From: an uncultured delta proteobacterium
GTDB taxonomy: Bacteria > Myxococcota > Myxococcia > SLRQ01
Length of the DNA stretch: 64,000 nucleotides
Assembly: GCA_963727485.1 (NCBI GenBank)
Contig: CAVSGM010000001.1
Span: forward strand, 1,120,001 to 1,184,000
Reading direction: 5' to 3'
Part shown: positions 1 through 64,000 of the stretch, piece after piece
Layout of the letters: each line of letters begins with the position of its first letter
How positions within the stretch are numbered: the first letter of the stretch is position 1
Notes under the pieces: generated by a model
What the model saw: the letters and a program-made list of their open reading frames with translations, nothing else
Database searches by the model: none
Told to the model about the DNA's origin: nothing
Translations under genes and position numbers: made by a program

Positions 1-48
1 GGCCACCCGGCCGCTCGGGGGCGAACATAGGGAGCCCCCCCGGGTGGG

Positions 49-2949
49 TCAACGCCCCGGGCGGTGGCGACGGCGTCCCAGGACCATCCCGGCCAGCAGG
101 AGCAGCCCGAGAAGCGACCCGTCGCCGCCGCCGGTGCTGCAGCCGCCGCAGCCCAGCGGCCCGCTCGGGGGCTGGGCCACCGGCTGGAGGATGAAGTCCT
201 GGTGGGTGTCCGAGGTGAGGGTCACCCCCGCCTGGGCCGGGACGTAGCCCGGGTGCCCGGCGCGGACCTTGTAGCTGCCCGGCTGGAGGTCGGGGGCGTG
301 GAAGTGGCCCTTGCCGTCGGTGGTGAGGTTCTGGGTGGTGGGGCCGTCGAGGTGGACCTGGGTCCCGCCCCAGCTCCCGGTCTGCTGGTCCGCGAGCTGC
401 ACCACCCCGTCGAGGGTGAAGCCCTGGCCGGCGGCGCGCTCCAGGGCCGCGTCGAGGGTGGTGTCGGCGGCGAGGGCGAGGCCGCTCTGGGTGAACGGCG
501 TGTAGCCCGCGGCGGTGATGCTGACGTCGTAGGTGTCCGCGTGGATCCCGGTGATGAGGTAGTGGCCGGTCTGGTCGGTGGTGCCGGTGAGCGAGAGGCT
601 CCCCGAGCCGCCGGTGAGGGTGACGGTGGCGCCGACGATGGGCAGCGAGAGGTTCTTCACCGTGACCTGCCCCCGGAGGGTCAGCGCCTCGGTCTTCTTG
701 GCCAGCGCGACGGAGAGGCCGCTGACGGCCTTGCCCTTCACCGTGAGCTGGAGGCTCTGGGGCGCGTAGCCCACCGCCGAGGCGGTGAGGGTGTAGTCGC
801 CGTCGGGGACCAGGTGCACGGTGAAGGCGCCCTGGCTGTCGGTGGTCGCCGAGAGGGCCCCGGGCTCCAGATCCAGGGTGGCGCCGGCGATGGGGCCCGA
901 GGTGGTGGCGTCGACCACGTGGCCGCTGACGTCGTAGCCGGTGGGGATGATGGTGAGGACGAGGTCCACGCCGGTGACGTCGCTGGTGGTCCCCACCGTG
1001 GCCGTCACCGTCGCCGCGTTGAACCCGGTCTTGGAGCCGCGGACGGTGTAGCTCCCCGCCTGCACCCCGGTGAAGCCGTAGGTCCCGTTGGCGGCGGTGG
1101 TGGTGGAGCCGGTGGTGGGGCCGCCGGTGAGGTCGACCTTGGCGCCGCCGATGGGCGTGCCGTCGGGGCGGGTGACCTTGCCCGAGAGCTTCACCCCGGG
1201 CTGGGGCGTGAGGGCGAAGTCCTGGGAGGTGTCGGCGGCGAGGTTCAGGGTGGCGGTGCCGTCCTGGTAGCCCGAGAGGTGGGCGGTGAGGGTCACGCTC
1301 CCGCCGGGGAGGGTGAGCTGGTAGCTGCCGCTGGCGTCGGTGGTGGCGCTCTGGCCCCCGCCGCTCACCGTGACCCCCGGGAGGGCGTTGGTGGTGGCGC
1401 TGTCGGTGACCGTGCCGCTGACCACGTAGGTGAAGCCACCGGCGTCGGCGCCCGGCGAGGGGCTCGCCTCCACCGCCCAGGTCTGGGCCAGGTTCTCGTC
1501 GGTCTCGTCGTCGCGGTTGCCCGTCCCCGGGTCGAGGACGCCGTTGTAGCTGGCGCCGCTGCGCTCGCTGCCCTCGCTCATGTCCCGGCGGGCGATGGCG
1601 CTGGCCGCCGGGGCGGGGCTGGTGTTCACGGTGCCCGAGTCGTCGCCGTAGGTGCTGGCGCCGGCGGTGACCCCGGTCTTCACCGGCGCCTGGTCGGCGG
1701 CGGCCGGGGCGCCCCAGACCACGATGTCGAGGTCGTGGACCAGGTCCTCCCCGGGGAGGGCGGTGTAGAGGGCCACGAACTCCCCGGCGGGGGCGAGGGC
1801 CGGCGCGGCGCCCACGCTCCCGGTGAACGCCGGGGGCATCGAGGCCACCACCGCGTCCGGCGCCTGGCCGTAGGCCGACTGGAAGGTGGCGCCGTCCACC
1901 AGGCTCACGGTGGCGAACGCCCCGGGCGCCAGCACCGTCCCCGGGGCGAACCCCACGGCGAAGTCGGCGGGGTCCACCGCGGCCGGGGCCTGGAGCTGCT
2001 GGGGGTAGCCGGGGCTGTCGGTGAGGAAGATCCCGTCGAGGGAGAGCGGCACCGCCGAGGGGTTGTGGACCTCCACGAAGGGCCCGGCGGGATCGGTGAC
2101 CACCTCGGTGATCAGCGGGAGGGCGACCCCGGTGGTCTCGTCGACCACCCGCGCCATGCCGCGCTGGGGCTTCACCTGGAAGTGGAGGACGTGCCACCGG
2201 GTGCCGGTGAGGCCGTAGCCGGCGGGCGTCGCCCCCGGCGCCCCGAAGTGCCAGCCCCCCGCCCCCAGCGAGGCGGTGAAGGCCGGTCCCTGGACGGCCA
2301 CCCGCCACCGGGAGCTGGCGGCGGCGTGGTCCTCGGCGGAGAGCAGCTCGAGGTCCAGGGTGGCCCCCGAGCCCGAAAAGGCGGTCGCCGTCCCCGCCGG
2401 ATCCCAGGCGGTGCCCCCGAAGGCGGACTGGATGTCCCCGGCGACGAGGAGGGTCCCCTGGGTGTTCCAGTCGTCACTGATGGAGGGGATGGGCCCGTAG
2501 CCCTCGCACTGGAGGATGGTGGTGGGATTGGTGCAGGTGGCGGTGGTGGGCTCGCTGGGGTCGGCGGCGGTGGCGTAGAAGACCTTCACGGTCCGGGCGG
2601 CGCCGTCGGGGAAGGAGAGCTGCATCGGGGTGCCGTCCGCCGAGAGCAGGGGGCTCGGGGTCACCCCCGAGGGCGGCACCACCTGGTACTCGATGATCCG
2701 GGGCGTGGTGGGGTTGGCCGTGTCCGCGGGGAGGGTGAGCGTCCCGGTGTAGAGGCCGTCGCCGGCGGTGGCGTCGCCCCCGGTGGCGCCGTCGTCGTAC
2801 ATGGGCACCGGGGTGTTGTCGGTGAAGGCGCCCCCCTGGACCCGCCACTCGATCTGCTGGGCCCGGGCGGCGCCGGGCAGGAGGAGGGCGGCGAGGAGCA
2901 GGCCTGCGGCCAGGGAGGCGCCGGGGCGCGCCAGGGTCTTGGCATTCAT
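49..2949 (-). CDS. Large secreted surface protein: choice-of-anchor X-like motif, lamin-tail-like domain, ~5 carboxypeptidase-regulatory-like (beta-sandwich) repeats, MYXO-CTERM anchor
   Basis: ATG at 2949 overlaps the upstream stop (ATGA). Signal peptide MNAKTLARPG...AARA; YDDGATGGDATAGDGLYTG motif; LITEV...FVEVHNP (LTD-like); repeats of SGxVTD...GA.V...TTD..G.Y...G.Y.L.AS..GY; C-terminal GCGGCSTGGG + hydrophobic helix + RRRHR. Confidence 0.85.
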   Translation of the reverse strand: MNAKTLARPGASLAAGLLLAALLLPGAARAQQIEWRVQGGAFTDNTPVPMYDDGATGGDATAGDGLYTGTLTLPADTANPTTPRIIEYQVVPPSGVTPSPLLSADGTPMQLSFPDGAARTVKVFYATAADPSEPTTATCTNPTTILQCEGYGPIPSISDDWNTQGTLLVAGDIQSAFGGTAWDPAGTATAFSGSGATLDLELLSAEDHAAASSRWRVAVQGPAFTASLGAGGWHFGAPGATPAGYGLTGTRWHVLHFQVKPQRGMARVVDETTGVALPLITEVVTDPAGPFVEVHNPSAVPLSLDGIFLTDSPGYPQQLQAPAAVDPADFAVGFAPGTVLAPGAFATVSLVDGATFQSAYGQAPDAVVASMPPAFTGSVGAAPALAPAGEFVALYTALPGEDLVHDLDIVVWGAPAAADQAPVKTGVTAGASTYGDDSGTVNTSPAPAASAIARRDMSEGSERSGASYNGVLDPGTGNRDDETDENLAQTWAVEASPSPGADAGGFTYVVSGTVTDSATTNALPGVTVSGGGQSATTDASGSYQLTLPGGSVTLTAHLSGYQDGTATLNLAADTSQDFALTPQPGVKLSGKVTRPDGTPIGGAKVDLTGGPTTGSTTTAANGTYGFTGVQAGSYTVRGSKTGFNAATVTATVGTTSDVTGVDLVLTIIPTGYDVSGHVVDATTSGPIAGATLDLEPGALSATTDSQGAFTVHLVPDGDYTLTASAVGYAPQSLQLTVKGKAVSGLSVALAKKTEALTLRGQVTVKNLSLPIVGATVTLTGGSGSLSLTGTTDQTGHYLITGIHADTYDVSITAAGYTPFTQSGLALAADTTLDAALERAAGQGFTLDGVVQLADQQTGSWGGTQVHLDGPTTQNLTTDGKGHFHAPDLQPGSYKVRAGHPGYVPAQAGVTLTSDTHQDFILQPVAQPPSGPLGCGGCSTGGGDGSLLGLLLLAGMVLGRRRHRPGR

Positions 2950-3464
2950 GGCGTCGCCTCCACGTCGGCGGTGAGCAGGTAGTCGGCGCTCATGTCGGAG
3001 TAGACCTCGAGGAGGTGGTCGCCGGACACCGGGAGGGCCAGGTGGTACTCGATGACCCGCTGGTCCCCGGCGAGGGCGAAGAAGTCGGTGTTGGTCACGT
3101 CCTTCACCGTGGCGTCGCCGCAGTCCGGGTCGAAGGCCTGCTCCAGCAGCTCGGTGCCCGGGTAGACCTCGGTGGTGAGGAGCAGGCGCACCACCAGGGT
3201 GGCGCCCTTGGCGTCCGAGTGGACCACGACCTTCTGGTCCCCGGGGAAGGTCCCCCGGACGAAGTGCTGGCCGTCGAGGACGCAGCCGGCCTGGGTCTGG
3301 CACTGGGGGACGGCGCCGGTGCAGAGGTTCTCGATGCGCCCCTGGGTGAAGATCTGCTGATCGGACATGCACCCGGAGAGGGCCAGGACGCAGGCGGCGG
3401 CCAGGAGGACGAATTGACCCCCAAGCGGGCCCCTGCTACTCGGAAGGCTCGGCTGGTTCAGCAT
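2946..3464 (-). CDS. Cys-containing lipoprotein, function unknown
   Basis: C-terminal part of ORF 2946..4142; lipobox LALSG-C; stop coupled to the next gene. Start codon uncertain. Confidence 0.7.
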   Translation of the reverse strand: MLNQPSLPSSRGPLGGQFVLLAAACVLALSGCMSDQQIFTQGRIENLCTGAVPQCQTQAGCVLDGQHFVRGTFPGDQKVVVHSDAKGATLVVRLLLTTEVYPGTELLEQAFDPDCGDATVKDVTNTDFFALAGDQRVIEYHLALPVSGDHLLEVYSDMSADYLLTADVEATP

Positions 3465-3524
3465 GGAATGGCGACCGTGATGGGGTGGGGCACGACCCGA
3501 GCGGCGACGCGCCGGGCCCGCGTG

Positions 3525-4420
3525 ATGGCGGCGCTCGGGGCCGTCGTGGTGGCGGGGGCGGCACACGCGTCGCCCCCGACGGTGGCGGTGCGGGTGCTCC
3601 CCGAGGGGGGCGGCGCCGACGCCCGGATGGCGGCGCGGCTGGTGGACGACGCGACGCCGAAGACGGTGAAGCTGGTGCCGGTGGCGAAGCTGGCCCCGGC
3701 CGCGCCCAAGGGCGCCCCGGATCCCCTGGAGGATCGGGCCCGGGGCCTCGAGCTCAAGCTGCGCTTCCGGAAGGCCGCCGCGGTGTGGAAGCGGCTCCTC
3801 GACCGGCTGGTGGCGAGCCCCGAGCTGGTCCGCGACCCCGGGCACATCGCCCGGGTGCAGGTGGCGCTGGCCGCCGCGTACGCCGAGGCCGGGGAGCCGG
3901 ACCTGGCGGTGCTCCAGTTCCGGGAGGCCCTGGCCCTCGACGCCAGCTTCCGACCCGGGCCCGCGTACCCGCCGCGGGTGCGCGCGATCTTCGCCCGGGC
4001 CCGGGCCGCGGGGCCGGCGCTCCCGCCCACGCCCAGCGACGCGGTCCTCGACCAGGTGGCGGCCTCGGTGGGCGCCAAGGGGGTCCTGTGGGTGGCCGTG
4101 GGGCGCGAGAACGGCCAGCGGGTGCTGGTGCGCCGCCTCCACCTCCGGGGGACCAAGGACACCTCGGCGGAGGTGCGCACCCGGATCCCCACGTCCACCG
4201 GCGTCGCCCAGGTCCGCCTCGAGGCCGCCGGGAGCCGGCTCCGCGCCGAGCTCGCCATCGCCTTTCCGGCGCCCCTGCCGCCGCCGCCGCCGCCGGTCCC
4301 TGGTTCCGCCACACCTGGGTGATGGCCACGGGCATCGGGGTCCTCGGCGCCGTGGTCGCCGGGGTGGTCGCCGCCGAGACCCTGGGGCCGCGCCGGGTCA
4401 CCGTGGTGGTGAAGCATTGA
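3525..4420 (+). CDS. TPR-like exported protein with C-terminal TM helix (frameshift near 4300)
   Basis: Signal peptide MAALGAVVVAGAAHA and helical TPR-like repeat ARVQVALAAAYAEAGEPDLAVLQFREALALD. Poly-Pro linker in frame 3015..4322 continues as PWFRHTWVMATGIGVLGAVVAGVV in frame 3485..4420, whose stop overlaps the next start. Confidence 0.7.
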
Positions 4421-5880
4421 GCCGGCGCCTCGCCCTGGCGGCCCTCGCCGCCCTGGTCCTGGTGGCGCCGGGCTGCGCCAAGGACGTGGGCAGCCTGGTG
4501 GTCTACGTCTCCCGGTCGTCCCAGGTGCAGCAGGACCCCCTGGACCCGACCCTGGTGAAGTACCTGCGGGTGCGCATCGAGGGCCCGGGGATGGGCGTGG
4601 TGAGCCAGACCTTCCCCTTCACCGCCGGGGGCAGCTCCTCGCCGCCGCCGGTGCCCGTGGGCAAGGACCGGGTCATCACCCTCGAGGGCCTCGCCGGCCA
4701 GAGCGGGCCGGTGGTGAGCTGGGGCCAGAGCCTCCCGCTGACCATCGTCCCCGGGCGCAACGAGGTCGAGCTCTACCTGGGCCTCACCGGCCGCTTCTCC
4801 TCGGCGTCGGGGGCCGGCCTCTTCCAGGGGCGCTTCGACGCCACCGCCAGCGTCCTCGGCACCGGGCAGGTGCTCATCGCCGGCGGGGCCAGCGGCGGCA
4901 CCCTCGACGCGCCGGCCACCCCGGTGGCCTCGGTGGAGCGCTTCGACCCCACCGCCGGCCGGGTGGTCGCCGCCGGGGACTGCGCCGCCGGGGACGCCCT
5001 CTGCCTCGGCACCCCACGCTTCGGCCAGTCGGCGGTGGTCGAGGGCGACGCGGTGGTCCTCCTCGGCGGCCGCGACGACCAGGCGCTGATCCCCGGGGTG
5101 GAGCGCTGCGACGCCCAGGGCTGCGGCAAGCTGGGCACCCTCGCCAGCCCCCGGTGGCTCGCCGCCAGCGCCGTGGGCGGTGACCGGGGCTTCATGGTCG
5201 GCGGCGACGAGGGCTCGGGCCCCTCGTCGGCGGTGGACCTGGTGACCGCCGGCCCCAAGGTGGCCCCGGGCCCGGCGCTGCCCACCCCCCGGGAGGGGGC
5301 GAGCGCCGCGGTCCTCTCCGACGGCAGCCTGGTGGTCCTCGGGGGCCAGGATCCCACCGGCCTCCTCGGGGACGCCCTGGTCCTGGCCCACGGCACCCAC
5401 GCCTACGCCGAGGTCTCCGGCACCGGTACCGACCCCAGGCGCGACGGCGCCGCGGTGACCCTCGCCGACGGCCGCGTGCTCTGGATCGGCGGCCAGGACG
5501 TCACCGGCGCCTCCGACGAGATCGACCTCTACGACCCGGCGACGAAGCACCTGTGCCCGGTGGGCCACCTGGTGCGGGCGCGGTGGCGCCTCTCGGCGGT
5601 GCGCCTCGACGACGGCCGGGTGCTGGTCGCCGGCGGGCTCACCGGCGCCGGGGTGCCCACCGCCGAGGCGGAGCTCCTCGACCCCCGCTTCGTCCCCGCG
5701 GGCACCACCTGCCAGGGCGTCGCCGACACCCTGGAGAGCCAGGCGGCACCCCGGCTCGCCCACCGGCGGGCGGGTCACGTCTCGGTCCTCCTGCCCAACG
5801 GCCTGGTGCTGGTCGCCGGGGGCCTCGACGAGTCGGGGACGCCGCTCAAGAGCATCGAGCTGTACGTGCCCGCCAGCTGA
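4417..5880 (+). CDS. Kelch-repeat (beta-propeller) lipoprotein
   Basis: Lipobox VAPG-C; repeated R..ASA.VL.DG.VLVAGG...S.ELYDP Kelch motifs; TTG start overlapping the upstream TGA. Confidence 0.88.
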   Translation: MSRRLALAALAALVLVAPGCAKDVGSLVVYVSRSSQVQQDPLDPTLVKYLRVRIEGPGMGVVSQTFPFTAGGSSSPPPVPVGKDRVITLEGLAGQSGPVVSWGQSLPLTIVPGRNEVELYLGLTGRFSSASGAGLFQGRFDATASVLGTGQVLIAGGASGGTLDAPATPVASVERFDPTAGRVVAAGDCAAGDALCLGTPRFGQSAVVEGDAVVLLGGRDDQALIPGVERCDAQGCGKLGTLASPRWLAASAVGGDRGFMVGGDEGSGPSSAVDLVTAGPKVAPGPALPTPREGASAAVLSDGSLVVLGGQDPTGLLGDALVLAHGTHAYAEVSGTGTDPRRDGAAVTLADGRVLWIGGQDVTGASDEIDLYDPATKHLCPVGHLVRARWRLSAVRLDDGRVLVAGGLTGAGVPTAEAELLDPRFVPAGTTCQGVADTLESQAAPRLAHRRAGHVSVLLPNGLVLVAGGLDESGTPLKSIELYVPAS

Positions 5881-6405
5881 CTACTTGCACAGGGTCGCAT
5901 CGCTCACGCCCGGCTTCACGTTCACCGGGGAGGTGCAGTCCACCTGGCCCCGGGTGCTGCCGTCGGCGATGGTCTGGGCGCAGATCGGGACCACCAGGGT
6001 CGGGTAGTCGTCGGCGTTGGACTGGATGATGATCGCCGCGTTGTCCGGGTTGGAGCGGACGGTCTGGTCACCGTAGGTGATCCGCAGGGCGGCCTCGGCC
6101 CCCGGTGCCACCTTGTTGATGTCCGGGCCCTCGAGGGTGAAGGCCTTGTTCTTGTCGTCCACCAAGCAGACCTTGGAGATCACCAGCTGCTCGGTGCCCT
6201 CGGACTGGAGGAGCAGGGTCCAGGCGTAGGGCGCGTACTTGTTGGAGCCGTAGTCCGGCTGCTGGCCCGAGGGCAGGGGGTAGAGGTCACCGAGGGAGAC
6301 CGGCGAGAGGTCCGGGCGGATGTGGACCCCGGCGTTCTTCGGCGGCGCCCCGCAGGCGGCGAGGCCGAGAGCGCCGGCCAGGGCGAGATAGCGAAGCTTT
6401 GTCAT
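5881..6405 (-). CDS. Lipoprotein with Ig-like (ASH/choice-of-anchor D-like) domain
   Basis: MTKLRYLALAGALGLAA-C lipobox; GGAGGGG RBS upstream; LQSEGTEQLVISKV...VAPGAEAALRITY...IIIQSNA pattern. Confidence 0.75.
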   Translation of the reverse strand: MTKLRYLALAGALGLAACGAPPKNAGVHIRPDLSPVSLGDLYPLPSGQQPDYGSNKYAPYAWTLLLQSEGTEQLVISKVCLVDDKNKAFTLEGPDINKVAPGAEAALRITYGDQTVRSNPDNAAIIIQSNADDYPTLVVPICAQTIADGSTRGQVDCTSPVNVKPGVSDATLCK

Positions 6406-6464
6406 GGGAACCCCCTCCACGGCGGCCTCCGGGGCGGGCCGCCTCCATGGCGCGCCAGCTGGCG

Positions 6465-7802
6465 TCACCGATCCTTGCTGTAGAGACCGTGCTTGTGCAG
6501 CAGGTCGTAGAAGTACTTCCGGTTGAGGTGGGCCTCCCGGGCGGCGGCGGCGATGCGGCCACCGGCGCGCTCGAGGAGGCGCTCGAGGTACTCGCGCTCG
6601 AAGGCGTCGACCAGCGACTCCTTGGCCTCCTTGAAGGGCCGGGTGAAGTCGACGTCGGGGAGCGGGCCCTCGTCGTCGTCGTCGCCCGGGCCCACCGGAC
6701 CCTGGAGGCTCACGGTCTCGGCCCCCTCGAGGCCCAGGAACCGCAGGCGGTCGAGGACGTTGCGCAGCTCCCGGACGTTCCCCGGCCAGCTGTGGGCGAG
6801 GAGCTGCTCCCGGAGCGCCGGGGCGAACCCCCGCCAGCCCTCGGCCTCGCCGAGCAGCCGGCTGGTGAGGACCTCGAGGTCCTCGGTGCGCGCCCGGAGG
6901 GGCGGCAGCTCCACCCGGACCACGCTCAAGCGGAAGAAGAGGTCCTCGCGGAACCGTCCCTCGCGGACCAGGCGCGACAGGTCCTGCTTGGTGGCGGCGA
7001 TGACCCGGAGGTCCAGGTGCTTGGAGCGGGTGGAGCCCAGGCGCCGCACCTCGCGCTCCTCGAGGACCCGGAGGAGCTTGGGCTGGAGCTCGAGGGGGAG
7101 GTCGTCGATCTCGTCGAGGAAGAGGGTGCCCCCGTCGGCCTGCTCCAGGGCCCCGGCCCGGGCGCTCACCGCCCCGGTGTAGGCGCCCTTCTCGGCGCCG
7201 AAGAGCTCGCCCTCGATGAGGGTGTGGCTCACCGAGCCGCAGTCGACCACCACGAAGGGGCCGCCGGCCCGGTGGCTGGCGGCGTGGATCGCCCGGGCGG
7301 TGGCCCCCTTGCCGGTGCCGGTCTCGCCGGTGAGCAGGAGGGTGGCCTCGGTGGGCGCCACCCGCTCCAGGACCGCGAACACCCGGCGCATGGCCTGGCT
7401 TCTGCCCACCAGATCGCCGAAGTGGTCCTCGGTGGAGGGCGGCACCTCGTCGGCCTGGTACACCGGCTGGAAGAGGAGCACCACGTTGCCCACCTGGAGC
7501 CGGGAGCCGGGGCGGAGGTAGGCCTCGCGCACCCGGGTGCCGTCGACGAAGGTGCCGTTGGTCGAGCCCAGGTCGCGGATGAGGTAGCCCTCGTGGCGCT
7601 TCTCCACCATGCAGTGGTTCCGGGAGACCGCGGCGTCGGGGAGGCAGAGCCCCGAGGCCGGATCCTTGCCGATGGAGAGCGCCGCGCCGTCCAGGCGCAC
7701 CCGTCGTCCCGACTCCGGCCCCTCGAGGACCACCAGGGTGACCTCGCGCCGGGTGACCGCGGCGTTGGCCGTCGGCAGGACGTCGGTGCGCTCGATGCTC
7801 AC
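6465..7802 (-). CDS. FHA-domain sigma54-dependent transcriptional activator (FHA-AAA+-Fis HTH)
   Basis: GTG at 7802 overlaps the upstream stop. FHA motifs IGK...VSRNH...DLGSTNGT; Walker A GETGTGK; GAYTGA loop; LFLDEI; FREDLFFRL; WPGNVRELRN; C-terminal HTH. Confidence 0.93.
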   Translation of the reverse strand: MSIERTDVLPTANAAVTRREVTLVVLEGPESGRRVRLDGAALSIGKDPASGLCLPDAAVSRNHCMVEKRHEGYLIRDLGSTNGTFVDGTRVREAYLRPGSRLQVGNVVLLFQPVYQADEVPPSTEDHFGDLVGRSQAMRRVFAVLERVAPTEATLLLTGETGTGKGATARAIHAASHRAGGPFVVVDCGSVSHTLIEGELFGAEKGAYTGAVSARAGALEQADGGTLFLDEIDDLPLELQPKLLRVLEEREVRRLGSTRSKHLDLRVIAATKQDLSRLVREGRFREDLFFRLSVVRVELPPLRARTEDLEVLTSRLLGEAEGWRGFAPALREQLLAHSWPGNVRELRNVLDRLRFLGLEGAETVSLQGPVGPGDDDDEGPLPDVDFTRPFKEAKESLVDAFEREYLERLLERAGGRIAAAAREAHLNRKYFYDLLHKHGLYSKDR

Positions 7803-8374
7803 TTCCCGACCCACAGCACCTCGTTGTTGCCCCCCGAGGAGACGTAGGCCTTGTAGGCCTGCCACCAGGCGTCGGTGGCCTTCTCCAGGGCAATGCGAGC
7901 CGTCTCCGCCGTCTCCTGGGCCTTCTTGAGCCGGGCCCGGGCCGAGTCGGTGGACTTGTGGATGGGCTTGAGGTCGTAGACCGCCAGGTCGTAGCGCATG
8001 GCGGTCTGGGCGTTGGCCTGGACCCGCTTGGCCCGGGCGAGGTCGAGGTTCGCCCGGGCGGCGTCGAGCTCGAGCTCGCGGTAGCGCACCCGGTCCTCGG
8101 TGGCGGTCTTCAGCTTGGCCGCGGCGTCGGCGGCCTTGGCGCCGCTCGGCCACTTGGTGGTGGCCATGAGGTGGTCGCGCCAGGTCCGCGCCGAGTCGAG
8201 GTCCGATTGGGCCTCGTCGCGCCAGGCCCGGGCGATGGCGACCGCGTCCTCGGCGTCGGCGACCCAGCGCCGGGCCTTGGGGGGCAGGCGGGTGTCGTGG
8301 ATGGAGAGGGTCGCCACCGTCTGGGCGCAGCCCCCGAGGAGGAGCACCGTGGCGAGGAGGGGAAGCCGTCTCAT
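7799..8374 (-). CDS. Coiled-coil lipoprotein
   Basis: MRRLPLLATVLLLGG-C lipobox; Ala/Arg-rich helical heptads; 4-nt overlaps with both neighbours. Confidence 0.8.
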   Translation of the reverse strand: MRRLPLLATVLLLGGCAQTVATLSIHDTRLPPKARRWVADAEDAVAIARAWRDEAQSDLDSARTWRDHLMATTKWPSGAKAADAAAKLKTATEDRVRYRELELDAARANLDLARAKRVQANAQTAMRYDLAVYDLKPIHKSTDSARARLKKAQETAETARIALEKATDAWWQAYKAYVSSGGNNEVLWVGK

Positions 8375-11300
8375 GCGTTGCCTCCCTTCTTGGCGCCGGC
8401 CTTCTGGGGCGGGCGCTCCTGGGCGTTCTGCTTCTGCGGCGTCGCCGGGGCGGCCATGGAGCCGGCCCCCGAGAGCAGCCGGCCGCCGGCGCCGCCGGGC
8501 TTGAACTTCTTGAGCGCCGTGGTCGCGGCCTGGCCCAGGCCCAGCTGCTGGAGGCCGTAGGCGAGGTTCTTCCGGCCCGCCTCCAGGCCCCCGTCGGCGG
8601 CCTGGGCGAAGGCGTCGAGGGCGCCCTCGTAGTCGCCCGCCTGCCAGCTGGCCACCCCCAGGAGGTCCTGGTCGGTGGGGCCGCCGCCGCTGCTCGCGGC
8701 GTGGGCGAAGACCAGCCGCGCCGCGTGGGCGTCGCCGGCGTCGAGGAAGGCGGTGCCCAGCTTGCGCAGGCTGTCGAGGTCGTCGGGGTTCCGGGAGAGC
8801 TGGTTGCGCAGGTCTCCGAGGCCCTTGATGTCGGCCCCGGCCGCATGCCGCGGCTTGAGCTGGTCGAAGGCCACCGGGTCGTGGCTGGGGAGCTTGCCCG
8901 CCAGGCAGGCGCGCACCGCCGGGTTGAACTCGTGACCCGTCCACGCCTGGTTGGCGCAGGCCTCGAGGGCGTCCTTGGACTCGCTGCGGAGCTTGTCGAT
9001 GCGCTGCTGGAGGGCGCCGCGAACCTGCTTGGCCTGGTCGGCGGTGAGCCCCGGGGGCATCTTCATGTTGGCGAAGCGGTCGGCGCTGGTCTTGGCCATG
9101 TACGCCAGCCGCCCCAGGGCCGCGGCGGTGATGAGCGGGCTGCCCTGGCGCGCCGCCTTGAGGTAGCTCTCCTCGGTCACCTGGAGCAGGCCGATGAACT
9201 CCTGGATCGACTCGACGCTGGAGCCGAGCTGGTACTTCTCCAGGGCCGCGTTGTAGACCTCGGCGAGGCCGTAGTTGGCCCGGGCCTGGGCCCCGGTGGA
9301 GGTGCCCGCACCGGACTTCATCACCTGGTCGAAGGTGGCCTCGGCGGCGTCGGTGTTGCCCTGGCGGAGCTGGGCGAGGCCGAGGCGCGCCAGGACGTCC
9401 GGGCTCCCGTCGTCGGCGTAGGGCTGGAGGTGGCTGACGATGTCCGCCGGCCGCCCCTCGCGCTCGAGGAGCTCGGCGAGGTCGGCCTCGGGGGCGGACT
9501 TGGCCGGGCCCTGGGCCTGGGTGATGGCCGACTGGTAGGCCTTGCGGGCGTCGTTGTCGTCGGCGAGCTGCTCCTGGAGCTGACCGGCGGCCACCAGGAG
9601 GGTCACCCGCTCGGCGGGGTTGGCCTGGGCGGCCTTGTGGAAGAACTGGATCGCCCGGTCGAACTCGAAGCGCGCCGCGGCGGTCCGCGCCAGGGTGGAG
9701 AGGATGCCCGGGAGCTGGTCGCTCTTGGGGTACTTCTGGGCGATCTGGTCGCCGAGCTTGTAGAGGTCGGTGCTGTCACCCGAGGCCCGGGCGGCGACGA
9801 AGGCGTTGAGCAGGGCCCGCTGCCCCAGGTCGGTGCCGGCGTAGCGCTGGGCGAACTTCTCGAGCTGCTTGACCCCGCCGCCCTCCTCGCCGGCGGCCGA
9901 GAGCGAGAGCTCGTCGAGGCGGCGCTGCTCGGCGGCGAGGACGATGGGCTTGATCTTGGCCTTGAGGGTGTCGCCCGCGGGGCTGCCCCCGGCGAGGTAC
10001 CGCCGGCCGGCGTTGATGAGGCCCTCGTAGTCGTCGATGGTGTTGTAGGAGTCGAGGATGAGGTTGATGGCCGCGTCGGACTCCTGGCTGCCCGGGTACT
10101 CGTAGGCCACGGCGTTGAGGCGCTCGATGGCCTCCCGGTAGCGCCCCTCGTCGTAGTAGGTCTGGGCGATGGCGAACTTCACCCGCCTCGCCTTGTCCTT
10201 GCCCAGGCCGAGGCCGAGCAGCTCGGTGCCGGCCCGGCGCAGGGCCGCCCGGGCGACCACCCGGTCGACGTGGTTGGGCGAGACCTTGGCCAGGGCCTTC
10301 TGGAGCTGCACCACCGAGTCGTAGAGGTCGTCCTTCCGGTTGGCGGTCTCCTGCTTCTTCGTGTCGGCCTTCGCCTTCGCCTGCTTCTTCGCCGCCTTCT
10401 TCGGCGGCGGCAGCGGCTGCTGCGCCCGCTCCTTCAGCACGGTCGCGGCGGCGAGGTAGCGGCGCCCGGCGTCGAGGGGGTCCCCCGCCATCTTCAGCAT
10501 GTCGCCGAGGTTCTCCAGCATGTCGGCGCGGTGCCTGGTGTGGGGGAAGGCGTCGAGGTAGGCGCGGTCGGCCATCGCCACCTTGGCGGCGAAGCGGGCG
10601 CTCTTCTTGCGGAGGGCCACGGTCTGGGCCCGGGTCGCGAGGTCGCGGGTGTAGGCCTCGAACTCCTTGACCAGGGACGCCCGGCGCTGGTCGGTGGTCC
10701 CCGGCAGCTCGGACTCACGCCGGGCGGTGGTGGCGATGAGCGTCACGTCCTGGCCCACCTCGTGGTAGCTCTTGAGGCGCTTGAGGGCCGAGTAGAGCAT
10801 CCGGGCGTCGTCGAGGCGGTCGGTGCCGTCGGGCCCGAGGGTGAGCAGCTCCCGGCCCACGGCGATGGCCCCGATGGCCTGGTCCATGATCCCGTAGCGG
10901 GTGGCGAGCTTCTCCAGGGCGGCGACGTAGTCGACGCGGTTCGCCGCCAGGTGGTGGAGGTAGGCCACCGCGTGCTCGGGCTTCTTCTCCCGGCTGTAGC
11001 AGTAGGTGAGGTCGACCAGGGCCTCCCGGCGCACGTCGATGGAGCGGCCGGTGATGGTGGTGTCCTTGCGGTGGCGCTTGCCCTCGGAGGCCACGTGCTC
11101 CGCCCAGCCCTTGGAGGCGATGATCGCCTTCTCGAAGTCGGAGAGGGCGTTCTTGCAGTCGCCCTGGTTCACCTTCACCCAGGCCTGCTTGTAGAACGCC
11201 AGGCCGCTGATGCGGCTGGGCCCGCCGCCGATGATCTGCCCGTACCACTTGGCGGCGTCGTCGAGCTGGTTCTTGTCGAAGTGGTAGTCGCCGAGGGTGA

Positions 11301-11814
11301 GCAGGGCCTCGTTGGCCAGGGGGCTGGTGGGGTACTTGGCGACCATCTCCTCGAGGGTCGACTGCATCTTGTCGAACTCCCCGAGCTCGCGCTCCTCCTG
11401 GCCCACGTCGAGGAGGATCCGCGGCGCCAGGGACGTCTTGGGGTAGCGCCGGAGCACCATGTGGTAGGTGGAGATCGCCTCCTCCTTGAGGAGGCGCACC
11501 TGGGGCACGTGGAGCACCTTGCTGGAGCGCTGCTCCCGCTCGTAGGCGACCTGGTAGTGGTACTTCGCCTCCTCGGAGAGGAGCTCGGCGAGGCGCACGT
11601 AGAGCTCGGGGAGGTAGGGGGCGCCCTGGGAGCCGGCGATGGTCCGCCGGGTCTCGGAGATGGCGTGGCGCACCTTGGTGATGCGGATGCGCAGCTGCTC
11701 CACGTAGGGGGTGTCGTGGACCACCAGCTTGTGGTGGGCGCACCCGCCGGCGAGGGCGAGGAGGGCGGCGACGAGGCCGACGCGGCCCAGGGGCCCGAGG
11801 GTCAGTCGATGCAT
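8371..11814 (-). CDS. Large TPR-repeat lipoprotein, GltD(AgmU)/GltE-like
   Basis: Lipobox LAGG-C; many TPRs (YPTSPLANEALLTLGDYHFD, AFYKQAWVKVNQGD, REALVDLTYCY); position inside an agl/glt-like operon. Confidence 0.85.
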   Translation of the reverse strand: MHRLTLGPLGRVGLVAALLALAGGCAHHKLVVHDTPYVEQLRIRITKVRHAISETRRTIAGSQGAPYLPELYVRLAELLSEEAKYHYQVAYEREQRSSKVLHVPQVRLLKEEAISTYHMVLRRYPKTSLAPRILLDVGQEERELGEFDKMQSTLEEMVAKYPTSPLANEALLTLGDYHFDKNQLDDAAKWYGQIIGGGPSRISGLAFYKQAWVKVNQGDCKNALSDFEKAIIASKGWAEHVASEGKRHRKDTTITGRSIDVRREALVDLTYCYSREKKPEHAVAYLHHLAANRVDYVAALEKLATRYGIMDQAIGAIAVGRELLTLGPDGTDRLDDARMLYSALKRLKSYHEVGQDVTLIATTARRESELPGTTDQRRASLVKEFEAYTRDLATRAQTVALRKKSARFAAKVAMADRAYLDAFPHTRHRADMLENLGDMLKMAGDPLDAGRRYLAAATVLKERAQQPLPPPKKAAKKQAKAKADTKKQETANRKDDLYDSVVQLQKALAKVSPNHVDRVVARAALRRAGTELLGLGLGKDKARRVKFAIAQTYYDEGRYREAIERLNAVAYEYPGSQESDAAINLILDSYNTIDDYEGLINAGRRYLAGGSPAGDTLKAKIKPIVLAAEQRRLDELSLSAAGEEGGGVKQLEKFAQRYAGTDLGQRALLNAFVAARASGDSTDLYKLGDQIAQKYPKSDQLPGILSTLARTAAARFEFDRAIQFFHKAAQANPAERVTLLVAAGQLQEQLADDNDARKAYQSAITQAQGPAKSAPEADLAELLEREGRPADIVSHLQPYADDGSPDVLARLGLAQLRQGNTDAAEATFDQVMKSGAGTSTGAQARANYGLAEVYNAALEKYQLGSSVESIQEFIGLLQVTEESYLKAARQGSPLITAAALGRLAYMAKTSADRFANMKMPPGLTADQAKQVRGALQQRIDKLRSESKDALEACANQAWTGHEFNPAVRACLAGKLPSHDPVAFDQLKPRHAAGADIKGLGDLRNQLSRNPDDLDSLRKLGTAFLDAGDAHAARLVFAHAASSGGGPTDQDLLGVASWQAGDYEGALDAFAQAADGGLEAGRKNLAYGLQQLGLGQAATTALKKFKPGGAGGRLLSGAGSMAAPATPQKQNAQERPPQKAGAKKGGNA

Positions 11815-13280
11815 CGGTCCTCCGCGAAGACGACCAGGTCGTCGAGCTCGTCGGTCCAGAACTCACCGTCGAAGCGGTAGCCGACCTTCTTGCCGCCGAC
11901 CTGGATCTTCGGCGGCGGCGCCTCCGGGGGACCGCCGGGGCGCCGGCGCCCGCGGAGCAGGGCCACGGAGAGCTCGTGGAGGATGAGACGCACCCCCTCG
12001 TCGGCGGCCAGCAGGTCGTCGGCGAGGCCGTCGACCTCCCGGGAGAGGACCTCGTTCTCCCGGCGCTTCGCCTCGGCGATGCCCGCCTGGTAGACGTCCC
12101 GGAGGTGGAGGTAGAGGTCGGTGCCCAGCTTGCCGCGCAACCGCTTCACCGTCGCCGCCTCGCGCTCCAGGCGCTCCTTGTAGAGGGCGGCGGTGTGGGT
12201 CTGGCCCCGCTGCTCGGCGGCGGCGCGCAGGGCCCGGGAGTGGTCGAGGGGCACGCCGTCGTAGATGTCCTTGAGGGCGTCGCCGTGGCGCTCCCGGAGG
12301 CGGACCGCGGCGCGGCGGGCCGGGCCGAACTGGCACAGCCGCCGCAGGCACAGCGCCTCGAGGAGGAAGCGCTGGGGGGCGATGAGGTCGTGGTACTCCG
12401 GGGCGTCGAGGGCCAGGAGCAGGCCGAGCGCCCGGCGCGAGTCGCCCCGGTAGTAGTAGGTCCAGGCCATCTCCAGGAGCAGCTCGGGGTCGTTCGGCAC
12501 CAGCTTGCGGATCTTCCGGTAGTGGCCGAGCGCCTGGGCGTAGTCCTTCTGCTCGAAGAAGATCCGCGCCAGGCTCCGGTGGACCTTGGCGGCGAGGTCG
12601 GCGGGGAGGGTCTTGCCACCCCCGGCGAGGATGGCCTGGAAGGCCTTCACCGCGTCGTCGAGCTTGCGGGCCGCCACCAGGCGCACCGCCTGCACGTACC
12701 GGGCGCGCCAGTAGTAGCTGCTGGTCTTGGGGATCCGGGCGAAGCGCAGGTCGGCCCAGGCGTCGAGGCCCTCCCGGGCGCTGTCGAGGCCCTGCTCGTA
12801 GTCCACGAAGGGCTGGACGTCGGCGGGCAGGTCCGGGAGGTCGGCGGAGGCGATGAAGCCCCGGACCAGGGTGGCGTCGTCGTGGGGCCCGCCCATGACG
12901 ATGCGCATGATCCCGCGGACCGCCTCGGGCACCAGGGTGGGATCGCGGCGGGCCCGGGCGATGTCGAGGTAGCGGAGGCTGGCGGCGTAGGTCAGCCCCA
13001 GCTTCTCCTCGCTCTCGCCGATGAGGCGCTCGGCGCGGTCGTAGCGCGGGTCGTCGGTGGTGGCGCCCTTGAGGTAGTGGAACGCCGCGGCGGAGGCCAC
13101 CGCCGGGCTGCCCCCCTGGGTCGCCCGCACCGCCATGGCGTAGGCGTCGTCCCGGTCCTTGGGCACGTGGGTGGTGGCGCAGGACGCCAGCAGGCACGCC
13201 AGCGCCACCACGCCGGCCCGCCGCCCCCCCGGCCACCTGCGGGGATCAGAGCGAGAGGCCGAGGCCGATCCAGAGCTCAT
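11802..13280 (-). CDS. GltC-like TPR lipoprotein
   Basis: Lipobox LLAS-C; TPRs (IPKTSSYYWRARY, LLEMAWTYYYRGD..RALGLL); C-terminal F.GEFW.DEL....C motif typical of GltC-family proteins. Start uncertain. Confidence 0.82.
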   Translation of the reverse strand: MSSGSASASRSDPRRWPGGRRAGVVALACLLASCATTHVPKDRDDAYAMAVRATQGGSPAVASAAAFHYLKGATTDDPRYDRAERLIGESEEKLGLTYAASLRYLDIARARRDPTLVPEAVRGIMRIVMGGPHDDATLVRGFIASADLPDLPADVQPFVDYEQGLDSAREGLDAWADLRFARIPKTSSYYWRARYVQAVRLVAARKLDDAVKAFQAILAGGGKTLPADLAAKVHRSLARIFFEQKDYAQALGHYRKIRKLVPNDPELLLEMAWTYYYRGDSRRALGLLLALDAPEYHDLIAPQRFLLEALCLRRLCQFGPARRAAVRLRERHGDALKDIYDGVPLDHSRALRAAAEQRGQTHTAALYKERLEREAATVKRLRGKLGTDLYLHLRDVYQAGIAEAKRRENEVLSREVDGLADDLLAADEGVRLILHELSVALLRGRRRPGGPPEAPPPKIQVGGKKVGYRFDGEFWTDELDDLVVFAEDRCID

Positions 13281-13860
13281 TGTGGATGTCCGAGGTCGTG
13301 AAGAAGGCGAGGTCGCGCAGGTCGAGGCGGAAGGAGACGGTGTGGCTCATGTAGAACCGGAAGCCCATCCCCAGGTCCACCACCGGGCGGCCGGAGCGGG
13401 TGAGGGTGCCGTAGCCGCCGCCGGCGACGAAGAAGATCTCGCCGTGGATGACGTTCTCGTTGAGCAGGGCGCCCTTCCAGTAGATGGGCTTCCACATGAA
13501 GTTGCTGGTGGCGTACCAGATCACCCGCTCGAAGGGCGTGGGCTGGACGTCGAGGGCCAGCAGGTCCGCCTTCAGGTGGGTGTCCACCGGGAAGGAGTAG
13601 GAGCCCTGGATCATCTCCCAGGCGTAGAGGTCATCGAAGTGCAGGGTGTAGGAACCGCTGACCGTGATGCCCTTGGTGAACGCGTCGAGAGGAAGCACGC
13701 CCACGGCGACGTCGAACTCGTGGCGCTCGAAGTCCTGGCGGTTCTGCACCGCCACCGTGGACAGCGCCGTCCCCGACGGCGTGTCGGCCCGGGCGGGGGT
13801 GGCGAAGGCGAGGGTGGCGAGGGCGGCGATCACCGCGCTGGCGCCCGCATTTTTCAACAT
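13246..13860 (-). CDS. Outer-membrane beta-barrel protein, GltA/GltB/GltH-like
   Basis: GAGGAGG RBS before ATG 13860; signal peptide; AVQNR...RHEF...LPLDAF.KG motif; amphipathic strands ending GLGLSL. Confidence 0.85.
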   Translation of the reverse strand: MLKNAGASAVIAALATLAFATPARADTPSGTALSTVAVQNRQDFERHEFDVAVGVLPLDAFTKGITVSGSYTLHFDDLYAWEMIQGSYSFPVDTHLKADLLALDVQPTPFERVIWYATSNFMWKPIYWKGALLNENVIHGEIFFVAGGGYGTLTRSGRPVVDLGMGFRFYMSHTVSFRLDLRDLAFFTTSDIHNELWIGLGLSL

Positions 13861-13874
13861 CGTAGACGGCCTCC

Positions 13875-16769
13875 TCATGAGGGGACGCTGCGGAACATGA
13901 AGGGATAGGCGATGCTCACGCTGCCGCCCTTGGGGCGGGGAAAGCGCATCCGCTTGATCACGCGGATGATGCAGCGGGACACCTTGGCGTCGTTCATGCT
14001 GCTGGAGCGCTCCCGGGCGGTGGACACCCGGCCGCTGGCCAGCACCGTCCACTGGAACTCGACCTTGCCGCCGAGGCCCGGGTGGTGATTGAGGGCGCGC
14101 TCGTAGCAGCCCTGGATCTGGCCGAGGTGCTCGTTGATGACCTTGAGCACCTGGGAGCGGGAGAGGCTGCCCGAGACCCGGGCCAGGGCCCGGATGCCGC
14201 TGACCCGGCCGCGGACATGGCCGCCGCCGCCCCGGCCCCGGAGCTTGCCCACGCCGTTGCCGGCGATCTCCTTGCCGGAGAGGGTGCCGATGTCACCGCC
14301 CCCGCCGGTGGCGAGGTTGACCTTGCCGCCCTTGAGGGCCGCGAGCGTCCCCGCCACCTTGAAGGCGCCGTGGCTGTGGCCGGACTTGCCGCCCACCGCG
14401 TCGATGTTGGAGACCACGTCCTTGAGGGTCTTGCCGTTGCCGGCGACCGGCGAGCGCAGGGCGTTGAGCAGCGAGGTGGTGCCGCCGCCGCCCCGGCCCC
14501 CGCCGTGGTGGCGGAAGCGCTTGGTGATCCGGGCGATGCGCCGCTGGAGGCGCTTGGGGATCTGGGGCTGCGCCTCGGTGGGATCGGCGCGCCGGAGGGG
14601 GATGACCTTCGGGTGGTGGCGGCGGCGCTTCTTGTGGTGGACCCGGTGGTGGGCGAGCTTCTTCGGGGTCTTGAGCTCGGCGAAGCGCTCGGCGAGCTTG
14701 GTGTTGGCCACCGGGATCTTCACGCCCACCACGCTGGAGAGCATGAAGGCGAGGAGCAGGAGCATGTGGATGCCCACGGCCCCGCCGATGCACGCGCCCC
14801 AGACCTTGGCGGCGAAGGGGCTCCGGGGGCTCCGGGGCGGCGCCGGTGGCCGGTAGACCCGGACCCGGTACTGGAAGCCCTCGTGCTCGAGGAATCGAGG
14901 CGGTCGTTCTCGTCGAGGACCACCTTGGCCGGGCCCAGGAGGGACTCCTGGCCACCCCTCGCGCGCCGCAGCAGGCCCTGGGCGTTCTCCGGGAGCTTGA
15001 CGGTACAGGTCCGCGGGCCCATCCGCGCCAGGTGCGGGTGGCGCCGGGCCCGGTAGCCCTGGAACGCCCGGAGCACCGCCGAGTCGAGGATGGTGGCGCC
15101 CTGGTGGAAGAGCACCTCGGCGACGGGCTTCTCCTCGCTGCTGCCGATGGGCGAGGAGGCCGGTCCGTCGCTGGCGCCGAGGAGCGCCTCGAGGGGCAGC
15201 TCCGGGAGCAGGGGGACGTCGTCCTCGTCGTCGTCGTCGGGGATGGGCCCGGTGGCGTCCACCGGGTACTCGAGGCTCCGCGACGCCGGCGCCGGCGAAC
15301 GCGACGGAGGGGGCGCCGGGGGGGGCGGCTGGGGCCGGGGAGGCGCGCGGGTGGCCGGGGCCGGCTGGGGCTGGGCGGTGGACCGGGTGGGCTGCCGCGC
15401 CGCCGGGGCCTGGGCCGCGGGGTCCGGGAGGGCGGGGTAGGCCGGGAGGGTGGCCTCGCCCCCCACCGGAGGCGCCTGGCGCGCGGGGGCGGTGGGCGGC
15501 GCCGCCTCCGGCCAGGGCGAGGCCTGGGGCCGGGGCGGCGGGGTGGCCATGGAGTCGAGGAGGGAGCGGGGGACGTGGGTCTCCTGGGTGACCGTCTCCT
15601 CGAAGGAGACCGCCTCCACCGCGTCGTCCCGGCCCTCGGGGCCCGCGAGGCTGCGCAAGAGCTCCGGCGGCACCTTCATCTGCACCGTCTCGTCGAAGGC
15701 ATCGTCGAGGGGCGCCGACCCGTCCGGGGCGGTGGTGTTCACCGCGGACGCCTCGGGCTCGTGGACGAAGACGGTGGAGATCTCGGCTGACCACCTCGGG
15801 CTCGATCTTCGCCGCGTCGCTCTGGATGACCTTCGCCCAGGCCGCGAGCCGGTCGGGGAAGAGGCTCTGCATGTACCGGGAGAGGTGGACCGGGGTCACC
15901 GGGGTGCCCTGGCCGTGGATGAACCGCTCCAGGGCGAGGTGCATCTCGTGGCAGTCCTGGAACCGGCGGTCCGGGTCCTTCTCCAGGGCCTTGAGGACGA
16001 TGGCGTCGAGGTCGGCGGGGATGCCCCGGCGCATGGTGCGCGGTGCCACCGCCGGCTGCTCGCAGATGGCGCGCACCAGGGCGAGGTCGCTGTCGGACTC
16101 GTAGAGCCGGGCGCCGGTGACCAGCTCCCAGAGCACGATGCCCAGCGCGAAGATGTCCGAGCGGTGGTCGAGGGGCTGGCCGCTCGCCTGCTCCGGCGAC
16201 ATGTAGCCGTAGTTGCCCTTGACCATCCCCACCCGCGTCGACTGCACCTTGGTGGCGGCCTTGGCGATGCCGAAGTCGACCACCTTCACCTGCCCCTGGT
16301 AGGAGAGGATGAGGTTCGCCGGGCTCACGTCCCGGTGGACCAGGTGGAGGGGGCGCCCGTCGTTCCCGGTCTTGGTGTGGGCGTAGTAGAGCGCCTCGCA
16401 GACCTGGGAGACGACCTTGGCGGCGTAGGTGACCGGCATCGCCATGTTGCCGCGGTCGGAGAGGCGCCGCTCCACGAAGTGGAGGTTCTCGCCCCGGACG
16501 AACTCCATGGCGAGGAAGTAGTCCTTGCCGTCCTGCCCGAGGTCGAAGAGCTGGACGATGTTGGGGTGGTCGAGCTGTGCCGCCAGCCGGCCCTCGTCGA
16601 GGAACATCTGGACGAAGTCGGCGTTCGCCGCCAGGTGGGGCAGGATGCGCTTGATGACGACGAGCTTCTGGAACCCGCCCACGCCATGCTGGCGGGCGAG
16701 CCAGATCTCGGCCATCCCGCCGGTGGCGAGGTGGTGCAGCAGCTCGTAGCGACCGAGCTTGCGGCTCAA
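13875..16769 (-). CDS. Ser/Thr protein kinase fused to a GltG-like protein (Pro-rich linker, TM helix, Gly-rich region, TonB-C/AgmX-PglI C-terminal domain); two compensating frameshifts
   Basis: TTG start at 16769. Kinase motifs GRYELL, GGMAEIW, VIKRI, HRDVSPAN, DFG, YMSPEQ. Reading moves to frame 14720..15742 near 15787 and back near 14895. TM GAVGIHMLLLLAFMLSS; C-terminus IQGCYERAL...GKVEFQW...CII..IKRMRFPRPKGGSVSIAYPFMF. Confidence 0.8.
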   Translation of the reverse strand: MSRKLGRYELLHHLATGGMAEIWLARQHGVGGFQKLVVIKRILPHLAANADFVQMFLDEGRLAAQLDHPNIVQLFDLGQDGKDYFLAMEFVRGENLHFVERRLSDRGNMAMPVTYAAKVVSQVCEALYYAHTKTGNDGRPLHLVHRDVSPANLILSYQGQVKVVDFGIAKAATKVQSTRVGMVKGNYGYMSPEQASGQPLDHRSDIFALGIVLWELVTGARLYESDSDLALVRAICEQPAVAPRTMRRGIPADLDAIVLKALEKDPDRRFQDCHEMHLALERFIHGQGTPVTPVHLSRYMQSLFPDRLAAWAKVIQSDAAKIEPEVVSRDLHRLRPRARGVRGEHHRPGRVGAPRRCLRRDGADEGAAGALAQPRGPRGPGRRGGGGLLRGDGHPGDPRPPLPPRLHGHPAAPAPGLALAGGGAAHRPRAPGASGGGRGHPPGLPRPPGPRGPGPGGAAAHPVHRPAPAGPGHPRASPAPAAPPGAPSVAFAGAGVAEPRVPGGRHRAHPRRRRRGRRPPAPGAAPRGAPRRQRRTGLLAHRQQRGEARRRGALPPGRHHPRLGGAPGVPGLPGPAPPAPGADGPADLYRQAPGERPGPAAAREGWPGVPPGPGQGGPRRERPPRFLEHEGFQYRVRVYRPPAPPRSPRSPFAAKVWGACIGGAVGIHMLLLLAFMLSSVVGVKIPVANTKLAERFAELKTPKKLAHHRVHHKKRRRHHPKVIPLRRADPTEAQPQIPKRLQRRIARITKRFRHHGGGRGGGGTTSLLNALRSPVAGNGKTLKDVVSNIDAVGGKSGHSHGAFKVAGTLAALKGGKVNLATGGGGDIGTLSGKEIAGNGVGKLRGRGGGGHVRGRVSGIRALARVSGSLSRSQVLKVINEHLGQIQGCYERALNHHPGLGGKVEFQWTVLASGRVSTARERSSSMNDAKVSRCIIRVIKRMRFPRPKGGSVSIAYPFMFRSVPS

Positions 16770-17252
16770 CGGTGCCCCTTCTTGTCGTGGTAGCCGGGTC
16801 CGAGGACCGGATCGACGATCAGGTGGAGGTAGCTCTGCTTCAGCTTGAGGAGCGGGGGGAGGCGCCGGGGCGCCCGGTTGAAGAGGTACACCGCGCCGTG
16901 AGGAGGCGGTCTGGCCCTGCACCAGGCGGGCGTCGAACTCCATGACCCGGGAGCGGCGCAGGGGGCTGCCGTTGCCGCCGGCGGCGGCCTTGCCGTCGGC
17001 GGCCGCCGGGGCCGGGGTGACGGAGGCGGTGGCCGGCGCGGCGGCCTTGGGGGGCGGCGCCTGCTTCTTCTCGACGCGGTGGCGGCGGTGACGCACGCGC
17101 CGGTGGCGCCGCCGGCGGCGACGGTGGCTGCCGCAGTCGGTGGCGCGGGCCCGCACGCCGGCCGGCGACCCGGCCCGGGCGGCCCGGGGGGCCACGAGCG
17201 CCAGCATCGCCGCGAGGGCGAGAGTGGGGGCGAGGGTGCGCATGGAGCTCAC
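16766..17252 (-). CDS. GltF/CglF-like small periplasmic protein (frameshift near 16900)
   Basis: Signal peptide and RVMEFDARLVQGQTAS, continuing after a one-base shift as GAVYLFNRAPRRLPPLLKLKQSYLHLIVDPVL...; TGA at 16766-16768 overlaps the kinase TTG. Confidence 0.75.
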
Positions 17253-17797
17253 TTCTTCATGATGGCCAGGCGGTACTTGTCGAAGCCGGCGATGCGGGCC
17301 GAGCGCATCACCAGGTAGAGCGTCTTGTAGGAGAGCCCCTTGTCGGCCTGGATCACCACGATGTCGGCGTCCGGGGTCTGGTCGTCGCCGCTGTCGGCGG
17401 AGTCGCCCTGGTCGTCCTGGTTCGCCTGGTCGTCCTTGGCCTTGGCCGCCGCATCGTCGCCGTTCGGGTGGTGCGCCTTGTAGGCGGCGGTCATCGCCTG
17501 GACCACGGCGTCGATCTGGCCGGCGTCGTAGTCGTCGGCGGGGGCCTTTCCGTGGTCGAGGGAGAAGATCTTCTTCTTGGCCACGAACACCCCGGCCTCG
17601 GTGACGGCCATGTTCACCGCCGGCTTGAACACCGAGTGCGCGGTGCTCTCGGGGAGCTTGAGGTCGGGGCGGAGCTTGAAGTTGTAGTCCTCGTTGCTGA
17701 AGCTGACGATGAGGAAGATGAGGATGATGGTGAACATGTCGAGAAGCGAGGTCAGCATCAGCGCTGGCGGCTTCTTCGCAGACGCGCGGTGTCTCAT
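17249..17797 (-). CDS. ExbD/TolR family protein (AglS-like)
   Basis: TM LTSLLDMFTIILIFLI with the conserved Asp; LKLPEST; IQADKGLSYKTLYLVMRSA..AGF. Confidence 0.92.
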   Translation of the reverse strand: MRHRASAKKPPALMLTSLLDMFTIILIFLIVSFSNEDYNFKLRPDLKLPESTAHSVFKPAVNMAVTEAGVFVAKKKIFSLDHGKAPADDYDAGQIDAVVQAMTAAYKAHHPNGDDAAAKAKDDQANQDDQGDSADSGDDQTPDADIVVIQADKGLSYKTLYLVMRSARIAGFDKYRLAIMKK

Positions 17798-18351
17798 GGC
17801 GTCGCCCCTCCCGTGTCCCCGTCCTTGGGTTTGAGGATCCGGCTGAACACGGTCACCGGGAACAGGGGCTTGTGGAGCGGGTCCTTGGTCTTGCCCTGGT
17901 CGATGATCTGCTCACGGGTGGTGTCGAGGACCGCCACCAGGGAGTTGTAGGAGATGCCGTCGTCGGGGAGCACGATGACGGTGTCGCTCTTGGGGTACTG
18001 GCCCTTGATCTGGATCAGCCGCGCCTGGAGGGCCTTGAGGTCGTAGGCGCCGTTCTTCTTGGGGACCTCGAGGCTCATGTCCGAGAGCTCGGAGTCGGGG
18101 ATGTTGTTGCCGGTGGCCGAGAGCTCGAGCTTGTCGGGGAGCACCTGGAGGTTGAGGGTGACGGTCTTGGTCTTGTCCGGGTGCGGGTTGCCCTGGGGCA
18201 CGTGGGTGGGCAGCGACGAGGGGATGACTCCGATGTGGTAGAACGCCGCGCCCATCAGCAGGAACGGGATCAGGGTCATCATCAGGTTCATGATCGGAAT
18301 GAGGTTGAGGTCGTCGACCTCATTCTTCGCCTGACGCCATCTGTCGAACAT
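17794..18351 (-). CDS. ExbD/TolR family protein (AglQ-like)
   Basis: LNLIPIMNLMMTLIPFLL TM; YDLKALQARL..IK..YP...VIVLPDDGISYNSLVAVLD...LFP. Confidence 0.9.
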   Translation of the reverse strand: MFDRWRQAKNEVDDLNLIPIMNLMMTLIPFLLMGAAFYHIGVIPSSLPTHVPQGNPHPDKTKTVTLNLQVLPDKLELSATGNNIPDSELSDMSLEVPKKNGAYDLKALQARLIQIKGQYPKSDTVIVLPDDGISYNSLVAVLDTTREQIIDQGKTKDPLHKPLFPVTVFSRILKPKDGDTGGATP

Positions 18352-18373
18352 GAGTGGGAGCCCTTCGGCGGAA

Positions 18374-19078
18374 TCAGGCGACGGCGGAGCCGCCGCCACG
18401 GGTCGCGGTGGTCACTCCGGAGCCCGAGGGCGGGCCGCCTGGGGCGTGCATCTCGCGGACCGAGCCGGTGAGGCCGACCATCAGCTCGGTGGCCCCGCCC
18501 TCGATCTCCATCACGATCTGCTCCTGGCGACCGGAGAGGAAGTGGTGGAAGAAGAGGAACGGCACCGCGACCACGATGCCGAAGGCGGTGGTGTACATGG
18601 CCTGGGAGATGCCGTCGGCGAGCGCGGTCTGCCGCTGGGCGGCGCTGGCCGCGGCGACGCTGGCGAAGGCGCCGATGAGGCCGAAGATGGTGCCGAGGAG
18701 CCCCAGCAGGGTGGCGGTGTTGGCGAGGAGGCCCAGGAGCGCCACCCGCTTGCCCAGGTGGGGCAGGGCCACGAGCATCTCGCCCTCCATCGCCCGCTCG
18801 ATCTCCTTCTCCCGGCGGTTGGCCTTGAGGAGCCCGGCGCGCATGACGTTGATCAGGGGGTGCTTGGAGCGGATCTCGCAGGCGTCGAGGGCCTGGCGGT
18901 ACCGGCGTCCCTCGACGTGGCCGAGGATGGTGTCCATGAAGCCCCGGAAGTCGAGCTTGCGCAGGACGTAGAGGTTGAAGGCCCGCTCGAGAAAGATGAC
19001 CGTCCCCACGATCGAGACGGCCAGGATCACGTACATGACCCAGCCGCCCTTGCTCAGGTACTCGAGGAGGATGCTCAT
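18374..19078 (-). CDS. MotA/TolQ/ExbB proton channel protein (AglR-like)
   Basis: LANTATLLGLLGTIFGLI..F and LADGISQAMYTTAFGIVVA family motifs. Confidence 0.95.
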   Translation of the reverse strand: MSILLEYLSKGGWVMYVILAVSIVGTVIFLERAFNLYVLRKLDFRGFMDTILGHVEGRRYRQALDACEIRSKHPLINVMRAGLLKANRREKEIERAMEGEMLVALPHLGKRVALLGLLANTATLLGLLGTIFGLIGAFASVAAASAAQRQTALADGISQAMYTTAFGIVVAVPFLFFHHFLSGRQEQIVMEIEGGATELMVGLTGSVREMHAPGGPPSGSGVTTATRGGGSAVA

Positions 19079-19977
19079 GGGTTACCGCCCTTTGCGAAGT
19101 GGCCGTCCGTGAGGTCGACCTTGTTGAGTTGGGTCTGGGTGGCGTCGATGGTGGCCAGATCCCCCGCCCCCGGAGAGATCTCGGTCAGCCGGTGCCGCTC
19201 CACCTGCACCGTGGCCGTCGAGTCGTAGATGGAGAGCCAGTCGAGGGCCCCCGCCGGAATGCGATGACAGCCATCATCGACGATTCTGCATATGACGCGA
19301 TTTCGGTACAAGGCGTCCCCGGGATGGGCCGGGTCCTGGGTGTAGAGCTCGACCAGCACATAGCTGCCGTGGCCCGCCGTCCAGTTCATCTGCATGTCGT
19401 CGGCGAGGGCGCTGCGATGGAAGCTGAGGCCCGCGATCGGCGCGGCCGAGGGGCCGCTCATCTTGGTGTCGGGAAAGGTGGGTGAGCTGCCGCTGGTGGT
19501 GGCCTTGGAGGAGAGCGAGAGGTCGGTGGTGTCCAGGATCCGGGTCACCGGCGTCGACTGGTAGTGGCCTTTGACCTGCCCCACGTCGGCGGGGCCCCCG
19601 ACGAGGCCGCCGACCTTCACCTGGTCCACCGTGAGCGGGGTGGGGGGGCTGGAGACCTGGGGCTGGCCGTTGACCCGCCAGCAGTCGCCGGAGTCGAAGA
19701 TCTGCTGGGCCGGGGTCGACTGGTAGGTGGACAGGTCGTTGAAGTAGAGGCGGAACACCCCGGACTCGGTGCCGGCGACCTGGTCCACGGTCTGCTCGGC
19801 CTGGAGCACCGCCTCCTTGCCCTGGCCGTTCGGATCGGCGCCGGCGGGCAGGGGGACGTCGGGGAGGTTCTCGTCGAGGCAGTTGGCGGGGATGGTCGGC
19901 CCCGTGGCCTGACCGCAGCCTCCGAGGACGGGCGCCGCCCCCAGGGCCAGGGCCAGGATCGTCGCCCAGCGCTTCAT
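19075..19977 (-). CDS. Lipoprotein, function unknown
   Basis: MKRWATILALALGAAPVLGG-C lipobox; C-terminal VICRIVDDGCHRIPAGAL motif; stop overlaps the aglR-like start. Confidence 0.8.
   Translation of the reverse strand: MKRWATILALALGAAPVLGGCGQATGPTIPANCLDENLPDVPLPAGADPNGQGKEAVLQAEQTVDQVAGTESGVFRLYFNDLSTYQSTPAQQIFDSGDCWRVNGQPQVSSPPTPLTVDQVKVGGLVGGPADVGQVKGHYQSTPVTRILDTTDLSLSSKATTSGSSPTFPDTKMSGPSAAPIAGLSFHRSALADDMQMNWTAGHGSYVLVELYTQDPAHPGDALYRNRVICRIVDDGCHRIPAGALDWLSIYDSTATVQVERHRLTEISPGAGDLATIDATQTQLNKVDLTDGHFAKGGNP
19283..19311 (-). promoter_or_regulatory. Putative sigma70-type internal promoter upstream of the aglR-like gene
   Basis: Minus strand TTGTAC-N17-CAGAAT inside an AT-enriched, rare-codon patch ~200 nt upstream of ATG 19078. 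Confidence 0.45.
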
Positions 19978-19991
19978 GGGGGTCCCCCCGA

Positions 19992-21962
19992 TCACGGCCC
20001 GGTCCCCCCGGAGACGTCCGGCCGCACGAACTCCTCGTCGTAGACCTGCACCACCGCGTCCGGCGGCGAGCGGTGGTCGGGCGGGAGGTACTGCACCGGG
20101 AGGTGGGCCATGCGAACCGGCCCCGGGGTCGAGATGCGATCCTCCGGCGCCTCGGCGAAGTAGAGGAAGATGTTGTTCCAGCCGGTGCCGGTACCGTCGA
20201 CGTCCAGGGTCTTCATCAGCCGGACGTTGCGGACGGTGTACTGGAGGCACTGGCGCTTGCGGAAGATGATGCGGACGGTCTGGACCACGTCCTGGGGCGG
20301 CAGGGCCGAGGGGGTGACGGTCACCTTGATCATCCGCCCGGCGTCGCCCTGCACCGGGGCGTAGGACGAGGAGGGGAGCGAGATCTCGCCACCCTGGCCC
20401 ACCGAGACCGCCGGGCCGGGGTTGGCGTCCTTGACGTCCTGCCAGCTCATGGAGGGGGCGCTCCCGGAGAAGAAGCGCAGGGTGCCCAGGCCCTGGGTCG
20501 ACCCCGGCGAGATGTAGCTGATCTTCACCCCGGTGAGCTGGTCGAGGTGGGACGAGGTGGGCTGGATCTGGATGCCCTCGTCGGTGATGTCGTAGCGGTA
20601 GCCCCGGGCCAAGAGGTGGCTGGCGTCGCTGGAGCGGGGATCGGTGTGGTCGGCGATCTCGTCGCCGTTGGAGATCCCGTCGCCGTCGGTGTCCTTGGTG
20701 GCGTCGGGGTTGAGGTAGTCGGTCCCCATGACCACCTCCTGCCGATCCGGTGACCCGTCGCCGTCGGTGTCCACCAGGGAGGGGTCGGTGCCGAGGAGCG
20801 CCTCGTCGCAGTCGGTGAGGCCGTCCTCGTCGAGGTCGTGGCCCACCTTGAGGCCGTCGCAGGCCGCCGGGGTGTCCTTCTTCAGGGGATCGAAGCCGAC
20901 GAGCTCCTCGACCAGGTCGGTGATGCCGTCCCCGTCGGTGTCCATCTTCTTGGGGTCGGTGCCCAGCGCCTTCTCCTCGGCGTCGGAGAGGCCGTCCCCG
21001 TCGGAGTCGACCACCGGCCCGTCCGCGGTGGGCAGGGCGTTGACGTTGGAGACCACCAGGTGCTTCGCCTTGAGGATGGTGCGCAGGTCGAGGACGTCGA
21101 GGTCGGTGATGTTGAAGGTGTTGGGCGAGTTGAAGCGCTCGTAGACCCCGCCGCCGGCGAAGGCCATGTGCTCCATCTCCTGGCCCACCGCGTCGTTGTC
21201 CGCGGCCACCGGCTCGGCGGCGAGGTGGAGGACGTGGAGCCGGAGGCCCGCGGCGCCGGCGTCGGCGACCGCCTGGCGCATGGCCACCACGTCGGAGACC
21301 TCGATCTGGGCCTGACAGGTCTGGGAGGGGTGGTTGCCCGAGGCGATGCAGGCCACGTCCCCGGGCTGGCAGCAGGCCGAGGCGTCGGTGAGCGGGGTCT
21401 GGGGCCCGGAGTTGATGAGGATGACGACGTACTGGGTCAGCACCCGCTCCCCGGCGGGCATCTGGGCCATGTCGCCCTCGATGAGGGCCCGGGCCGAGCG
21501 GAGGCCCTCGCGGTAGTTGCGGCAGGTCGCCTGGCCGTTGCAGTACCGGGGCAGGGAGAGCTGGGTGACGGCGTTGAGGAGCACCCCGGGGTTCCGGGTG
21601 AAGTCCCCGGTGGCCGGGGCCAGCTTCTTGGCCGAGCCTGCGTAGCCCACCACCGCCAGCTCGTACTCGGGCTTGGAGAGGGCGGACTGGATGAACTTGG
21701 AGAGGACCTGGAGGCGCAGGCCCGCCGGGTCGAAGCCGGCGTAGAGGGGGCCGGCGGCCTGGTCGACCACCAGCACCACCCGCACCGGGAACCGGGCGGT
21801 CACCGGGTCGTCGGTGCAGACCTCGCCGCTCACCGCCAGGCGGTCGGCCTGCGCCGGGGCCCGGTAGCGGTGGTAGAGGTTCGCCTTGCTGCAGCCGGCC
21901 ACCAGGACCAGGAGCGCCGCCAGGCCCAGGGCCCGGGCCCGATGTCTCGCCGGCGCGGTCAC
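19992..21962 (-). CDS. VWA-domain lipoprotein with Ca-binding DxDGDG repeats (Mts-like, probably MtsE-type)
   Basis: Lipobox LVAG-C; GEVCT...FPVRVVLVVDQ; repeated DTDGDGxxDxxE..GTDP; paralogous to 24310 and 26470. Confidence 0.85.
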   Translation of the reverse strand: MTAPARHRARALGLAALLVLVAGCSKANLYHRYRAPAQADRLAVSGEVCTDDPVTARFPVRVVLVVDQAAGPLYAGFDPAGLRLQVLSKFIQSALSKPEYELAVVGYAGSAKKLAPATGDFTRNPGVLLNAVTQLSLPRYCNGQATCRNYREGLRSARALIEGDMAQMPAGERVLTQYVVILINSGPQTPLTDASACCQPGDVACIASGNHPSQTCQAQIEVSDVVAMRQAVADAGAAGLRLHVLHLAAEPVAADNDAVGQEMEHMAFAGGGVYERFNSPNTFNITDLDVLDLRTILKAKHLVVSNVNALPTADGPVVDSDGDGLSDAEEKALGTDPKKMDTDGDGITDLVEELVGFDPLKKDTPAACDGLKVGHDLDEDGLTDCDEALLGTDPSLVDTDGDGSPDRQEVVMGTDYLNPDATKDTDGDGISNGDEIADHTDPRSSDASHLLARGYRYDITDEGIQIQPTSSHLDQLTGVKISYISPGSTQGLGTLRFFSGSAPSMSWQDVKDANPGPAVSVGQGGEISLPSSSYAPVQGDAGRMIKVTVTPSALPPQDVVQTVRIIFRKRQCLQYTVRNVRLMKTLDVDGTGTGWNNIFLYFAEAPEDRISTPGPVRMAHLPVQYLPPDHRSPPDAVVQVYDEEFVRPDVSGGTGP

Positions 21963-22633
21963 GGAGACCCTCCGTCGCTCGGCTCGCAGGCGGCCTTCAC
22001 CGGTCCGGTGGCCGCGGCGCCCTCGCAGGCCGCCGGGGTCCCGCCGAACTCGGTGACCTGGCAGATGCCCTTCACGCAGGTCTGGCCGAAGGCGCACTTC
22101 ACGCCGAGGCAGTCGCGGGTGAGGCCGACGCTCACGTCGGCGGCGCCCTGGGTGGGAAACGAGACCCGGGCCTCGATGGTGGCCACCGGCGCCCCCTGCT
22201 TGAAGGCCTGGACCACCACCCACATGTCGCCGTGCCCATCCCTTAGATCAAAGGAGAGGGGCAGGTTGGCCGCCTGGCCGATCACGCAGCTGCCGGCGCC
22301 CGCGCCCCCGTCGGAGGTCCCGGCGTCGGCGGCGCCGCCACCTCCGGTGCCCCCGTCGACGCCGGCGCTGCCCCCGTCGACGCCGGCGGTGCCCCCGTCG
22401 GCGTCCGAGGGCGTGAACAAGTCCTGGGTGCCGTCGTAGACCGGGTTGCGATCGGCGTCGAGGAGCGTAACCCCGAGGGCGTCTACGTCGTCCGGCACAC
22501 GCACGTCCCCGCAGACGTGGAGGTGGACGCGCGGTCCATTCCCACATCCGGCGAGGAGCAGGGCGCAGACGACGAGCCCGCCGAGGGGCCGCGTTCGCGC
22601 GCGGCGGGGGTCACCCCGGTACCGGAAACGCAT
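21959..22633 (-). CDS. Lipoprotein with DGG low-complexity linker and Cys-rich C-terminus
   Basis: LLAG-C lipobox; [18 protein letters not shown]-terminal [17 protein letters not shown]; first gene of the leftward operon. Confidence 0.75.
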
Positions 22634-22784
22634 GGTCCGGCGATTCTACCGAGAGGCGGCTCCCAGGGAAATGTAGGCTCTGCCATCCAGGCCTGTATGG
22701 TTCGCCACACACCTTCGCGACGCCGGGCGACCATGTGCGTCGGTGTGGGTCACCAGGATCCGGCAGGTTGGCGGATCGGCGCCG

Positions 22785-22801
22785 CCGGCACGGCCGTTGC
22801 A
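22785..22801 (+). promoter_or_regulatory. Sigma54 (-24/-12) promoter of the mts-like operon
   Basis: CCGGCACGGCCGTTGCA: GG(22787-8)-N10-GC(22799-800), near consensus TGGCACG-N4-TTGC; 57 nt upstream of ATG 22858. Confidence 0.75.
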
Positions 22802-22857
22802 GCCTTCCCCAGGGAACGCCGGCAGCCCCGGCCAGACACGCTCCCGAGGAGGACCCG

Positions 22858-24222
<1,365 letters not shown>

Positions 24223-24244
24223 GTGCGACCAGACCGTCGACGGG

Positions 24245-24279
24245 ACGGCGCGGGCGGGGATCCTTCCCTCCCGCGCCGT
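24245..24279 (+). other. Strong intergenic stem-loop after the mtsC-like gene
   Basis: ACGGCGCGGG (24245-54) pairs with CCCGCGCCGT (24270-79), with further inner pairing; no U-tract. Confidence 0.6.
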
Positions 24280-24309
24280 TCGCGTGCGACGGCAGAAAGA
24301 GGTGGTGTG

Positions 24310-26473
24310 ATGCGTGCGCCGACCCTTCGGCTCCTCACCCTGGCAGCGCTCTTCGCCGCCATCGCCGGCGGGGCCTGCACCAACGCCCGGCTCCAGCCGA
24401 AGGAGCAGGCGCAGATCACCACCTACGACAACCTGCTGAAGATCAAGGGCGAGCTGTGCACCCAGCCCGCCGACAAGGTCACCTTCCCGGTCAAGATCCT
24501 CTTCCTCCTCGACCAGTCGGCGTCGCTCCAGTGCACCGACGCCACCAACCACCGGTTCGCGGCCCTCAACCGGGTGATCAACTCGCTGCTGCCCCTGCCC
24601 AACGTCTACTTCGGGTTCGTGGGCTTCTCCTCCTGGTCCCGGCGGCAGGACTTCACCCGGAACATGAACGACATCCGGCCGTTCCTCGATTCCCGCCGGG
24701 GGCCTGGGGCCGGCCACCGACTACCAGGGGGCGCTGGCCACCGCCATCCAGATGGTGGAGCAGGACATGATCAGCTCGGGCCCGGCGGTGCGGGCCCGCA
24801 CCAAGTACGTGGTGGTGCTGATGTCCGACGGCATCCCCGAGCCGCGGTGCAACGCCGGGTGCGAGGACGACAAGAACGCCTGCAGCGACGGCCGGGACAA
24901 CGACGGCGACGGCCTCATCGACGCCGCCGACCCCGACTGCGCCAACATCAACGACAACAGCCTCCACCCCGACAACCTCTATGGGGTGTGCAACACCACC
25001 GAGGACTTCCGCAAGAGCCGGGCCCCGGGCAGCTACGTGGACATGTCGGGCATCTGCCCGGCCTACAACCAGCCGCCGCAGATCATGGCGCGCATCGCCG
25101 ATCTCCTGGCCCTCTCCGACGCCTACTCCGCCGGGAGCGTGACCCTCAACACCGTGCTCCTCTTCGCCGACCAGGCGGCGGTGAACGCGGTCTGCCCCAA
25201 CGCCGGGCCCCAGTTCGGCTACGACCACGACCAGGCCAAGGCCCTCCTCGAGGCCATGGCCCAGGCGGGCAACGGGACCTTCCGCGACGTCAACCTCCAG
25301 AAGGCCGACGACACCTTCCTCGACTTCAACTTCACCTCGCTGTCGAGCCAGTACTGGCTCACCGAGATGGTCGCCCGGGACGTCAACGAGGTGCCCACCC
25401 TCAAGGGCCCCATCCCCGACAGCGACGCCGACGGGCTCTCCGACGACGAGGAGAACGCCCTCGGGACCGACCCCTTCAACCCCGACACCGACGGCGACCA
25501 CTACTCGGACCTCTTCGAGGTGCGCTACTCGGGGGCCGGGTTCGACCCCCTGGATCCCAACGCCCCGGCGCTCAACTGCCCGAGCAGCTCCGACCTCGAC
25601 GGCGACGGTCTCGACGACTGCGAGGAGAACTTCCTGGGCACCGACCCCCGCCTCCCGGACAGCGACGGCGATCGCCTCACCGACGGCCTGGAGCTGGTGG
25701 AGCACACCGATCCCACCACCGCCGACGCCCTCGCGGACCCCGACTTCGACGGGATCCTCAACCGTGAGGAGATCCGCGCCGGCACCCTGCCCCTGGTGCC
25801 CGATCTCTCCCGCTACCGCACCGACGCGGTGCGCTACAGCCTCGACGATCTCGGGGACAAGACGGTGGTGAACCCGGACACCGGCAACAAGGAGCTGCGC
25901 CGGTGCTACGATTTCGGGGTGAGCCACCTCGAGCTCGTCACCACGCCCCTGACCAAGGAGCGCGGCCGCAACCGCATCATCCTCCAGGCCCTCGAGGAGC
26001 CGGTGCAGCTGGTGGGGGCCCGGCCGGTGGCCACCGAGGCCTGCGTCGAGGCCTTCTACGACGGCAACACCTTCAAGGACCCGCCCAGCGGGGTGGTGGA
26101 TTCGACGCAGAGCTACTGGGACAATCTCCGGGACGCGTTCTCGGCGCGGATGGACGACATCGCCACCGCCTGCGGCAAGAACCCCAAGAGCTTCAACCGC
26201 AACACCCTCGAGCAGATCATGAACACCTGCCTCCCCGCGAGGCCCCAGGTCGGCGACTATCTCTACGACAAGGCCGACCTCAAGAAGCTGGTGGAGAAGT
26301 ACCTGACCCCGAACCTCAACGCGAACGTGCCCACCGACGCCTGGCAGATCTTCCACCCGATGGAGACCTTCGACCCGGCCACCGACTGCGTGCGCCCCTG
26401 GGAGATTGGCCGGCTGCAGCAGCTCTTCCGCACCATCCAGGACGCCTGCGCCAAGTGCGGAGGGGGCCCGTGA
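24310..26473 (+). CDS. VWA-domain lipoprotein with DxDGDG repeats (MtsD-like); frameshift at ~24691
   Basis: Lipobox AGGA-C; GELCT...FPVKILFLLDQSAS MIDAS. Removing one T at GATTC 24688 joins frames 24223.. and 24752.. (FLDPAGGLGPATDYQGAL...MSDG). Confidence 0.85.
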
Positions 26474-28390
26474 CCGGGGCGAGGCTCCGCGTGGTGGCGC
26501 TGGCGCTCTTGGCCGTCGCCGCCTGCACCAAGGCCAACCTCGAGCGGTGGCCGCCCAACCGGGGGTTGACCCGGGACGACAAGCTCGAGGTGCAGGGGCG
26601 CCTGTGCACCCGCACCCCGGAGAGCCTGGTCTTCCCCCTGCGGGTGCTCTTCGTGGTCGACTGCTCCGAGTCGATGAAGGTCACCGACCCGCCGGACCCG
26701 GTCACCGGGGTCACCGGCCGCGAGCGGGCGGTGCGTCAGGTGTGGCAGAGCCTGCTCGCCCAGGGGAACCAGGGCGTCCGGGTGGGCATCATCCGCTTCA
26801 GCGCCCAGGCCCAGTCCCGGACCCCCGTGGACCTGAGCGGCAACGGGGTCGCGGACACCTACTTCACCGCCGACCCCAACCAGCTCGACGCCGCCACCAC
26901 CGCCCTCGGCCAGACCGACCGCACCACCAACTACATCAACGCGCTGTCCGAGAGCTTCTTCGAGCTGCGCACCGAGATGCTCCGGGCCGACCTGGCCTCG
27001 CTGCCGCTCTCCAAGTACGTGGTGATCTTCATCTCCGACGGCTTGCCGGACACCGACACCACCCAGGGCAACGACAACACCACCACCAACATCCTCTCGG
27101 CGGTCAAGCAGCTCAAGGATCTCGCCAAGCTCTTCCACGTGGGGAACTTCAGCTTCCACACCGCCTTCCTCTCCGCCGGCCAGAACACCGCGGCGAACCA
27201 GCCCGCCGAGGACCTGCTCCAGCAGATGGCCAAGGTCGGGGGCGGGACCTACCGCAGCTTCCCCAGCGGCGAGTCCCTGAACTTCCTCCACGTGGATCTC
27301 TCGGTCCTCCGGCGGATCTTCACCCTCAAGACCCTGGCGGTGCTCAACACCAACTCGGTGATGGACACCTCCCAGATCCCCACGCGGCCCATCCCCCGGA
27401 TCGACGATCCCGGGTGGGTCGACCTCGACCAGAACCACAAGATGGCCTGCGGCGAGCCGCTGGTGGACAGCGACGGGGACGGGCTCGCGGACATCGTCGA
27501 GGAGCGAATAGGCACCGACCCCTTCAACAAGGACACCGACGACGACGGGCTCTCCGACCGCATCGAGTACGACTTCCGCAAGTCGGGCCTCGATCCCCTC
27601 GATCCCAAGGACTCGGGGTGCTTCGTCCCGGACGTCTGCATCAACCGGCAGCCCGATGGGAGCTGCGACTGCAACCTCGACACCAACCACGACGGGGTCT
27701 GCAACTGCGTCAACGATCCCACCCACCCCTGCGTGGACAACGCCGGTCATGACTGCATCGACATGAACGACGACGGGTACTGCGACTGCCCGGACCGCAA
27801 CCACGACGGCAAGTGCGACTACCCCGACTCGGACGGCGACGGCCTCAACGACTGCGAGGAGATTCTACGCGGGCACCAGCCACAACGGCGCCGACTCCGA
27901 CGCCGACGGGCTCCCGGACCCCATGGAGGTGCGCTTCCGCACCGACCCCTCCAAGAACGACGTCCTCGACGACCTCGACTGGGACAAGGTCCCCAACGGC
28001 ACCGAGGTCCTCTCGGGGACCGACCCCCTCTGCGACGACTCGGCCTTCCGCTCCTTCGCCGCCTACCGCTACGACATCCAGAAGGAAGGGATGGAGGGCG
28101 ACAGCACCTGCTACGACTTCAACGTGGGCAACATCACCCTGGTGCCCACCCTGAACAACGGCTCCAAGGGCTACCCGGGCAACGGGTGGAACCGGATCCT
28201 GATCTACGCTGGTGAGGTCGCCTTCGACGACCCCAAGACCTTCGCCGCCTACCGCGTGGCCTGTGTCGAGGCGAGCTACGACGCCAACGGTGACTTCAAG
28301 AACCCGCCCTCGGGCAAGATGAGCCTGACCAATGACGACTTCGTGGACCTCCGCAAGTTCGACCCCGCGGTCGACTGCAAGAAGCCCTAG
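26470..28390 (+). CDS. VWA-domain lipoprotein with DxDGDG and Cys-rich repeats (MtsB-like); frameshift at ~27862
   Basis: GTG overlapping the upstream TGA; lipobox VAA-C; GRLCT...FPLRVLFVVDCSES MIDAS, TTNY, FISDG; continues into frame 27923..28390 (CYDFNVGNITLV...NRILIY). Confidence 0.85.
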
Positions 28391-28409
28391 GCGCGCGCGC
28401 CCCAGCGGC

Positions 28410-30461
28410 GTGGCCCTCCTGGCGGCGGGCCTGGCCCTGGTGCTGGTCGCCGCCTGTGGCCCGGGGAAGACCGGCTCCGGCGCCGACGGCGGGACCGACG
28501 GCGGCCCCACCTGCCAGTGGGACGACTCCAGCGGCCCCTCGAGCTCGGTTCCCCTGACCCTGGGCCAGGCGACCACCGGCTGGATCTGCCCGGTGCAGGA
28601 CGTCGACTGGTACAGCTTCGACACCGGCGCCAGCGACCACCTGGTGCGGGTGCAGCTCGCCATGGACGGCCCGCTCTCGCCGGTGCAGCCGACCTACACC
28701 ATCACCCAGAAGAAGGCCGATGGCACCACCGGGAAGGTCACCGCCACGCCCCCGGCCGCCGAGGTGGGCGGGGCCCTGGACATGGTCAGCTGCATGGCCC
28801 CGGGCAGCTACTACATCGACGTCCGGGACCAGAACGACGACGGCGAGGACTTCCGCCACCCCTACAGCCTCACGGTGACCAGCTCCCCCGACCCCGACCC
28901 CGCCGAGCCCAACGACGACGCCGCCAGCGCCACCGCGCTGACCAGCGGGACCCCGGCCACCGGCTACATCGCCTGCCGCGGGGACCAGGACTGGTACCGC
29001 ATCCAGGTCGGATCCGGCCAGCTCCTCCGGGTGCACCTGACCTCCGACAAGGCGAACTACCAGCCCACCGTCGCCATCGTCGATGCGGGCGGGTCTACGC
29101 TCCTCACCCTCACCAACCCTGCCGGGGCGGTGAAGGCCACCGACCTCACGCGCCTGGTCGCGGTGCCCTCCGCCGGCGCCTGGTACCTGGCGGTGCAGGA
29201 CGACGACGGGATGAACGCCGATCCCACCGTCGCCTACACCCTCACCGCCAGCACCCTCACCCAGAAGGACCCCAACGAGCCCAACGACAGCCCCTCCCAG
29301 GCCACGGCCCTCTCGCCGGTGTCCTGCGGGACGAGCTGGTCCAGCTGGCAGACCCTCAAGGGGACCTTTGCCACCATCGGCGACCAGGACTGGTTCCGCC
29401 TGCCCATCTCCGGCTGCAACAACGGGCTCCTCGAGGCCACGGTCACCATGGACACCTCGGGGATGAGCGCCCAGCAGCAGTGGGACCTCCAGTCGCAGGT
29501 CCAGGCGTCGGTGGCCCTCATCCGCCCCCACCTGGCCAGCGCCTGCTCCAAGGACACGGACTGCCAGGAGCTCCAGCAGCCCTGCCAGAGCGGCTGGGAC
29601 TGTGCCGGCTACTTCAACCAGTGCCAGCCCGACGGCCTCTGCGCCGGCTCGGGCACCTGCCTCGCCGAGAGCGTCTGCGGCGCCACCGAGGCGGCGAGGG
29701 AGTACTCGGTGCTCCCGGTGCCCAGCCCGGTGAACCAGTCGCCGCCCCCGGACACCAGCACCGTGTCGGCCCCGCTCTTCGGCGGCGGCTACGTCTACCT
29801 CCGGGTGAGCGACTTCCAGGCCAACGGGTCGGCGCCGGACACCTTCTACACGCTCAAGGTCCGGGTCCGGAAGGATCCCGACGGCCACGAGCCCTCGAAC
29901 GTGTACACCCCGACCATCCGCCCCAATGACCCCACCGGGCCCCAGAAGACGGCGGCGCTGAACAACATCGTCCCGGTCCACGACTGCGCCAACGGCGACT
30001 GCTGCGACGCGACCAAGTGGGTCACCGGCTCGCTGGGGTACGAGATGGACCAGGACTGGTACGCCTACCAGCACCCCTGCCCGGGCGCCGACTGCATGGT
30101 GAAGGTCCTCTACCAGCTCGACCCGGGGCCGGTGGACTTCCTCATCACCACCTGGGACGAGAGCGGCCAGTGGTTCGGCAACCTGGCCAACATCACCGAG
30201 AAGCCCAGCCAGAGTGCGATCTCCGGGTCCTACGGTGGGACCCAGGCGACGGACAAGTGCTACTACGCCTGGCAGGGCCACACCGGCTCGCCCTACTACT
30301 ACTTCGTCTCCGTTCGTGACTACGCCGACGTGCACGACTGGGACCCGGACCAGAAGTATCGCTTCTGCGTGGAGAAGGTGGCAGATGGCTGCAGCGACCC
30401 GTGCCAGCTCTACTCGAACGGCTGTGGGTGCAAGCTCTCCGATCCGGCTTGCAAGCATTAG
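28410..30461 (+). CDS. Cys-rich lipoprotein with PPC-like/EPND repeats (MtsF-like)
   Basis: Lipobox LVAA-C; repeated D..EPND...AT.L...G.I...D.DWY modules. Start uncertain (may be near 28390). Confidence 0.8.
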   Translation: MALLAAGLALVLVAACGPGKTGSGADGGTDGGPTCQWDDSSGPSSSVPLTLGQATTGWICPVQDVDWYSFDTGASDHLVRVQLAMDGPLSPVQPTYTITQKKADGTTGKVTATPPAAEVGGALDMVSCMAPGSYYIDVRDQNDDGEDFRHPYSLTVTSSPDPDPAEPNDDAASATALTSGTPATGYIACRGDQDWYRIQVGSGQLLRVHLTSDKANYQPTVAIVDAGGSTLLTLTNPAGAVKATDLTRLVAVPSAGAWYLAVQDDDGMNADPTVAYTLTASTLTQKDPNEPNDSPSQATALSPVSCGTSWSSWQTLKGTFATIGDQDWFRLPISGCNNGLLEATVTMDTSGMSAQQQWDLQSQVQASVALIRPHLASACSKDTDCQELQQPCQSGWDCAGYFNQCQPDGLCAGSGTCLAESVCGATEAAREYSVLPVPSPVNQSPPPDTSTVSAPLFGGGYVYLRVSDFQANGSAPDTFYTLKVRVRKDPDGHEPSNVYTPTIRPNDPTGPQKTAALNNIVPVHDCANGDCCDATKWVTGSLGYEMDQDWYAYQHPCPGADCMVKVLYQLDPGPVDFLITTWDESGQWFGNLANITEKPSQSAISGSYGGTQATDKCYYAWQGHTGSPYYYFVSVRDYADVHDWDPDQKYRFCVEKVADGCSDPCQLYSNGCGCKLSDPACKH

Positions 30462-31836
30462 CCTCTGTTTCGTCCTCGCCGCCTGCTCGGGGCAGAAGAA
30501 CCCGCCGCCGCTGGGAGGCGACGGGGGCACCCGCCACGACGGGGGCACGCCCACCAACCCCTGGACCACGAGCATCGTGGACACCGGCGGGGTGGGGCTG
30601 GGGCTCCAGGCGGCGGTGAGCAGCGGCGGCAAGGTGGCCGCGGCGTACTGGGTCACCCAGGGCGTCACCAGCGGGCAGTGTCCCTACACCCCGCCGGAGG
30701 ACAAGATCGTCTGGGACCTGAAGTACGCCACCCGGGGGTCGAACGGCGACTGGAAGGTGGAGACGGTGGGGACCCTCCCGGTGGTGGGCCAGCCCCGGGG
30801 CCTGTCGCTGGGCTTCGGCGCCGACGGGGTGCCCCGGCTGGCGGCGACCGGCGGGCCGGTGGAGCCGCCGGGGCCGGACGCCTACTGCGGGAGCAACGAC
30901 GCCGACCTCTACACCCGCACCGGCGCCGGGACCTGGTCCGACGAGACCGCGGCGGCCACCAGCACCGACGCGGTGGTGCCCCCGCCCGGAGACCCGAGCT
31001 ACGACGTGGGCCCGGTCGTCGGCGACTGGCCGGCGCTCGCCTTCGACAGCAAGGGCGAGCCCGCCATCGCCTACCGGGACGTCCACTTCGGCGGGATCCA
31101 GAGCATCGACAACAAGCGCTCGGACCTCGAGCTCGCCTGGAAGCGCGGCGGCGGCTGGACCGACCTCCCGGTGGACATGGGCCGGGGCGCCGGCCTGTTC
31201 ATGAGCCTGGCCTTCGACACCAGCGACCGGCCGGTCATCGGCTACCAGGTCCAGTACCAGACGGCGACCGGGCCCAAGGCCGGGGTCTTCGCCGCCCGCT
31301 CGGACGCCCAGGGCCAGAACTTCCAGACGGTGCAGCTCTCCACCGCCACCGAGGAGGCCGACCCCTCGGTGGCGGTGAGCCCCAGCGACGGCTCGGTGTG
31401 GGTCGCCTGGTACGACGCCGGAGACGGCTTCGCCCACCTGGGCCAGCTCACCGACCCCACCCAGTTCGCCGACGTGGCCAAGGGCTGGGCCCTCCAGCGC
31501 CTCGGCGACAAGCGCTACGACGAGGGCGAGCACCCGTCCCTGGCCTTCGCCCCCGACGGCCGGGTGGCGCTCGCCTGGTACCGCTGCACCCTGGCCACCG
31601 GCGGCATCGGGAACTGCAACACCAACGACGACGGCGTGGTCTTCGCCTGGAACGACGGCACCTCCTGGCACGAGGAGATGGTCGACGCCGGCGGTGACGG
31701 GAACTGCGGGATGAGCCCCTCGCTGGTGTTCACCCCCGACGGCCACGCGGTCATCGTCTACCAGTGCTCGGTGCGGACCGGGCCCTCCACCTTCGACCTC
31801 CAGGTCTTCGCCGCCGAGCGGGAGCCTCTGCCATGA
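30424..31836 (+). CDS. Beta-propeller-like lipoprotein
   Basis: Lipobox VLAA-C; repeats G..PSLAF..DG...IAY; start approximate. Confidence 0.75.
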   Translation: MGASSPIRLASISLCFVLAACSGQKNPPPLGGDGGTRHDGGTPTNPWTTSIVDTGGVGLGLQAAVSSGGKVAAAYWVTQGVTSGQCPYTPPEDKIVWDLKYATRGSNGDWKVETVGTLPVVGQPRGLSLGFGADGVPRLAATGGPVEPPGPDAYCGSNDADLYTRTGAGTWSDETAAATSTDAVVPPPGDPSYDVGPVVGDWPALAFDSKGEPAIAYRDVHFGGIQSIDNKRSDLELAWKRGGGWTDLPVDMGRGAGLFMSLAFDTSDRPVIGYQVQYQTATGPKAGVFAARSDAQGQNFQTVQLSTATEEADPSVAVSPSDGSVWVAWYDAGDGFAHLGQLTDPTQFADVAKGWALQRLGDKRYDEGEHPSLAFAPDGRVALAWYRCTLATGGIGNCNTNDDGVVFAWNDGTSWHEEMVDAGGDGNCGMSPSLVFTPDGHAVIVYQCSVRTGPSTFDLQVFAAEREPLP

Positions 31837-32279
31837 CCGCCCTCAAGCGCCTCGTCGTCCCCGCCCTCCTGGTCCTCGCCCTGGCCGGCTGCGGCCCCAG
31901 CGGCCCCATCCTCGAGGGGAGCCTGGGTCAGTACTACGACCTGGGCTTCCAGAAGACCGAGGCGGCGCTCTTCTCCAGCGAGCTGGCCATCGAGTACATC
32001 TCCAAGAGCAACGAGAAGATCGCCATCGTCACCGTGCGCACCACCGACGCCAACCTCGACGGGCCGGCGACGGTGGACCTGGCCAAGTACGGGGACGTGA
32101 CCGGGAGCTCGGCGGGGCAGGCGATGCCCGCCCTCGACACCGGCACCCTGATCCTCCGCAGCTACCAGCCCAAGGCCGGGGCCAAGGTGACCGGCGAGTT
32201 CAACGCCCAGCTCAAGGGCAGCCAGGGCGACGTGTCCCTCCACGGGACCTTCGACACCACGCTTCTCGACCAGCGCTGA
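31833..32279 (+). CDS. Small lipoprotein
   Basis: ATGA overlap; MTALKRLVVPALLVLALAG-C. Confidence 0.8.
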   Translation: MTALKRLVVPALLVLALAGCGPSGPILEGSLGQYYDLGFQKTEAALFSSELAIEYISKSNEKIAIVTVRTTDANLDGPATVDLAKYGDVTGSSAGQAMPALDTGTLILRSYQPKAGAKVTGEFNAQLKGSQGDVSLHGTFDTTLLDQR

Positions 32280-32313
32280 ACCGGCCGGGGCATCGGCTCT
32301 ATACTCGGGGTCG

Positions 32314-33915
32314 ATGTCGACCCCGGCCCCAGGCGCCGCCCGGATCGGGCGGTACCAGCTCCTCGAGCGCATCCCCGGTGGGGGGATGACGGAGGTCTGG
32401 CGCGCCCGGGTCGCGGGGGCCAGCGGTCCCGAGCGGCCCCTGGTGATCAAGCGCCTGCTGCGCTCCATGGCCGGGGACGCCCGGGCGGAGGCGCGCTTCA
32501 TCGAGGAGGTGAAGATCGCCCTGGCCCTGGCCCACGGGAACATCGTCAGCACCTTCGAGGCCGGCCGGGACGCCGACGGGCAGCCGTTCCTGGTCATGGA
32601 GTACGTCCCCGGGCACGCCCTGCGGACGCTCCTCGCCACCGGGCCCCTGGGGCCGGAGCTGGCCCTCTTCGTGGCCCGCGAGGTGGCCCGGGCCCTGCGC
32701 TACACCCACACCTTCGTGGACCCCCTCGAGGGCCCCACGCCCATCGCCCACCTCGACGTGAGCCCGGAGAACGTCCTCCTCTCCCACGCCGGGCAGGTGA
32801 AGCTCACCGACTTCGGGATCGCCCGGGCGGTGGGGTCCATCTCCGGCCACGACGGGCCCTACGGCAAGGCGCCCTACGCCGCCCCGGAGCTGGTGGAGGG
32901 CGACCCGGGGGGCCCTCCCGCCGACGTCTACGGGCTGGGCTGCGTCCTCTACGAGATGCTCACGGGCCGGCCGCCCCACGTGGGCGCCGACGACGCCGAG
33001 ACCCTGCGCCTCGCCCGGGGCGGGCCGCCGCCGGCGCCGTCGTCCATGGGGGTGCCGGTGGGGCCCTCGGTGGACGCCCTGGTGCTGACCATGGTCGCCC
33101 GGGAGAAGGCCGACCGGTACCGGGACGCCGGGGAGGTGGAGCGGGCCCTCTCGACCATCCTCGGCCGCAGCGAGCGGCCCCTCACCGAGACCGAGCTCGC
33201 CGAGGTGATGCGCGAGCGGGGCCTCGAGGCGCGGCGACAGGGGGGCGCGAGCAGCCGGCTCCGCGACCAGCTCTCGGCGGCGGGGCACGACCTCGCCGGC
33301 CACGAGACCACCGGGCAGCTCCTGGCCCTGGGGACCGTGCCCCTCGGCGGCGGGGACGGGGCGGCGGCCCCGGCGGGCGCGGCGGCGACCGGCGAGGCGG
33401 CGGTCCCGGCGGCGACGGGCGAGGCGCACCCGCCCCGGCGCCGGGGCCTGTGGCTGGGCCTGGGCGCGGTCCTGCTCCTCACCGGGGGCGGCGCGGCGAT
33501 CTGGGCGGCGACCGCCGGGCACAGGGCGCCGGACCCCGCCAAGGTGGCGACCCCGGAGCCCACCCCCACGCGGCCGGCGACGCATCCGACGCCCCGGCCC
33601 CCGGCCACGCCCCCGAAGGCCGTGGCGCCCGCGGCCCCCGCCAAGCGGCCCCCTCGGCGTCATGTCCGCCACCTCCGCCGGCACCGGGCCGTGCCCCGGG
33701 CCCCGGCGGTGCTCCAAATCAACGCCTACCCCTACGCCAACGTGCGCCTCGACGGACGCAAGTCTCTCGGGACCACGCCCCTGCGCGGGGTCGAGGTGCC
33801 CCCGGGGCGCCACGTCCTGGAGCTGACGAACCCCGAGCTGAAGCTCAGGCGCACGGTGCACCTCGACCTGAAGCCCGGGCAGCACCAGACCGTCGGCGTC
33901 CGCCTCGATCGCTGA
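32314..33915 (+). CDS. Membrane Ser/Thr protein kinase with C-terminal PEGA domain
   Basis: GRYQLL, GGGMTEVW, VIKRL, HLDVSPEN, DFG, YAAPE; TM helix; PEGA (PYANVRLDG...GTTPL....PPGRHVLEL.NP). Confidence 0.9.
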   Translation: MSTPAPGAARIGRYQLLERIPGGGMTEVWRARVAGASGPERPLVIKRLLRSMAGDARAEARFIEEVKIALALAHGNIVSTFEAGRDADGQPFLVMEYVPGHALRTLLATGPLGPELALFVAREVARALRYTHTFVDPLEGPTPIAHLDVSPENVLLSHAGQVKLTDFGIARAVGSISGHDGPYGKAPYAAPELVEGDPGGPPADVYGLGCVLYEMLTGRPPHVGADDAETLRLARGGPPPAPSSMGVPVGPSVDALVLTMVAREKADRYRDAGEVERALSTILGRSERPLTETELAEVMRERGLEARRQGGASSRLRDQLSAAGHDLAGHETTGQLLALGTVPLGGGDGAAAPAGAAATGEAAVPAATGEAHPPRRRGLWLGLGAVLLLTGGGAAIWAATAGHRAPDPAKVATPEPTPTRPATHPTPRPPATPPKAVAPAAPAKRPPRRHVRHLRRHRAVPRAPAVLQINAYPYANVRLDGRKSLGTTPLRGVEVPPGRHVLELTNPELKLRRTVHLDLKPGQHQTVGVRLDR

Positions 33916-33969
33916 TCCCCCCCGCGGTATGATGCCCGCGGCCGCGCCGCCGCGGCTCCGGGGCTGGTC

Positions 33970-34599
33970 ATGAACCGTCGCGTCTTCCTCAAGCAGAGCG
34001 CCCGCTGGGCCGTCCGCCTGGCGGCGGTGGGTGTGGCGCTCCCGGCCCTCGACGGCTGCCACCACCCTGAAGGCAAGGCCGCCGACGCCGGCGCGCCCGG
34101 CCACCGCCCCTCCCAGGCCGGCGGCGGCGCCTCCCGGGCCGACGGCGGCGCCTCCAAGCCCGCGGTCCTCGGGGCCGCCGAGGCCCTCGCCCTGGAGGCG
34201 ATGCTCGAGCGCCTCCTGCCCGCGAACGTCCCCAAGGGGACGCCTGGGGCCAAGCAGGCCCACGTGCTGCGCTACCTCGAGGGCCAGCTCCAGGAGCCCT
34301 ACTTCCACGGCTTCCGGCGCCTGATCGGCACCGGCGCCCGGTACCTCGACCTGGTGGCCCGCAAGGAGCACCACCTGCCCTTCGCCCGGCTCACCCCGGC
34401 GCAGCAGGACGACCAGCTCCGGAGGTTCCAGACCGGCCGCATCCCCATCCGCTTCCCCCTGGCCCGGTTCTTCGACTCGGTGCGGGTCTTCGCCCTCGAG
34501 GGCTTCCTTGGCGATCCCAAGTACGGCGGCAACGCCGGGGGCATCGTCTGGACCTCCATCGACTTCGACCCCGACCTCTGCGGGGTCGCCAAGCCGTGA
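33970..34599 (+). CDS. Gluconate 2-dehydrogenase subunit 3 family protein with Tat signal
   Basis: NRRVFLK twin-Arg; ERLLP...PGA...V..YLE; EGFLGDPKYGGN motif. Confidence 0.88.
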   Translation: MNRRVFLKQSARWAVRLAAVGVALPALDGCHHPEGKAADAGAPGHRPSQAGGGASRADGGASKPAVLGAAEALALEAMLERLLPANVPKGTPGAKQAHVLRYLEGQLQEPYFHGFRRLIGTGARYLDLVARKEHHLPFARLTPAQQDDQLRRFQTGRIPIRFPLARFFDSVRVFALEGFLGDPKYGGNAGGIVWTSIDFDPDLCGVAKP

Positions 34600-36260
34600 T
34601 CTCCTACGCCGGTCAACAGGTCGACGTCTGCATCGTCGGCAGCGGCGCCGGGGGCGGACCCATGGCCTACGCCCTGGCCAAGGCGGGGGCCCGGGTGGTG
34701 GTCCTGGAGAAGGGCCCCTGGTACACGGCCAAGGACTTCTCCCACGACGAGATCGCCACCTGCCGGCGGAACATGTGGGTGCCCTTCGTCTCCGAGGAGC
34801 CGCACCTCCTCCAGACCCCGGGCCACCCCCGCCCCCGGCCCACCAGCGACGGCTGGATCGCCAACTGCGTCGGCGGGGGCACGGTGCACATGAGCGGCTT
34901 CTTCTACCGGCTGCACCCGGTCGACTTCCGGATGCACAGCCGCTACGGGAAGATCGCCGGCGCCGACCACGCCGACTGGCCGCTGACCTACGACGACCTC
35001 GCCCCCTGGTACGACCTGGTGGAGAGGGAGCTCGGGGTCTCGGGCCAGGCCGGCGCCAACCCCTTCGAGCCCAAGCGCAAGGGCCCGTACCCCCTGCCGC
35101 CGGTGCGCCACAACGCCCTCGCCGCCCTGGTGGACCAAGGGGGCAAGCGCCTCGGCCTGAACCCCTTCCCCACGCCCCGGGCGGTGCTCTCACGGCCCTA
35201 CAAGGGACGGGCGCCGTGCATGTACTGCGGCTTCTGCGGGAGCTACGGCTGCGAGGTCGACGCCAAGTCCAGCACCCTGGCCGCCCTCATCCCCCGGGCG
35301 GTGGCCACCGGTCACTGCGAGGTGCGCCCCCATGCGATGGCCTTCGAGGTCTCGGTGGGCAAGGACGGGAAGGTCGACGGCGTCCACTACTACGACGAGG
35401 CGGGCCGGGCGCAGGTGCAGCCGGCCCGGTACGTGGTGGTCTCGGCCACCTCGGTGGAGTCGGCGCGGCTGCTCCTCAACTCCAAGTCCGGGCGCTTCCC
35501 CAAGGGCCTCGCCAACGGGAGCGGCCTGGTGGGCCGGCACCTGACCTTCTCCACCCTGGGCAAGGGCTGGGGCGACTTCGAGCGGGCGAAGCTCCCCAAG
35601 AAGCTGCAGGCCACCGACCCGGTGAGCTTCCTCGGCCGCACCATCCAGGACCACTACTTCCTGAAGGAGGCGAAGGGCGGCTACGACAAGGGCGGCACCC
35701 TCAACTACCTGGTGCCCCACCGCAACGCCATCTTCACCGCCGAGCGCCTGGCCAAGCGCACCCAGCCGCCGATGTGGGGGGCGCCGCTCAAGGACGCGCT
35801 CTACCACTACTATCGCGACATCCACGAGCTCGAGTTCGAGGTCTTCGCCGAGTTCCTCCCGAACCCCGGCACCTACGTGGACGTGGGCGGAGAGGTGAAG
35901 GACCGCCACGGGATCCCGGTGGCGACGATCCACGTGGACCAGCACCCCCTCTCGGTGAAGCACGTGGGCCAGGTGGTGCGCCACGGCCTCGAGGTGTTCA
36001 AGGCCGCCGGGGCGGTGAAGACCGGGGTCGAGGTGGCGGCCGGGACCACCTACGTGCTCCAGCACGGGACCTGCCGCTTCGGGAAGGACCCGGCGACCAG
36101 CGTCCTCGACGAGAACTGCCGGGCCCACGAGGTGGACAACCTCTACGTCGTCGACGGGAGCTTCATGCCCACCTCCGGCGGGGTGCCCACGACCCTGACC
36201 ATCATGGCCAACGCCTTCCGGGTGGGGCACCACCTGGCCGGTCGCCTGAAGCACGGGTGA
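34596..36260 (+). CDS. GMC-family FAD oxidoreductase (gluconate dehydrogenase flavoprotein-like)
   Basis: IVGSGAGG FAD motif; VGGGTVH; CMYCGFCGSYGC; HGTCRFGKDP..SVLD; NLYVVDGSFMPT. Confidence 0.92.
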   Translation: MISYAGQQVDVCIVGSGAGGGPMAYALAKAGARVVVLEKGPWYTAKDFSHDEIATCRRNMWVPFVSEEPHLLQTPGHPRPRPTSDGWIANCVGGGTVHMSGFFYRLHPVDFRMHSRYGKIAGADHADWPLTYDDLAPWYDLVERELGVSGQAGANPFEPKRKGPYPLPPVRHNALAALVDQGGKRLGLNPFPTPRAVLSRPYKGRAPCMYCGFCGSYGCEVDAKSSTLAALIPRAVATGHCEVRPHAMAFEVSVGKDGKVDGVHYYDEAGRAQVQPARYVVVSATSVESARLLLNSKSGRFPKGLANGSGLVGRHLTFSTLGKGWGDFERAKLPKKLQATDPVSFLGRTIQDHYFLKEAKGGYDKGGTLNYLVPHRNAIFTAERLAKRTQPPMWGAPLKDALYHYYRDIHELEFEVFAEFLPNPGTYVDVGGEVKDRHGIPVATIHVDQHPLSVKHVGQVVRHGLEVFKAAGAVKTGVEVAAGTTYVLQHGTCRFGKDPATSVLDENCRAHEVDNLYVVDGSFMPTSGGVPTTLTIMANAFRVGHHLAGRLKHG

Positions 36261-38569
36261 GCGAGACGGGCGAGGCGACGCCGGCGACCCGGCGCCGGCA
36301 GTGGGTGCCCACGGCGGTGGCGACGGGGGTCGCCGCCTCGGCGCTGGTCTTCTGGTGCCTGGGGGCGCCGCGGCCGGTGGTCACCCGCCTGGACACCGTG
36401 GCGCCCCGGCGCCTCACCAACGCCACCTCCTTCCCGGTGCGCATCGAGGGGCGCCGCCTGACGCGGGGGATGCGCCTGCGCCTCACGGGCCCCGAGACCC
36501 GGTCGCTCCCCACGGTCTTCCTCGATCGGCGGCACCTCGCCGCACGGATCCCCGCGGGCCTGAAGGCCGCGCCCCAGGCGGCGATGGCCATCTACGACGC
36601 GCGCCTGGTCGACGCCTCGGGCCAGGCGGTCCCCGGCGACCAGCGTCTCATCGTCATCAACGACGCGGGCTTCGTCAATCCCTACGACCTGGCCCTGGGA
36701 CCGGAGGGCCGGCGCCTCTTCGTGGCCTCGCCCACCACCGACGAGGTCCTGGTCGTCGACCGGGCGAGCGGGAAGGTCGAGGCGGTGCCGGTGTGCGACG
36801 GGCCGCGATCCCTGGCGCCCTGGGTGGACGCCTCGGGGGCGCCGCGGATGGTGGTCGCCTGCGTCCACACCCCGGCCCTGTGGATCCTCGACGCCCGGGC
36901 GCCGCTGATGTCGACGCCCCGGGAGGTGCCCGGGCCGAGGCGGGCCCAGGCGGTGCGCGTCCGGGGCCACCTCGCCTATGTGACCTCCGACCTCGACGAC
37001 GCGGTCCACGTCATCGACCTCGAGACCGGCCGCACGGTGCGCCGTCTCCCCGCCGGGGTCCACCCCCGGGCCCTGGCCTTCGCCGGCGACGGCCGGCGCC
37101 TCCTGGTGGGAAACCTCGGCTCCGACGACGTCACCAATCTCACCCTCGACGGCCCGGGGGCGCCCACCGCCATCGCCCCGGGCCCGGGGGTGCCCATCCT
37201 CGGCGGGCACACCGAGCCCTTCTCCGGCTACGTGATGGGCGGGAAGGCGCCCCGGGACCTGGTGGCGAGCGCGGCCCTCCACGTGGTCTTCGAGTCGAGC
37301 ATCGGCCCCAACGTGGGGCCGAACCCCAGGCGCATGGAGGTGAGCATGAACGGGGGCGTCGGCGTCCTCGACGCCGCCACCGGCCGGTTCCTGCGCCACG
37401 TGTCCATCCTCCACGGGGTCCCCGAGGGCCTCGCCCTCGACGACAGCCGGGGCCTCCTCTACGTCACCGACATCGCCCGGGGGCGCCTCCTGGTCCTCGA
37501 CGCCCGGGCGCTCGCCGATGGCGGCGCCGGGGCTCGCCGCGCCATCCTCGGGACGCTCCCGATCCCGGCGCCGAGGTGGATGCCCCTCATCCGGCCGAAG
37601 GCCGACTTCGGCACCACCGTGAACGCCGGCACCGAGGTGATGTCCGGGCCCCGGGTGGTGCGCCTCTCCGCCGACGGCCGCACCGCCTTCGTGCTCTCGC
37701 GCTTCGCCGGCACCGTCTCCGAGGTCGACGTCTCCTCGGCACGGGCCGGGCGCCTGGTGCTCCGGCGCCAGTACCCGCTCCCCGGCATGAACACCCAGCG
37801 CGAGCGCCGGGCCGGCGAGGTCGTCTACTTCACCGACCTCGGCGACACCCGGATGAGCTGCGACGCCTGCCACTACGAGGGCCGGGCCGAGGGGCTCCTG
37901 TTCACCAAGGGCCGGCCGATGCACCTCTACCGGGTCCCGAGCCTCCTGGGCATCGCCGACAGCCCACCCTACTTCACCCCGGCGATGTTCCCCTCGCTCT
38001 CCTACACCGCCAGGTTCGTCCTCGGCAGAAACCGCTTCCACCACCCCGACCCCCTGCGCCGGGAGGTCATGGCGCTCGCGCTCTACCAGCGGACCCTGGT
38101 GGCGCCGCCGAACCCCTACCTCGGCGCCGATGGGGCGCCGCCGGCGTCGATCCGCCTCCCGGACGGCGAGGTGGGCGACCCAAGGGCCGGGCGCCGGATC
38201 TTCGAGGGGACGGGCGGCTGCACCCACTGCCACCCGGCGCCGGCGTTCACCACCGATGACGTCGCCGCCACCCGGGGCCGCCTCTACGACGTGGGGACAC
38301 CCATCGCCCTGGGCCTCCGGCCGCGGATGCAGGACCTGAAGCGCTACCCGCTCCCGGCGCCGTCGCTCACCGGGGTCTGGGACGTCTTCCCCCTGCTCCA
38401 CAGCGGCGCCGGCGGGTTCTCGGTGGTCGGGGACACGGTGCGGGCGACGGCGCCGTTTGCCCTGCGCCGGGTGCTCCAGATGGCGGCCACGAGCGGGAAG
38501 CACGGGGACGTCGCCGGGCTCACGGCGAAGGAGCGCGACGATCTGCTGGCGTTCCTGATGACCCTCTAG
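36257..38569 (+). CDS. Membrane-anchored YVTN/YncE beta-propeller with two c-type heme motifs (MtsA-like)
   Basis: GTG overlapping the upstream TGA; N-terminal TM; IPT-like domain; YVT repeats; CDACH and CTHCH; C-terminal L...ERDDLLAFL..L. Confidence 0.82.
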   Translation: MSETGEATPATRRRQWVPTAVATGVAASALVFWCLGAPRPVVTRLDTVAPRRLTNATSFPVRIEGRRLTRGMRLRLTGPETRSLPTVFLDRRHLAARIPAGLKAAPQAAMAIYDARLVDASGQAVPGDQRLIVINDAGFVNPYDLALGPEGRRLFVASPTTDEVLVVDRASGKVEAVPVCDGPRSLAPWVDASGAPRMVVACVHTPALWILDARAPLMSTPREVPGPRRAQAVRVRGHLAYVTSDLDDAVHVIDLETGRTVRRLPAGVHPRALAFAGDGRRLLVGNLGSDDVTNLTLDGPGAPTAIAPGPGVPILGGHTEPFSGYVMGGKAPRDLVASAALHVVFESSIGPNVGPNPRRMEVSMNGGVGVLDAATGRFLRHVSILHGVPEGLALDDSRGLLYVTDIARGRLLVLDARALADGGAGARRAILGTLPIPAPRWMPLIRPKADFGTTVNAGTEVMSGPRVVRLSADGRTAFVLSRFAGTVSEVDVSSARAGRLVLRRQYPLPGMNTQRERRAGEVVYFTDLGDTRMSCDACHYEGRAEGLLFTKGRPMHLYRVPSLLGIADSPPYFTPAMFPSLSYTARFVLGRNRFHHPDPLRREVMALALYQRTLVAPPNPYLGADGAPPASIRLPDGEVGDPRAGRRIFEGTGGCTHCHPAPAFTTDDVAATRGRLYDVGTPIALGLRPRMQDLKRYPLPAPSLTGVWDVFPLLHSGAGGFSVVGDTVRATAPFALRRVLQMAATSGKHGDVAGLTAKERDDLLAFLMTL

Positions 38570-38594
38570 GCCCCGATGGGCTAGGGTGCGTGAC

Positions 38595-40166
38595 ATGCTG
38601 CGCTGGAGCCTGCCCCGACCCCACTGGTGCCCCCACCGGTCCCCCACCCGCGGCGCCGGTCGCTTCGGCGTGCCCGCGGCGCTCCTCGCGGCCCTCTGCG
38701 CCGTGGGGCCCGCCCACGCCCAGGCCGCGCCGCCCGCCGACGGCTACCAGCCGACCCTCTCGGCAACGCGGTGGGGATGGCGCCTCCAGGTGCCGGTCCT
38801 CCTCACCGGCCGGGCCGAGGACGTGGCCGCCTTCCCCGTGGACAGCTCGGGGGACACCCTGGCCTCGGGCGCCGCGCTCTCACCCCTGCTGCGGCTCAAT
38901 GCCAGCCTGGACACGGTGCGGCCCCTCGGCGGGCACCTGCTGATCCACGCCGAGTACGAGCAGGACCTGCCCACCGGGACCTTCACCACGGTCGCGCCCC
39001 TCGCCGGGGCGGGGATGCCCGGCTCGCAGCCCCTGACCACCCAGCTGCGCAAGGCCTGGGCGATGGTCGCGTGGGGCCGCCAGGCCCGCCTCGGTGGCGG
39101 CTTCATGACCAGCCACTGGGGCCTGGGGCTGGTGGCCAACGACGGCGCCCACGGCTGGACGCCCGGCTCGGCGGACTTCACCGACCCCCGGGGCGGTGAC
39201 CTGGTGCTCCGGGGCTTCGTCGGGACCGGGCCTCTCACCGATGCCCGCGTGGTGGCCACGGTGGCCTTCGACAAGGTCGAGCACGACGACCTGCTCCTCG
39301 AGGGCGACACCGCCTACGAGGCCATCGCCTCGGTGGTCGCCTTCGAGGGCCGGCCCTCCCACGTGGGGCTCTTCGTGGTCTACCGCCGGCAGCAGGCGGC
39401 GGACGGCCGGAGCCTCGACGCGGTGGTGGTGGACCCCGCCGGCCGCCTCGAGCTCGACCTCCACCGGGCGACCCTGACCCTGGAGGCCGAGGGCGCCCTG
39501 GTCCTGGGCAGCACCACCTTCGGGGCCACCGCCGACGTGCCCGTGGGCCACGTGCTCCAGCTCGGCGGCGTCCTCCGCGCGACGCTGGAGACCAAGAAGC
39601 TCGGCGGGGTCGTCGACCTGGTCTACGCCTCGGGGGACTCCAACCTCCACGACGCGGCGGTCACCGGCTTCCACGCCGACCCCAACTTCGAGACCGGCCT
39701 GCTGCTCTTCCGCTACGTGCAGGCGGCGCAGTCGGCCCGCGGGGTGGCCACCGCCTCCAACCCCCAGCTGGTGGGGGCGCCGCCGCCGGGCATCGAGCGG
39801 CTGCCCACCCGAGGCGGGCTCACCGACGCGGTGGTCCTCTTCCCCCGGTTCTTCATCCGGCCCGTGCCCCACCTCGAGGCCTACGGCGGGGTGCTCTTCG
39901 CCGCCGCCCCCGCGCGCAACCTCGACCCCTTCAACACCGACCTCGCCGGGGGCTCGCCGCGCAACGCCCTCGGCGGCGACCCGGGCAGCTACTGGGGCAC
40001 CGAGGTCGACCTCGGCCTGCGCTACCGCTTCCAAGTCCACCACATGGAGCTGTCGGCCGGTGCCGAGGGCGGGGTGCTCTTCCCCGGCACGGCCCTGCGC
40101 CAGGCGTCCGGCGCCTTCCCCCCGCCCGTCTACGGAGCCCGGCTGCTGCTGGGCTACCGGCTCTAG
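38595..40166 (+). CDS. Outer-membrane beta-barrel (alginate-export/porin-like)
   Basis: Signal peptide (AHA); SHWGLGLVANDG; YASGD; GTEVDLGLRY; terminal LGYRL strand. Confidence 0.78.
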   Translation: MLRWSLPRPHWCPHRSPTRGAGRFGVPAALLAALCAVGPAHAQAAPPADGYQPTLSATRWGWRLQVPVLLTGRAEDVAAFPVDSSGDTLASGAALSPLLRLNASLDTVRPLGGHLLIHAEYEQDLPTGTFTTVAPLAGAGMPGSQPLTTQLRKAWAMVAWGRQARLGGGFMTSHWGLGLVANDGAHGWTPGSADFTDPRGGDLVLRGFVGTGPLTDARVVATVAFDKVEHDDLLLEGDTAYEAIASVVAFEGRPSHVGLFVVYRRQQAADGRSLDAVVVDPAGRLELDLHRATLTLEAEGALVLGSTTFGATADVPVGHVLQLGGVLRATLETKKLGGVVDLVYASGDSNLHDAAVTGFHADPNFETGLLLFRYVQAAQSARGVATASNPQLVGAPPPGIERLPTRGGLTDAVVLFPRFFIRPVPHLEAYGGVLFAAAPARNLDPFNTDLAGGSPRNALGGDPGSYWGTEVDLGLRYRFQVHHMELSAGAEGGVLFPGTALRQASGAFPPPVYGARLLLGYRL

Positions 40167-40186
40167 GCACGGCCGCGGAGATCCCG

Positions 40187-43177
40187 ATGCACACGAAGAT
40201 CCGCTCGCACCTCGTGCCCGTCGCCCTGCTCGCCGCCGCCGTCCTGGCCTCTGGCGGCTGCGGCTCGGGCAATCCCACGTTCCTCGCCCCGGCGCAGCCG
40301 GGCCAGGGACCCGTGGTCAACTTCGACGTCTACCACACGCCGTTTCCCGAGATCCCGCTGCCCAACGACTTCGCCACCCGCTACGACCCCACCTCGCCCA
40401 CGCTGCGCCGCCTCAACGCCAGCATCCTCGAGGCGAAGACCACCTGGGAGCAGCGGACCCGCGCCGAGCTCGACAAGCTCTCGGGGTGGGGGACCCTGGC
40501 GCCGATCACCGTGAGCTTCTCGAAGCCCATCGATCCCGAGGTGATCTTCAAGCACTACTTCCGCGACGACTTCGACTACTCGGACGACCCGGTGCTGGTC
40601 CTCGACGTCACCCCCGGGTCGCCGGGCTTCTGCGAGGCGGTGCCCCTCGACATGGGCCAGGGCAACTACCCGCAGGTGCTCGCCAAGCCGGTGATCTACG
40701 AGTCCGACCCCCGGGCGAACCTCCAGACGCTGACCATCGAGACCACCGAGGAGGACACCAACGGCAACGGCAAGCTCGACCCCGGCGAGGACACGGACAT
40801 GGACGGCGTCCTCGACCACCCCGACACCCGGGACGGCAAGCCCGACGGCCAGCGCCTCGAGTTCTACGAGCGCGAGACCAACACGCTCATCATGAAGCCG
40901 GTGATGCCCATGCGCGAGGCCACCACCTACGCGGTGGTGCTCACCGACCGCCTGGTGTCGCCGTCGGGCCAGCCGGTGCGCTCGCCGTTCGCCGGCATCA
41001 ACAGCGCCGCCCAGACCGAGGCCTTGAGGCCGCTGTCGCGCTGCCTGCCCAAGTACGGGCTGGCGCTCAAGGACGTGGCCTTCACCTGGAGCTTCACCAC
41101 CCAGAACCTCACCCACGACTACAAGGAGGTTCGCGACGGGCTCTACGGGATCGGGAAGCTGGCCCAGGTGGGCAAGGACTTCCCGGCGACCCTCTCGCAC
41201 CTCTACCAGGTCCGGGACCCGGCGGCCGGGGTGACCAACACCCGGATCGTGCCCATGGCCAAGTTCCTGCCGCTGGCCCTGCAGCTCCTGCAGCTCACCG
41301 GATCGACCAAGGACCAGGTGGCGGTGTTCAAGGCCACCATGGGGAACGTGGACTTCGTGGCGTCGGGCACCATCGCCTCGCCCCAGTTCTTCCCCCGCAA
41401 GGACGCGGACGGGAAGATGCTCCCCCTCTACGACCAGGTGTGGAACCTGAAGGCCAAGCCCCGCAGTGAGGACGTGCCCTTCTGGATCTTCGTCCCCAAG
41501 AACCGCACCGGGCCGGCGCCGGTGGCGATCTTCATCCACGGCCACGGCGGGAGCATGTTCGACGCCTTGCCGTTTGCCGGGCTGCTGGCCAGCTACGGCA
41601 TCGCCACCATGGGCATCGACGCCCCGAGCCACGGCGTCGCCCTCCCGGACAGCGAGGCGCAGCTGGTCCGGTCGTTCTTCGACAACGCCGGGCTCGGGGG
41701 GCTCGCCGACGCGCTGCTCGACGGGGGGCGCGCCATCGACTGGACCGGCGACGGCCAGAAGGACCCCGGCGACGACTACTGGTCGGCCTACGTCTTCCAC
41801 ACCCGGGACATGGTGCGCCAGACGGTGGTCGACGTGATGCAGGTGGCGCGCACCCTCGCCGCCTTCGACGGCAAGACCCACTGGGCCTTCGATCCGGCGC
41901 ACACCGGCTCGCCGGGGCTCGCCGGCGACTTCGACGGCGACGGCAAGGTCGACATCGGCGGCAAGGCCAAGCTGCACCTCATCGGCGGCTCGCTCGGGGG
42001 CATCCTCAGCGCCACGATCGCCGGGCTCGAGCCCAAGTTCCAGGACGCGGTCGCCATCGTGCCTGGGGGCATGCTCTCCGAGATCGGCTCGCGCTCGACC
42101 CTCCACGGCATCACCGACGCCATGGTGCTGCGCACCCTCGGCCCGCTCTTCTACGAGGACGGCGGCGCGCTGATGCTCCGCGCCAACCAGGGCCAGACCT
42201 CCGACGTCGCCCTGAAGATCGCCGACCTGCCGACCCTCGACCCCGAGGACACGGTGGTCCTCACCAACCACAAGACCGGCGACTACCGCTGCGCCGCCGT
42301 CCAGGCCTCGGGGACCTTCCGGGTCGCCGTCTCCTCCGACGAAGGCGATCCCCTGGAGCTCACCGTCTACCACGGGCCCCTGAAGCCCAAGACCCCCGAG
42401 GGCTGCGCGCTTCCCCAGGCGGCGCCCTACGTCGACCTGAAGACCTTCGGCTACGACGTGAGCCTCGACGGGACCACCTGGAAGCAGGGCACGCCCCTCC
42501 AGGCGCCCTGCGACGGCTTCGGGATGCGGCGCGCCACCCCGGACCTCCGGCGGTTCTTGGGCCTGTCGCAGATCGCCCTCGAGGCCGGGGACCCGATGAA
42601 CTGGGCGCCGTACTGGGACGGCACCCGCAAGCTGACCTACGGGACCGGGGAGACGGTGCACACCAACGTCATCGTCATGCCCTCCAACGGGGACCCCGGG
42701 GTGATGGTCGCCGACGGCATCGCGCTGGCGCGGGCCGCGGGCTTCATCCCCTACGACCACGACGACCCCCAGTACGGCGTGTCCGACAACCAGGAGCTCA
42801 TCGACATCTGGGCCACCGAGGGCACCTACCGCCTGGGGCACTACCACGACAGCCAGGGCAACCCGGTGCTCATGGACGTGGAGAACTTCGCGTCGATGGT
42901 CCCGGTGGACGACGGCTTCGACGTGCCGCGCCTCGACCCGCCCCTGCGCCTGATGTCGAAGGCCTCGGACGGCACCTGGCACGGGTTCATCCTCCCCATG
43001 CTCACGCCCCAGGGGAAGCACGGCTTCGTGGCGCCGGACCCGACCCAGCCCTTCGACCAGGGGACCTACCTGCTGAACATCGTCGGCCGCTACCTCTCGA
43101 GCGACGACAAGGACTTCTCCTGGGACGTGTGCCAGGCGACGTCCAACTGCACCTGGCCGACCTTCCCGCTGAAGTAG
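40187..43177 (+). CDS. Lipoprotein with Ig-like region and alpha/beta-hydrolase (lipase-like) domain
   Basis: Lipobox SGG-C; IPLPND; IFIHGHGGS, GIDAPSHG, nucleophile elbow GGSLGG; C-terminal KHGF. Confidence 0.82.
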   Translation: MHTKIRSHLVPVALLAAAVLASGGCGSGNPTFLAPAQPGQGPVVNFDVYHTPFPEIPLPNDFATRYDPTSPTLRRLNASILEAKTTWEQRTRAELDKLSGWGTLAPITVSFSKPIDPEVIFKHYFRDDFDYSDDPVLVLDVTPGSPGFCEAVPLDMGQGNYPQVLAKPVIYESDPRANLQTLTIETTEEDTNGNGKLDPGEDTDMDGVLDHPDTRDGKPDGQRLEFYERETNTLIMKPVMPMREATTYAVVLTDRLVSPSGQPVRSPFAGINSAAQTEALRPLSRCLPKYGLALKDVAFTWSFTTQNLTHDYKEVRDGLYGIGKLAQVGKDFPATLSHLYQVRDPAAGVTNTRIVPMAKFLPLALQLLQLTGSTKDQVAVFKATMGNVDFVASGTIASPQFFPRKDADGKMLPLYDQVWNLKAKPRSEDVPFWIFVPKNRTGPAPVAIFIHGHGGSMFDALPFAGLLASYGIATMGIDAPSHGVALPDSEAQLVRSFFDNAGLGGLADALLDGGRAIDWTGDGQKDPGDDYWSAYVFHTRDMVRQTVVDVMQVARTLAAFDGKTHWAFDPAHTGSPGLAGDFDGDGKVDIGGKAKLHLIGGSLGGILSATIAGLEPKFQDAVAIVPGGMLSEIGSRSTLHGITDAMVLRTLGPLFYEDGGALMLRANQGQTSDVALKIADLPTLDPEDTVVLTNHKTGDYRCAAVQASGTFRVAVSSDEGDPLELTVYHGPLKPKTPEGCALPQAAPYVDLKTFGYDVSLDGTTWKQGTPLQAPCDGFGMRRATPDLRRFLGLSQIALEAGDPMNWAPYWDGTRKLTYGTGETVHTNVIVMPSNGDPGVMVADGIALARAAGFIPYDHDDPQYGVSDNQELIDIWATEGTYRLGHYHDSQGNPVLMDVENFASMVPVDDGFDVPRLDPPLRLMSKASDGTWHGFILPMLTPQGKHGFVAPDPTQPFDQGTYLLNIVGRYLSSDDKDFSWDVCQATSNCTWPTFPLK

Positions 43178-43215
43178 CCGCGGGGGCGTGAAGGCGGGCC
43201 GGCGGGCCGGCGGCG

Positions 43216-44331
43216 CTACTTCGTCGGGCAGGCGAGGTCGAAGACGGCCACGCCCTTCGCCCCCATGCTCACCGCGACGGTCTGCCCCTGGTGGGCCACC
43301 GACACCGCCGGCCCCGGAAGCGCCTGGTGGATCCACACCTGGGGCTTGGTCTTGTCGAGGAGGTCGGCGACCACCAGGCCCCCGGATCCGTCGGCGACGA
43401 GGATGGTGCGCGAGCTGAACATGTCCACGTCCATGGCCGGCCCGGGGAGCGTGAGGGTGGCGATGCGCGCCGGCCCGCCCTTGGCCCCGAGGTCGAACAC
43501 GCCCATCCCGGCGCCATCCTCGGCGAGGGTGACCAGGTTCCCCCGGCGGGCGATGGCCCGGGCGCGCCCCTCGGTGGGCAGGTCGAAGCCGTCGACCACC
43601 TTCGCGGCGGTGGGGTCGGAGAAGTCCACCTCGTCGATCCCGGCGAGCCCGTCGGCGACGAGGATCTTGTCGTTCCACAGGACCGCGTCGTAGGCGCGCC
43701 CGGCGGTGTCGGCCCGGGAGAGGCGGGTGAGGTTGGTCCAGTCCGAGGCGTCGAGGATCTCCAGGCCCTTGCCGTAGGTGTAGGCGACCACGTAGGTCTG
43801 GGTGCGGCCGACCCCGACGATGCGGTCGCTGCCCAGGTAGGTGCCGAGGGGCGTGGTGAGGTTGGTCCCGGTGCGGGGGAAGACCTCGAGGCCCCCGAGA
43901 CCCTCGACGGCGATGAGGGCGTCACTGGCCTCGTTGACGTCGATGGCCGGCTGGGCGGTGGGCCGGATCTGCGTCCGGGTGACGCCGCCGTCGGGGAGCC
44001 CCGAGAGGTCGAAGGTCTCGATGCCCGCGTCCCCGGAGGCGACCTGGAGGCGGCTGTGGGTGGGGTAGTAGATGCCGCCGGCGGTGCCCGCGGTCTTGAT
44101 GGTGGCGATCTGCTTCATCGCAGGCTGGGGCCGACCCCAGACGCAGTAGCCCCCGTCGCAGGCGTCGGTGGTGCAGGGGTCGCCGTCGTTGCACTTCTGG
44201 GCGGCGTTGGCGGCGGTGCACTGGTTGCCCACGCCCCCGTCGGTGCCGCCATCGGTGGCGCCCGAGCCGGGCTTGCACCCGGAGGCGAAGGCGAGGGCGA
44301 GGACCAGGGCGAGGGGCAGGCGGCGAGGCAT
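43216..44331 (-). CDS. LVIVD-repeat lipoprotein
   Basis: Lipobox FASG-C; CNDGDPCTTDAC repeat; repeated VADG..GL.I.D.SDP units. Confidence 0.85.
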   Translation of the reverse strand: MPRRLPLALVLALAFASGCKPGSGATDGGTDGGVGNQCTAANAAQKCNDGDPCTTDACDGGYCVWGRPQPAMKQIATIKTAGTAGGIYYPTHSRLQVASGDAGIETFDLSGLPDGGVTRTQIRPTAQPAIDVNEASDALIAVEGLGGLEVFPRTGTNLTTPLGTYLGSDRIVGVGRTQTYVVAYTYGKGLEILDASDWTNLTRLSRADTAGRAYDAVLWNDKILVADGLAGIDEVDFSDPTAAKVVDGFDLPTEGRARAIARRGNLVTLAEDGAGMGVFDLGAKGGPARIATLTLPGPAMDVDMFSSRTILVADGSGGLVVADLLDKTKPQVWIHQALPGPAVSVAHQGQTVAVSMGAKGVAVFDLACPTK

Positions 44332-44379
44332 CCCCGGAGTATACCGGGGCCTGGGGGCCGTCGCACCCGGCAGGCGGGC

Positions 44380-46180
44380 TCAGCGCATCCGGCCGAGGAG
44401 GGTGAGCAGCCCCACCACCGCGAAGACCGTGAGCACCACCAGGATGGTCACGCCCACCGGAGGCCGGTAGCGGTGCTCGCTGTAGGGGCTGCGGCCGAAG
44501 CCCTCGCCGGGGCCGGGGGCGTGGCGCGGCTCGAAGACCCCGCGGCCCAGGACCCGCTCGGCGAGGACCAGGGGGTTGTGGAGGAAGTGCAGGCCCTCGG
44601 CGACCACCACCGCCAGGCCCCGGCCGAAGGCGTCCTGGAAGCGCACCAGGCCCCGGGAGATCCCGAGGAAGAGGGCCTTGCCGGGGCGCCGATAGAGCCA
44701 GTCGAGGTCGAGGCGGGTGCCCTCCCGGCCGGCGAGCCAGGGGCGGACGAAGACGAAGGCCACCGCCACCCCGCCGAGGAGCGCCACCGTCTCCCCGAGT
44801 CGCGCGAGGGCGTAGGGGTGGAAGCGGGCGGCGACGGCGGGGAAGGGCAGCATCCCGTAGAGCAGGCCCGGGTCCACGCCGAAGAGCACGCAGAGGACGG
44901 CGCCGGCGAGCATCGCCACCTTCATGTTCCAGGGCAGGGGGCGCACCGTCGGGGGGATCCGCGGCGGCGGGGCGAAGAACACGAACCAGAGCAGCTTGCA
45001 CCCGGTGTAGAGGAAGGTGCCCGCGGCGGCGACCTCGAGGGCGAGCGCCACCCACCCGTGGCCCGCGGCGCCGGCGGCGGCGATCTCCATGGTCTTGGTG
45101 GTGAACCCGTTGAACCCGGGGACTCCGGAGATGGCCGCGGCGCCCACCGCGAAGATGCCCAGGGTGAAGGGCATGGCCCGGGCGAGGCCCCCGAGGCGGG
45201 TGAGGCGCGCGCGGCCGGTGGCGTAGAGGAGGGCGCCGGCGGCCATGAAGAGCAGCGACTTGTAGAGGATGTGGGCGAAGGCGTGGGCGGCGGCGCCGTC
45301 GAGGGCCAGCGGCGTGCCCACGCCCACCGCGGCGACCATGTAGCCCACCTGGCTGACGATGGAGTAGGCCAGAAGCCGCCGGACGTCGTTGGCCATCAGG
45401 GCGTAGACCACGCCCCAGATCGCCATCACCGTCCCCGCGGCGATGAGCACCTGCCACCCGGGGAAGAGGAGGATGAGGGCGAAGACCGCGGTCTTGGTGG
45501 TGAACACCGAGAGGTAGACGGCGCCCTCGGGGGTGGCCTCGGGGTAGGCGTCGGGGAGCCAGGCGTGGAGCGGGGGGATGGCGGCGTTCACCGCGACCCC
45601 CAGGAGCACCAGCCAGCCGCTGGCGTCGCCGGTGAAGGGCGTGAGCGCCAGGCCGTGGCCGCCCGCCACCCGGGTGACGATCCCGGCGACGAGCAGCGCC
45701 CCGCCCAGGGCGTGGAAGGCCACGTAGCGGGTGCCCGCGGCGCGGCTCCTTGGGGTCCAGCGGCGGAAGACCAGGAGCGCCGAGGAGATGCCCATCAGCT
45801 CCCAGAAGAGCACGAAGGCCAGCAGGTCCCCGGCGAAGCACACGCCCAGCGACCCGGCGGCGTAGACCAGCGCCGCGGCGCCGTGGACCGGGTCCTCGAG
45901 GTGGAGGGCGTAGATCGCCGCCAGGAGCGCCACGGTGGCGAAGACCCCGCCGAAGACCAGGCGCAGGGCGTCGACGTGGAAGAGGTGGGCCTCATAGCCC
46001 ATCCAGGGGAAGACCAGAATCCGGGGCCCCCTGGCGCGCGGCCCACACCGCGTAGAGGGCGAGCGCCGGGAACGCCACCTGGGCGAGCTTCCGGGGCGTG
46101 CCTCGGAGCAGCGCCACCACGGCGGCGCCGGCGAGGAGGATCAGCGCCGGGGGGAGCGGCCAGGGCAGCCCGCTAGGCAT
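44380..46180 (-). CDS. mrpD: Mrp antiporter MrpA/D-like subunit; frameshift at ~46018
   Basis: FWELM, PPLHAWLPDAYPEA, LLAYSIVSQVGYM, HILYKSLLFM. N-terminus in ORF 45992..46180 joins after removing one T. Confidence 0.88.
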
Positions 46181-46412
46181 CGTCGTCCTCCCCGTCGAAG
46201 CCGGGGCGCCGCTCGGCGAGCGGCCTCACCCCCAGGTACGCCACCGCGGCGAGGCCGGCGGCGCTGGCCAGCCCCAGGAGCGCGGGCCCGAGGGGAACGG
46301 TCGCCCACACCGGCGCCCCGTGCTCGTGGGGGCCGAAGAGCGCCAGCGCCGATCCGAGGAGGGCGGCCACGGCTCCGGCGCCGAGGATCCAGCGGCGGGC
46401 GGCGCGGGTCAT
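46173..46412 (-). CDS. Small membrane protein of the mrp cluster
   Basis: Two hydrophobic helices; overlaps both neighbours; R..GFD C-terminus. Confidence 0.7.
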   Translation of the reverse strand: MTRAARRWILGAGAVAALLGSALALFGPHEHGAPVWATVPLGPALLGLASAAGLAAVAYLGVRPLAERRPGFDGEDDDA

Positions 46413-47902
46413 CCGTGGACCCCCCCGAAGGCCGCGGCGGTGACCTTCGCCACCAGGCCCCAGAAGTCCGGGCCGAAGCTGGGCACCAGGCCCAGGACCA
46501 GGCAGGCGGCGGCGGTGAACAAGGGCGGGCCCACCAGGGTCCAGGGCGCCTCGTCGTAGTGGTCGAAGCGCTCGCTCTTCACGAAGAAGGCGTTCCACAC
46601 GATGGGGAAGAAGTAGAGGGCGTTGAGGAGGGCCGATCCCACCAGGACCAGGAGCAGCCCCAGGTCGTGGGCCTGCATGGCGCCGACCCCGAGCCACCAC
46701 TTGGTGACGAAGCCCGGGAGCGGGGGGATCCCGGCGATGCCGAAGGCCCCGAGGGCGAACGCGCCCATGGTCAGGGGCATGGCCCGGCCGATGCCCTTCA
46801 TCTCGCTGACGTTGCGCACCCGGAGGTGGGCGTAGATGGCGCCGGCGCAGAAGAAGAGGGTGATCTTCATGAACGCGTGGTCGGCGATGTGGATCACCGC
46901 GCCGGTGAGCCCGCCCGGGGTCATCAGGGAGACGCCGAGGATGATGTAGGAGAGCTGGCTGATGGTGGAGTAGGCCAGCCGCTTCTTGAGGTTGTCCTGG
47001 GTCAGCGCCATGAACGACGCCGCCAGCACCGTGAACGCCGCCAGGGAGGCGAGCGGGAGCTGCACCCCGAGGCGCCGGAGGGTGTCGAGCCCGAAGACGA
47101 AGACCGCCACCCGGATGACCCCGAAGACGCCGGCCTTCACCACCGCCACCGCGTGGAGCAGGGCCGAGACCGGCGTCGGCGCCACCATCGCCGCCGGGAG
47201 CCAGGCGTGCAGCGGCATCATCCCCGCCTTCACCCCCACGCCGATCATGAAGAGGATGAAGAGGATGACGAGCGTGCTCCGGGAGGCGACGCCGATGTGG
47301 AGGAAGCCCCCGGGGACGAAGCTCGGGGCGTGGACCAGGGTCTGGCTCCAGCCCACGGCGAGCAGCAGGCAGAGGCCGGCGGAGAGGGTGTAGACGAGGT
47401 ACTTGCGGCCGGCCTTGATGGCGCGCTCGTCCCGGTGGTGGACCACCAGGGGGTAGGCGGAGATGGTCAGGCCCTCGTAGAAGACCAGGAAGGTGAGCGG
47501 GTTGCCGGCGAACGCCACCCCCGCCGCCGAGGAGATGCACAGGGCGAAGGCGGCGTAGTAGCCGGTCTGGTGGTCCTCCTTCAGCGCGCGCATGTAGCCG
47601 ATGGAGTAGACCGTGGTGACCACCCAGAGGATGGAGCTCACCATGGCGAAGACCATCCCCAGGGCGTCGGTGCGCAGGACCAGGTCGAAGCCCGAGGCCA
47701 GGGGCAGCAGGCGCACCTCGAGGACGTGGCCGGCGAGGACCCCGGGGACCATGGAGCTCACCAGGACCAGCTGGGTGAGCGACCCGAGGATGGACCAGGT
47801 CTCCCGGAGGTTCGGGCGCCGGCGCGAGAGCCCGATGAGCACCGCCGTCACCGGCGTGACCAGGAGGACCCAGGCGGGTCGCAGTGCCAGGAAGTGGTCC
47901 AT
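46409..47902 (-). CDS. mrpD: Mrp Na+/H+ antiporter subunit D family
   Basis: PLHAWLPAAMVAPTPVSALLHAVAVVKAG; KKRLAYSTISQLSY. Confidence 0.92.
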   Translation of the reverse strand: MDHFLALRPAWVLLVTPVTAVLIGLSRRRPNLRETWSILGSLTQLVLVSSMVPGVLAGHVLEVRLLPLASGFDLVLRTDALGMVFAMVSSILWVVTTVYSIGYMRALKEDHQTGYYAAFALCISSAAGVAFAGNPLTFLVFYEGLTISAYPLVVHHRDERAIKAGRKYLVYTLSAGLCLLLAVGWSQTLVHAPSFVPGGFLHIGVASRSTLVILFILFMIGVGVKAGMMPLHAWLPAAMVAPTPVSALLHAVAVVKAGVFGVIRVAVFVFGLDTLRRLGVQLPLASLAAFTVLAASFMALTQDNLKKRLAYSTISQLSYIILGVSLMTPGGLTGAVIHIADHAFMKITLFFCAGAIYAHLRVRNVSEMKGIGRAMPLTMGAFALGAFGIAGIPPLPGFVTKWWLGVGAMQAHDLGLLLVLVGSALLNALYFFPIVWNAFFVKSERFDHYDEAPWTLVGPPLFTAAACLVLGLVPSFGPDFWGLVAKVTAAAFGGVHG

Positions 47903-47905
47903 TGG

Positions 47906-49399
47906 CTAGAGCCCCGCGGGGACGATGAACCGCACCACGTGCTGCACCAGGGGCCAGGAGCCGAGGCCGAGGACCAGGATGCCCACCGCGGTGATCGAAA
48001 GCGGCGCCAGGATGGACGCGGGCAGGGGGCGGATCTCCGAGGGGTGGATGTCGTGGGGCGTGGGGTCCACGCGCTTGGTGAAGTACACGCGCTCGAGGAT
48101 GCGGAAGAAGTAGACGGCGTTGAGGAGGCTACTGACCAGGATGATGACCACGAAGGGCCACTTGCCCGCGCGCAGGGCCCCCAGCACCAGGTACCACTTG
48201 GAGAAGAAGCCGGCGGTGGGCGGCAGGCCGACCATGGACAGCGCGGCGATGGTGAAGGCGGCCATGGCCACGGGCATCTGCTTGCCCAGGCCCCCGAAGC
48301 GCCGGATGTCCCGGTGCCCGAGGCGGAGCACCACCGCGCCGGTGACCATGAACAGGCAGGCCTTCATGAAGGCGTGGTCGATGATGTGGAGCACCGCGCC
48401 GGTGATCCCCGCGGCGTTCACCAGGGAGAAGCCCAGGAGGATGTAGCCGATCTGGGAGACGCTGGAGTAGGCCAGCATCCGTTTGAGGTCGGTCTGGGCG
48501 ATGGCGAGCACCGACCCGACGATGATCCCCGCGGCCGCCAGCCACCCCATGATCGAGGTGATGGGCAGGTGCTGGGGCCAGGAGCCGATCTCGTAGATGG
48601 TGTAGAGGACCCGGAAGATGGCGTAGGCGCCGACCTTGGTGCCCACCGCCGCCATGAACGCGGTGGTGACGTTGGGCGAGTAGCTGTAGGCGTCGGGGAG
48701 CCAGGCGTGGAGCGGGAAGAGCGCGGCTTTTATCCCGAAGCCGGTGAGGAGGAACGCCAGCGCCACCATGGCGGTGCGGCTGTCGTGGTAGGCCTGGAGG
48801 CGCCGGGCGACGTCGATGAAGTTCAGGCTCCCGGTCATGCCGTAGAGGTAGGCGAGGCCCAACAGGTAGAAGCTGGCGCCCAGGGTGCCGACCACGATGT
48901 AGCGGAAGGCGGCGAACGGCGCCTCGGGGTCGCCCACGGAGACCAGGGCGTAGCCGGTCAGCGCGGTGACCTCGAGGAAGACGTAGAGGTTGAAGAGGTC
49001 GCCGGTCATGGACATGCCGGTCATGCCCATGGTGAACAGCAGGTAGAGCGCGTAGTAGAAGTGGCTGCGCTGCTCCAGGCGCTCGCCGAGCGCCTCCTTG
49101 GCGAAGAGGAGCACCAGGAACGAGAGGCTGGTGATGAGCACCGCCATCACCGCCGAGAGGTAGTCGACGTGGAACTCGATGCCCCACGGCGGCCGCCAGC
49201 CCCCGAGGTAGTGGACCACCGGGTGGCCCGACATCACCACCAGCGCCGCCACGTAGAGGGCGGTGATGAGCGCCATGCCGCTGGCCACCAGCGCCACCGG
49301 GTGCACCAGGCGCGCCGAGGCGCGCCGGACGAAGGGCAGCGCCAGGGCGGGGAAGAAGAGCCAGCAGAGGACGATGATCGGCGCGGGGCTGTGGATCAC
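47906..49399 (-). CDS. mrpD: Mrp Na+/H+ antiporter subunit D
   Basis: GGWRPPWGIE; TGDLFNLYVFLE; KAALFPLHAWLPDAY. Confidence 0.93.
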   Translation of the reverse strand: MIHSPAPIIVLCWLFFPALALPFVRRASARLVHPVALVASGMALITALYVAALVVMSGHPVVHYLGGWRPPWGIEFHVDYLSAVMAVLITSLSFLVLLFAKEALGERLEQRSHFYYALYLLFTMGMTGMSMTGDLFNLYVFLEVTALTGYALVSVGDPEAPFAAFRYIVVGTLGASFYLLGLAYLYGMTGSLNFIDVARRLQAYHDSRTAMVALAFLLTGFGIKAALFPLHAWLPDAYSYSPNVTTAFMAAVGTKVGAYAIFRVLYTIYEIGSWPQHLPITSIMGWLAAAGIIVGSVLAIAQTDLKRMLAYSSVSQIGYILLGFSLVNAAGITGAVLHIIDHAFMKACLFMVTGAVVLRLGHRDIRRFGGLGKQMPVAMAAFTIAALSMVGLPPTAGFFSKWYLVLGALRAGKWPFVVIILVSSLLNAVYFFRILERVYFTKRVDPTPHDIHPSEIRPLPASILAPLSITAVGILVLGLGSWPLVQHVVRFIVPAGL

Positions 49400-49761
49400 C
49401 GCATCTTCTCCAGGATCTCGTCCTCCTCGAGGGTCCCGTAGCGCTTGTGGATCCGGATGAGGAGCGCCAGCGCCACCCCGGTGGTGGCGATGCCCACCAC
49501 GATGGCGGTGAGCATCAGGGCCTGGGGCAGGGGGTTGGCGTACTGCGCCGCGTGGATCGGATGGCCGAGCTTGGGATCGTAGACGGGGATGGTGGCCCCG
49601 AACTTGGGGCTGTAGGTGAGGAAGAAGAGGATCACCCCCACCTGGAGGATGTTCATCCCCATCAGCTTCTTGAGGAGGTTGCGCTTGGCCATCATCCCGT
49701 AGATGCCCACGAGCATCAGGATCGAGATGACCCAGTAGTTGTACCAGTCGAACAGGTGCAT
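49396..49761 (-). CDS. mrpC: Mrp subunit C
   Basis: NLLKK; NPLPQALMLTAIVVG; YGTLEEDEI. Confidence 0.93.
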   Translation of the reverse strand: MHLFDWYNYWVISILMLVGIYGMMAKRNLLKKLMGMNILQVGVILFFLTYSPKFGATIPVYDPKLGHPIHAAQYANPLPQALMLTAIVVGIATTGVALALLIRIHKRYGTLEEDEILEKMR

Positions 49762-49774
49762 GGCGGGATGCGGG

Positions 49775-50230
49775 CTAGAGACCGGCGCGGGGTTCGGCGA
49801 CGAGGTCGTCGAAGAGGGTGACCATGACGCCCATGACCGTGAGGGTGACGCCGACCTCGACGATGAGGCTGCCCACGGCGCGGGTGGCGGCGCCTTCGGG
49901 CATGGGCCAGGGGAGGTGGTGGAGGGCCGAGTAGTCGAGGAAGGCGTGGCCGCCGAGGAGCAGGCAGAGCAGCCCGGTGCCGCCGTAGACGAGCACCCCG
50001 GCGGCGGCGATCCAGGTGGCGCGCCGGGTGGTGAGCCCGCGGAGGCCCGCCGGGAAGCCCTCGGCGATCCGGGGCATGAGGAAGCTGCCCGCGAGCGCCG
50101 CCCCGGCCTGGAACCCGCCGCCCGGGGAGATGTCGCCGTGCCAGAGCACGTAGAAGGCGTAGACCTGGAGCAAGGGTGCCTGGATCCGCGCGGCGAAGCG
50201 GACGATGGGGCTGTCGTAGACCCCGGTCAC
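49775..50230 (-). CDS. mrpB: Mrp subunit B (MnhB domain)
   Basis: HGDISPGGGFQAG; EVGVTLTV. Confidence 0.9.
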   Translation of the reverse strand: MTGVYDSPIVRFAARIQAPLLQVYAFYVLWHGDISPGGGFQAGAALAGSFLMPRIAEGFPAGLRGLTTRRATWIAAAGVLVYGGTGLLCLLLGGHAFLDYSALHHLPWPMPEGAATRAVGSLIVEVGVTLTVMGVMVTLFDDLVAEPRAGL

Positions 50231-50511
50231 GGATCGCGCTCCCGGTGCTCGCCCCAGAGGATGAGGGCGGTGGCGATCCCGGCGATGAAGATCACCGAGG
50301 TCTCGAAGAGGGTGTCGAAGCCACGGTAGTCGACGATGACGCCGGTGACCTGGTTCTCGGCGCCGGTCTCCTCGGGGCCCTGCTCCAGGTACCGGTCGGA
50401 GACGTGGGTGTCCGGTGGGGTGTCGTTGGCGCCGAAGCGGGGGAGCTCCGGCGAGCTGTAGACCATCAGGGCGCCGGCGAAGACCAGGCCCAAGAGCGCG
50501 CTCCACTTCAT
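50227..50511 (-). CDS. Mrp MbhE-like split subunit
   Basis: NQVTGVIVDYRGFDTLFE motif. Confidence 0.88.
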   Translation of the reverse strand: MKWSALLGLVFAGALMVYSSPELPRFGANDTPPDTHVSDRYLEQGPEETGAENQVTGVIVDYRGFDTLFETSVIFIAGIATALILWGEHRERDP

Positions 50512-50753
50512 TCCCCGGTCCTCCTGGAGGTGCGGTAGAGGGCCGCGAAGAAGACCACGGCCGAGACCCCGGCGCCGATCATCGCCTCGGTGAAGGCGAC
50601 GTCCACCGACGAGAGGGCGGCGTAGACGATGCACGAGAGGAAGCTGAAGGCGGCGAAGACCACGGTCGCCGAGGCCAGGTCCTTGAGGGACAGGGCGGTG
50701 ATGGCGGTGATCACCAGGATCGGGAGGAGGATGGCGTCGAGCTGCCAAATCAC
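50508..50753 (-). CDS. Mrp DUF4040/MbhD-like split subunit
   Basis: DVAFTEAMIGAGVS motif. Confidence 0.88.
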   Translation of the reverse strand: MIWQLDAILLPILVITAITALSLKDLASATVVFAAFSFLSCIVYAALSSVDVAFTEAMIGAGVSAVVFFAALYRTSRRTGE

Positions 50754-51106
50754 GGGGCATCCTCCGCCGACGGGGGGGCGGCCGGCGCCTCGCCGGCGTC
50801 GTCGCCTCGGTGGGTCCAGGGCGCGAGGCCGGCGCGCCAGGCGGCCCGGCCCACCGCGTGGGTCGCCGCCGGGTTGGCGAGGAGGACGAAGACCTCGACC
50901 AGAAGCAGCTTGAGCGAGAGCAGGTCGAAGCCCTGGTGGATGGCCAGCCCCAGGACCAGGAGGGTGGCGCCCAGGGTGTCGCCCTTCCCGGCCGGGTGCA
51001 TCCGCGTGTAGAAGTCGGGGAAGCGGACGAGGCCCACCCCGCCGACGAGGAAGAAGAAGAGCCCGCCGGCGATGAACCCCGCGGCCAACAGGTCCTGGAG
51101 GCTCAC
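50750..51106 (-). CDS. mrpG: Mrp subunit G
   Basis: RFPDFYTRMH..GK.DTLG; NPAATHA. Confidence 0.92.
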   Translation of the reverse strand: MSLQDLLAAGFIAGGLFFFLVGGVGLVRFPDFYTRMHPAGKGDTLGATLLVLGLAIHQGFDLLSLKLLLVEVFVLLANPAATHAVGRAAWRAGLAPWTHRGDDAGEAPAAPPSAEDAP

Positions 51107-51419
51107 GAGGCGTCCTCCCGAGCCGCGGGGGCCTCGCCGCGGGCCTCGCCGCGGGCCTCGCCGCGTCGGCCTCGAGGTACTTGGCGGTGACCAGCGTGCC
51201 CACCAACAGCGCCAGCCCGTAGCCCAGGGAGATGTCCACGAACATGCTCTCCCGGTCGACGATGAAGCCCATGACCAGGAGCAGCACCATGGTCTTGGTG
51301 CCCATCATCCCCGCGCCCAGGAGGCGGTCGAAGATGGTCGGGCCCCGAACGATGCGGAAGAGGGGGAAGCCGAGCATCAGGCCCAGGGCGAGGCCGGTGG
51401 CGAGGAAGACCGTGCTCAC
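51103..51419 (-). CDS. mrpF: Mrp subunit F; apparent frameshift at ~51167
   Basis: RIVRGPTIFDRLL...DISL.Y...AKYLE; the stop at 51103, overlapping the mrpG start, lies in another frame. Confidence 0.88.
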
Positions 51420-51946
51420 CGGGCGGGCTCCGGGGCCTGACCTTCGCCAAAGGTGTGGGCCACCTTCCGGGCCATGTCGCCGGCGAGGAGCCCGTCTGCC
51501 GAGGGCGCGTCGATGGCGTGGACCAGGTAGTCGCCGTCGCCGGTGAGGTCGAGGGTGACGGTGCCCGGGGTGAGGGTGATGGAGTTGGCCAGCGTCACCC
51601 GGCTGACCTCGGTCGTCAGGTCGGGGCGGAAGCGGACGACCCGGGGCCGCACCCGGTCCATGGGGCCGAGGACCAGCTTCAGGACCTGGACGTTGGCCTT
51701 GACGATCTCCCACTCCAGCCAGGGCAGGTAGAGGAGGATGCGCAGCCAGGGGAGCCGGGTGAGCCAGCGCCGCCCGCCGCCGTCGACCTCGGTGTAGAGG
51801 AGGCGGCCGGAGAGGAGCGTGACCCCGGTGACGCTCGCGGCGCCGAGGACCAGGTGGGCGGCGTCGAAGTGACCCGAGAGAACGAGCCAGAACCCGAAGA
51901 GGGCCGCCCAGACGATCCCGTGGTGAAGTGCGCTGCGCTCCATCAT
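51416..51946 (-). CDS. mrpE: Mrp subunit E
   Basis: FWLVLSG; LANSITLTPGTVTLD. Confidence 0.93.
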   Translation of the reverse strand: MMERSALHHGIVWAALFGFWLVLSGHFDAAHLVLGAASVTGVTLLSGRLLYTEVDGGGRRWLTRLPWLRILLYLPWLEWEIVKANVQVLKLVLGPMDRVRPRVVRFRPDLTTEVSRVTLANSITLTPGTVTLDLTGDGDYLVHAIDAPSADGLLAGDMARKVAHTFGEGQAPEPAR

Positions 51947-51981
51947 CCGCTCCGAACGACCAAACCACCCCAGCGTGCCTG

Positions 51982-52060
51982 ATTCTGGGGGCACTTCGAG
52001 GCGGGATCAAGCGGGCGGAGGGCGCACCTCAAGGGCCCTCGCCACGCTGATCTGGATCAA
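51982..52060 (-). promoter_or_regulatory. Putative mrp promoter with an upstream FNR/CRP-like box
   Basis: Minus strand TTGATC-N17-CAGAAT (52010-51982); TTGAT-CCAG-ATCAG at 52060-52047. Confidence 0.45.
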
Positions 52061-52125
52061 GCGGAGCGCGTGGAGACGCGACTTCTGTGGCGGCGGCGGG
52101 CCGCGGTGCCGGGGCCCCCGGGCCC

Positions 52126-52593
52126 TTACATGGCGGCCTGGATGAAGACCAGGACGAAGAGGGCCACGGTCTCGACGACGCCGATGGCCATCAGGTAGTT
52201 GCCGAAGCCCTGGCCGGTCTCGCCGAGGGCGTCCGCGGCGGCGGCCCCGACCCGGCCCTGCATGTACGCCGAGGCGCCGATGGCCAGCCCGCCGAAGAGG
52301 CCGAGGCCGAGCATCGCCGGCCAGGCGACCGGGGTCTTGGTGGCCAGCGCGTGGGCGGTCGAGCGGACCACGGCGTTCATCAGGATCATCCCATAGATGG
52401 ACTGGGAGAGCGGGGCCCCGATGAAGGTGACGAGGATGAAGGGGGCGGACTTGTTCTGGGCGTAGGCACGCTTCCAGGCGCCGACCGCGGCCATGCCGGC
52501 GACGCCGGTCCCGAGCGCCGAGCCGATGGCGGCGATGCCGAAGACCATGGCGCCGCCTGCGCGTCCGAGTGCGGCCATCGATGCGGGATCCAT
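52126..52593 (-). CDS. ntpK: V/A-type ATPase subunit K (4-TM proteolipid)
   Basis: GSALG; PLSQSIYG; YMQG; GVVETVALF. Confidence 0.93.
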   Translation of the reverse strand: MDPASMAALGRAGGAMVFGIAAIGSALGTGVAGMAAVGAWKRAYAQNKSAPFILVTFIGAPLSQSIYGMILMNAVVRSTAHALATKTPVAWPAMLGLGLFGGLAIGASAYMQGRVGAAAADALGETGQGFGNYLMAIGVVETVALFVLVFIQAAM

Positions 52594-52621
52594 TGCGGTG
52601 TCTCCTTCGAGCGGCGGGGCG

Positions 52622-54451
52622 TCAGGCCCGCTCGTCTTCCGACTGTGGGTGGGCGAAGGGACGGTACGGACGACCCGTCCACTCCAGGCCCAGGTGACCG
52701 GCGAACTCCAGGGTGTTGAGGCGCACGCCGTGGACGAGCACCCCCATGCTGGCGAGGAGGATGTTGAGGGTGTGGCCGAGGAAGAGGATCAGGGCGCCGA
52801 GGAGCCCGGCGACGAAGCCCCCGGCCCCGGCCGAGGCGGCCATCTGGTTGAAGGCCTGGGCCACGGCGATGGTGGCGACGCCCACGGCGAAGAGGCGCAC
52901 GTAGGAGACCAGGTCCACGAAGTTGCTCACCAGGCTCAAGGGGAGCATGGCGTGGTCGAACCACTCGTCCTTCAGGGCCTTCCAGGGGGTCATGAACAGG
53001 GCGATGAGCACCACCCCCACGGTGAGGACCCAGACGAGCACGTGGGGGAAGGCCGCGCCGAGGACCAGGGTCCGGGCGAGGAAGAACATGGTCCAGGTGG
53101 AGAGGATCCACCCGGCCTCGGCCAGCGCCCGCGGCGAGGGGAGCAGGCGCAGGACGTTCCACCCGTGGGCGACGGTGAGGTGGATGGCGCCGATGGCGAA
53201 GGAGAGGAGGATGAGGTGGTCGGGGTCGGTGAGCCACCGGACCTCGAGGTCCTTCAGGGGTGAGGGCAAGACCGCGATGCCGAACCAGGTGCCGGTGATG
53301 GCGCCCCAGACGACCGTGGCCACCGAGAGCAGGCGCAGGAGCGAGAACACGGCCCGCGGCGCCCGCTTGAAGCGCCAGCGGCCGAGCTCGGTGAGGCCCA
53401 GGAAGATGAGGCCGTAGCCCGCGTCCCCGACGATCATGGCGAAGAAGAGGCTGAAGAAGATGAGGAACGGGACGCTGACGTCGACCTGGTCGTAGCCGGG
53501 GAGGACGCCGAGGAAGCCGAAGAGGGCGCGGATGGACCGGGCCCAGCGCGGGGTGTCCACGGCGATGGGGACGCCGGTGGGATTGTCGATGTCCTCGATG
53601 AGCAGGCCCCAGCCCTCCGCCTGGGCCACGGCCTCGACCTCGGGGACGGCCCGGGCGGGGCAGTAGCCGCGGATGAGGGACAGGGGGCCCGCCTCGGCCA
53701 TGGTGGCCCGGGCCTCGGCGAAGGTGAGCTGGCCGGCGGCCGTGGTCTCGAGGGCCTGGACCGCGTCCTTCCGGCTCGCGAGGGCGGCGAGGTGGGCCCA
53801 GGCGGCGCGGCTCTCGGTCTCCATGAACGCGAGGCGCTGCGCCAGGCTGGCCGGGGCGTGCTCCGGGAGGGGCAGGACCTCGGCGGCGTCCGGGCCCTCG
53901 CCGAGGTCGACGGCGTCCACCGCGGCGGTGGGCCCCACCAGGGCCAGGTGGCGGTGGCGGCGCCGGGTGGCGTAGGCCTCGACCACCACGTCCTCGGGGA
54001 GCTCGGGGTCCCAGCCCGCCGGTGCCCGGAGGAGGCGGACGGTGAGGCCCCGGCGGGCGAGGTCCCGGATCCGCGCCGGATCGAAGTCGCCGAAGGGGGC
54101 GAACTCGGCGACCTCGGCCTCGAGGGCGTCGCGCTCGTGCTCGAAGGTCTCGAGGCGGCGGGTGAGGCGCAGGGCCTCCTCGGCGACGACCGGGGTCGGC
54201 ACCCCAAGGTGGGCGGCGTCGGCCTCCGCGGTGGGGGCCGCCCGCCCGCGCCGGCGCGTCGGCACCCGGCCCAGGGCCTCGGTGGCGGCCCGGGCCATCT
54301 TCAGCGCCTCGCGGGCCTCGGCGACGCCACCGTCGTCGGCGGCGGGCTCGGCGGCGAGGTGGAGCACGCCCAGGTCCTGGAGCCGACCCAGCGACCGGTC
54401 GCGGTCACCCTTGAGCATCACCACCGTCAGCCGCTTCATGGGCACGATCAC
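52622..54451 (-). CDS. ntpI: V/A-type ATPase subunit I
   Basis: MIVPMK; FFAMIVGDAGYG; DLVSYVRLFAVG; VHGVRLNTLEF. Confidence 0.95.
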   Translation of the reverse strand: MIVPMKRLTVVMLKGDRDRSLGRLQDLGVLHLAAEPAADDGGVAEAREALKMARAATEALGRVPTRRRGRAAPTAEADAAHLGVPTPVVAEEALRLTRRLETFEHERDALEAEVAEFAPFGDFDPARIRDLARRGLTVRLLRAPAGWDPELPEDVVVEAYATRRRHRHLALVGPTAAVDAVDLGEGPDAAEVLPLPEHAPASLAQRLAFMETESRAAWAHLAALASRKDAVQALETTAAGQLTFAEARATMAEAGPLSLIRGYCPARAVPEVEAVAQAEGWGLLIEDIDNPTGVPIAVDTPRWARSIRALFGFLGVLPGYDQVDVSVPFLIFFSLFFAMIVGDAGYGLIFLGLTELGRWRFKRAPRAVFSLLRLLSVATVVWGAITGTWFGIAVLPSPLKDLEVRWLTDPDHLILLSFAIGAIHLTVAHGWNVLRLLPSPRALAEAGWILSTWTMFFLARTLVLGAAFPHVLVWVLTVGVVLIALFMTPWKALKDEWFDHAMLPLSLVSNFVDLVSYVRLFAVGVATIAVAQAFNQMAASAGAGGFVAGLLGALILFLGHTLNILLASMGVLVHGVRLNTLEFAGHLGLEWTGRPYRPFAHPQSEDERA

Positions 54452-55065
54452 CGGGAGGCCTCCTGGGCGGCGGCCTTGGCGGTGGCCTTGGCCTTGGCGA
54501 TCTTGGCGCGCACCACCTCGGCGGCCTGGATGTCGCCGAGCGCAATGCGGATGGTGCGGATGGCCGACTCGGCCTCGGGGATCTTCACCTTCTCGAAGAG
54601 GTTCACCCGCTGGGAGGTGACCCGCAGCTCCCGGGCGAGGCGGTCGCGCCGGGCCTCGAGGACCTCGCGCTCGAGGCGCAGGCGGGTGAGGTGCTCCAGG
54701 GCGTCGAGGGCGTCGTCGAAGAACGGCTCGGTGGCGTGGAGGTCCGGCGGGGTGCGGGCGAAGCCCACCCGGTCGAGGACCGGGACCTCGACCCCGGCGA
54801 CGTTGAGCGTCCCCCGGTCCACCGTCGCCAGCCGGAGGTGCTCGGCCAGGGGCAGCGCGTCGGCGAGCAGGGCGATCCAGGGGTCGAGCTCGTGCCAGGC
54901 GGTCTCGAGCTCGGCCTTGCGCTCCCGGAGCAGGCCCTCGGCCCGGCGCACCTCCATCTGCAGCTGGCGCTTCTTGAGCTGGAGGGTGGGCAGGTACCGG
55001 CGGAAGCGGGCCAGCGCGTCGCGCTGGCGCTTGAGGGCCTGCTTGCTGGCGCGGACGTGGCTCAC
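54448..55065 (-). CDS. ntpD: V/A-type ATPase subunit D
   Basis: [24 protein letters not shown]. Confidence 0.93.
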
Positions 55066-56432
55066 CCGGCGGCCTCCGTCGGGGCGTCGTCCTCGTCGGC
55101 GTCGGCAGCGTCGGCGGGGTCGGCGGCGGCGGGTCCGACGCCCTTGGGCCAGAACCGCTCCACCAGGCTCGTCGGCAGGCCGGTCTGGGCGGGCTCGAAG
55201 CTCTCGGCGAGGATCCGCCATCCCTCGTCGAGGGCCTCCTCGAGCGAGAGGTGCAGCTCGAGGCTCATCATCCGCGCCTCGAAGGCCCCGCCGTAGGCGA
55301 GGAGCTGCTGGTCCCACCGGCTCATGGTGAAGCCCATGGCCTGCTTCTCCAGGGTCTCCTGGTAGCCGGCGTAGAGCTGGATCATGGCGTTCATCAGCGC
55401 CCGGTGATCCTCGCGGGTCTTGCCGTTGACCAGCTGCCGCAGCCGCGACAGGCTCCCGAAGGGCTCGATGCGCCCGCCCCGGAGGTAGAGCTGCCCCTCG
55501 GTGATGTAGCCGGTGTTGTCGGGGACCGGGTGGGTGACGTCGTCCCCGGGCATGGAGGTGGCGGCGAGCACGGTGATGGAGCCGGCGTCCTCGAAGTCCA
55601 CGGCCTTCTCGTAGCGGGCGGCGAGCTGGCTGTAGAGGTCGCCGGGGTAGCCGCGGTTCGAGGGGATCTGCTCCATGGTGATGGCGACCTCCTTGAGCGC
55701 GTCGGCGAAGTTGGTCATGTCCGAGAGGAGCACCAGCACCCGCTTGCCCTGGAGGGCGAACTGCTCGGCGACGGCGAGGGCGAGGTCGGGGACCAGGAGG
55801 CACTCGACGGTGGGGTCGGCGGCGGTGTGGATGAACATCACCGTGCGCACGCTGGCCCCGGCGGCCTCGAGGGTGTCGCGGAAGGCGAGGTAGTCGTCGT
55901 GCTTGAGGCCCATGCCCCCCAGCACGATGACGTCGACCTCGGCCTGGAGCGCGATGCGCCCGAGGAGCTCGTTCATCGGTTCGCCGGCGGGGGCGAAGAT
56001 GGGGAGCTTCTGGCTCTCCACCACCGTGTTGAACACGTCGATCATGGGGATGCCGGTGCGGACCATCTTCCGGGGGATGATCCGCCTGGCCGGGTTCACC
56101 GAGGGGCCACCAGCCTCGATGGGATCGTCGTCGAGGGCCGGGCGGCCGTCCCGGGGGCGGCCGGCGCCGTCGAAGACGCGGCCCAGGAGCGCCTCGGAGA
56201 AGGGCACCTGGACGGTGCGGCCGAGGAAGCGCACGTGGGCGTCGGTGGGGATGCCGCGGCTGCCGGCGAAGACCTGGAGGGCCACGGTGTCGCCCTCGAG
56301 GCGGATGACCTGGGCGAGCGAGGTGCCCCCGGGCCAGCTGACCTCGGCGAGCTCGCGGTAGGTGGCGCCGGGGGCGCGGACGGTGATCACGCTCCCGGCG
56401 ATGCGCTCGACGTGGGTGTAGACCTTACGCAT
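55062..56432 (-). CDS. ntpB: V/A-type ATPase subunit B
   Basis: [35 protein letters not shown]. Confidence 0.96.
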
Positions 56433-58155
56433 GGCGGGCGACCTCCTCGACCGCCGCGGCGATCCGGTCCTCGTGCTTCGCGAAGCCCGGATCGTCCATG
56501 GGGACGAGGTTCCAGTCCTTGGTGAGCTGGGTGAGGGACTGGAAGAAGCGCCTCGCGGCGTCCTTTCCCTCGAAGTCCAGGGGGGTGCGGAGGATGTCCG
56601 CGAGGCGTCCGAAGACGTGGCGCTGGCGGTCGGCGCCGGTGGCGGCGTCGACGTCGTGGAAGGCGTCCTGCTGGAGGTAGGCGGCGTCGAGGTACTCGGC
56701 CTTGAGGTAGGTGACGTAGTCGGAGACCGCGGTCCCCTCCTCGCCGACGACCTTCATCATCTGGTCGACCTCGTGGCCGGCGCGGAGCACCTCCCGGGCG
56801 GTCTTCACGTCCCCCGGGTCGACGATGCCCGGGTAGCGGCTCCAGCTCTCCAGGGGGTCCACCGCCGGGTACCGCCTCGCGTCGGAGCGCTCGCGCGAGA
56901 GGCCGTGGAAGGCGCCGACGACCTTGAGGGTGGCCTGGGTGACCGGCTCCTCGAAGTTGCCGCCGGCGGGGCTCACGGTGCCGCCGATGGTCACCGATCC
57001 CACGCGTCCGTCGTGGAGGCGGACCCGGCCGCCCCGCTCGTAGAAGGCGGCGATGACCGACTCGAGGTAGGCGGGGAACGCCTCCTCGCCGGGGATCTCC
57101 TCGAGGCGTCCGGAGATCTCGCGCAGCGCCTGGGCCCAGCGGGAGGTGGAGTCGGCGAGGAGGAGGACGTTGAGGCCCATCTGCCGGTAGTACTCGGCGA
57201 CGGTCACCGCGGTGTAGACGCTGGACTCCCGGGAGGCCACCGGCATGGAGCTGGTGTTGACGATGATGAGGGTGCGCTCCATCAGGCTCCGGCCGGTGCG
57301 CGGATCGATGAGCTCGGGGAACTCGCGGAGGGTCTCGACCACCTCGCCGGCCCGCTCGCCGCAGGCGGCGATGATCACCACGTCGACCTCGGCGTGGCGG
57401 CTGGTGATCTGCTGGAGCACGGTCTTGCCGGCGCCGAAGGGCCCGGGGATGCAGTAGGTGCCCCCGAGCGCCACCGGGAAGAGGGTGTCGATGATGCGCA
57501 CCTTGGTGACCATGGTCTCGCTGGGGCGCAGGCGCTCCTGGTAGGCGCGGATGGGCGCCTTCACCGGCCACCGCTGCATCATGGTGACCTCGCGCTCGGC
57601 GCCGCCGCTCGTCTTCAGCCGGGCGATGGGCTCGGTGACGGTGTAGTCGCCGGCGTCCGCCAGCCAGGTGAGCTCGGCGGCGCCCTGGAGATCGAAGGGC
57701 ACCATGACGTGGTGGGTGACCACGTTCTCGGGGACGGTGCCCAGGGTGTCGCCGGCGCGCAGGCGCTGGCCGACCTCGGCCTTGGGGGTGAAGGCCCAGC
57801 GCTGCTCCCGGGAGAGGGGCTGCTCGTAGATGCCGCGCTGGAGGAAGACGCCGGCGCGCTCGGCGAGCTCGGGGAGCGGGTTCTGGAGGCCGTCGAAGAT
57901 CCGGCCGAGGAGACCGGGCCCCAGCTCGGCGGCCAGCAGCTCGCCGGAGAACTCGACCTCGCCGCCCACCTTCAGGCCGGTGGTGTCCTCGAAGACCTGG
58001 AGGTCGGCGGTGCCGCCGCGGACCCGGATCAGCTCGGCCTTGAGCTTGAGGTCCCCGAGGACGGCGTAGCCCACCTCGTTCTGCTTCACGGGGGTGTCGA
58101 AGGCGACGGTGAGCAGGTTCCCGTTCACTCCGACGATGCGGCCGGGCTTAGGCAT
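56425..58155 (-). CDS. ntpA: V/A-type ATPase catalytic subunit A
   Basis: P-loop [45 protein letters not shown]. Confidence 0.96.
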
Positions 58156-58681
58156 GGTCCACCTCGATGCGTTCGAGTGCCCGGGCCAGCGCGGCGCGGC
58201 CGGCGTCCGGGGTCCGACGCGTCCAGGCCTCGGCGAGGTCCAGGCGGCGGGCGTAGGCGAAGAGTGCGGCGAAGCCCCAGGGCTCCTCGCGGGCGAGCTC
58301 GTCGAGGAGCCGCCAGCGGAGGGCGTCGAGGACCCGGGCCTGCACCAGGGGGCTGGGGGTCTCGAAGGAGCGGGCGACCTCGTCCTCCACCTCGACCCGG
58401 AAGCCCGCGTGGGGGCGGAGGGCCTCGTCCGGGGACACGCCCCAGCGGGCGGCGCGGCGGCGGGCCACGGCGTTGCGCAGCTGGCGCTCGCCGTCGCGCC
58501 AGCGCCGGGCGAGGGCGGCGACGGGGCCGGTGCCCTCGGCGGCCGACTCGGGGTCGGTGAGGGCGGCGAGGGCGTCGGGCCGGAGGAACGACCGGCAGCG
58601 ATCACCCAGCTCGGCGACCGCCAGTGGGGGCGGGTCGTCGAGGGTGAAGCTTTCGAGCGTGGCCAGGAGGTAGACGTACAC
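58148..58681 (-). CDS. V-ATPase-associated DUF2764 / subunit C-like protein
   Basis: YLLATL...PPL; WRDGERQLRNAV..RA; lies between E and A. Confidence 0.8.
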   Translation of the reverse strand: MYVYLLATLESFTLDDPPPLAVAELGDRCRSFLRPDALAALTDPESAAEGTGPVAALARRWRDGERQLRNAVARRRAARWGVSPDEALRPHAGFRVEVEDEVARSFETPSPLVQARVLDALRWRLLDELAREEPWGFAALFAYARRLDLAEAWTRRTPDAGRAALARALERIEVDHA

Positions 58682-58696
58682 GCCGGCGCGGGGGGC

Positions 58697-59323
58697 TTAC
58701 GGGGTGGGCTCCGTCGAGGCGTCTCCGGCGAGGAGTCGGGCGAGCTCGGGGCGGAGCATCTCTTGGAGGACCGAGGCGATGGCCTCGAGGGTGAAGTCGT
58801 GCTCGACGTGGTCGGCGTCCAGGACCACCCGGAAGCCCCGGGTGATGTCGTCGCCGACCTCGAGGGTGAGGCCGTCGGCGAGCTCATCCCGGTAGGCGCC
58901 GGCGAAGGCCTTCGCCAACGCCGCGCGATCGGCCTTTGCGAGGAGGACGGTCATCGGCTGCCCGTCGCCGCCCTCGGCGTAGGCCCGGGCCATGGTGAGG
59001 AGCAGCTCCCGGAGGGTGTCCGGGGTGAGGGCGGCCTCGAGGTCCCGGCGGGCCAGCGCCAGCACCGCGTCCTCCACCGAGTGGCGGACGGAGATGAGGA
59101 GATCGCGGCCGGCCTGGCGCAGGGCCTCCTCGCCGCGGGCCTGGAGGACCCGGGCGTCGCGCTCGGCCTCGTTGCGGATCCGGCGGGCGTCGGCGTCGGC
59201 GGCCTCGAGGCGGCGCCGGGCCTCGGCCTCGGCCTCGGCCACGATGGTCCCCGCCTTGGCGTCCGCCTCCTGGACCACCTCTCCCTGGAGCTTGTCGATC
59301 AGCGACTGAAGGGCTTCGGGCAT
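58697..59323 (-). CDS. ntpE: V/A-type ATPase subunit E
   Basis: LQSLIDKL..EVV.EA; GFRV....VEHDFT.EAI...L.P.L..LL. Confidence 0.9.
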   Translation of the reverse strand: MPEALQSLIDKLQGEVVQEADAKAGTIVAEAEAEARRRLEAADADARRIRNEAERDARVLQARGEEALRQAGRDLLISVRHSVEDAVLALARRDLEAALTPDTLRELLLTMARAYAEGGDGQPMTVLLAKADRAALAKAFAGAYRDELADGLTLEVGDDITRGFRVVLDADHVEHDFTLEAIASVLQEMLRPELARLLAGDASTEPTP

Positions 59324-59547
59324 GGCATTCCTCACGACCCGGGGACCGGGTGGAGGAGCAGGCGGCCCCCCGGCCGGCTGCATGCGTCCTTCGACTCGTC
59401 GCCGGTGTCAGGCGGCTTGGTGCGCGGGACTTCTAGCACAGCTCGCCCGCGGGGGAAGGGGATGTTTGAGACCTTTTTTCGGCGCTCGTTTTGCGCGTCG
59501 ACGGGGCCGTTGTGACCCGGGCGGCGGCGCGGCATCATGCGGCACCG

Positions 59548-60768
59548 ATGCGGAAACGCTCGCCACTCCTGGTCGCATTCCTCACGGTGTTCATCGACCT
59601 GGTGGGCTTCGGGATCATCATCCCCCTCCAGCCCTTCTACGTGGACGCCGCCGGGGGATCCGGCGCCGCGGTGGGCGCCCTCTTCGCGGCCTACAGCTTC
59701 GCCCAGTTCCTCTTCGTGCCCATCTGGGGCCGGGTGAGCGATTGGGTGGGGCGGCGACCGGTGATCCTCCTGACCCTGGTGGGCACCGGGGTGAGCTTCC
59801 TGGTCTTCGCCGGGGCGATCCACAGCCTCTTCTGGCTCTTCGCCGCGCGGATCGCCGCGGGGATCTTCGGCGCCAACCTCGCCACCGCCCGGGCCTACGT
59901 CGCCGACGTGACGCCCCCCGAGGAGCGGGCGCGGGGGATGGGCCTCATCGGCGCGGCCTTCGGGATGGGCTTCGTCCTGGGGCCGGCCATCGGCGGCGCG
60001 CTGGCGCTTCTGGGGCCGGCCTGGCCGCCGGCGGTCGCCGGGGTGCTGGCCCTGGCCAACGCGGCGTTTGCCCTGGTGGCGCTCCCCGAGTCCCGGCCCG
60101 TGGAGGCCCGGGGGACGCCGGCGCCCTGGCGCTGGTTCGATCCCCAGGGGATGCGGGCGGCGCGGCGGCAGCCGGTCCTGGGCGTGCTCTTCCTCATCCT
60201 CTTCCTCGGGACCTTCGCCTTCTCCAACCTCGAGACCACCTTCTCCCTGCTCCTCCACCGCAACCTCCACTACGGCCGGAGCCAGGCGAGCCTCCTCTTC
60301 GTCTACATCGGCGTGATCTCGGCCATCGTGCAGGGGGGGCTCCTCGGGCGCCTGTCCCGGCGCTTCGGGCCGCCGCGCCTGATCGTGGCGGGGACGGCGC
60401 TCTTGGCGGTGGGACTGGCGGTGCTCCCCTGGACCTCGGCCCTGGGCGGCGTCCTGGGGCTCTGTGCCGGGGTGGCGGTGGGCAGCTCCCTGAACCGGCC
60501 GGCCATCAACGCCCTGGTGTCGATCCTCGCCGGCGAGGGGGCCCAGGGGGCGCTGCTGGGCACGGCGTCGAGCCTCTCGAGCCTGGCGCGGATGGTGGGG
60601 CCGGCCCTCGGCGGCGTGCTCTGGGACGTCGCCTGGCACCTGCCCTACGACGTCGGTGCCGGGGTGATGGCGGTCGCCTCCGTGATGGCGCTGGGGGTGG
60701 CGCCGCGGCTGATGACCCTCCACACCCGGGCCACCGCCGACCTTGCGTCCCCCACCGGCGACACGTAG
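59548..60768 (+). CDS. MFS transporter (TetA/DHA1-like)
   Basis: FIDLVGFGIIIP; GRVSDWVGRRPV motif A; GFVLGPAIGG motif C. Confidence 0.92.
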   Translation: MRKRSPLLVAFLTVFIDLVGFGIIIPLQPFYVDAAGGSGAAVGALFAAYSFAQFLFVPIWGRVSDWVGRRPVILLTLVGTGVSFLVFAGAIHSLFWLFAARIAAGIFGANLATARAYVADVTPPEERARGMGLIGAAFGMGFVLGPAIGGALALLGPAWPPAVAGVLALANAAFALVALPESRPVEARGTPAPWRWFDPQGMRAARRQPVLGVLFLILFLGTFAFSNLETTFSLLLHRNLHYGRSQASLLFVYIGVISAIVQGGLLGRLSRRFGPPRLIVAGTALLAVGLAVLPWTSALGGVLGLCAGVAVGSSLNRPAINALVSILAGEGAQGALLGTASSLSSLARMVGPALGGVLWDVAWHLPYDVGAGVMAVASVMALGVAPRLMTLHTRATADLASPTGDT

Positions 60769-60780
60769 CGTCGCCGGCCA

Positions 60781-62994
60781 ATGGCAGCGAAAACCGTCGA
60801 AGGCGTCATCCACAAGCACCCCAACGGCTTCGGCTTCCTCGACACGGGGCGGAAGACCGACGAGGACATCTACCTCGCCCGGGAGGAGCTGGTCGACGTC
60901 ATGGACGGGGACCGGCTCAAGGTCGAGGTCGTCCGGCGCCGGGGGCGGACCGCGGGCCAGCTCCTGGAGGTGCTCGGGCGCGGGCGGCGGCTGCTCCTCG
61001 GGACCTACAACGCCCGCCGGGGCAAGACCTTCGTCATGCCCCAGGACGCGTCGATCTCCCGGGTGGAGGTGACGCTGGCCTGCGACCGCAAGCCCAAGGA
61101 CGGCGACCTGGTGAAGGTGCGGCTGCTGGTGTGGCCCTCGGGCAAGCACTACGCCGAGGGCGAGGTGGTGCAGGTGCTGGGGCGGCCCGGGGACCCGATG
61201 TACGAGGTGCTCTCGGTGGCGTTCGCCAAGGGCTTCGCCGACGACTTCCCCGAGGACGTGGAGGCCGAGGCGGCGGCGGTGCCCGGCCACGTGGGGATCG
61301 CCGACGCCGCCGGGCGCCGGGACCTGCGGGGCCTGCCCCTGGTGACCATCGACGGGAAGGACGCCCGGGACTTCGACGACGCGGTCTTCGCCGAGCGCAT
61401 CCCCGGGGGGGGCTTCAGGCTGGTGGTGGCCATCGCCGACGTGGCCCACTACGTGCGCGCGGGGACGCCCCTCGATCGCGAGGCGGTGGCGCGGTCGACC
61501 AGCGTCTACATGCCGAACCTGGTGCTCCCGATGCTCCCGGAGAAGCTGTCCAACGGGATCTGCTCGCTGGTCCCCGACGAGGACCGGCTGTGCATGGTCG
61601 CCGACATGACGCTCACCGAGGACGCCAAGACGGTGAACACCGAGATCTACGAGGCGGTGATGCGCAGCCACGCCCGCCTCACCTACGACGAGGTGGCGTC
61701 GATGATGGGCGAGAGCGACGAGCCGGTGCCCGCCGCCCACGCCTTCTGGCACGACAAGCACCTCGACGTGGCGGTCACCCTCTCCAAGAAGCTCAACGCC
61801 CGTCGCCGGGATCGCGGCTCCATCGACCTCGACCTCCCCGAGCCCTACGTGGTGCTCGACGAGACCCACCGGCCGGTGGAGATCCGGAAGCGGGCGCGCA
61901 AGTGGGCCCACCGGCTCATCGAGGAGTTCATGCTCGCCGCCAACGAGGCGGTGGCCTACTTCTTCGACGTCCACGGCCTGCCGACCATCTACCGGGTCCA
62001 CGACGAGCCGGACACCGACAAGCTGGGGACCTTCGCGGCGATGGCGCGGGCGCACGGGTTCGCCCTGTCCATCGGCGACGACGTGAACCCCAAGGTGATC
62101 GGGGACTTCCTCAAGCGGCTGGAGGGGAACCCCGCCGAGCGCGCGCTCTCGCACCTGCTCTTGCGGTCGATGCAGCAGGCGCTCTACAGCGCCGACAACA
62201 TCGGGCACTTCGGGCTGGGCGCGACCCACTACCTCCACTTCACCTCGCCCATCCGCCGGTACCCCGACCTCATGGTGCACCGGCTGCTCAAGCGGCACTT
62301 CGCCCGGGCCGGGCGGGTGATGCGCGGGGCCGAGCGGGAGAAGCTCGAGCGGGACCTGGACGCGGTGGCGCTCCAGGCGAGCCAGCGGGAGCGGGCGGCG
62401 ATGGCCGCCGAGCGCGAGGTCGACGACTACTTCGGGTGCCTCTACATGGAGGACAAGGTCGGGGAGACCTTCGAGGCGGCGGTGACCGGGGTGACCGACT
62501 TCGGGCTCTTCGTGGAGCTGACCGAGCACTTCGTCCAGGGGCTGGTGAAGGCCGAGCACCTGGGGGACGGGTGGCAGCTCGACGAGAAGACGCTGCGGCT
62601 GGTGTTCGGGGACGGGCGGTCGTTCACCATGGGGGACCGGCTGGAGGTGGTGTGCGCCTCGGTGAACCTCTCGCGGCGGCAGATCGACTTCGAGCCGGTG
62701 ACGCGGTTCGAGGGGCGCGAGCGCGCGGCGCCGGCGGGGGGCGCCGGGAAGCTCAAGGATCGGGTGGCGCAGGAGCTGGCGCGGCGGGGGACGCGGGGCG
62801 GCGGCGGGCGGTCCGGTGGCGCGGGGCGGAAGGCTGGGGGCGGCGGGGGCTCGGGCAGGAAGTCCGGCGGCGGCGGCGGGGGCAAGCGGTCCGGCGGGGG
62901 TGGGCGCTCCGGGGGGCCGGGCAAGAAGTCCGGCGGCGGGAAGTCCGGCGGCGGTCGGAAGTCCGGCGGCGGCAAGAAGACCGGGCGCCGGTAG
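60781..62994 (+). CDS. rnr: Ribonuclease R
   Basis: HPNGFGF; TIDGKDARDFDDA; IEEFMLAAN; HFTSPIRRYPDL; S1 domain; basic tail. Confidence 0.95.
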   Translation: MAAKTVEGVIHKHPNGFGFLDTGRKTDEDIYLAREELVDVMDGDRLKVEVVRRRGRTAGQLLEVLGRGRRLLLGTYNARRGKTFVMPQDASISRVEVTLACDRKPKDGDLVKVRLLVWPSGKHYAEGEVVQVLGRPGDPMYEVLSVAFAKGFADDFPEDVEAEAAAVPGHVGIADAAGRRDLRGLPLVTIDGKDARDFDDAVFAERIPGGGFRLVVAIADVAHYVRAGTPLDREAVARSTSVYMPNLVLPMLPEKLSNGICSLVPDEDRLCMVADMTLTEDAKTVNTEIYEAVMRSHARLTYDEVASMMGESDEPVPAAHAFWHDKHLDVAVTLSKKLNARRRDRGSIDLDLPEPYVVLDETHRPVEIRKRARKWAHRLIEEFMLAANEAVAYFFDVHGLPTIYRVHDEPDTDKLGTFAAMARAHGFALSIGDDVNPKVIGDFLKRLEGNPAERALSHLLLRSMQQALYSADNIGHFGLGATHYLHFTSPIRRYPDLMVHRLLKRHFARAGRVMRGAEREKLERDLDAVALQASQRERAAMAAEREVDDYFGCLYMEDKVGETFEAAVTGVTDFGLFVELTEHFVQGLVKAEHLGDGWQLDEKTLRLVFGDGRSFTMGDRLEVVCASVNLSRRQIDFEPVTRFEGRERAAPAGGAGKLKDRVAQELARRGTRGGGGRSGGAGRKAGGGGGSGRKSGGGGGGKRSGGGGRSGGPGKKSGGGKSGGGRKSGGGKKTGRR

Positions 62995-63045
62995 GGGGCG
63001 TGTCAGGGGGGTGTGCGATCGTGTGGGGCCTCACGGGGGAGGACC

Positions 63046-64000
63046 ATGATCGACACGGGCGTGGCGCCGGGGGATGGCGCCGAGGAGTGGCAGCAGGTGG
63101 ACCGGGCGCTGCGCCAGCTGGCGCGGAGCCGGGCCCAGCGGGACTTCGAGGAGGGGCGGTGGCTCCTGGCGGCCCGGCGCACCGAGGTGCACCGGCACCT
63201 GGGGTACGCGAGCCTCCCCGAGTACGTGGAGCGGGTGCTCGGCTACGACGCGCGCACCACCCATGACCGGCTGCGGGTGGCCGAGGCCCTGGAGGTCCTG
63301 CCGGCGACCTCGGCGGCGCTGGAGGCCGGGGCGCTGCTCTTCTCGGCGGTGCGCGAGCTGACCCGGGTGGCCACGGTGGAGACCGAGGGGGCGTGGCTCG
63401 AGGCGGCCCGGGGGCGGACGGCGCGGCAGGTCCAGGGGATGGTCTCCGGGCGGCGGCCCGGGGACCTGCCCGGGGACCCGGTCGATCCGGCGTGGGCCAC
63501 CCGGGTGGTGCGCCTGTCCCTGCGGCCCGAGGCCCTGGCCCTCTACCGGGAGGCGGTGGCGCGGCTGCGGCGGGAGGTGGACCCGAGGCTCTCCGAGGAG
63601 GAGGCGCTGGTGGAGATGGCGCGCCGGGTGCTGGGGGGGCCGGGCGACAGCGGGCGCGCGCCCTACCAGGTGGCGGTGACCCGGTGCGACGACTGCGAGC
63701 GCGTGTGGCAGCGCGCCCGGGGCGAGGCGGTGGAGGTGTCGGCCGAGGTCGCCGAGCGGGCCCGGTGCGACGGGCAGGAGGTGCCGGACGGGCCCGGCGG
63801 CGGGCGGCGGGCGCGGCAGGCGGTGCCGCCGGCGGTGCGCCGGGGGGTGGTGCGCCGGGACGGCGGGCGCTGCCGGGTGCCCGGGTGCCGGAACGCCACC
63901 TGGCTCGAGGTCCATCACCTCCGGCCGGTCTCCGAGGGCGGGACCAACGACCCGGACGGGCTGGTGCTCCTCTGCGGGGCGCACCACCGGCTGCAGCACC
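63046..64000 (+). CDS. HNH endonuclease (DUF222-like), truncated by the window end
   Basis: GGAGG RBS and ATG 63046; frame open to the end; RRDGGRCRVPGCRN..WLEVHH...GG.N...L..LC..HHR..H. Missing from the ORF track because no stop falls in the window. Confidence 0.85.
   Translation, partial: MIDTGVAPGDGAEEWQQVDRALRQLARSRAQRDFEEGRWLLAARRTEVHRHLGYASLPEYVERVLGYDARTTHDRLRVAEALEVLPATSAALEAGALLFSAVRELTRVATVETEGAWLEAARGRTARQVQGMVSGRRPGDLPGDPVDPAWATRVVRLSLRPEALALYREAVARLRREVDPRLSEEEALVEMARRVLGGPGDSGRAPYQVAVTRCDDCERVWQRARGEAVEVSAEVAERARCDGQEVPDGPGGGRRARQAVPPAVRRGVVRRDGGRCRVPGCRNATWLEVHHLRPVSEGGTNDPDGLVLLCGAHHRLQH

Follow-up and report, generated by a model that had tools for sequence, protein, structure and literature searches.

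Sequence comparison identifies the locus described here as orthologous to the G5 Glt paralogue of Myxococcus together with the adjoining mts cohesion genes. We lean toward reading it as a G5 copy of the Agl-Glt machinery with its own motor and Mts proteins: an adhesin-display machine that would be expressed under sigma54 control and, in the source organism's family, tuned by a kinase. The window is the whole 64-kb stretch of DNA analyzed, from an uncultured myxobacterium; G-numbers label comparison genomes.

Organization of the locus

A 224-bp gap (22634–22857) separates two divergent gene runs (Table 1). Eight of the 13 minus-strand junctions overlap by 4–13 bp and five have gaps of about 5–60 bp (the GltC start being approximate), which confirms the two operons with mostly overlapping stops and starts of the preliminary description. 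The five apparent frameshifts listed in the table are absent from near-identical contigs of public runs aligned to the window, each position being covered by one or two contigs at a depth of 3.5–6.7. Thus, the kinase and GltG, which had been taken for separate genes, are a single protein; the fusion is also uninterrupted in G003. The inventory of parts otherwise stood, with the further correction that a third Mts-type VWA gene sits in the motor operon. The locus yielded no gltE-like gene, and a feature search with the lipoprotein that follows gltD returned unnamed clusters only. A GMC oxidoreductase pair often flanks such loci. The genes of the locus and its −24/−12 site are real.

Table 1. 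Features of the locus, in window coordinates.
Position	Strand	Feature	Remark
5881..6405	-	Lipoprotein, predicted ASH/HYDIN Ig-like fold; accompanies motor operon	Feature search, lead only; homologues in other loci
6465..7802	-	FHA-sigma54 activator (PF00498+PF00158): N-terminal Thr tail I-E-R-T-D-V-L, FHA, AAA+ with GAYTGA, HTH	
7799..8374	-	Conserved lipoprotein, matches no known family	Follows gltD throughout this locus subtype
8371..11814	-	GltD-like TPR protein	G5 clade
11802..13217	-	GltC-like TPR lipoprotein, start approximate	NF033756 below cut-off
13246..13878	-	GltA/B-type outer-membrane beta-barrel	TIGR04565 above cut-off
13875..16769	-	Fusion of a Ser/Thr kinase with GltG	Assembly frameshifts near 15784 and 14892
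15677..15694	-	Conserved post-kinase motif D/E-E-T-x-Q-[VM]	Candidate phospho-Thr site
16766..17243	-	GltF-like protein	Assembly frameshift near 16899
17249..17797	-	AglS-like ExbD (PF02472)	Transmembrane Asp present
17794..18351	-	AglQ-like ExbD (PF02472)	Asn at ExbD Asp25 column
18374..19078	-	AglR/TolQ-like motor subunit (PF01618), G5/Mts-linked clade	Both channel Thr columns retained
19075..19977	-	Lipoprotein, matches no known family	
19992..21962	-	Mts-family VWA/TSP3 lipoprotein, VWA inserted in beta-sandwich	Degenerate MIDAS (D-Q-A-A-G)
21959..22633	-	Lipoprotein	First gene of motor operon
22786..22801	+	sigma54 -24/-12 site	
22858..24222	+	MtsC: TSP3-repeat protein, MYXO-CTERM-like tail	NF047638 above cut-off; TIGR03901 below
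24310..26473	+	MtsD-like VWA/TSP3 lipoprotein, intact D-x-S-x-S	Assembly frameshift near 24690
26470..28390	+	Second MtsD-like VWA/TSP3 lipoprotein, intact D-x-S-x-S	Assembly frameshift near 27863
28332..30461	+	PPC-repeat Cys-rich lipoprotein, start approximate	
30463..31836	+	Repeat lipoprotein resembling a propeller on inspection, start approximate	
31833..32279	+	Small lipoprotein	In other lineages, homologue lies within the glt genes
32314..33915	+	Second Ser/Thr kinase: H-L-D loop, TM helix, PEGA-like end	Adjacent in G003 too

The machine and the Mts proteins form one conserved system

Do the Glt-like parts and the Mts proteins belong together? The G5-type barrel and the Mts VWA proteins agree in their occurrence in 120 of 121 genomes of the phylum (72 with both, 48 with neither); in this and all our genome counts, kin are not independent. 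The genes from mtsC to gltD form a single run in G041, G042, and G043, as does the series mtsC-motor-gltF-gltG-barrels-gltC-gltD in G102 and G065. Across lineages, the genes have been reshuffled between operons and still kept together. By this synteny the parts constitute one system conserved in Myxococcota loci, and we are fairly confident that machine and Mts proteins are one functional unit. A poor fit to strict dependence of Mts on G5 comes from M. xanthus: an MXAN_1327 insertion had no motility phenotype (PMC3169522), whereas MtsC (MXAN_1334) is reported to be involved in non-A motility (PMC12475490).

Phylogeny places the locus relative to the canonical Agl, Glt, and Nfs sets. In a quick tree of 32 rows, whose clades take their names from the gene order, protein length, and chromosome position seen in G024, the GltD of the locus falls into the MXAN_1327-type clade and outside those of G1, Nfs, and G4 (SH-aLRT 100). 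The motor TolQ occupies a clade of its own, Agl-type and linked to G5 and Mts (11 rows, support 100/99). A G1-type glt set lies elsewhere in the source genome, on contig C11. A TolQ set at C2:197–199 kb was rejected as AglRQS by the tree and its TonB neighbour.

A predicted sigma54 promoter and a linked activator

The promoter reads CGGCAC-N5-TTGCA, one mismatch from consensus, 57 bp ahead of the mtsC start. A single such match in 64 kb is within chance (shuffle mean 0.76); the genome rate of such sites is about 0.0015 per 224-bp strand. What takes the site beyond chance is where it lies, the strand it is on, and how well it is conserved. Of 25 distant genomes, 17 have a sigma54 site ahead of mtsC (null mean 1.4; antisense 2), and all 19 Myxococcaceae compared share a more degenerate one at a single position. 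The source genome has rpoN, and no sigma70-type site was found within 21500–25000. The near-perfect promoter first described here is thus upheld, as one conserved before mtsC across the phylum, and is very probably real. A tandem palindrome upstream of Myxococcaceae mtsC (−113/−90) also scores in G003 (background fraction 0.001); by the same matrix it does not score in the window (background fraction 0.11). After the matrix test failed in the window, a shared GGTGTGG word noticed on inspection was no longer counted as evidence there.

The activator has the traits of a sigma54 enhancer-binding protein (AAA+ Walker A/B, a GAFTGA-type loop, and an HTH), its loop reading GAYTGA in all four members of the source organism's family. 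It is orthologous to the mts-linked copy of the Myxococcaceae (support 100/98), the linked copy being the best genome match in 5/5, and it likely drives the mtsC promoter. Such orthologous linked activators occur in two families only. Among 30 loci with room for it, 27 have no activator; of the three that do, two belong to the source organism's family and the third is non-orthologous. An activator beside the G044 locus was rejected as an orthologue. The Myxococcaceae retain promoter and activator with neither a kinase fusion nor a linked motor.

The activator's FHA domain, with motifs G-K (for G-R), S-R-N-H, and S-T-N-G, is a putative phospho-Thr binder. The phosphate-binding Arg is missing in 28 of 31 FHA activators, including that of the window (Lys), and is kept in all 19 non-activator FHA domains of the source genome that were scored. 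The Thr tail fits the DgcB tail pattern (PMC6733907), and the FHA domain retains S-R and S-T-N. Because Thr tails also occur on unlinked FHA proteins and the source genome has dozens of kinases, the GltG-fused kinase is one candidate partner among many for the activator.

The kinase fused to GltG

The fusion comprises the kinase, a Pro-rich linker, a beta domain, one TM helix, and a periplasmic AgmX/PglI TonB-like C-terminus. With its Hanks-type motifs (VAIK Lys, HRD, DFG, APE-type), the kinase is predicted to be active. It is intact, and in one predicted operon with the activator, in 4/4 genomes of the source organism's family. Outside that family, 12 of 13 kinase-GltG fusions have lost the catalytic Asp, and other lineages place TPR or FHA where the kinase stands. 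The pairing of an intact kinase with the activator counts as a single evolutionary event; a kinase tree sets the intact fusion kinases apart from the dead ones, with branches too long for a choice between one origin and two. The circuit proposed at the outset, from motor through kinase and FHA activator to adhesin, accordingly survives in part. One conserved system, the conserved promoter, the orthologous activator, and, in the source organism's family, the intact kinase speak for it; as a general design it is not supported, given the dead kinases, the substituted modules, and the missing activators. A kinase-to-activator feedback that is a family-specific add-on is plausible, and phosphorylation of the activator by the GltG kinase is a tentative proposal.

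The same adhesin machine might instead use the kinase as a docking or assembly module on the machine itself, through its own linker Thr motif and FHA-bearing partners, the activator being switched by another kinase (e.g., that at 32314). The fold is, after all, retained without catalysis in 12 of 13 fusions, and a degenerate FHA still follows the kinase in G002 and G003. The motif E-T-x-Q-[VM], a pattern picked after being seen, stands after the kinase in the window and in 3/3 relatives; among the other 38 kinases scored it occurs once, in the window's second kinase. Type VI secretion offers a precedent in PpkA-Fha1. In PMC11761067, the N-terminal FHA of GltG is modelled as a docking module for GltI. 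This possibility, which leaves the activator's move into the operon of the sole intact-kinase family unexplained, strikes us as somewhat unlikely.

A dedicated sensor, as first proposed, in which the purpose of the motor and Glt parts is to sense contact with surfaces or cells and the signal runs through kinase and FHA activator to adhesin transcription, is still less likely. It would account for a kinase located on the sole protein predicted to touch the motor and, in 4/4 family genomes, intact in one operon with the activator. A motor subunit without the channel Asp could suit a low-work state, and CglD is described as mechanosensory (bioRxiv 2023.10.19.562135). However, conservation of the machine does not extend to its output half: pseudokinases, TPR, or FHA take the kinase's place, and the activator is in 3/30 loci with room, one of them non-orthologous. 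The Asn-type ExbD subunit, moreover, is also found in motors without any kinase.

Surface proteins and motor

The VWA domain of the Mts family is inserted in a beta-sandwich, and its best fold matches include the pilus-tip adhesins PitA, Mfa5, and RrgA. Might the machine rather move or lay down a surface layer, with Mts as cargo or matrix instead of loaded adhesins? Nfs, a Glt paralogue, moves spore-coat polymer (PMC3858216); the third VWA family has a degenerate MIDAS, MtsC carries its own sorting tail, and the GMC oxidoreductase pair is a frequent neighbour. Yet no polysaccharide genes were seen among the mapped loci, and both plus-strand VWA families keep D-x-S-x-S across lineages, so that such a transporter appears distinctly improbable.

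The motor clade is absent from three Myxococcaceae genomes (0/23 TolQ homologues), and 7 of 12 further loci have no motor within 20 kb. A single-protein TolQ search (E 1e-45) found 15/121, which mixes two motor subtypes and is not used as a count. Canonical motors have the channel Asp in both ExbD-like subunits, as do the M1-like and M2-like pairs of Myxococcaceae; in the window, the AglQ-like subunit has Asn and its AglS-like partner keeps Asp. A vestigial motor with passive Glt scaffolding, suggested by that Asn, the replaced Glu of TolQ helix 3, and the many lineages without a linked motor, is highly improbable given the partner's Asp, the two TolQ Thr columns retained in all readable rows, and an Asn/Asp pair conserved over several families.

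A proposed mode of action

Under the adhesin-display reading, the TolQ-ExbD-ExbD motor, powered by ion motive force, would act on the helix of GltG, and periplasmic GltG would grip GltD/GltC, which hold the barrel. Barrel and accessory lipoproteins may then keep the Mts VWA lipoproteins in place or expose them, much as CglB and CglD are handled by the Glt platform, TSP3-repeat MtsC being their putative calcium-binding partner. The linked FHA activator would likely drive the mtsC promoter. In the source organism's family, the least certain step has the GltG kinase phosphorylating the activator's N-terminal Thr tail, which would dock on the activator's own FHA (DgcB/GarA type) and switch it on; the state of the machine would therefore feed back on adhesin supply.

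The full wiring, in the source organism's family, of a proton-driven Agl-type motor to transcription, with Mts adhesin load or assembly state passing via GltD and GltG to the fused kinase, the FHA activator tail, and sigma54, is unlikely, and gating of the kinase by force or contact is quite doubtful. If true, such wiring would be a bacterial counterpart of focal-adhesion-kinase signalling, and the dead kinases, TPR, and FHA modules seen elsewhere would be relics of a kinase socket or substitutes for it. The fusion marks the cytoplasmic end of GltG as an exchangeable socket and provides a clear setting in which to ask if signals can pass from Agl-type motors to transcription. Viewing G5 and mts as one system yields testable predictions in M. 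xanthus: Mts surface display would be tied to G5, and G5 would borrow a motor. The handles there are a mapped sigma54 site before mtsC, the −113/−90 palindrome as a candidate enhancer, and the linked FHA activator.

Comparison with known systems

In M. xanthus, the G5 Glt paralogue is MXAN_1327-1331, whose function was left unknown in 2011 (Luciano et al. 2011, PMC3169522). The window shares its gltF, gltG, barrel, gltC, gltD set in that order, its lack of gltE, its divergent orientation to the mts genes, and a GltD clade with a 1089-aa Myxococcaceae protein (the length of MXAN_1327). It differs in having its own motor, the activator inside the operon, other accessory lipoproteins, and a kinase in place of the N-terminal FHA of GltG. 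The suspicion that linkage of mts and glt-like genes might be known was warranted, for the neighbourhood exists in M. xanthus by locus tag. Either the promoter or this neighbourhood may have been described earlier, by Youderian and Hartzell 2007.

The mts name and link to cohesion/S-motility come from NCBIfam and PMC12475490; within the literature reached by our search, no machine is assigned to these genes. The M. xanthus mts locus and the window both have an MtsC above the family cut-off (NF047638: 564 bits in the window, cut-off 350), three VWA/TSP3 lipoproteins, a PPC protein, and a sigma54-type site immediately ahead of mtsC. In contrast, one VWA gene of the window belongs to the motor operon, and the intact VWA gene of the window scores below the MtsD cut-off (NF047639: 139 bits against 800), as do the other two when scored in frameshift pieces. 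No homologue of the first gene of the Myxococcaceae mts locus was found in the window.

As in the Agl-Glt machine with CglB/CglD (PMC9946355, PMC11761067, and bioRxiv 2023.10.19.562135), the window encodes TolQ and two ExbD proteins, a GltG with a TonB-like end, periplasmic TPR parts, a barrel, and adhesins of VWA and thrombospondin type. AglR-GltG contact and CglB recruitment are established for that machine (PMC3169522, PMC9946355, and PMC11761067). Unlike it, the locus has one barrel, an Asn/Asp ExbD pair, and no gltE, H, I, J, or K; in place of the canonical gltA-K set with M1-type AglRQS, its motor falls outside the M1-like clade. With the Nfs spore-coat machine (PMC3858216), it would share a non-gliding job for a Glt paralogue, whereas its GltD lies in a separate clade and the source genome's Nfs-clade copy is on contig C2. 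Finally, the activator resembles Bdellovibrio DgcB and actinobacterial GarA/OdhI (PMC6733907) in an N-terminal Thr tail 15–18 residues ahead of the FHA with hydrophobic +2/+3 positions, and departs from them in its sigma54 AAA+ output domain and in the Lys that replaces the first phosphate-binding Arg.

Source genome and gene calls

The source assembly (5.55 Mb, 73% GC, 93% complete) belongs to a small family, f1, of five genomes, G002, G003 and G004 among them; its class is shared with family f2, our inferred Myxococcaceae, whose members have the Myxococcus-type locus. All of the genes named in the preliminary description were found in the window. A codon-model path showed the reading frame to be broken at five places in the locus. 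The extra bases are absent at all five sites in contigs of four public runs, which were placed at 85% likeness, with one or two per break at low depth and some near-identical to the window. The kinase and GltG form a single 1143-aa frame in G003, and the fusion is visible as far as the contig ends in G002 and G004. Because the public contigs lack the extra bases and the G003 fusion lies in one frame, the five breaks are taken as assembly errors.

Features of the locus and its surroundings (window positions unless a contig is named)
Feature	Position	Strand	Remarks
Secreted protein	49-2946		large; repeated Ig-like units, MYXO-CTERM tail above cut-off
Kelch-repeat lipoprotein	4417-5880		converges on motor operon; position common to G002, G003, G004
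FHA-sigma54 activator	6465-7802	-	
Kinase-GltG	13875-16769	-	one fused protein
Frame breaks	near 14892, 15784, 16899, 24690, 27863		
Divergent gap	22634-22857		224 bp, between motor/glt and mts operons
Sigma54 -24/-12 site	22786-22801		sequence match
GMC oxidoreductase and small Tat-like partner	33970-36260		homologues border mts/G5 locus in Myxococcaceae, G044, G065, G082
Multi-pass membrane protein	44380-46140		presumably resembles an Mrp/Nuo antiporter subunit
G4-clade GltD, M2-like motor (Asn/Asp pair), GltG-like gene	G000:C1:71666-83865		one run (L126, L128)

Identity of the locus

A quick tree built from 32 GltD rows groups the window protein in the clade of a 1089-aa protein from G024, a Myxococcaceae-type genome; three other clades, separate from this one, each contain one further copy from the source genome. 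MXAN_1327, which heads the M. xanthus Glt paralogue cluster G5 (MXAN_1327-1331), is 1089 aa long (PMC3169522). In G024, MtsC comes third on the far side of the divergent gap; in M. xanthus it is MXAN_1334 (PMC12475490). Since the GltD clade and length fit MXAN_1327 and the position of MtsC in G024 fits MXAN_1334, the locus is, as judged from sequence, G5 plus mts. The function of G5 has been described as unknown, and an insertion in MXAN_1327 is reported to have given no motility phenotype (PMC3169522). Within the open-access literature searched, no paper was found that joins G5 to mts or describes a kinase-GltG fusion.

In G000, G002 and G003, a G4-clade GltD and an M2-like motor share a run that adjoins mglB-like and recR genes. 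This brings together two more M. xanthus clusters of the orphan kind.

Co-occurrence of G5 and Mts

Mts VWA proteins occur in 26 of 41 relatives and G5 GltD in 25 (E below 1e-50); in the genome with the former and no match to the latter, the G5 barrel sits at a contig end. Across the phylum, the barrel profile, which picks up a two-barrel subtype as well, matched 72 of 121 genomes and the VWA profile 73, with all 72 within the 73; both sets of counts come from related, hence not independent, genomes. The single VWA-positive, barrel-negative genome is in 1270 contigs. Outside the class there are 50 positive genomes; among the matches listed, at least 16 of them (hand count) have barrel and VWA genes at most 30 kb apart on one contig. 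Upstream of the barrel, the 35 of 53 titled loci with at least 2.5 kb of upstream sequence have mts (16), gltG (9), both (4) or neither (6). The gene set is retained while its order is shuffled among lineages.

Genes of the cluster also occur in four records titled Rickettsiales or Enterobacteriaceae (L032, L042, L048, L054), titles that may be wrong; two of these records have the motor as well.

Motor

A careful tree of 52 rows placed the window TolQ in a clade of 11 rows (support 100/99), all from loci of the G5-Mts system, beside the M1-like and M2-like clades. Three Myxococcaceae together have 23 TolQ homologues, none of which falls in the 11-row clade. A more distant motor lies within 20 kb in 5 of 12 further loci, directly behind mtsC in two; the other seven have no motor within that distance. 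At the column of ExbD Asp25, the AglQ-like subunit of the window reads Asn, like all six readable rows of the motor clade and 10 rows of a second subtype; Asp stands there in two linked motors. The Asp of the AglS-like partner subunit is retained. Asp28Asn stops AglQ. The source genome (93% complete) has glt sets of the G1 (gliding) and Nfs types, yet its six TolQ homologues include no M1-like AglRQS.

Adhesins

As modelled (pLDDT 91, 46 sequences), the VWA protein of the motor operon has a VWA domain within a beta-sandwich and TSP3 repeats. Its fold matches are VWA domains in general, the top seven including pilus-tip adhesins at low whole-chain TM-scores (0.18-0.25). A degenerate MIDAS is shared by the five listed orthologues of this protein; the plus-strand VWA families keep D-x-S-x-S in the rows showing the motif. 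CglB, recruited by GltABCHK, requires its own MIDAS (PMC9946355), and CglD is a lipoprotein with VWA and thrombospondin-type parts (bioRxiv 2023.10.19.562135).

Sigma54 promoter

The source genome has rpoN. A -24/-12 site precedes the first mts gene also in G003, G041 (perfect) and G044, and weakly in G043; none was found at that place in G042, G045 and G046. In 25 genomes outside the class, picked from MtsC matches to cover many families, 17 have a site that departs from consensus at no more than two positions, and 7 have one that departs at no more than one. Markov-shuffled sequence gave means of 1.4 and 0.14, and the antisense strand 2 and 0. Their distance to the end of the 510-base stretch is 78-138 bases, or 148 for one of them. 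In Myxococcaceae, GG-N10-GC with TTGCT stands at one position in 19 of 19 loci, with two mismatches in 5 and three in 14 (raw count). Upstream of mtsC (L199-L227), tandem GTGGGG-N4-CCCCAC-like palindromes precede that site by ~113 and ~90 bases in all nine training genera. Their matrix scored well in G003 and G070 (background fractions 0.001 and 0.002) and found no good score in the window (0.11).

The interval between gltF and the first of the mts genes holds a motif like these.

Kinase on GltG

Catalytic motifs are intact in all four kinase-GltG proteins of family f1, which form one clade (SH-aLRT 98); the catalytic Asp is missing in 12 of 13 other such sequences. Of the longer GltG relatives, the 14 closest have as N-terminus a kinase fold (4), FHA (2) or something else, partly TPR (8). 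Because kinase, dead kinase, FHA or other/TPR N-termini occur across GltG relatives, this position is, by sequence, a swappable socket. The M. xanthus GltG N-terminus has been modelled as a docking FHA (PMC11761067).

FHA activator and control of the adhesins

The activator lies inside the motor operon in G000, G002, G003 and G004; of 12 Myxococcaceae stretches, 9 have it close to mts (two lack it within 40 kb; one contig is short). Operon- and mts-linked activators form one clade (100/98), with the top matches from G041-G045 outside. Of 30 titled loci long enough to show it, 3 have the activator; none of 12 further 20-kb loci does.

The conserved FHA Arg is missing in 28 of 31 FHA-type sigma54 activators (L179-L198 and the source genome) and kept in all 19 other scored FHA domains of that genome.

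How far the arrangement is conserved had been left to be checked. Machine, adhesins and sigma54 promoter are widely kept and constitute the conserved core. The activator was added at the level of the class, the active kinase at that of the family. Because of this distribution, we favour a machine for adhesin display, likely under the control of the activator. The contact- or force-sensing circuit first proposed holds as to its genes and its recurrent promoter; against it, catalytic kinase is missing from 12 of 13 other fusions and the activator was seen in only 3 of 30 loci with room. Feedback from kinase to activator is accordingly graded as plausible but less likely than not; force gating we consider unlikely.

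Among solved structures, GarA/OdhI are nearest to the activator FHA domain. The activator tail, I-E-R-T-D-V-L, matches the tail pattern of DgcB, whose phosphorylated tail docks on its own FHA domain via two Arg and Ser/Thr residues (PMC6733907). In contrast to DgcB, the window activator FHA has Lys where the first phosphate-site Arg stands.

Follow-up and report, generated by a model that had tools for sequence, protein, structure and literature searches.

The window analyzed here, a 64,000-nucleotide stretch of a contig from an uncultured delta proteobacterium, carries an operon on its minus strand. A TolQ-like gene, two ExbD genes and a small gene precede a gene that joins a Ser/Thr kinase domain to a GltG-like protein, and an outer-membrane barrel and two TPR proteins follow (Table 1). 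The stator genes matched PF01618 and, twice, PF02472, all above cut-off. The original prediction of a kinase fused to a GltG-like TonB/TolA-type transducer is supported, and the stator genes lie directly upstream. The fusion gene starts at a TTG overlapping the upstream stop, and its own stop overlaps the ATG of the next gene. The small gene is presumably the GltF counterpart, a label that we assigned by position. By eye, an FHA-type sigma-54 regulator was noticed downstream in the operon. A search of plasmids gave no match, and no RNA holder was listed for the locus.

Table 1. Features of the kinase–GltG-like locus (positions within the window;., no strand)
Feature	Position	Strand	Remarks
MtsD-like protein, upstream marker of this operon class	19992..21977	-	below cut-off
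TolQ/ExbB/AglR-like stator subunit	18374..19078	-	
ExbD/TolR-like subunit, Asn at TM Asp position	17794..18399	-	
ExbD/TolR-like subunit with TM Asp	17249..17797	-	
Small exported protein in GltF position	16766..17252	-	no family match; a spurious base near 16899 is the third assembly error
Kinase–GltG-like fusion, single gene	13875..16769	-	~963 aa after discounting 3 spurious bases
Hanks-type kinase domain	15810..16769	-	residues ~5-320; Pkinase E 2e-36
Assembly error 1: one extra base	15784..15788	.	short-read contigs X1, X3, X4 and codon-usage model
Pro/acidic low-complexity linker	15140..15787	-	~220 aa including kinase tail
Membrane-proximal FHA-like beta domain	14844..15133	-	residues 546-641; putative homologue of the central domain of canonical GltG
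Assembly error 2: two extra bases	14892..14895	.	X1 contig and codon-usage model
Single predicted TM helix with A-x3-H	14703..14807	-	residues ~654-688, contains GAVGIH; partial TonB/TolA SHLS motif
Basic, Gly-rich stalk, GltG-like, predicted periplasmic	14166..14702	-	
AgmX/PglI C-terminal (TonB-C-like) domain, NF033768	13890..14165	-	107.8 bits, cut-off 40
Myxobacterial outer-membrane beta-barrel	13246..13878	-	TIGR04565, above cut-off
TPR protein, GltC-like	11802..13280	-	below cut-off
Large TPR protein, likely GltD-type partner (inferred)	8371..11814	-	

In the raw assembly, GC3 on the minus strand indicated switches of the coding frame near 15788 and 14895, and a codon-usage Viterbi model trained on 966 ORFs of the same genome placed them at 15788 and 14895. 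Public short-read contigs carry a shorter form that restores the frame at 15784, at 14892 and near 16899 alike. One base fewer was found at 15784 in three of four runs (X1, possibly related to the sample behind the assembly, plus X3 and X4, which represent relatives with about 93% identity at this junction), two bases fewer at 14892 in X1 only (one 507-nt contig with a depth of 5.85, spanning 14781-15289), and one base fewer near 16899, within the upstream small gene, in all four. Both shifts are insertion errors (+1 and +2), so the corrected ORF is 3 nt shorter and encodes about 963 aa; the original prediction was right about a single gene, but the two shifts, which it took to be compensating within about 965 codons, form no +1/-1 pair. 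The kinase frame contains no stop and the middle frame none between 15898 and 14722, leaving no stop between the kinase and the GltG-like part.

Intact homologues point the same way. A genome of the same family (G003) has the same gene order and reads without interruption from kinase to AgmX, as a protein of 1143 aa whose stalk includes a stretch of N. In a second one (G004), kinase through TM lie in one frame up to the contig end, the remainder of the operon being on another contig, and P0167 is a further one-frame kinase-to-TM case, cut after the TM helix. The copy in G002 is cut by a contig end, and G001 (same family, 97% complete) gave no match to the fusion query at E <= 1e-40. Since short-read contigs and intact homologues both support it, the kinase–GltG-like fusion is one real gene, broken in the assembly only by errors. 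The kinase and TonB-C ends do share one stop-free frame in the raw sequence, as originally noticed, but this is weak evidence because chance alone often keeps the equivalent off-frame open in this genome (73% GC), across 297 codons in 419 of the 622 real genes compared. That two separate genes were joined only through assembly error is extremely improbable. In its favor are the several indels of the assembly (one in the gliding GltG besides the three within these 3.5 kb), a stop in the third frame at 15741 that overlaps with a GTG at 15742, and the fact that a single contig from a single run spans the second junction. Against it, the +1 correction seen in three runs continues into the open middle frame instead of reaching that stop, and this frame scores as coding ahead of the GTG (6.2 vs -13.1 and -17.5 in the codon-usage model); together these two results rule out a stop/GTG boundary. 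G003 is moreover whole, as are G004 and P0167 from kinase to TM.

The kinase domain keeps the VVIK Lys, the alphaC Glu, HRD, the Asn and DFG, plus the Gly-rich loop. Its catalytic loop reads HRDVSPAN and a G-N replaces the G-K before the APE motif; PknB, the nearest solved structure, has HRDVKPAN and G-T at the same places, and a published catalytic-loop consensus is DLKPEN (PMC2887360). Myxobacterial PEGA-type kinases carry Ser in the catalytic loop where PknB has Lys, and Lys after the Gly before APE where PknB has Thr. Both motifs could be read in 114 of the 120 top kinase hits: 107 combined HRDxS with G-K and 5 HRDxK with G-T, and the only two exceptions (Ser with G-N or G-H) were the two GltG fusions in this set. 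The window kinase thus lacks a lysine that is present in 107 of 109 kinases of its type. Of the 34 kinase domains in its own genome, 25 could be read; G-K is present in 16 of the 17 S/T-type kinases and missing only in the fusion gene. From the covariation of the two sites and the geometry of PKA, we infer that the G-K Lys stands in for the missing catalytic-loop Lys and that its loss impairs the window kinase. The domain had been described as an intact RD kinase; the K/E/HRD/N/DFG residues are indeed present, but neither the catalytic-loop Lys nor the covarying one is.

With 62–65% identity to PEGA kinases and an own-genome PEGA-type kinase (C9:114548) as its nearest tree neighbor, the kinase domain derives from the receptor kinases of PEGA type that are common in these genomes. 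It differs from this source family (HRDxS / G-K type) in being fused to a transducer via a long linker and an FHA-like domain, and in having lost the near-invariant Lys. The kinase is also the part best conserved relative to G003 (69% vs 48% for the C-terminal part), and its tree branch is as short as those of stand-alone kinases (0.19–0.4), whereas many degenerate kinases have branches of 0.12–1.69, mostly above 0.35. A single origin of the fused kinases was not rejected (p-AU 0.116); motif-complete and degenerate kinases formed separate supported groups, for which long-branch attraction is possible. A single-sequence structural model of the kinase domain was discarded (pLDDT 33.6).

The linker ends in an acidic motif (about 15176-15247) common to the family and, unlike the linkers of G003 and P0167, holds no FHA. 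The adjoining beta domain, recognized in the original prediction as a cytoplasmic beta domain, matched the central domain of canonical GltG in a profile comparison (E 1.4e-4, 67 columns, score 27 against a shuffled maximum of 16.8). A predicted model of the G003 homologue, not of the window protein itself, reached block pLDDT values of 92–98 over most of residues 51-190, and its top VIA rows were FHA domains with middling Z-scores (up to 7.0 for 3poa, rmsd 2.6, 80 aligned). A sequence search of solved structures with the profile of the beta domain yielded no convincing match (best E 0.013) and Foldseek none at E <= 0.001; leads from the Atlas search were all below 0.9, the named ones all in one FHA-like clan. 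Profile and model both identify this domain as the putative membrane-proximal FHA-like domain of GltG itself, still present and not replaced.

The single hydrophobic helix with GAVGIH had been singled out for its His (codon 14766-14768), and this held up: the His is kept in 43 of 45 clade members, preceded at position -4 always by A, S or G (26/11/6). At the SHLS positions (S-x3-H-x6-L-x3-S) the window helix has A, H, F and S, and the other two positions vary within the 45-member clade. The stator contact of TonB and TolA is made by a Ser-His pair (PMC12215075, PMC12204202), and the passages on it in the latter source mention neither GltG nor a kinase. E. coli TolQ has a Ser/Trp contact in TM1; the alignments of the TolQ-like subunit covered TM2-3. 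The window protein shares with TonB/TolA the small-x3-His helix, a long periplasmic linker, a TonB-C-like end and adjacent TolQ/ExbD genes, and differs in its cytoplasmic part of about 650 aa, in Ala instead of Ser at His-4 and in two unequal ExbD subunits. The original prediction invoked the stator rule from TonB/TolA, but a mid-helix His occurs in 0 of 7 canonical GltG proteins and the rule is therefore not simply transferable to GltG.

The expected TonB-C-like end was recovered as the AgmX/PglI domain; TIGR01352 stayed below its cut-off (19.7 vs 27.1 bits) and PF03544 had no match on the raw ORF. The GltG model NF033760 scored 112 bits on the C-terminal piece and 108.9 on the raw ORF, and the cut-off of 650 was not reached. 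As originally stated, canonical GltG has an N-terminal FHA, with the G-R and S-x-x-H motifs in 7 of 7 proteins; the window protein lacks an N-terminal FHA altogether. The fusion protein would work like GltG or TonB, yet it is not a GltG member by this curated test. Shared with canonical GltG are the membrane-proximal FHA-like domain, the single TM helix, the Gly-rich periplasmic stalk, the AgmX/PglI domain, and TPR proteins and an outer-membrane barrel as neighbors; the N-terminal kinase in place of a motif-complete FHA, the TM His and the stator genes within the operon set the window apart.

The same genome encodes three other GltG-like genes, and the best match to gliding GltG lies on another contig (C11, 587 bits), so the operon encodes a machine that is paralogous to the gliding system and brings a stator of its own. 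This gliding GltG also carries an assembly indel. The closest parallel is an MtsD-linked Glt paralogue cluster of Myxococcus-like relatives, which contains the best match (family f2), has the same order of OMP, TPR and TPR, and has an MtsD-like gene within 20 kb in 2 of 5 loci; its proteins differ in starting with an FHA, in lacking the TM His (4 of 4 aligned) and in having no stator genes nearby (5 of 5 stretches). We take this cluster to be probably G5/MXAN_1327 of Luciano 2011. The neighboring MtsD-like genes weakly suggest a role in cell-surface adhesion or polymer handling. We take PMC3858216 to be by Wartel et al. and PMC11761067 to be by Attia et al. Mutants of paralogous clusters had no motility defect (Luciano et al., PMC3169522), and Nfs, one Glt paralogue, moves spore-coat polymer (PMC3858216).

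A seed search classed the N-termini of 127 long homologues, some of them redundant and from a set without G004 and 35 proteins that were shorter or had multiple repeats, as FHA (67), kinase fold (26), both (2), TPR (21) or unassigned (11). Ten of the unassigned proteins were compared with a fused-kinase profile, which matched five full-length proteins (E 2.6e-25 to 2.4e-8) and, weakly, one truncated protein, and had no match in ten TPR/FHA controls. In total, 36 kinase-fold proteins of GltG type were counted including the window protein, P0109 (different architecture) and P0054 (a fragment) being left out. Only five keep K/E/HRD/N/DFG (window, G003, G004, P0167 and P0093), four of them belonging to the family of the window; the other 31 are degenerate (24 scored, 7 judged by eye). 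The covarying Lys is lost in three of the five: the window has G-N and G003 G-H, whereas G004 and P0093 keep G-K.

The same operon occurs with a motif-complete kinase (window, G003, G004), a degenerate kinase (L031, L092, L094), TPR (L093) or FHA (L096). An IQ-TREE tree built from 43 rows of the C-terminal half requires two changes between these labels, FHA to kinase (SH-aLRT 80) and a nested TPR (99), and a 123-row FastTree tree of the same half contains a 52-row kinase/TPR clade with support 100. Taken together, these sequence comparisons present the N-terminal transducer module as exchangeable between FHA, kinase, pseudokinase and TPR on an otherwise constant operon. Named carriers were a Lujinxingiaceae MAG and Deltaproteobacteria MAGs. 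The G-R and S-x-x-H residues of FHA domains bind phosphothreonine. Both motifs were lacking in the FHA of all 16 closest relatives of FHA type (the FHAs next to a kinase in G003 and P0026 counted among them), in 34 of 51 more distant relatives and in none of the seven canonical GltG proteins. The idea that a phospho-reader was replaced by a phospho-writer is not supported in this form: the membrane-proximal FHA-like domain is retained, G003 and P0167 hold a kinase together with an N-terminal FHA, the FHAs of the nearest relatives are without phosphothreonine-binding residues, and most of the kinase folds are degenerate.

Our preferred interpretation, to which we give about an even chance, is a GltG-like force transducer whose tethered kinase would be primarily a docking module in the cytoplasm, its activity weak or residual. 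It is the simplest reading because TPR can replace the module and 31 of 36 kinase folds are degenerate. The inner-membrane protein would transmit the force of the upstream-encoded TolQ/ExbD motor to the outer envelope. TonB/TolA and the Agl-Glt AlphaFold model suggest by analogy that TM helix and FHA-like domain pack against a TolQ-like pentamer, with stalk and AgmX/PglI domain gripping the TPR proteins and the outer-membrane barrel, while the kinase fold would take the place of the N-terminal FHA of GltG in recruiting the cytoplasmic platform. For canonical GltG, binding to AglR was found by two-hybrid (PMC3169522), and its second FHA is predicted to pack on the AglR pore together with the TMH (PMC11761067). 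Gene order and the TonB/TolA analogies make coupling of the fusion protein to the neighboring stator likely. A partial parallel exists in Mycobacterium, where the MviN pseudokinase with FhaA likewise combines a non-catalytic kinase fold and an FHA in the control of an envelope machine (PMC12599244); the host protein is unrelated and this is an analogy only. Counted against docking are the five catalytic residues and Gly-rich loop, the conservation of the kinase, its short branches, which fit retained catalysis, the G-K lysine in G004 and P0093, and the support of only 80 for the FHA-to-kinase branch.

A fully active kinase, switched on when transducers cluster on motor or envelope contacts and phosphorylating its own linker or cytoplasmic partners, is a serious if less probable contender. 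The complete motif sets of the window, G003, G004, P0167 and P0093 and the strong conservation of the domain speak for it, as do a Thr that all three family members have in the activation segment, a D/E-E/A-T-x-Q motif recognized by eye behind the kinase of window, G003, G004 and P0167, and the FHA-type regulator downstream; the loss of the covarying Lys in three of five motif-complete members, the predominance of degenerate homologues and the ability of TPR to occupy the same place speak against it. Under this reading, the family of the window is a catalytically live branch of a mostly degenerate clade. Its stronger version, that the family is the catalytically active root of the clade, with the kinase reporting motor engagement by clustering and so turning envelope force into phosphorylation, and with its relatives recording the steps FHA, kinase plus FHA, kinase, pseudokinase and TPR, is rather doubtful.

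A receptor kinase set directly by motor conformation through the TM helix and replacing a phospho-reading FHA, as the original prediction had it, seems improbable. The His in 43 of 45 clade members, its stator contact and proposed signal passing in TonB/TolA (PMC12215075) and the adjacent stator genes would suit such a receptor. However, the kinase is separated from the membrane by a folded FHA-like domain and about 220 residues of low complexity, which argues against direct coupling; the FHA supposedly replaced is no canonical phospho-reader (both motifs in 0 of 16); and TPR forms retain the His just as well (18 of 21).

No description of a kinase–GltG fusion was found in the main texts of the open-access literature searched, and a term search of the main text of a 2025 review of bacterial pseudokinases (PMC12599244) found no TonB, Myxo or gliding. 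The published structural model of Agl/Glt-type motors does not resolve their cytoplasmic side (PMC11761067), and the exchangeability of the N-terminal module marks it as the candidate site where these machines receive input or are anchored. The locus adds the near-active end of the kinase series and a lineage-specific loss of one lysine. The named carriers are all metagenome-assembled, which limits direct tests; the family nevertheless offers a compact natural series for asking how enzymes turn into scaffolds and whether phosphorylation can be wired to a proton motor.

The two ExbD-like subunits encoded directly upstream of the fusion gene differ at the position of the transmembrane Asp, one carrying Asn and the other Asp. 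In a scan of 11 loci, the window included, the Asn form was matched in seven and the Asp form in ten, and the loci with such matches included a cluster of the source genome at C1:81300. These observations suggest a heterodimeric plug carrying a single protonatable Asp.

The His in the predicted transmembrane helix is kept in the aligned members of the GltG-like clade whose stator genes adjoin. Transducers lacking this His (loci L061, genome G063, 7627-10290, and L025, L026, L027 and L029) likewise show no stator genes in the fetched stretch. Nevertheless, several loci without stator genes retain the His; thus, its association with stator genes is one-way only. In the best gliding GltG match of the source genome (L075), inspection by eye placed a Gln where the clade has its His and detected a frameshift close to the 3′ end, which is probably another assembly indel. 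Within the window, an extra base at 16898-16899, absent from all four short-read runs, divides the small gene that occupies the GltF position, and at least one further apparent frameshift lies around 24450-24750 among the surface protein genes. By eye, the repeat-rich proteins of this series are Asp-rich and thrombospondin-like.

Locations of additional features
Feature	Position	Strand	Remark
FHA-type sigma-54 activator gene	window 6465-7800		by eye; last in operon
ExbD-like subunit, Asp form	window 17249-17797		Asp at TM Asp position
ExbD-like subunit, Asn form	window 17794-18399		Asn at TM Asp position
MtsD-like and repeat-rich surface protein genes (series)	window 19992-28215		upstream
Second kinase, stand-alone	window 32350-33213	+	HRD altered to H-L-D
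Best gliding GltG match of source genome	L075 8196-10400, contig C11

The protein P0109 represents a different fusion, in which a canonical Lys-type kinase immediately precedes a transmembrane helix and two AgmX/TonB-C tails are present; it has no FHA-like domain and probably originated independently.

The FHA-type sigma-54 activator gene closes the operon in the genomes G002 and G003, too, and its product is a possible downstream reader of phosphorylation.
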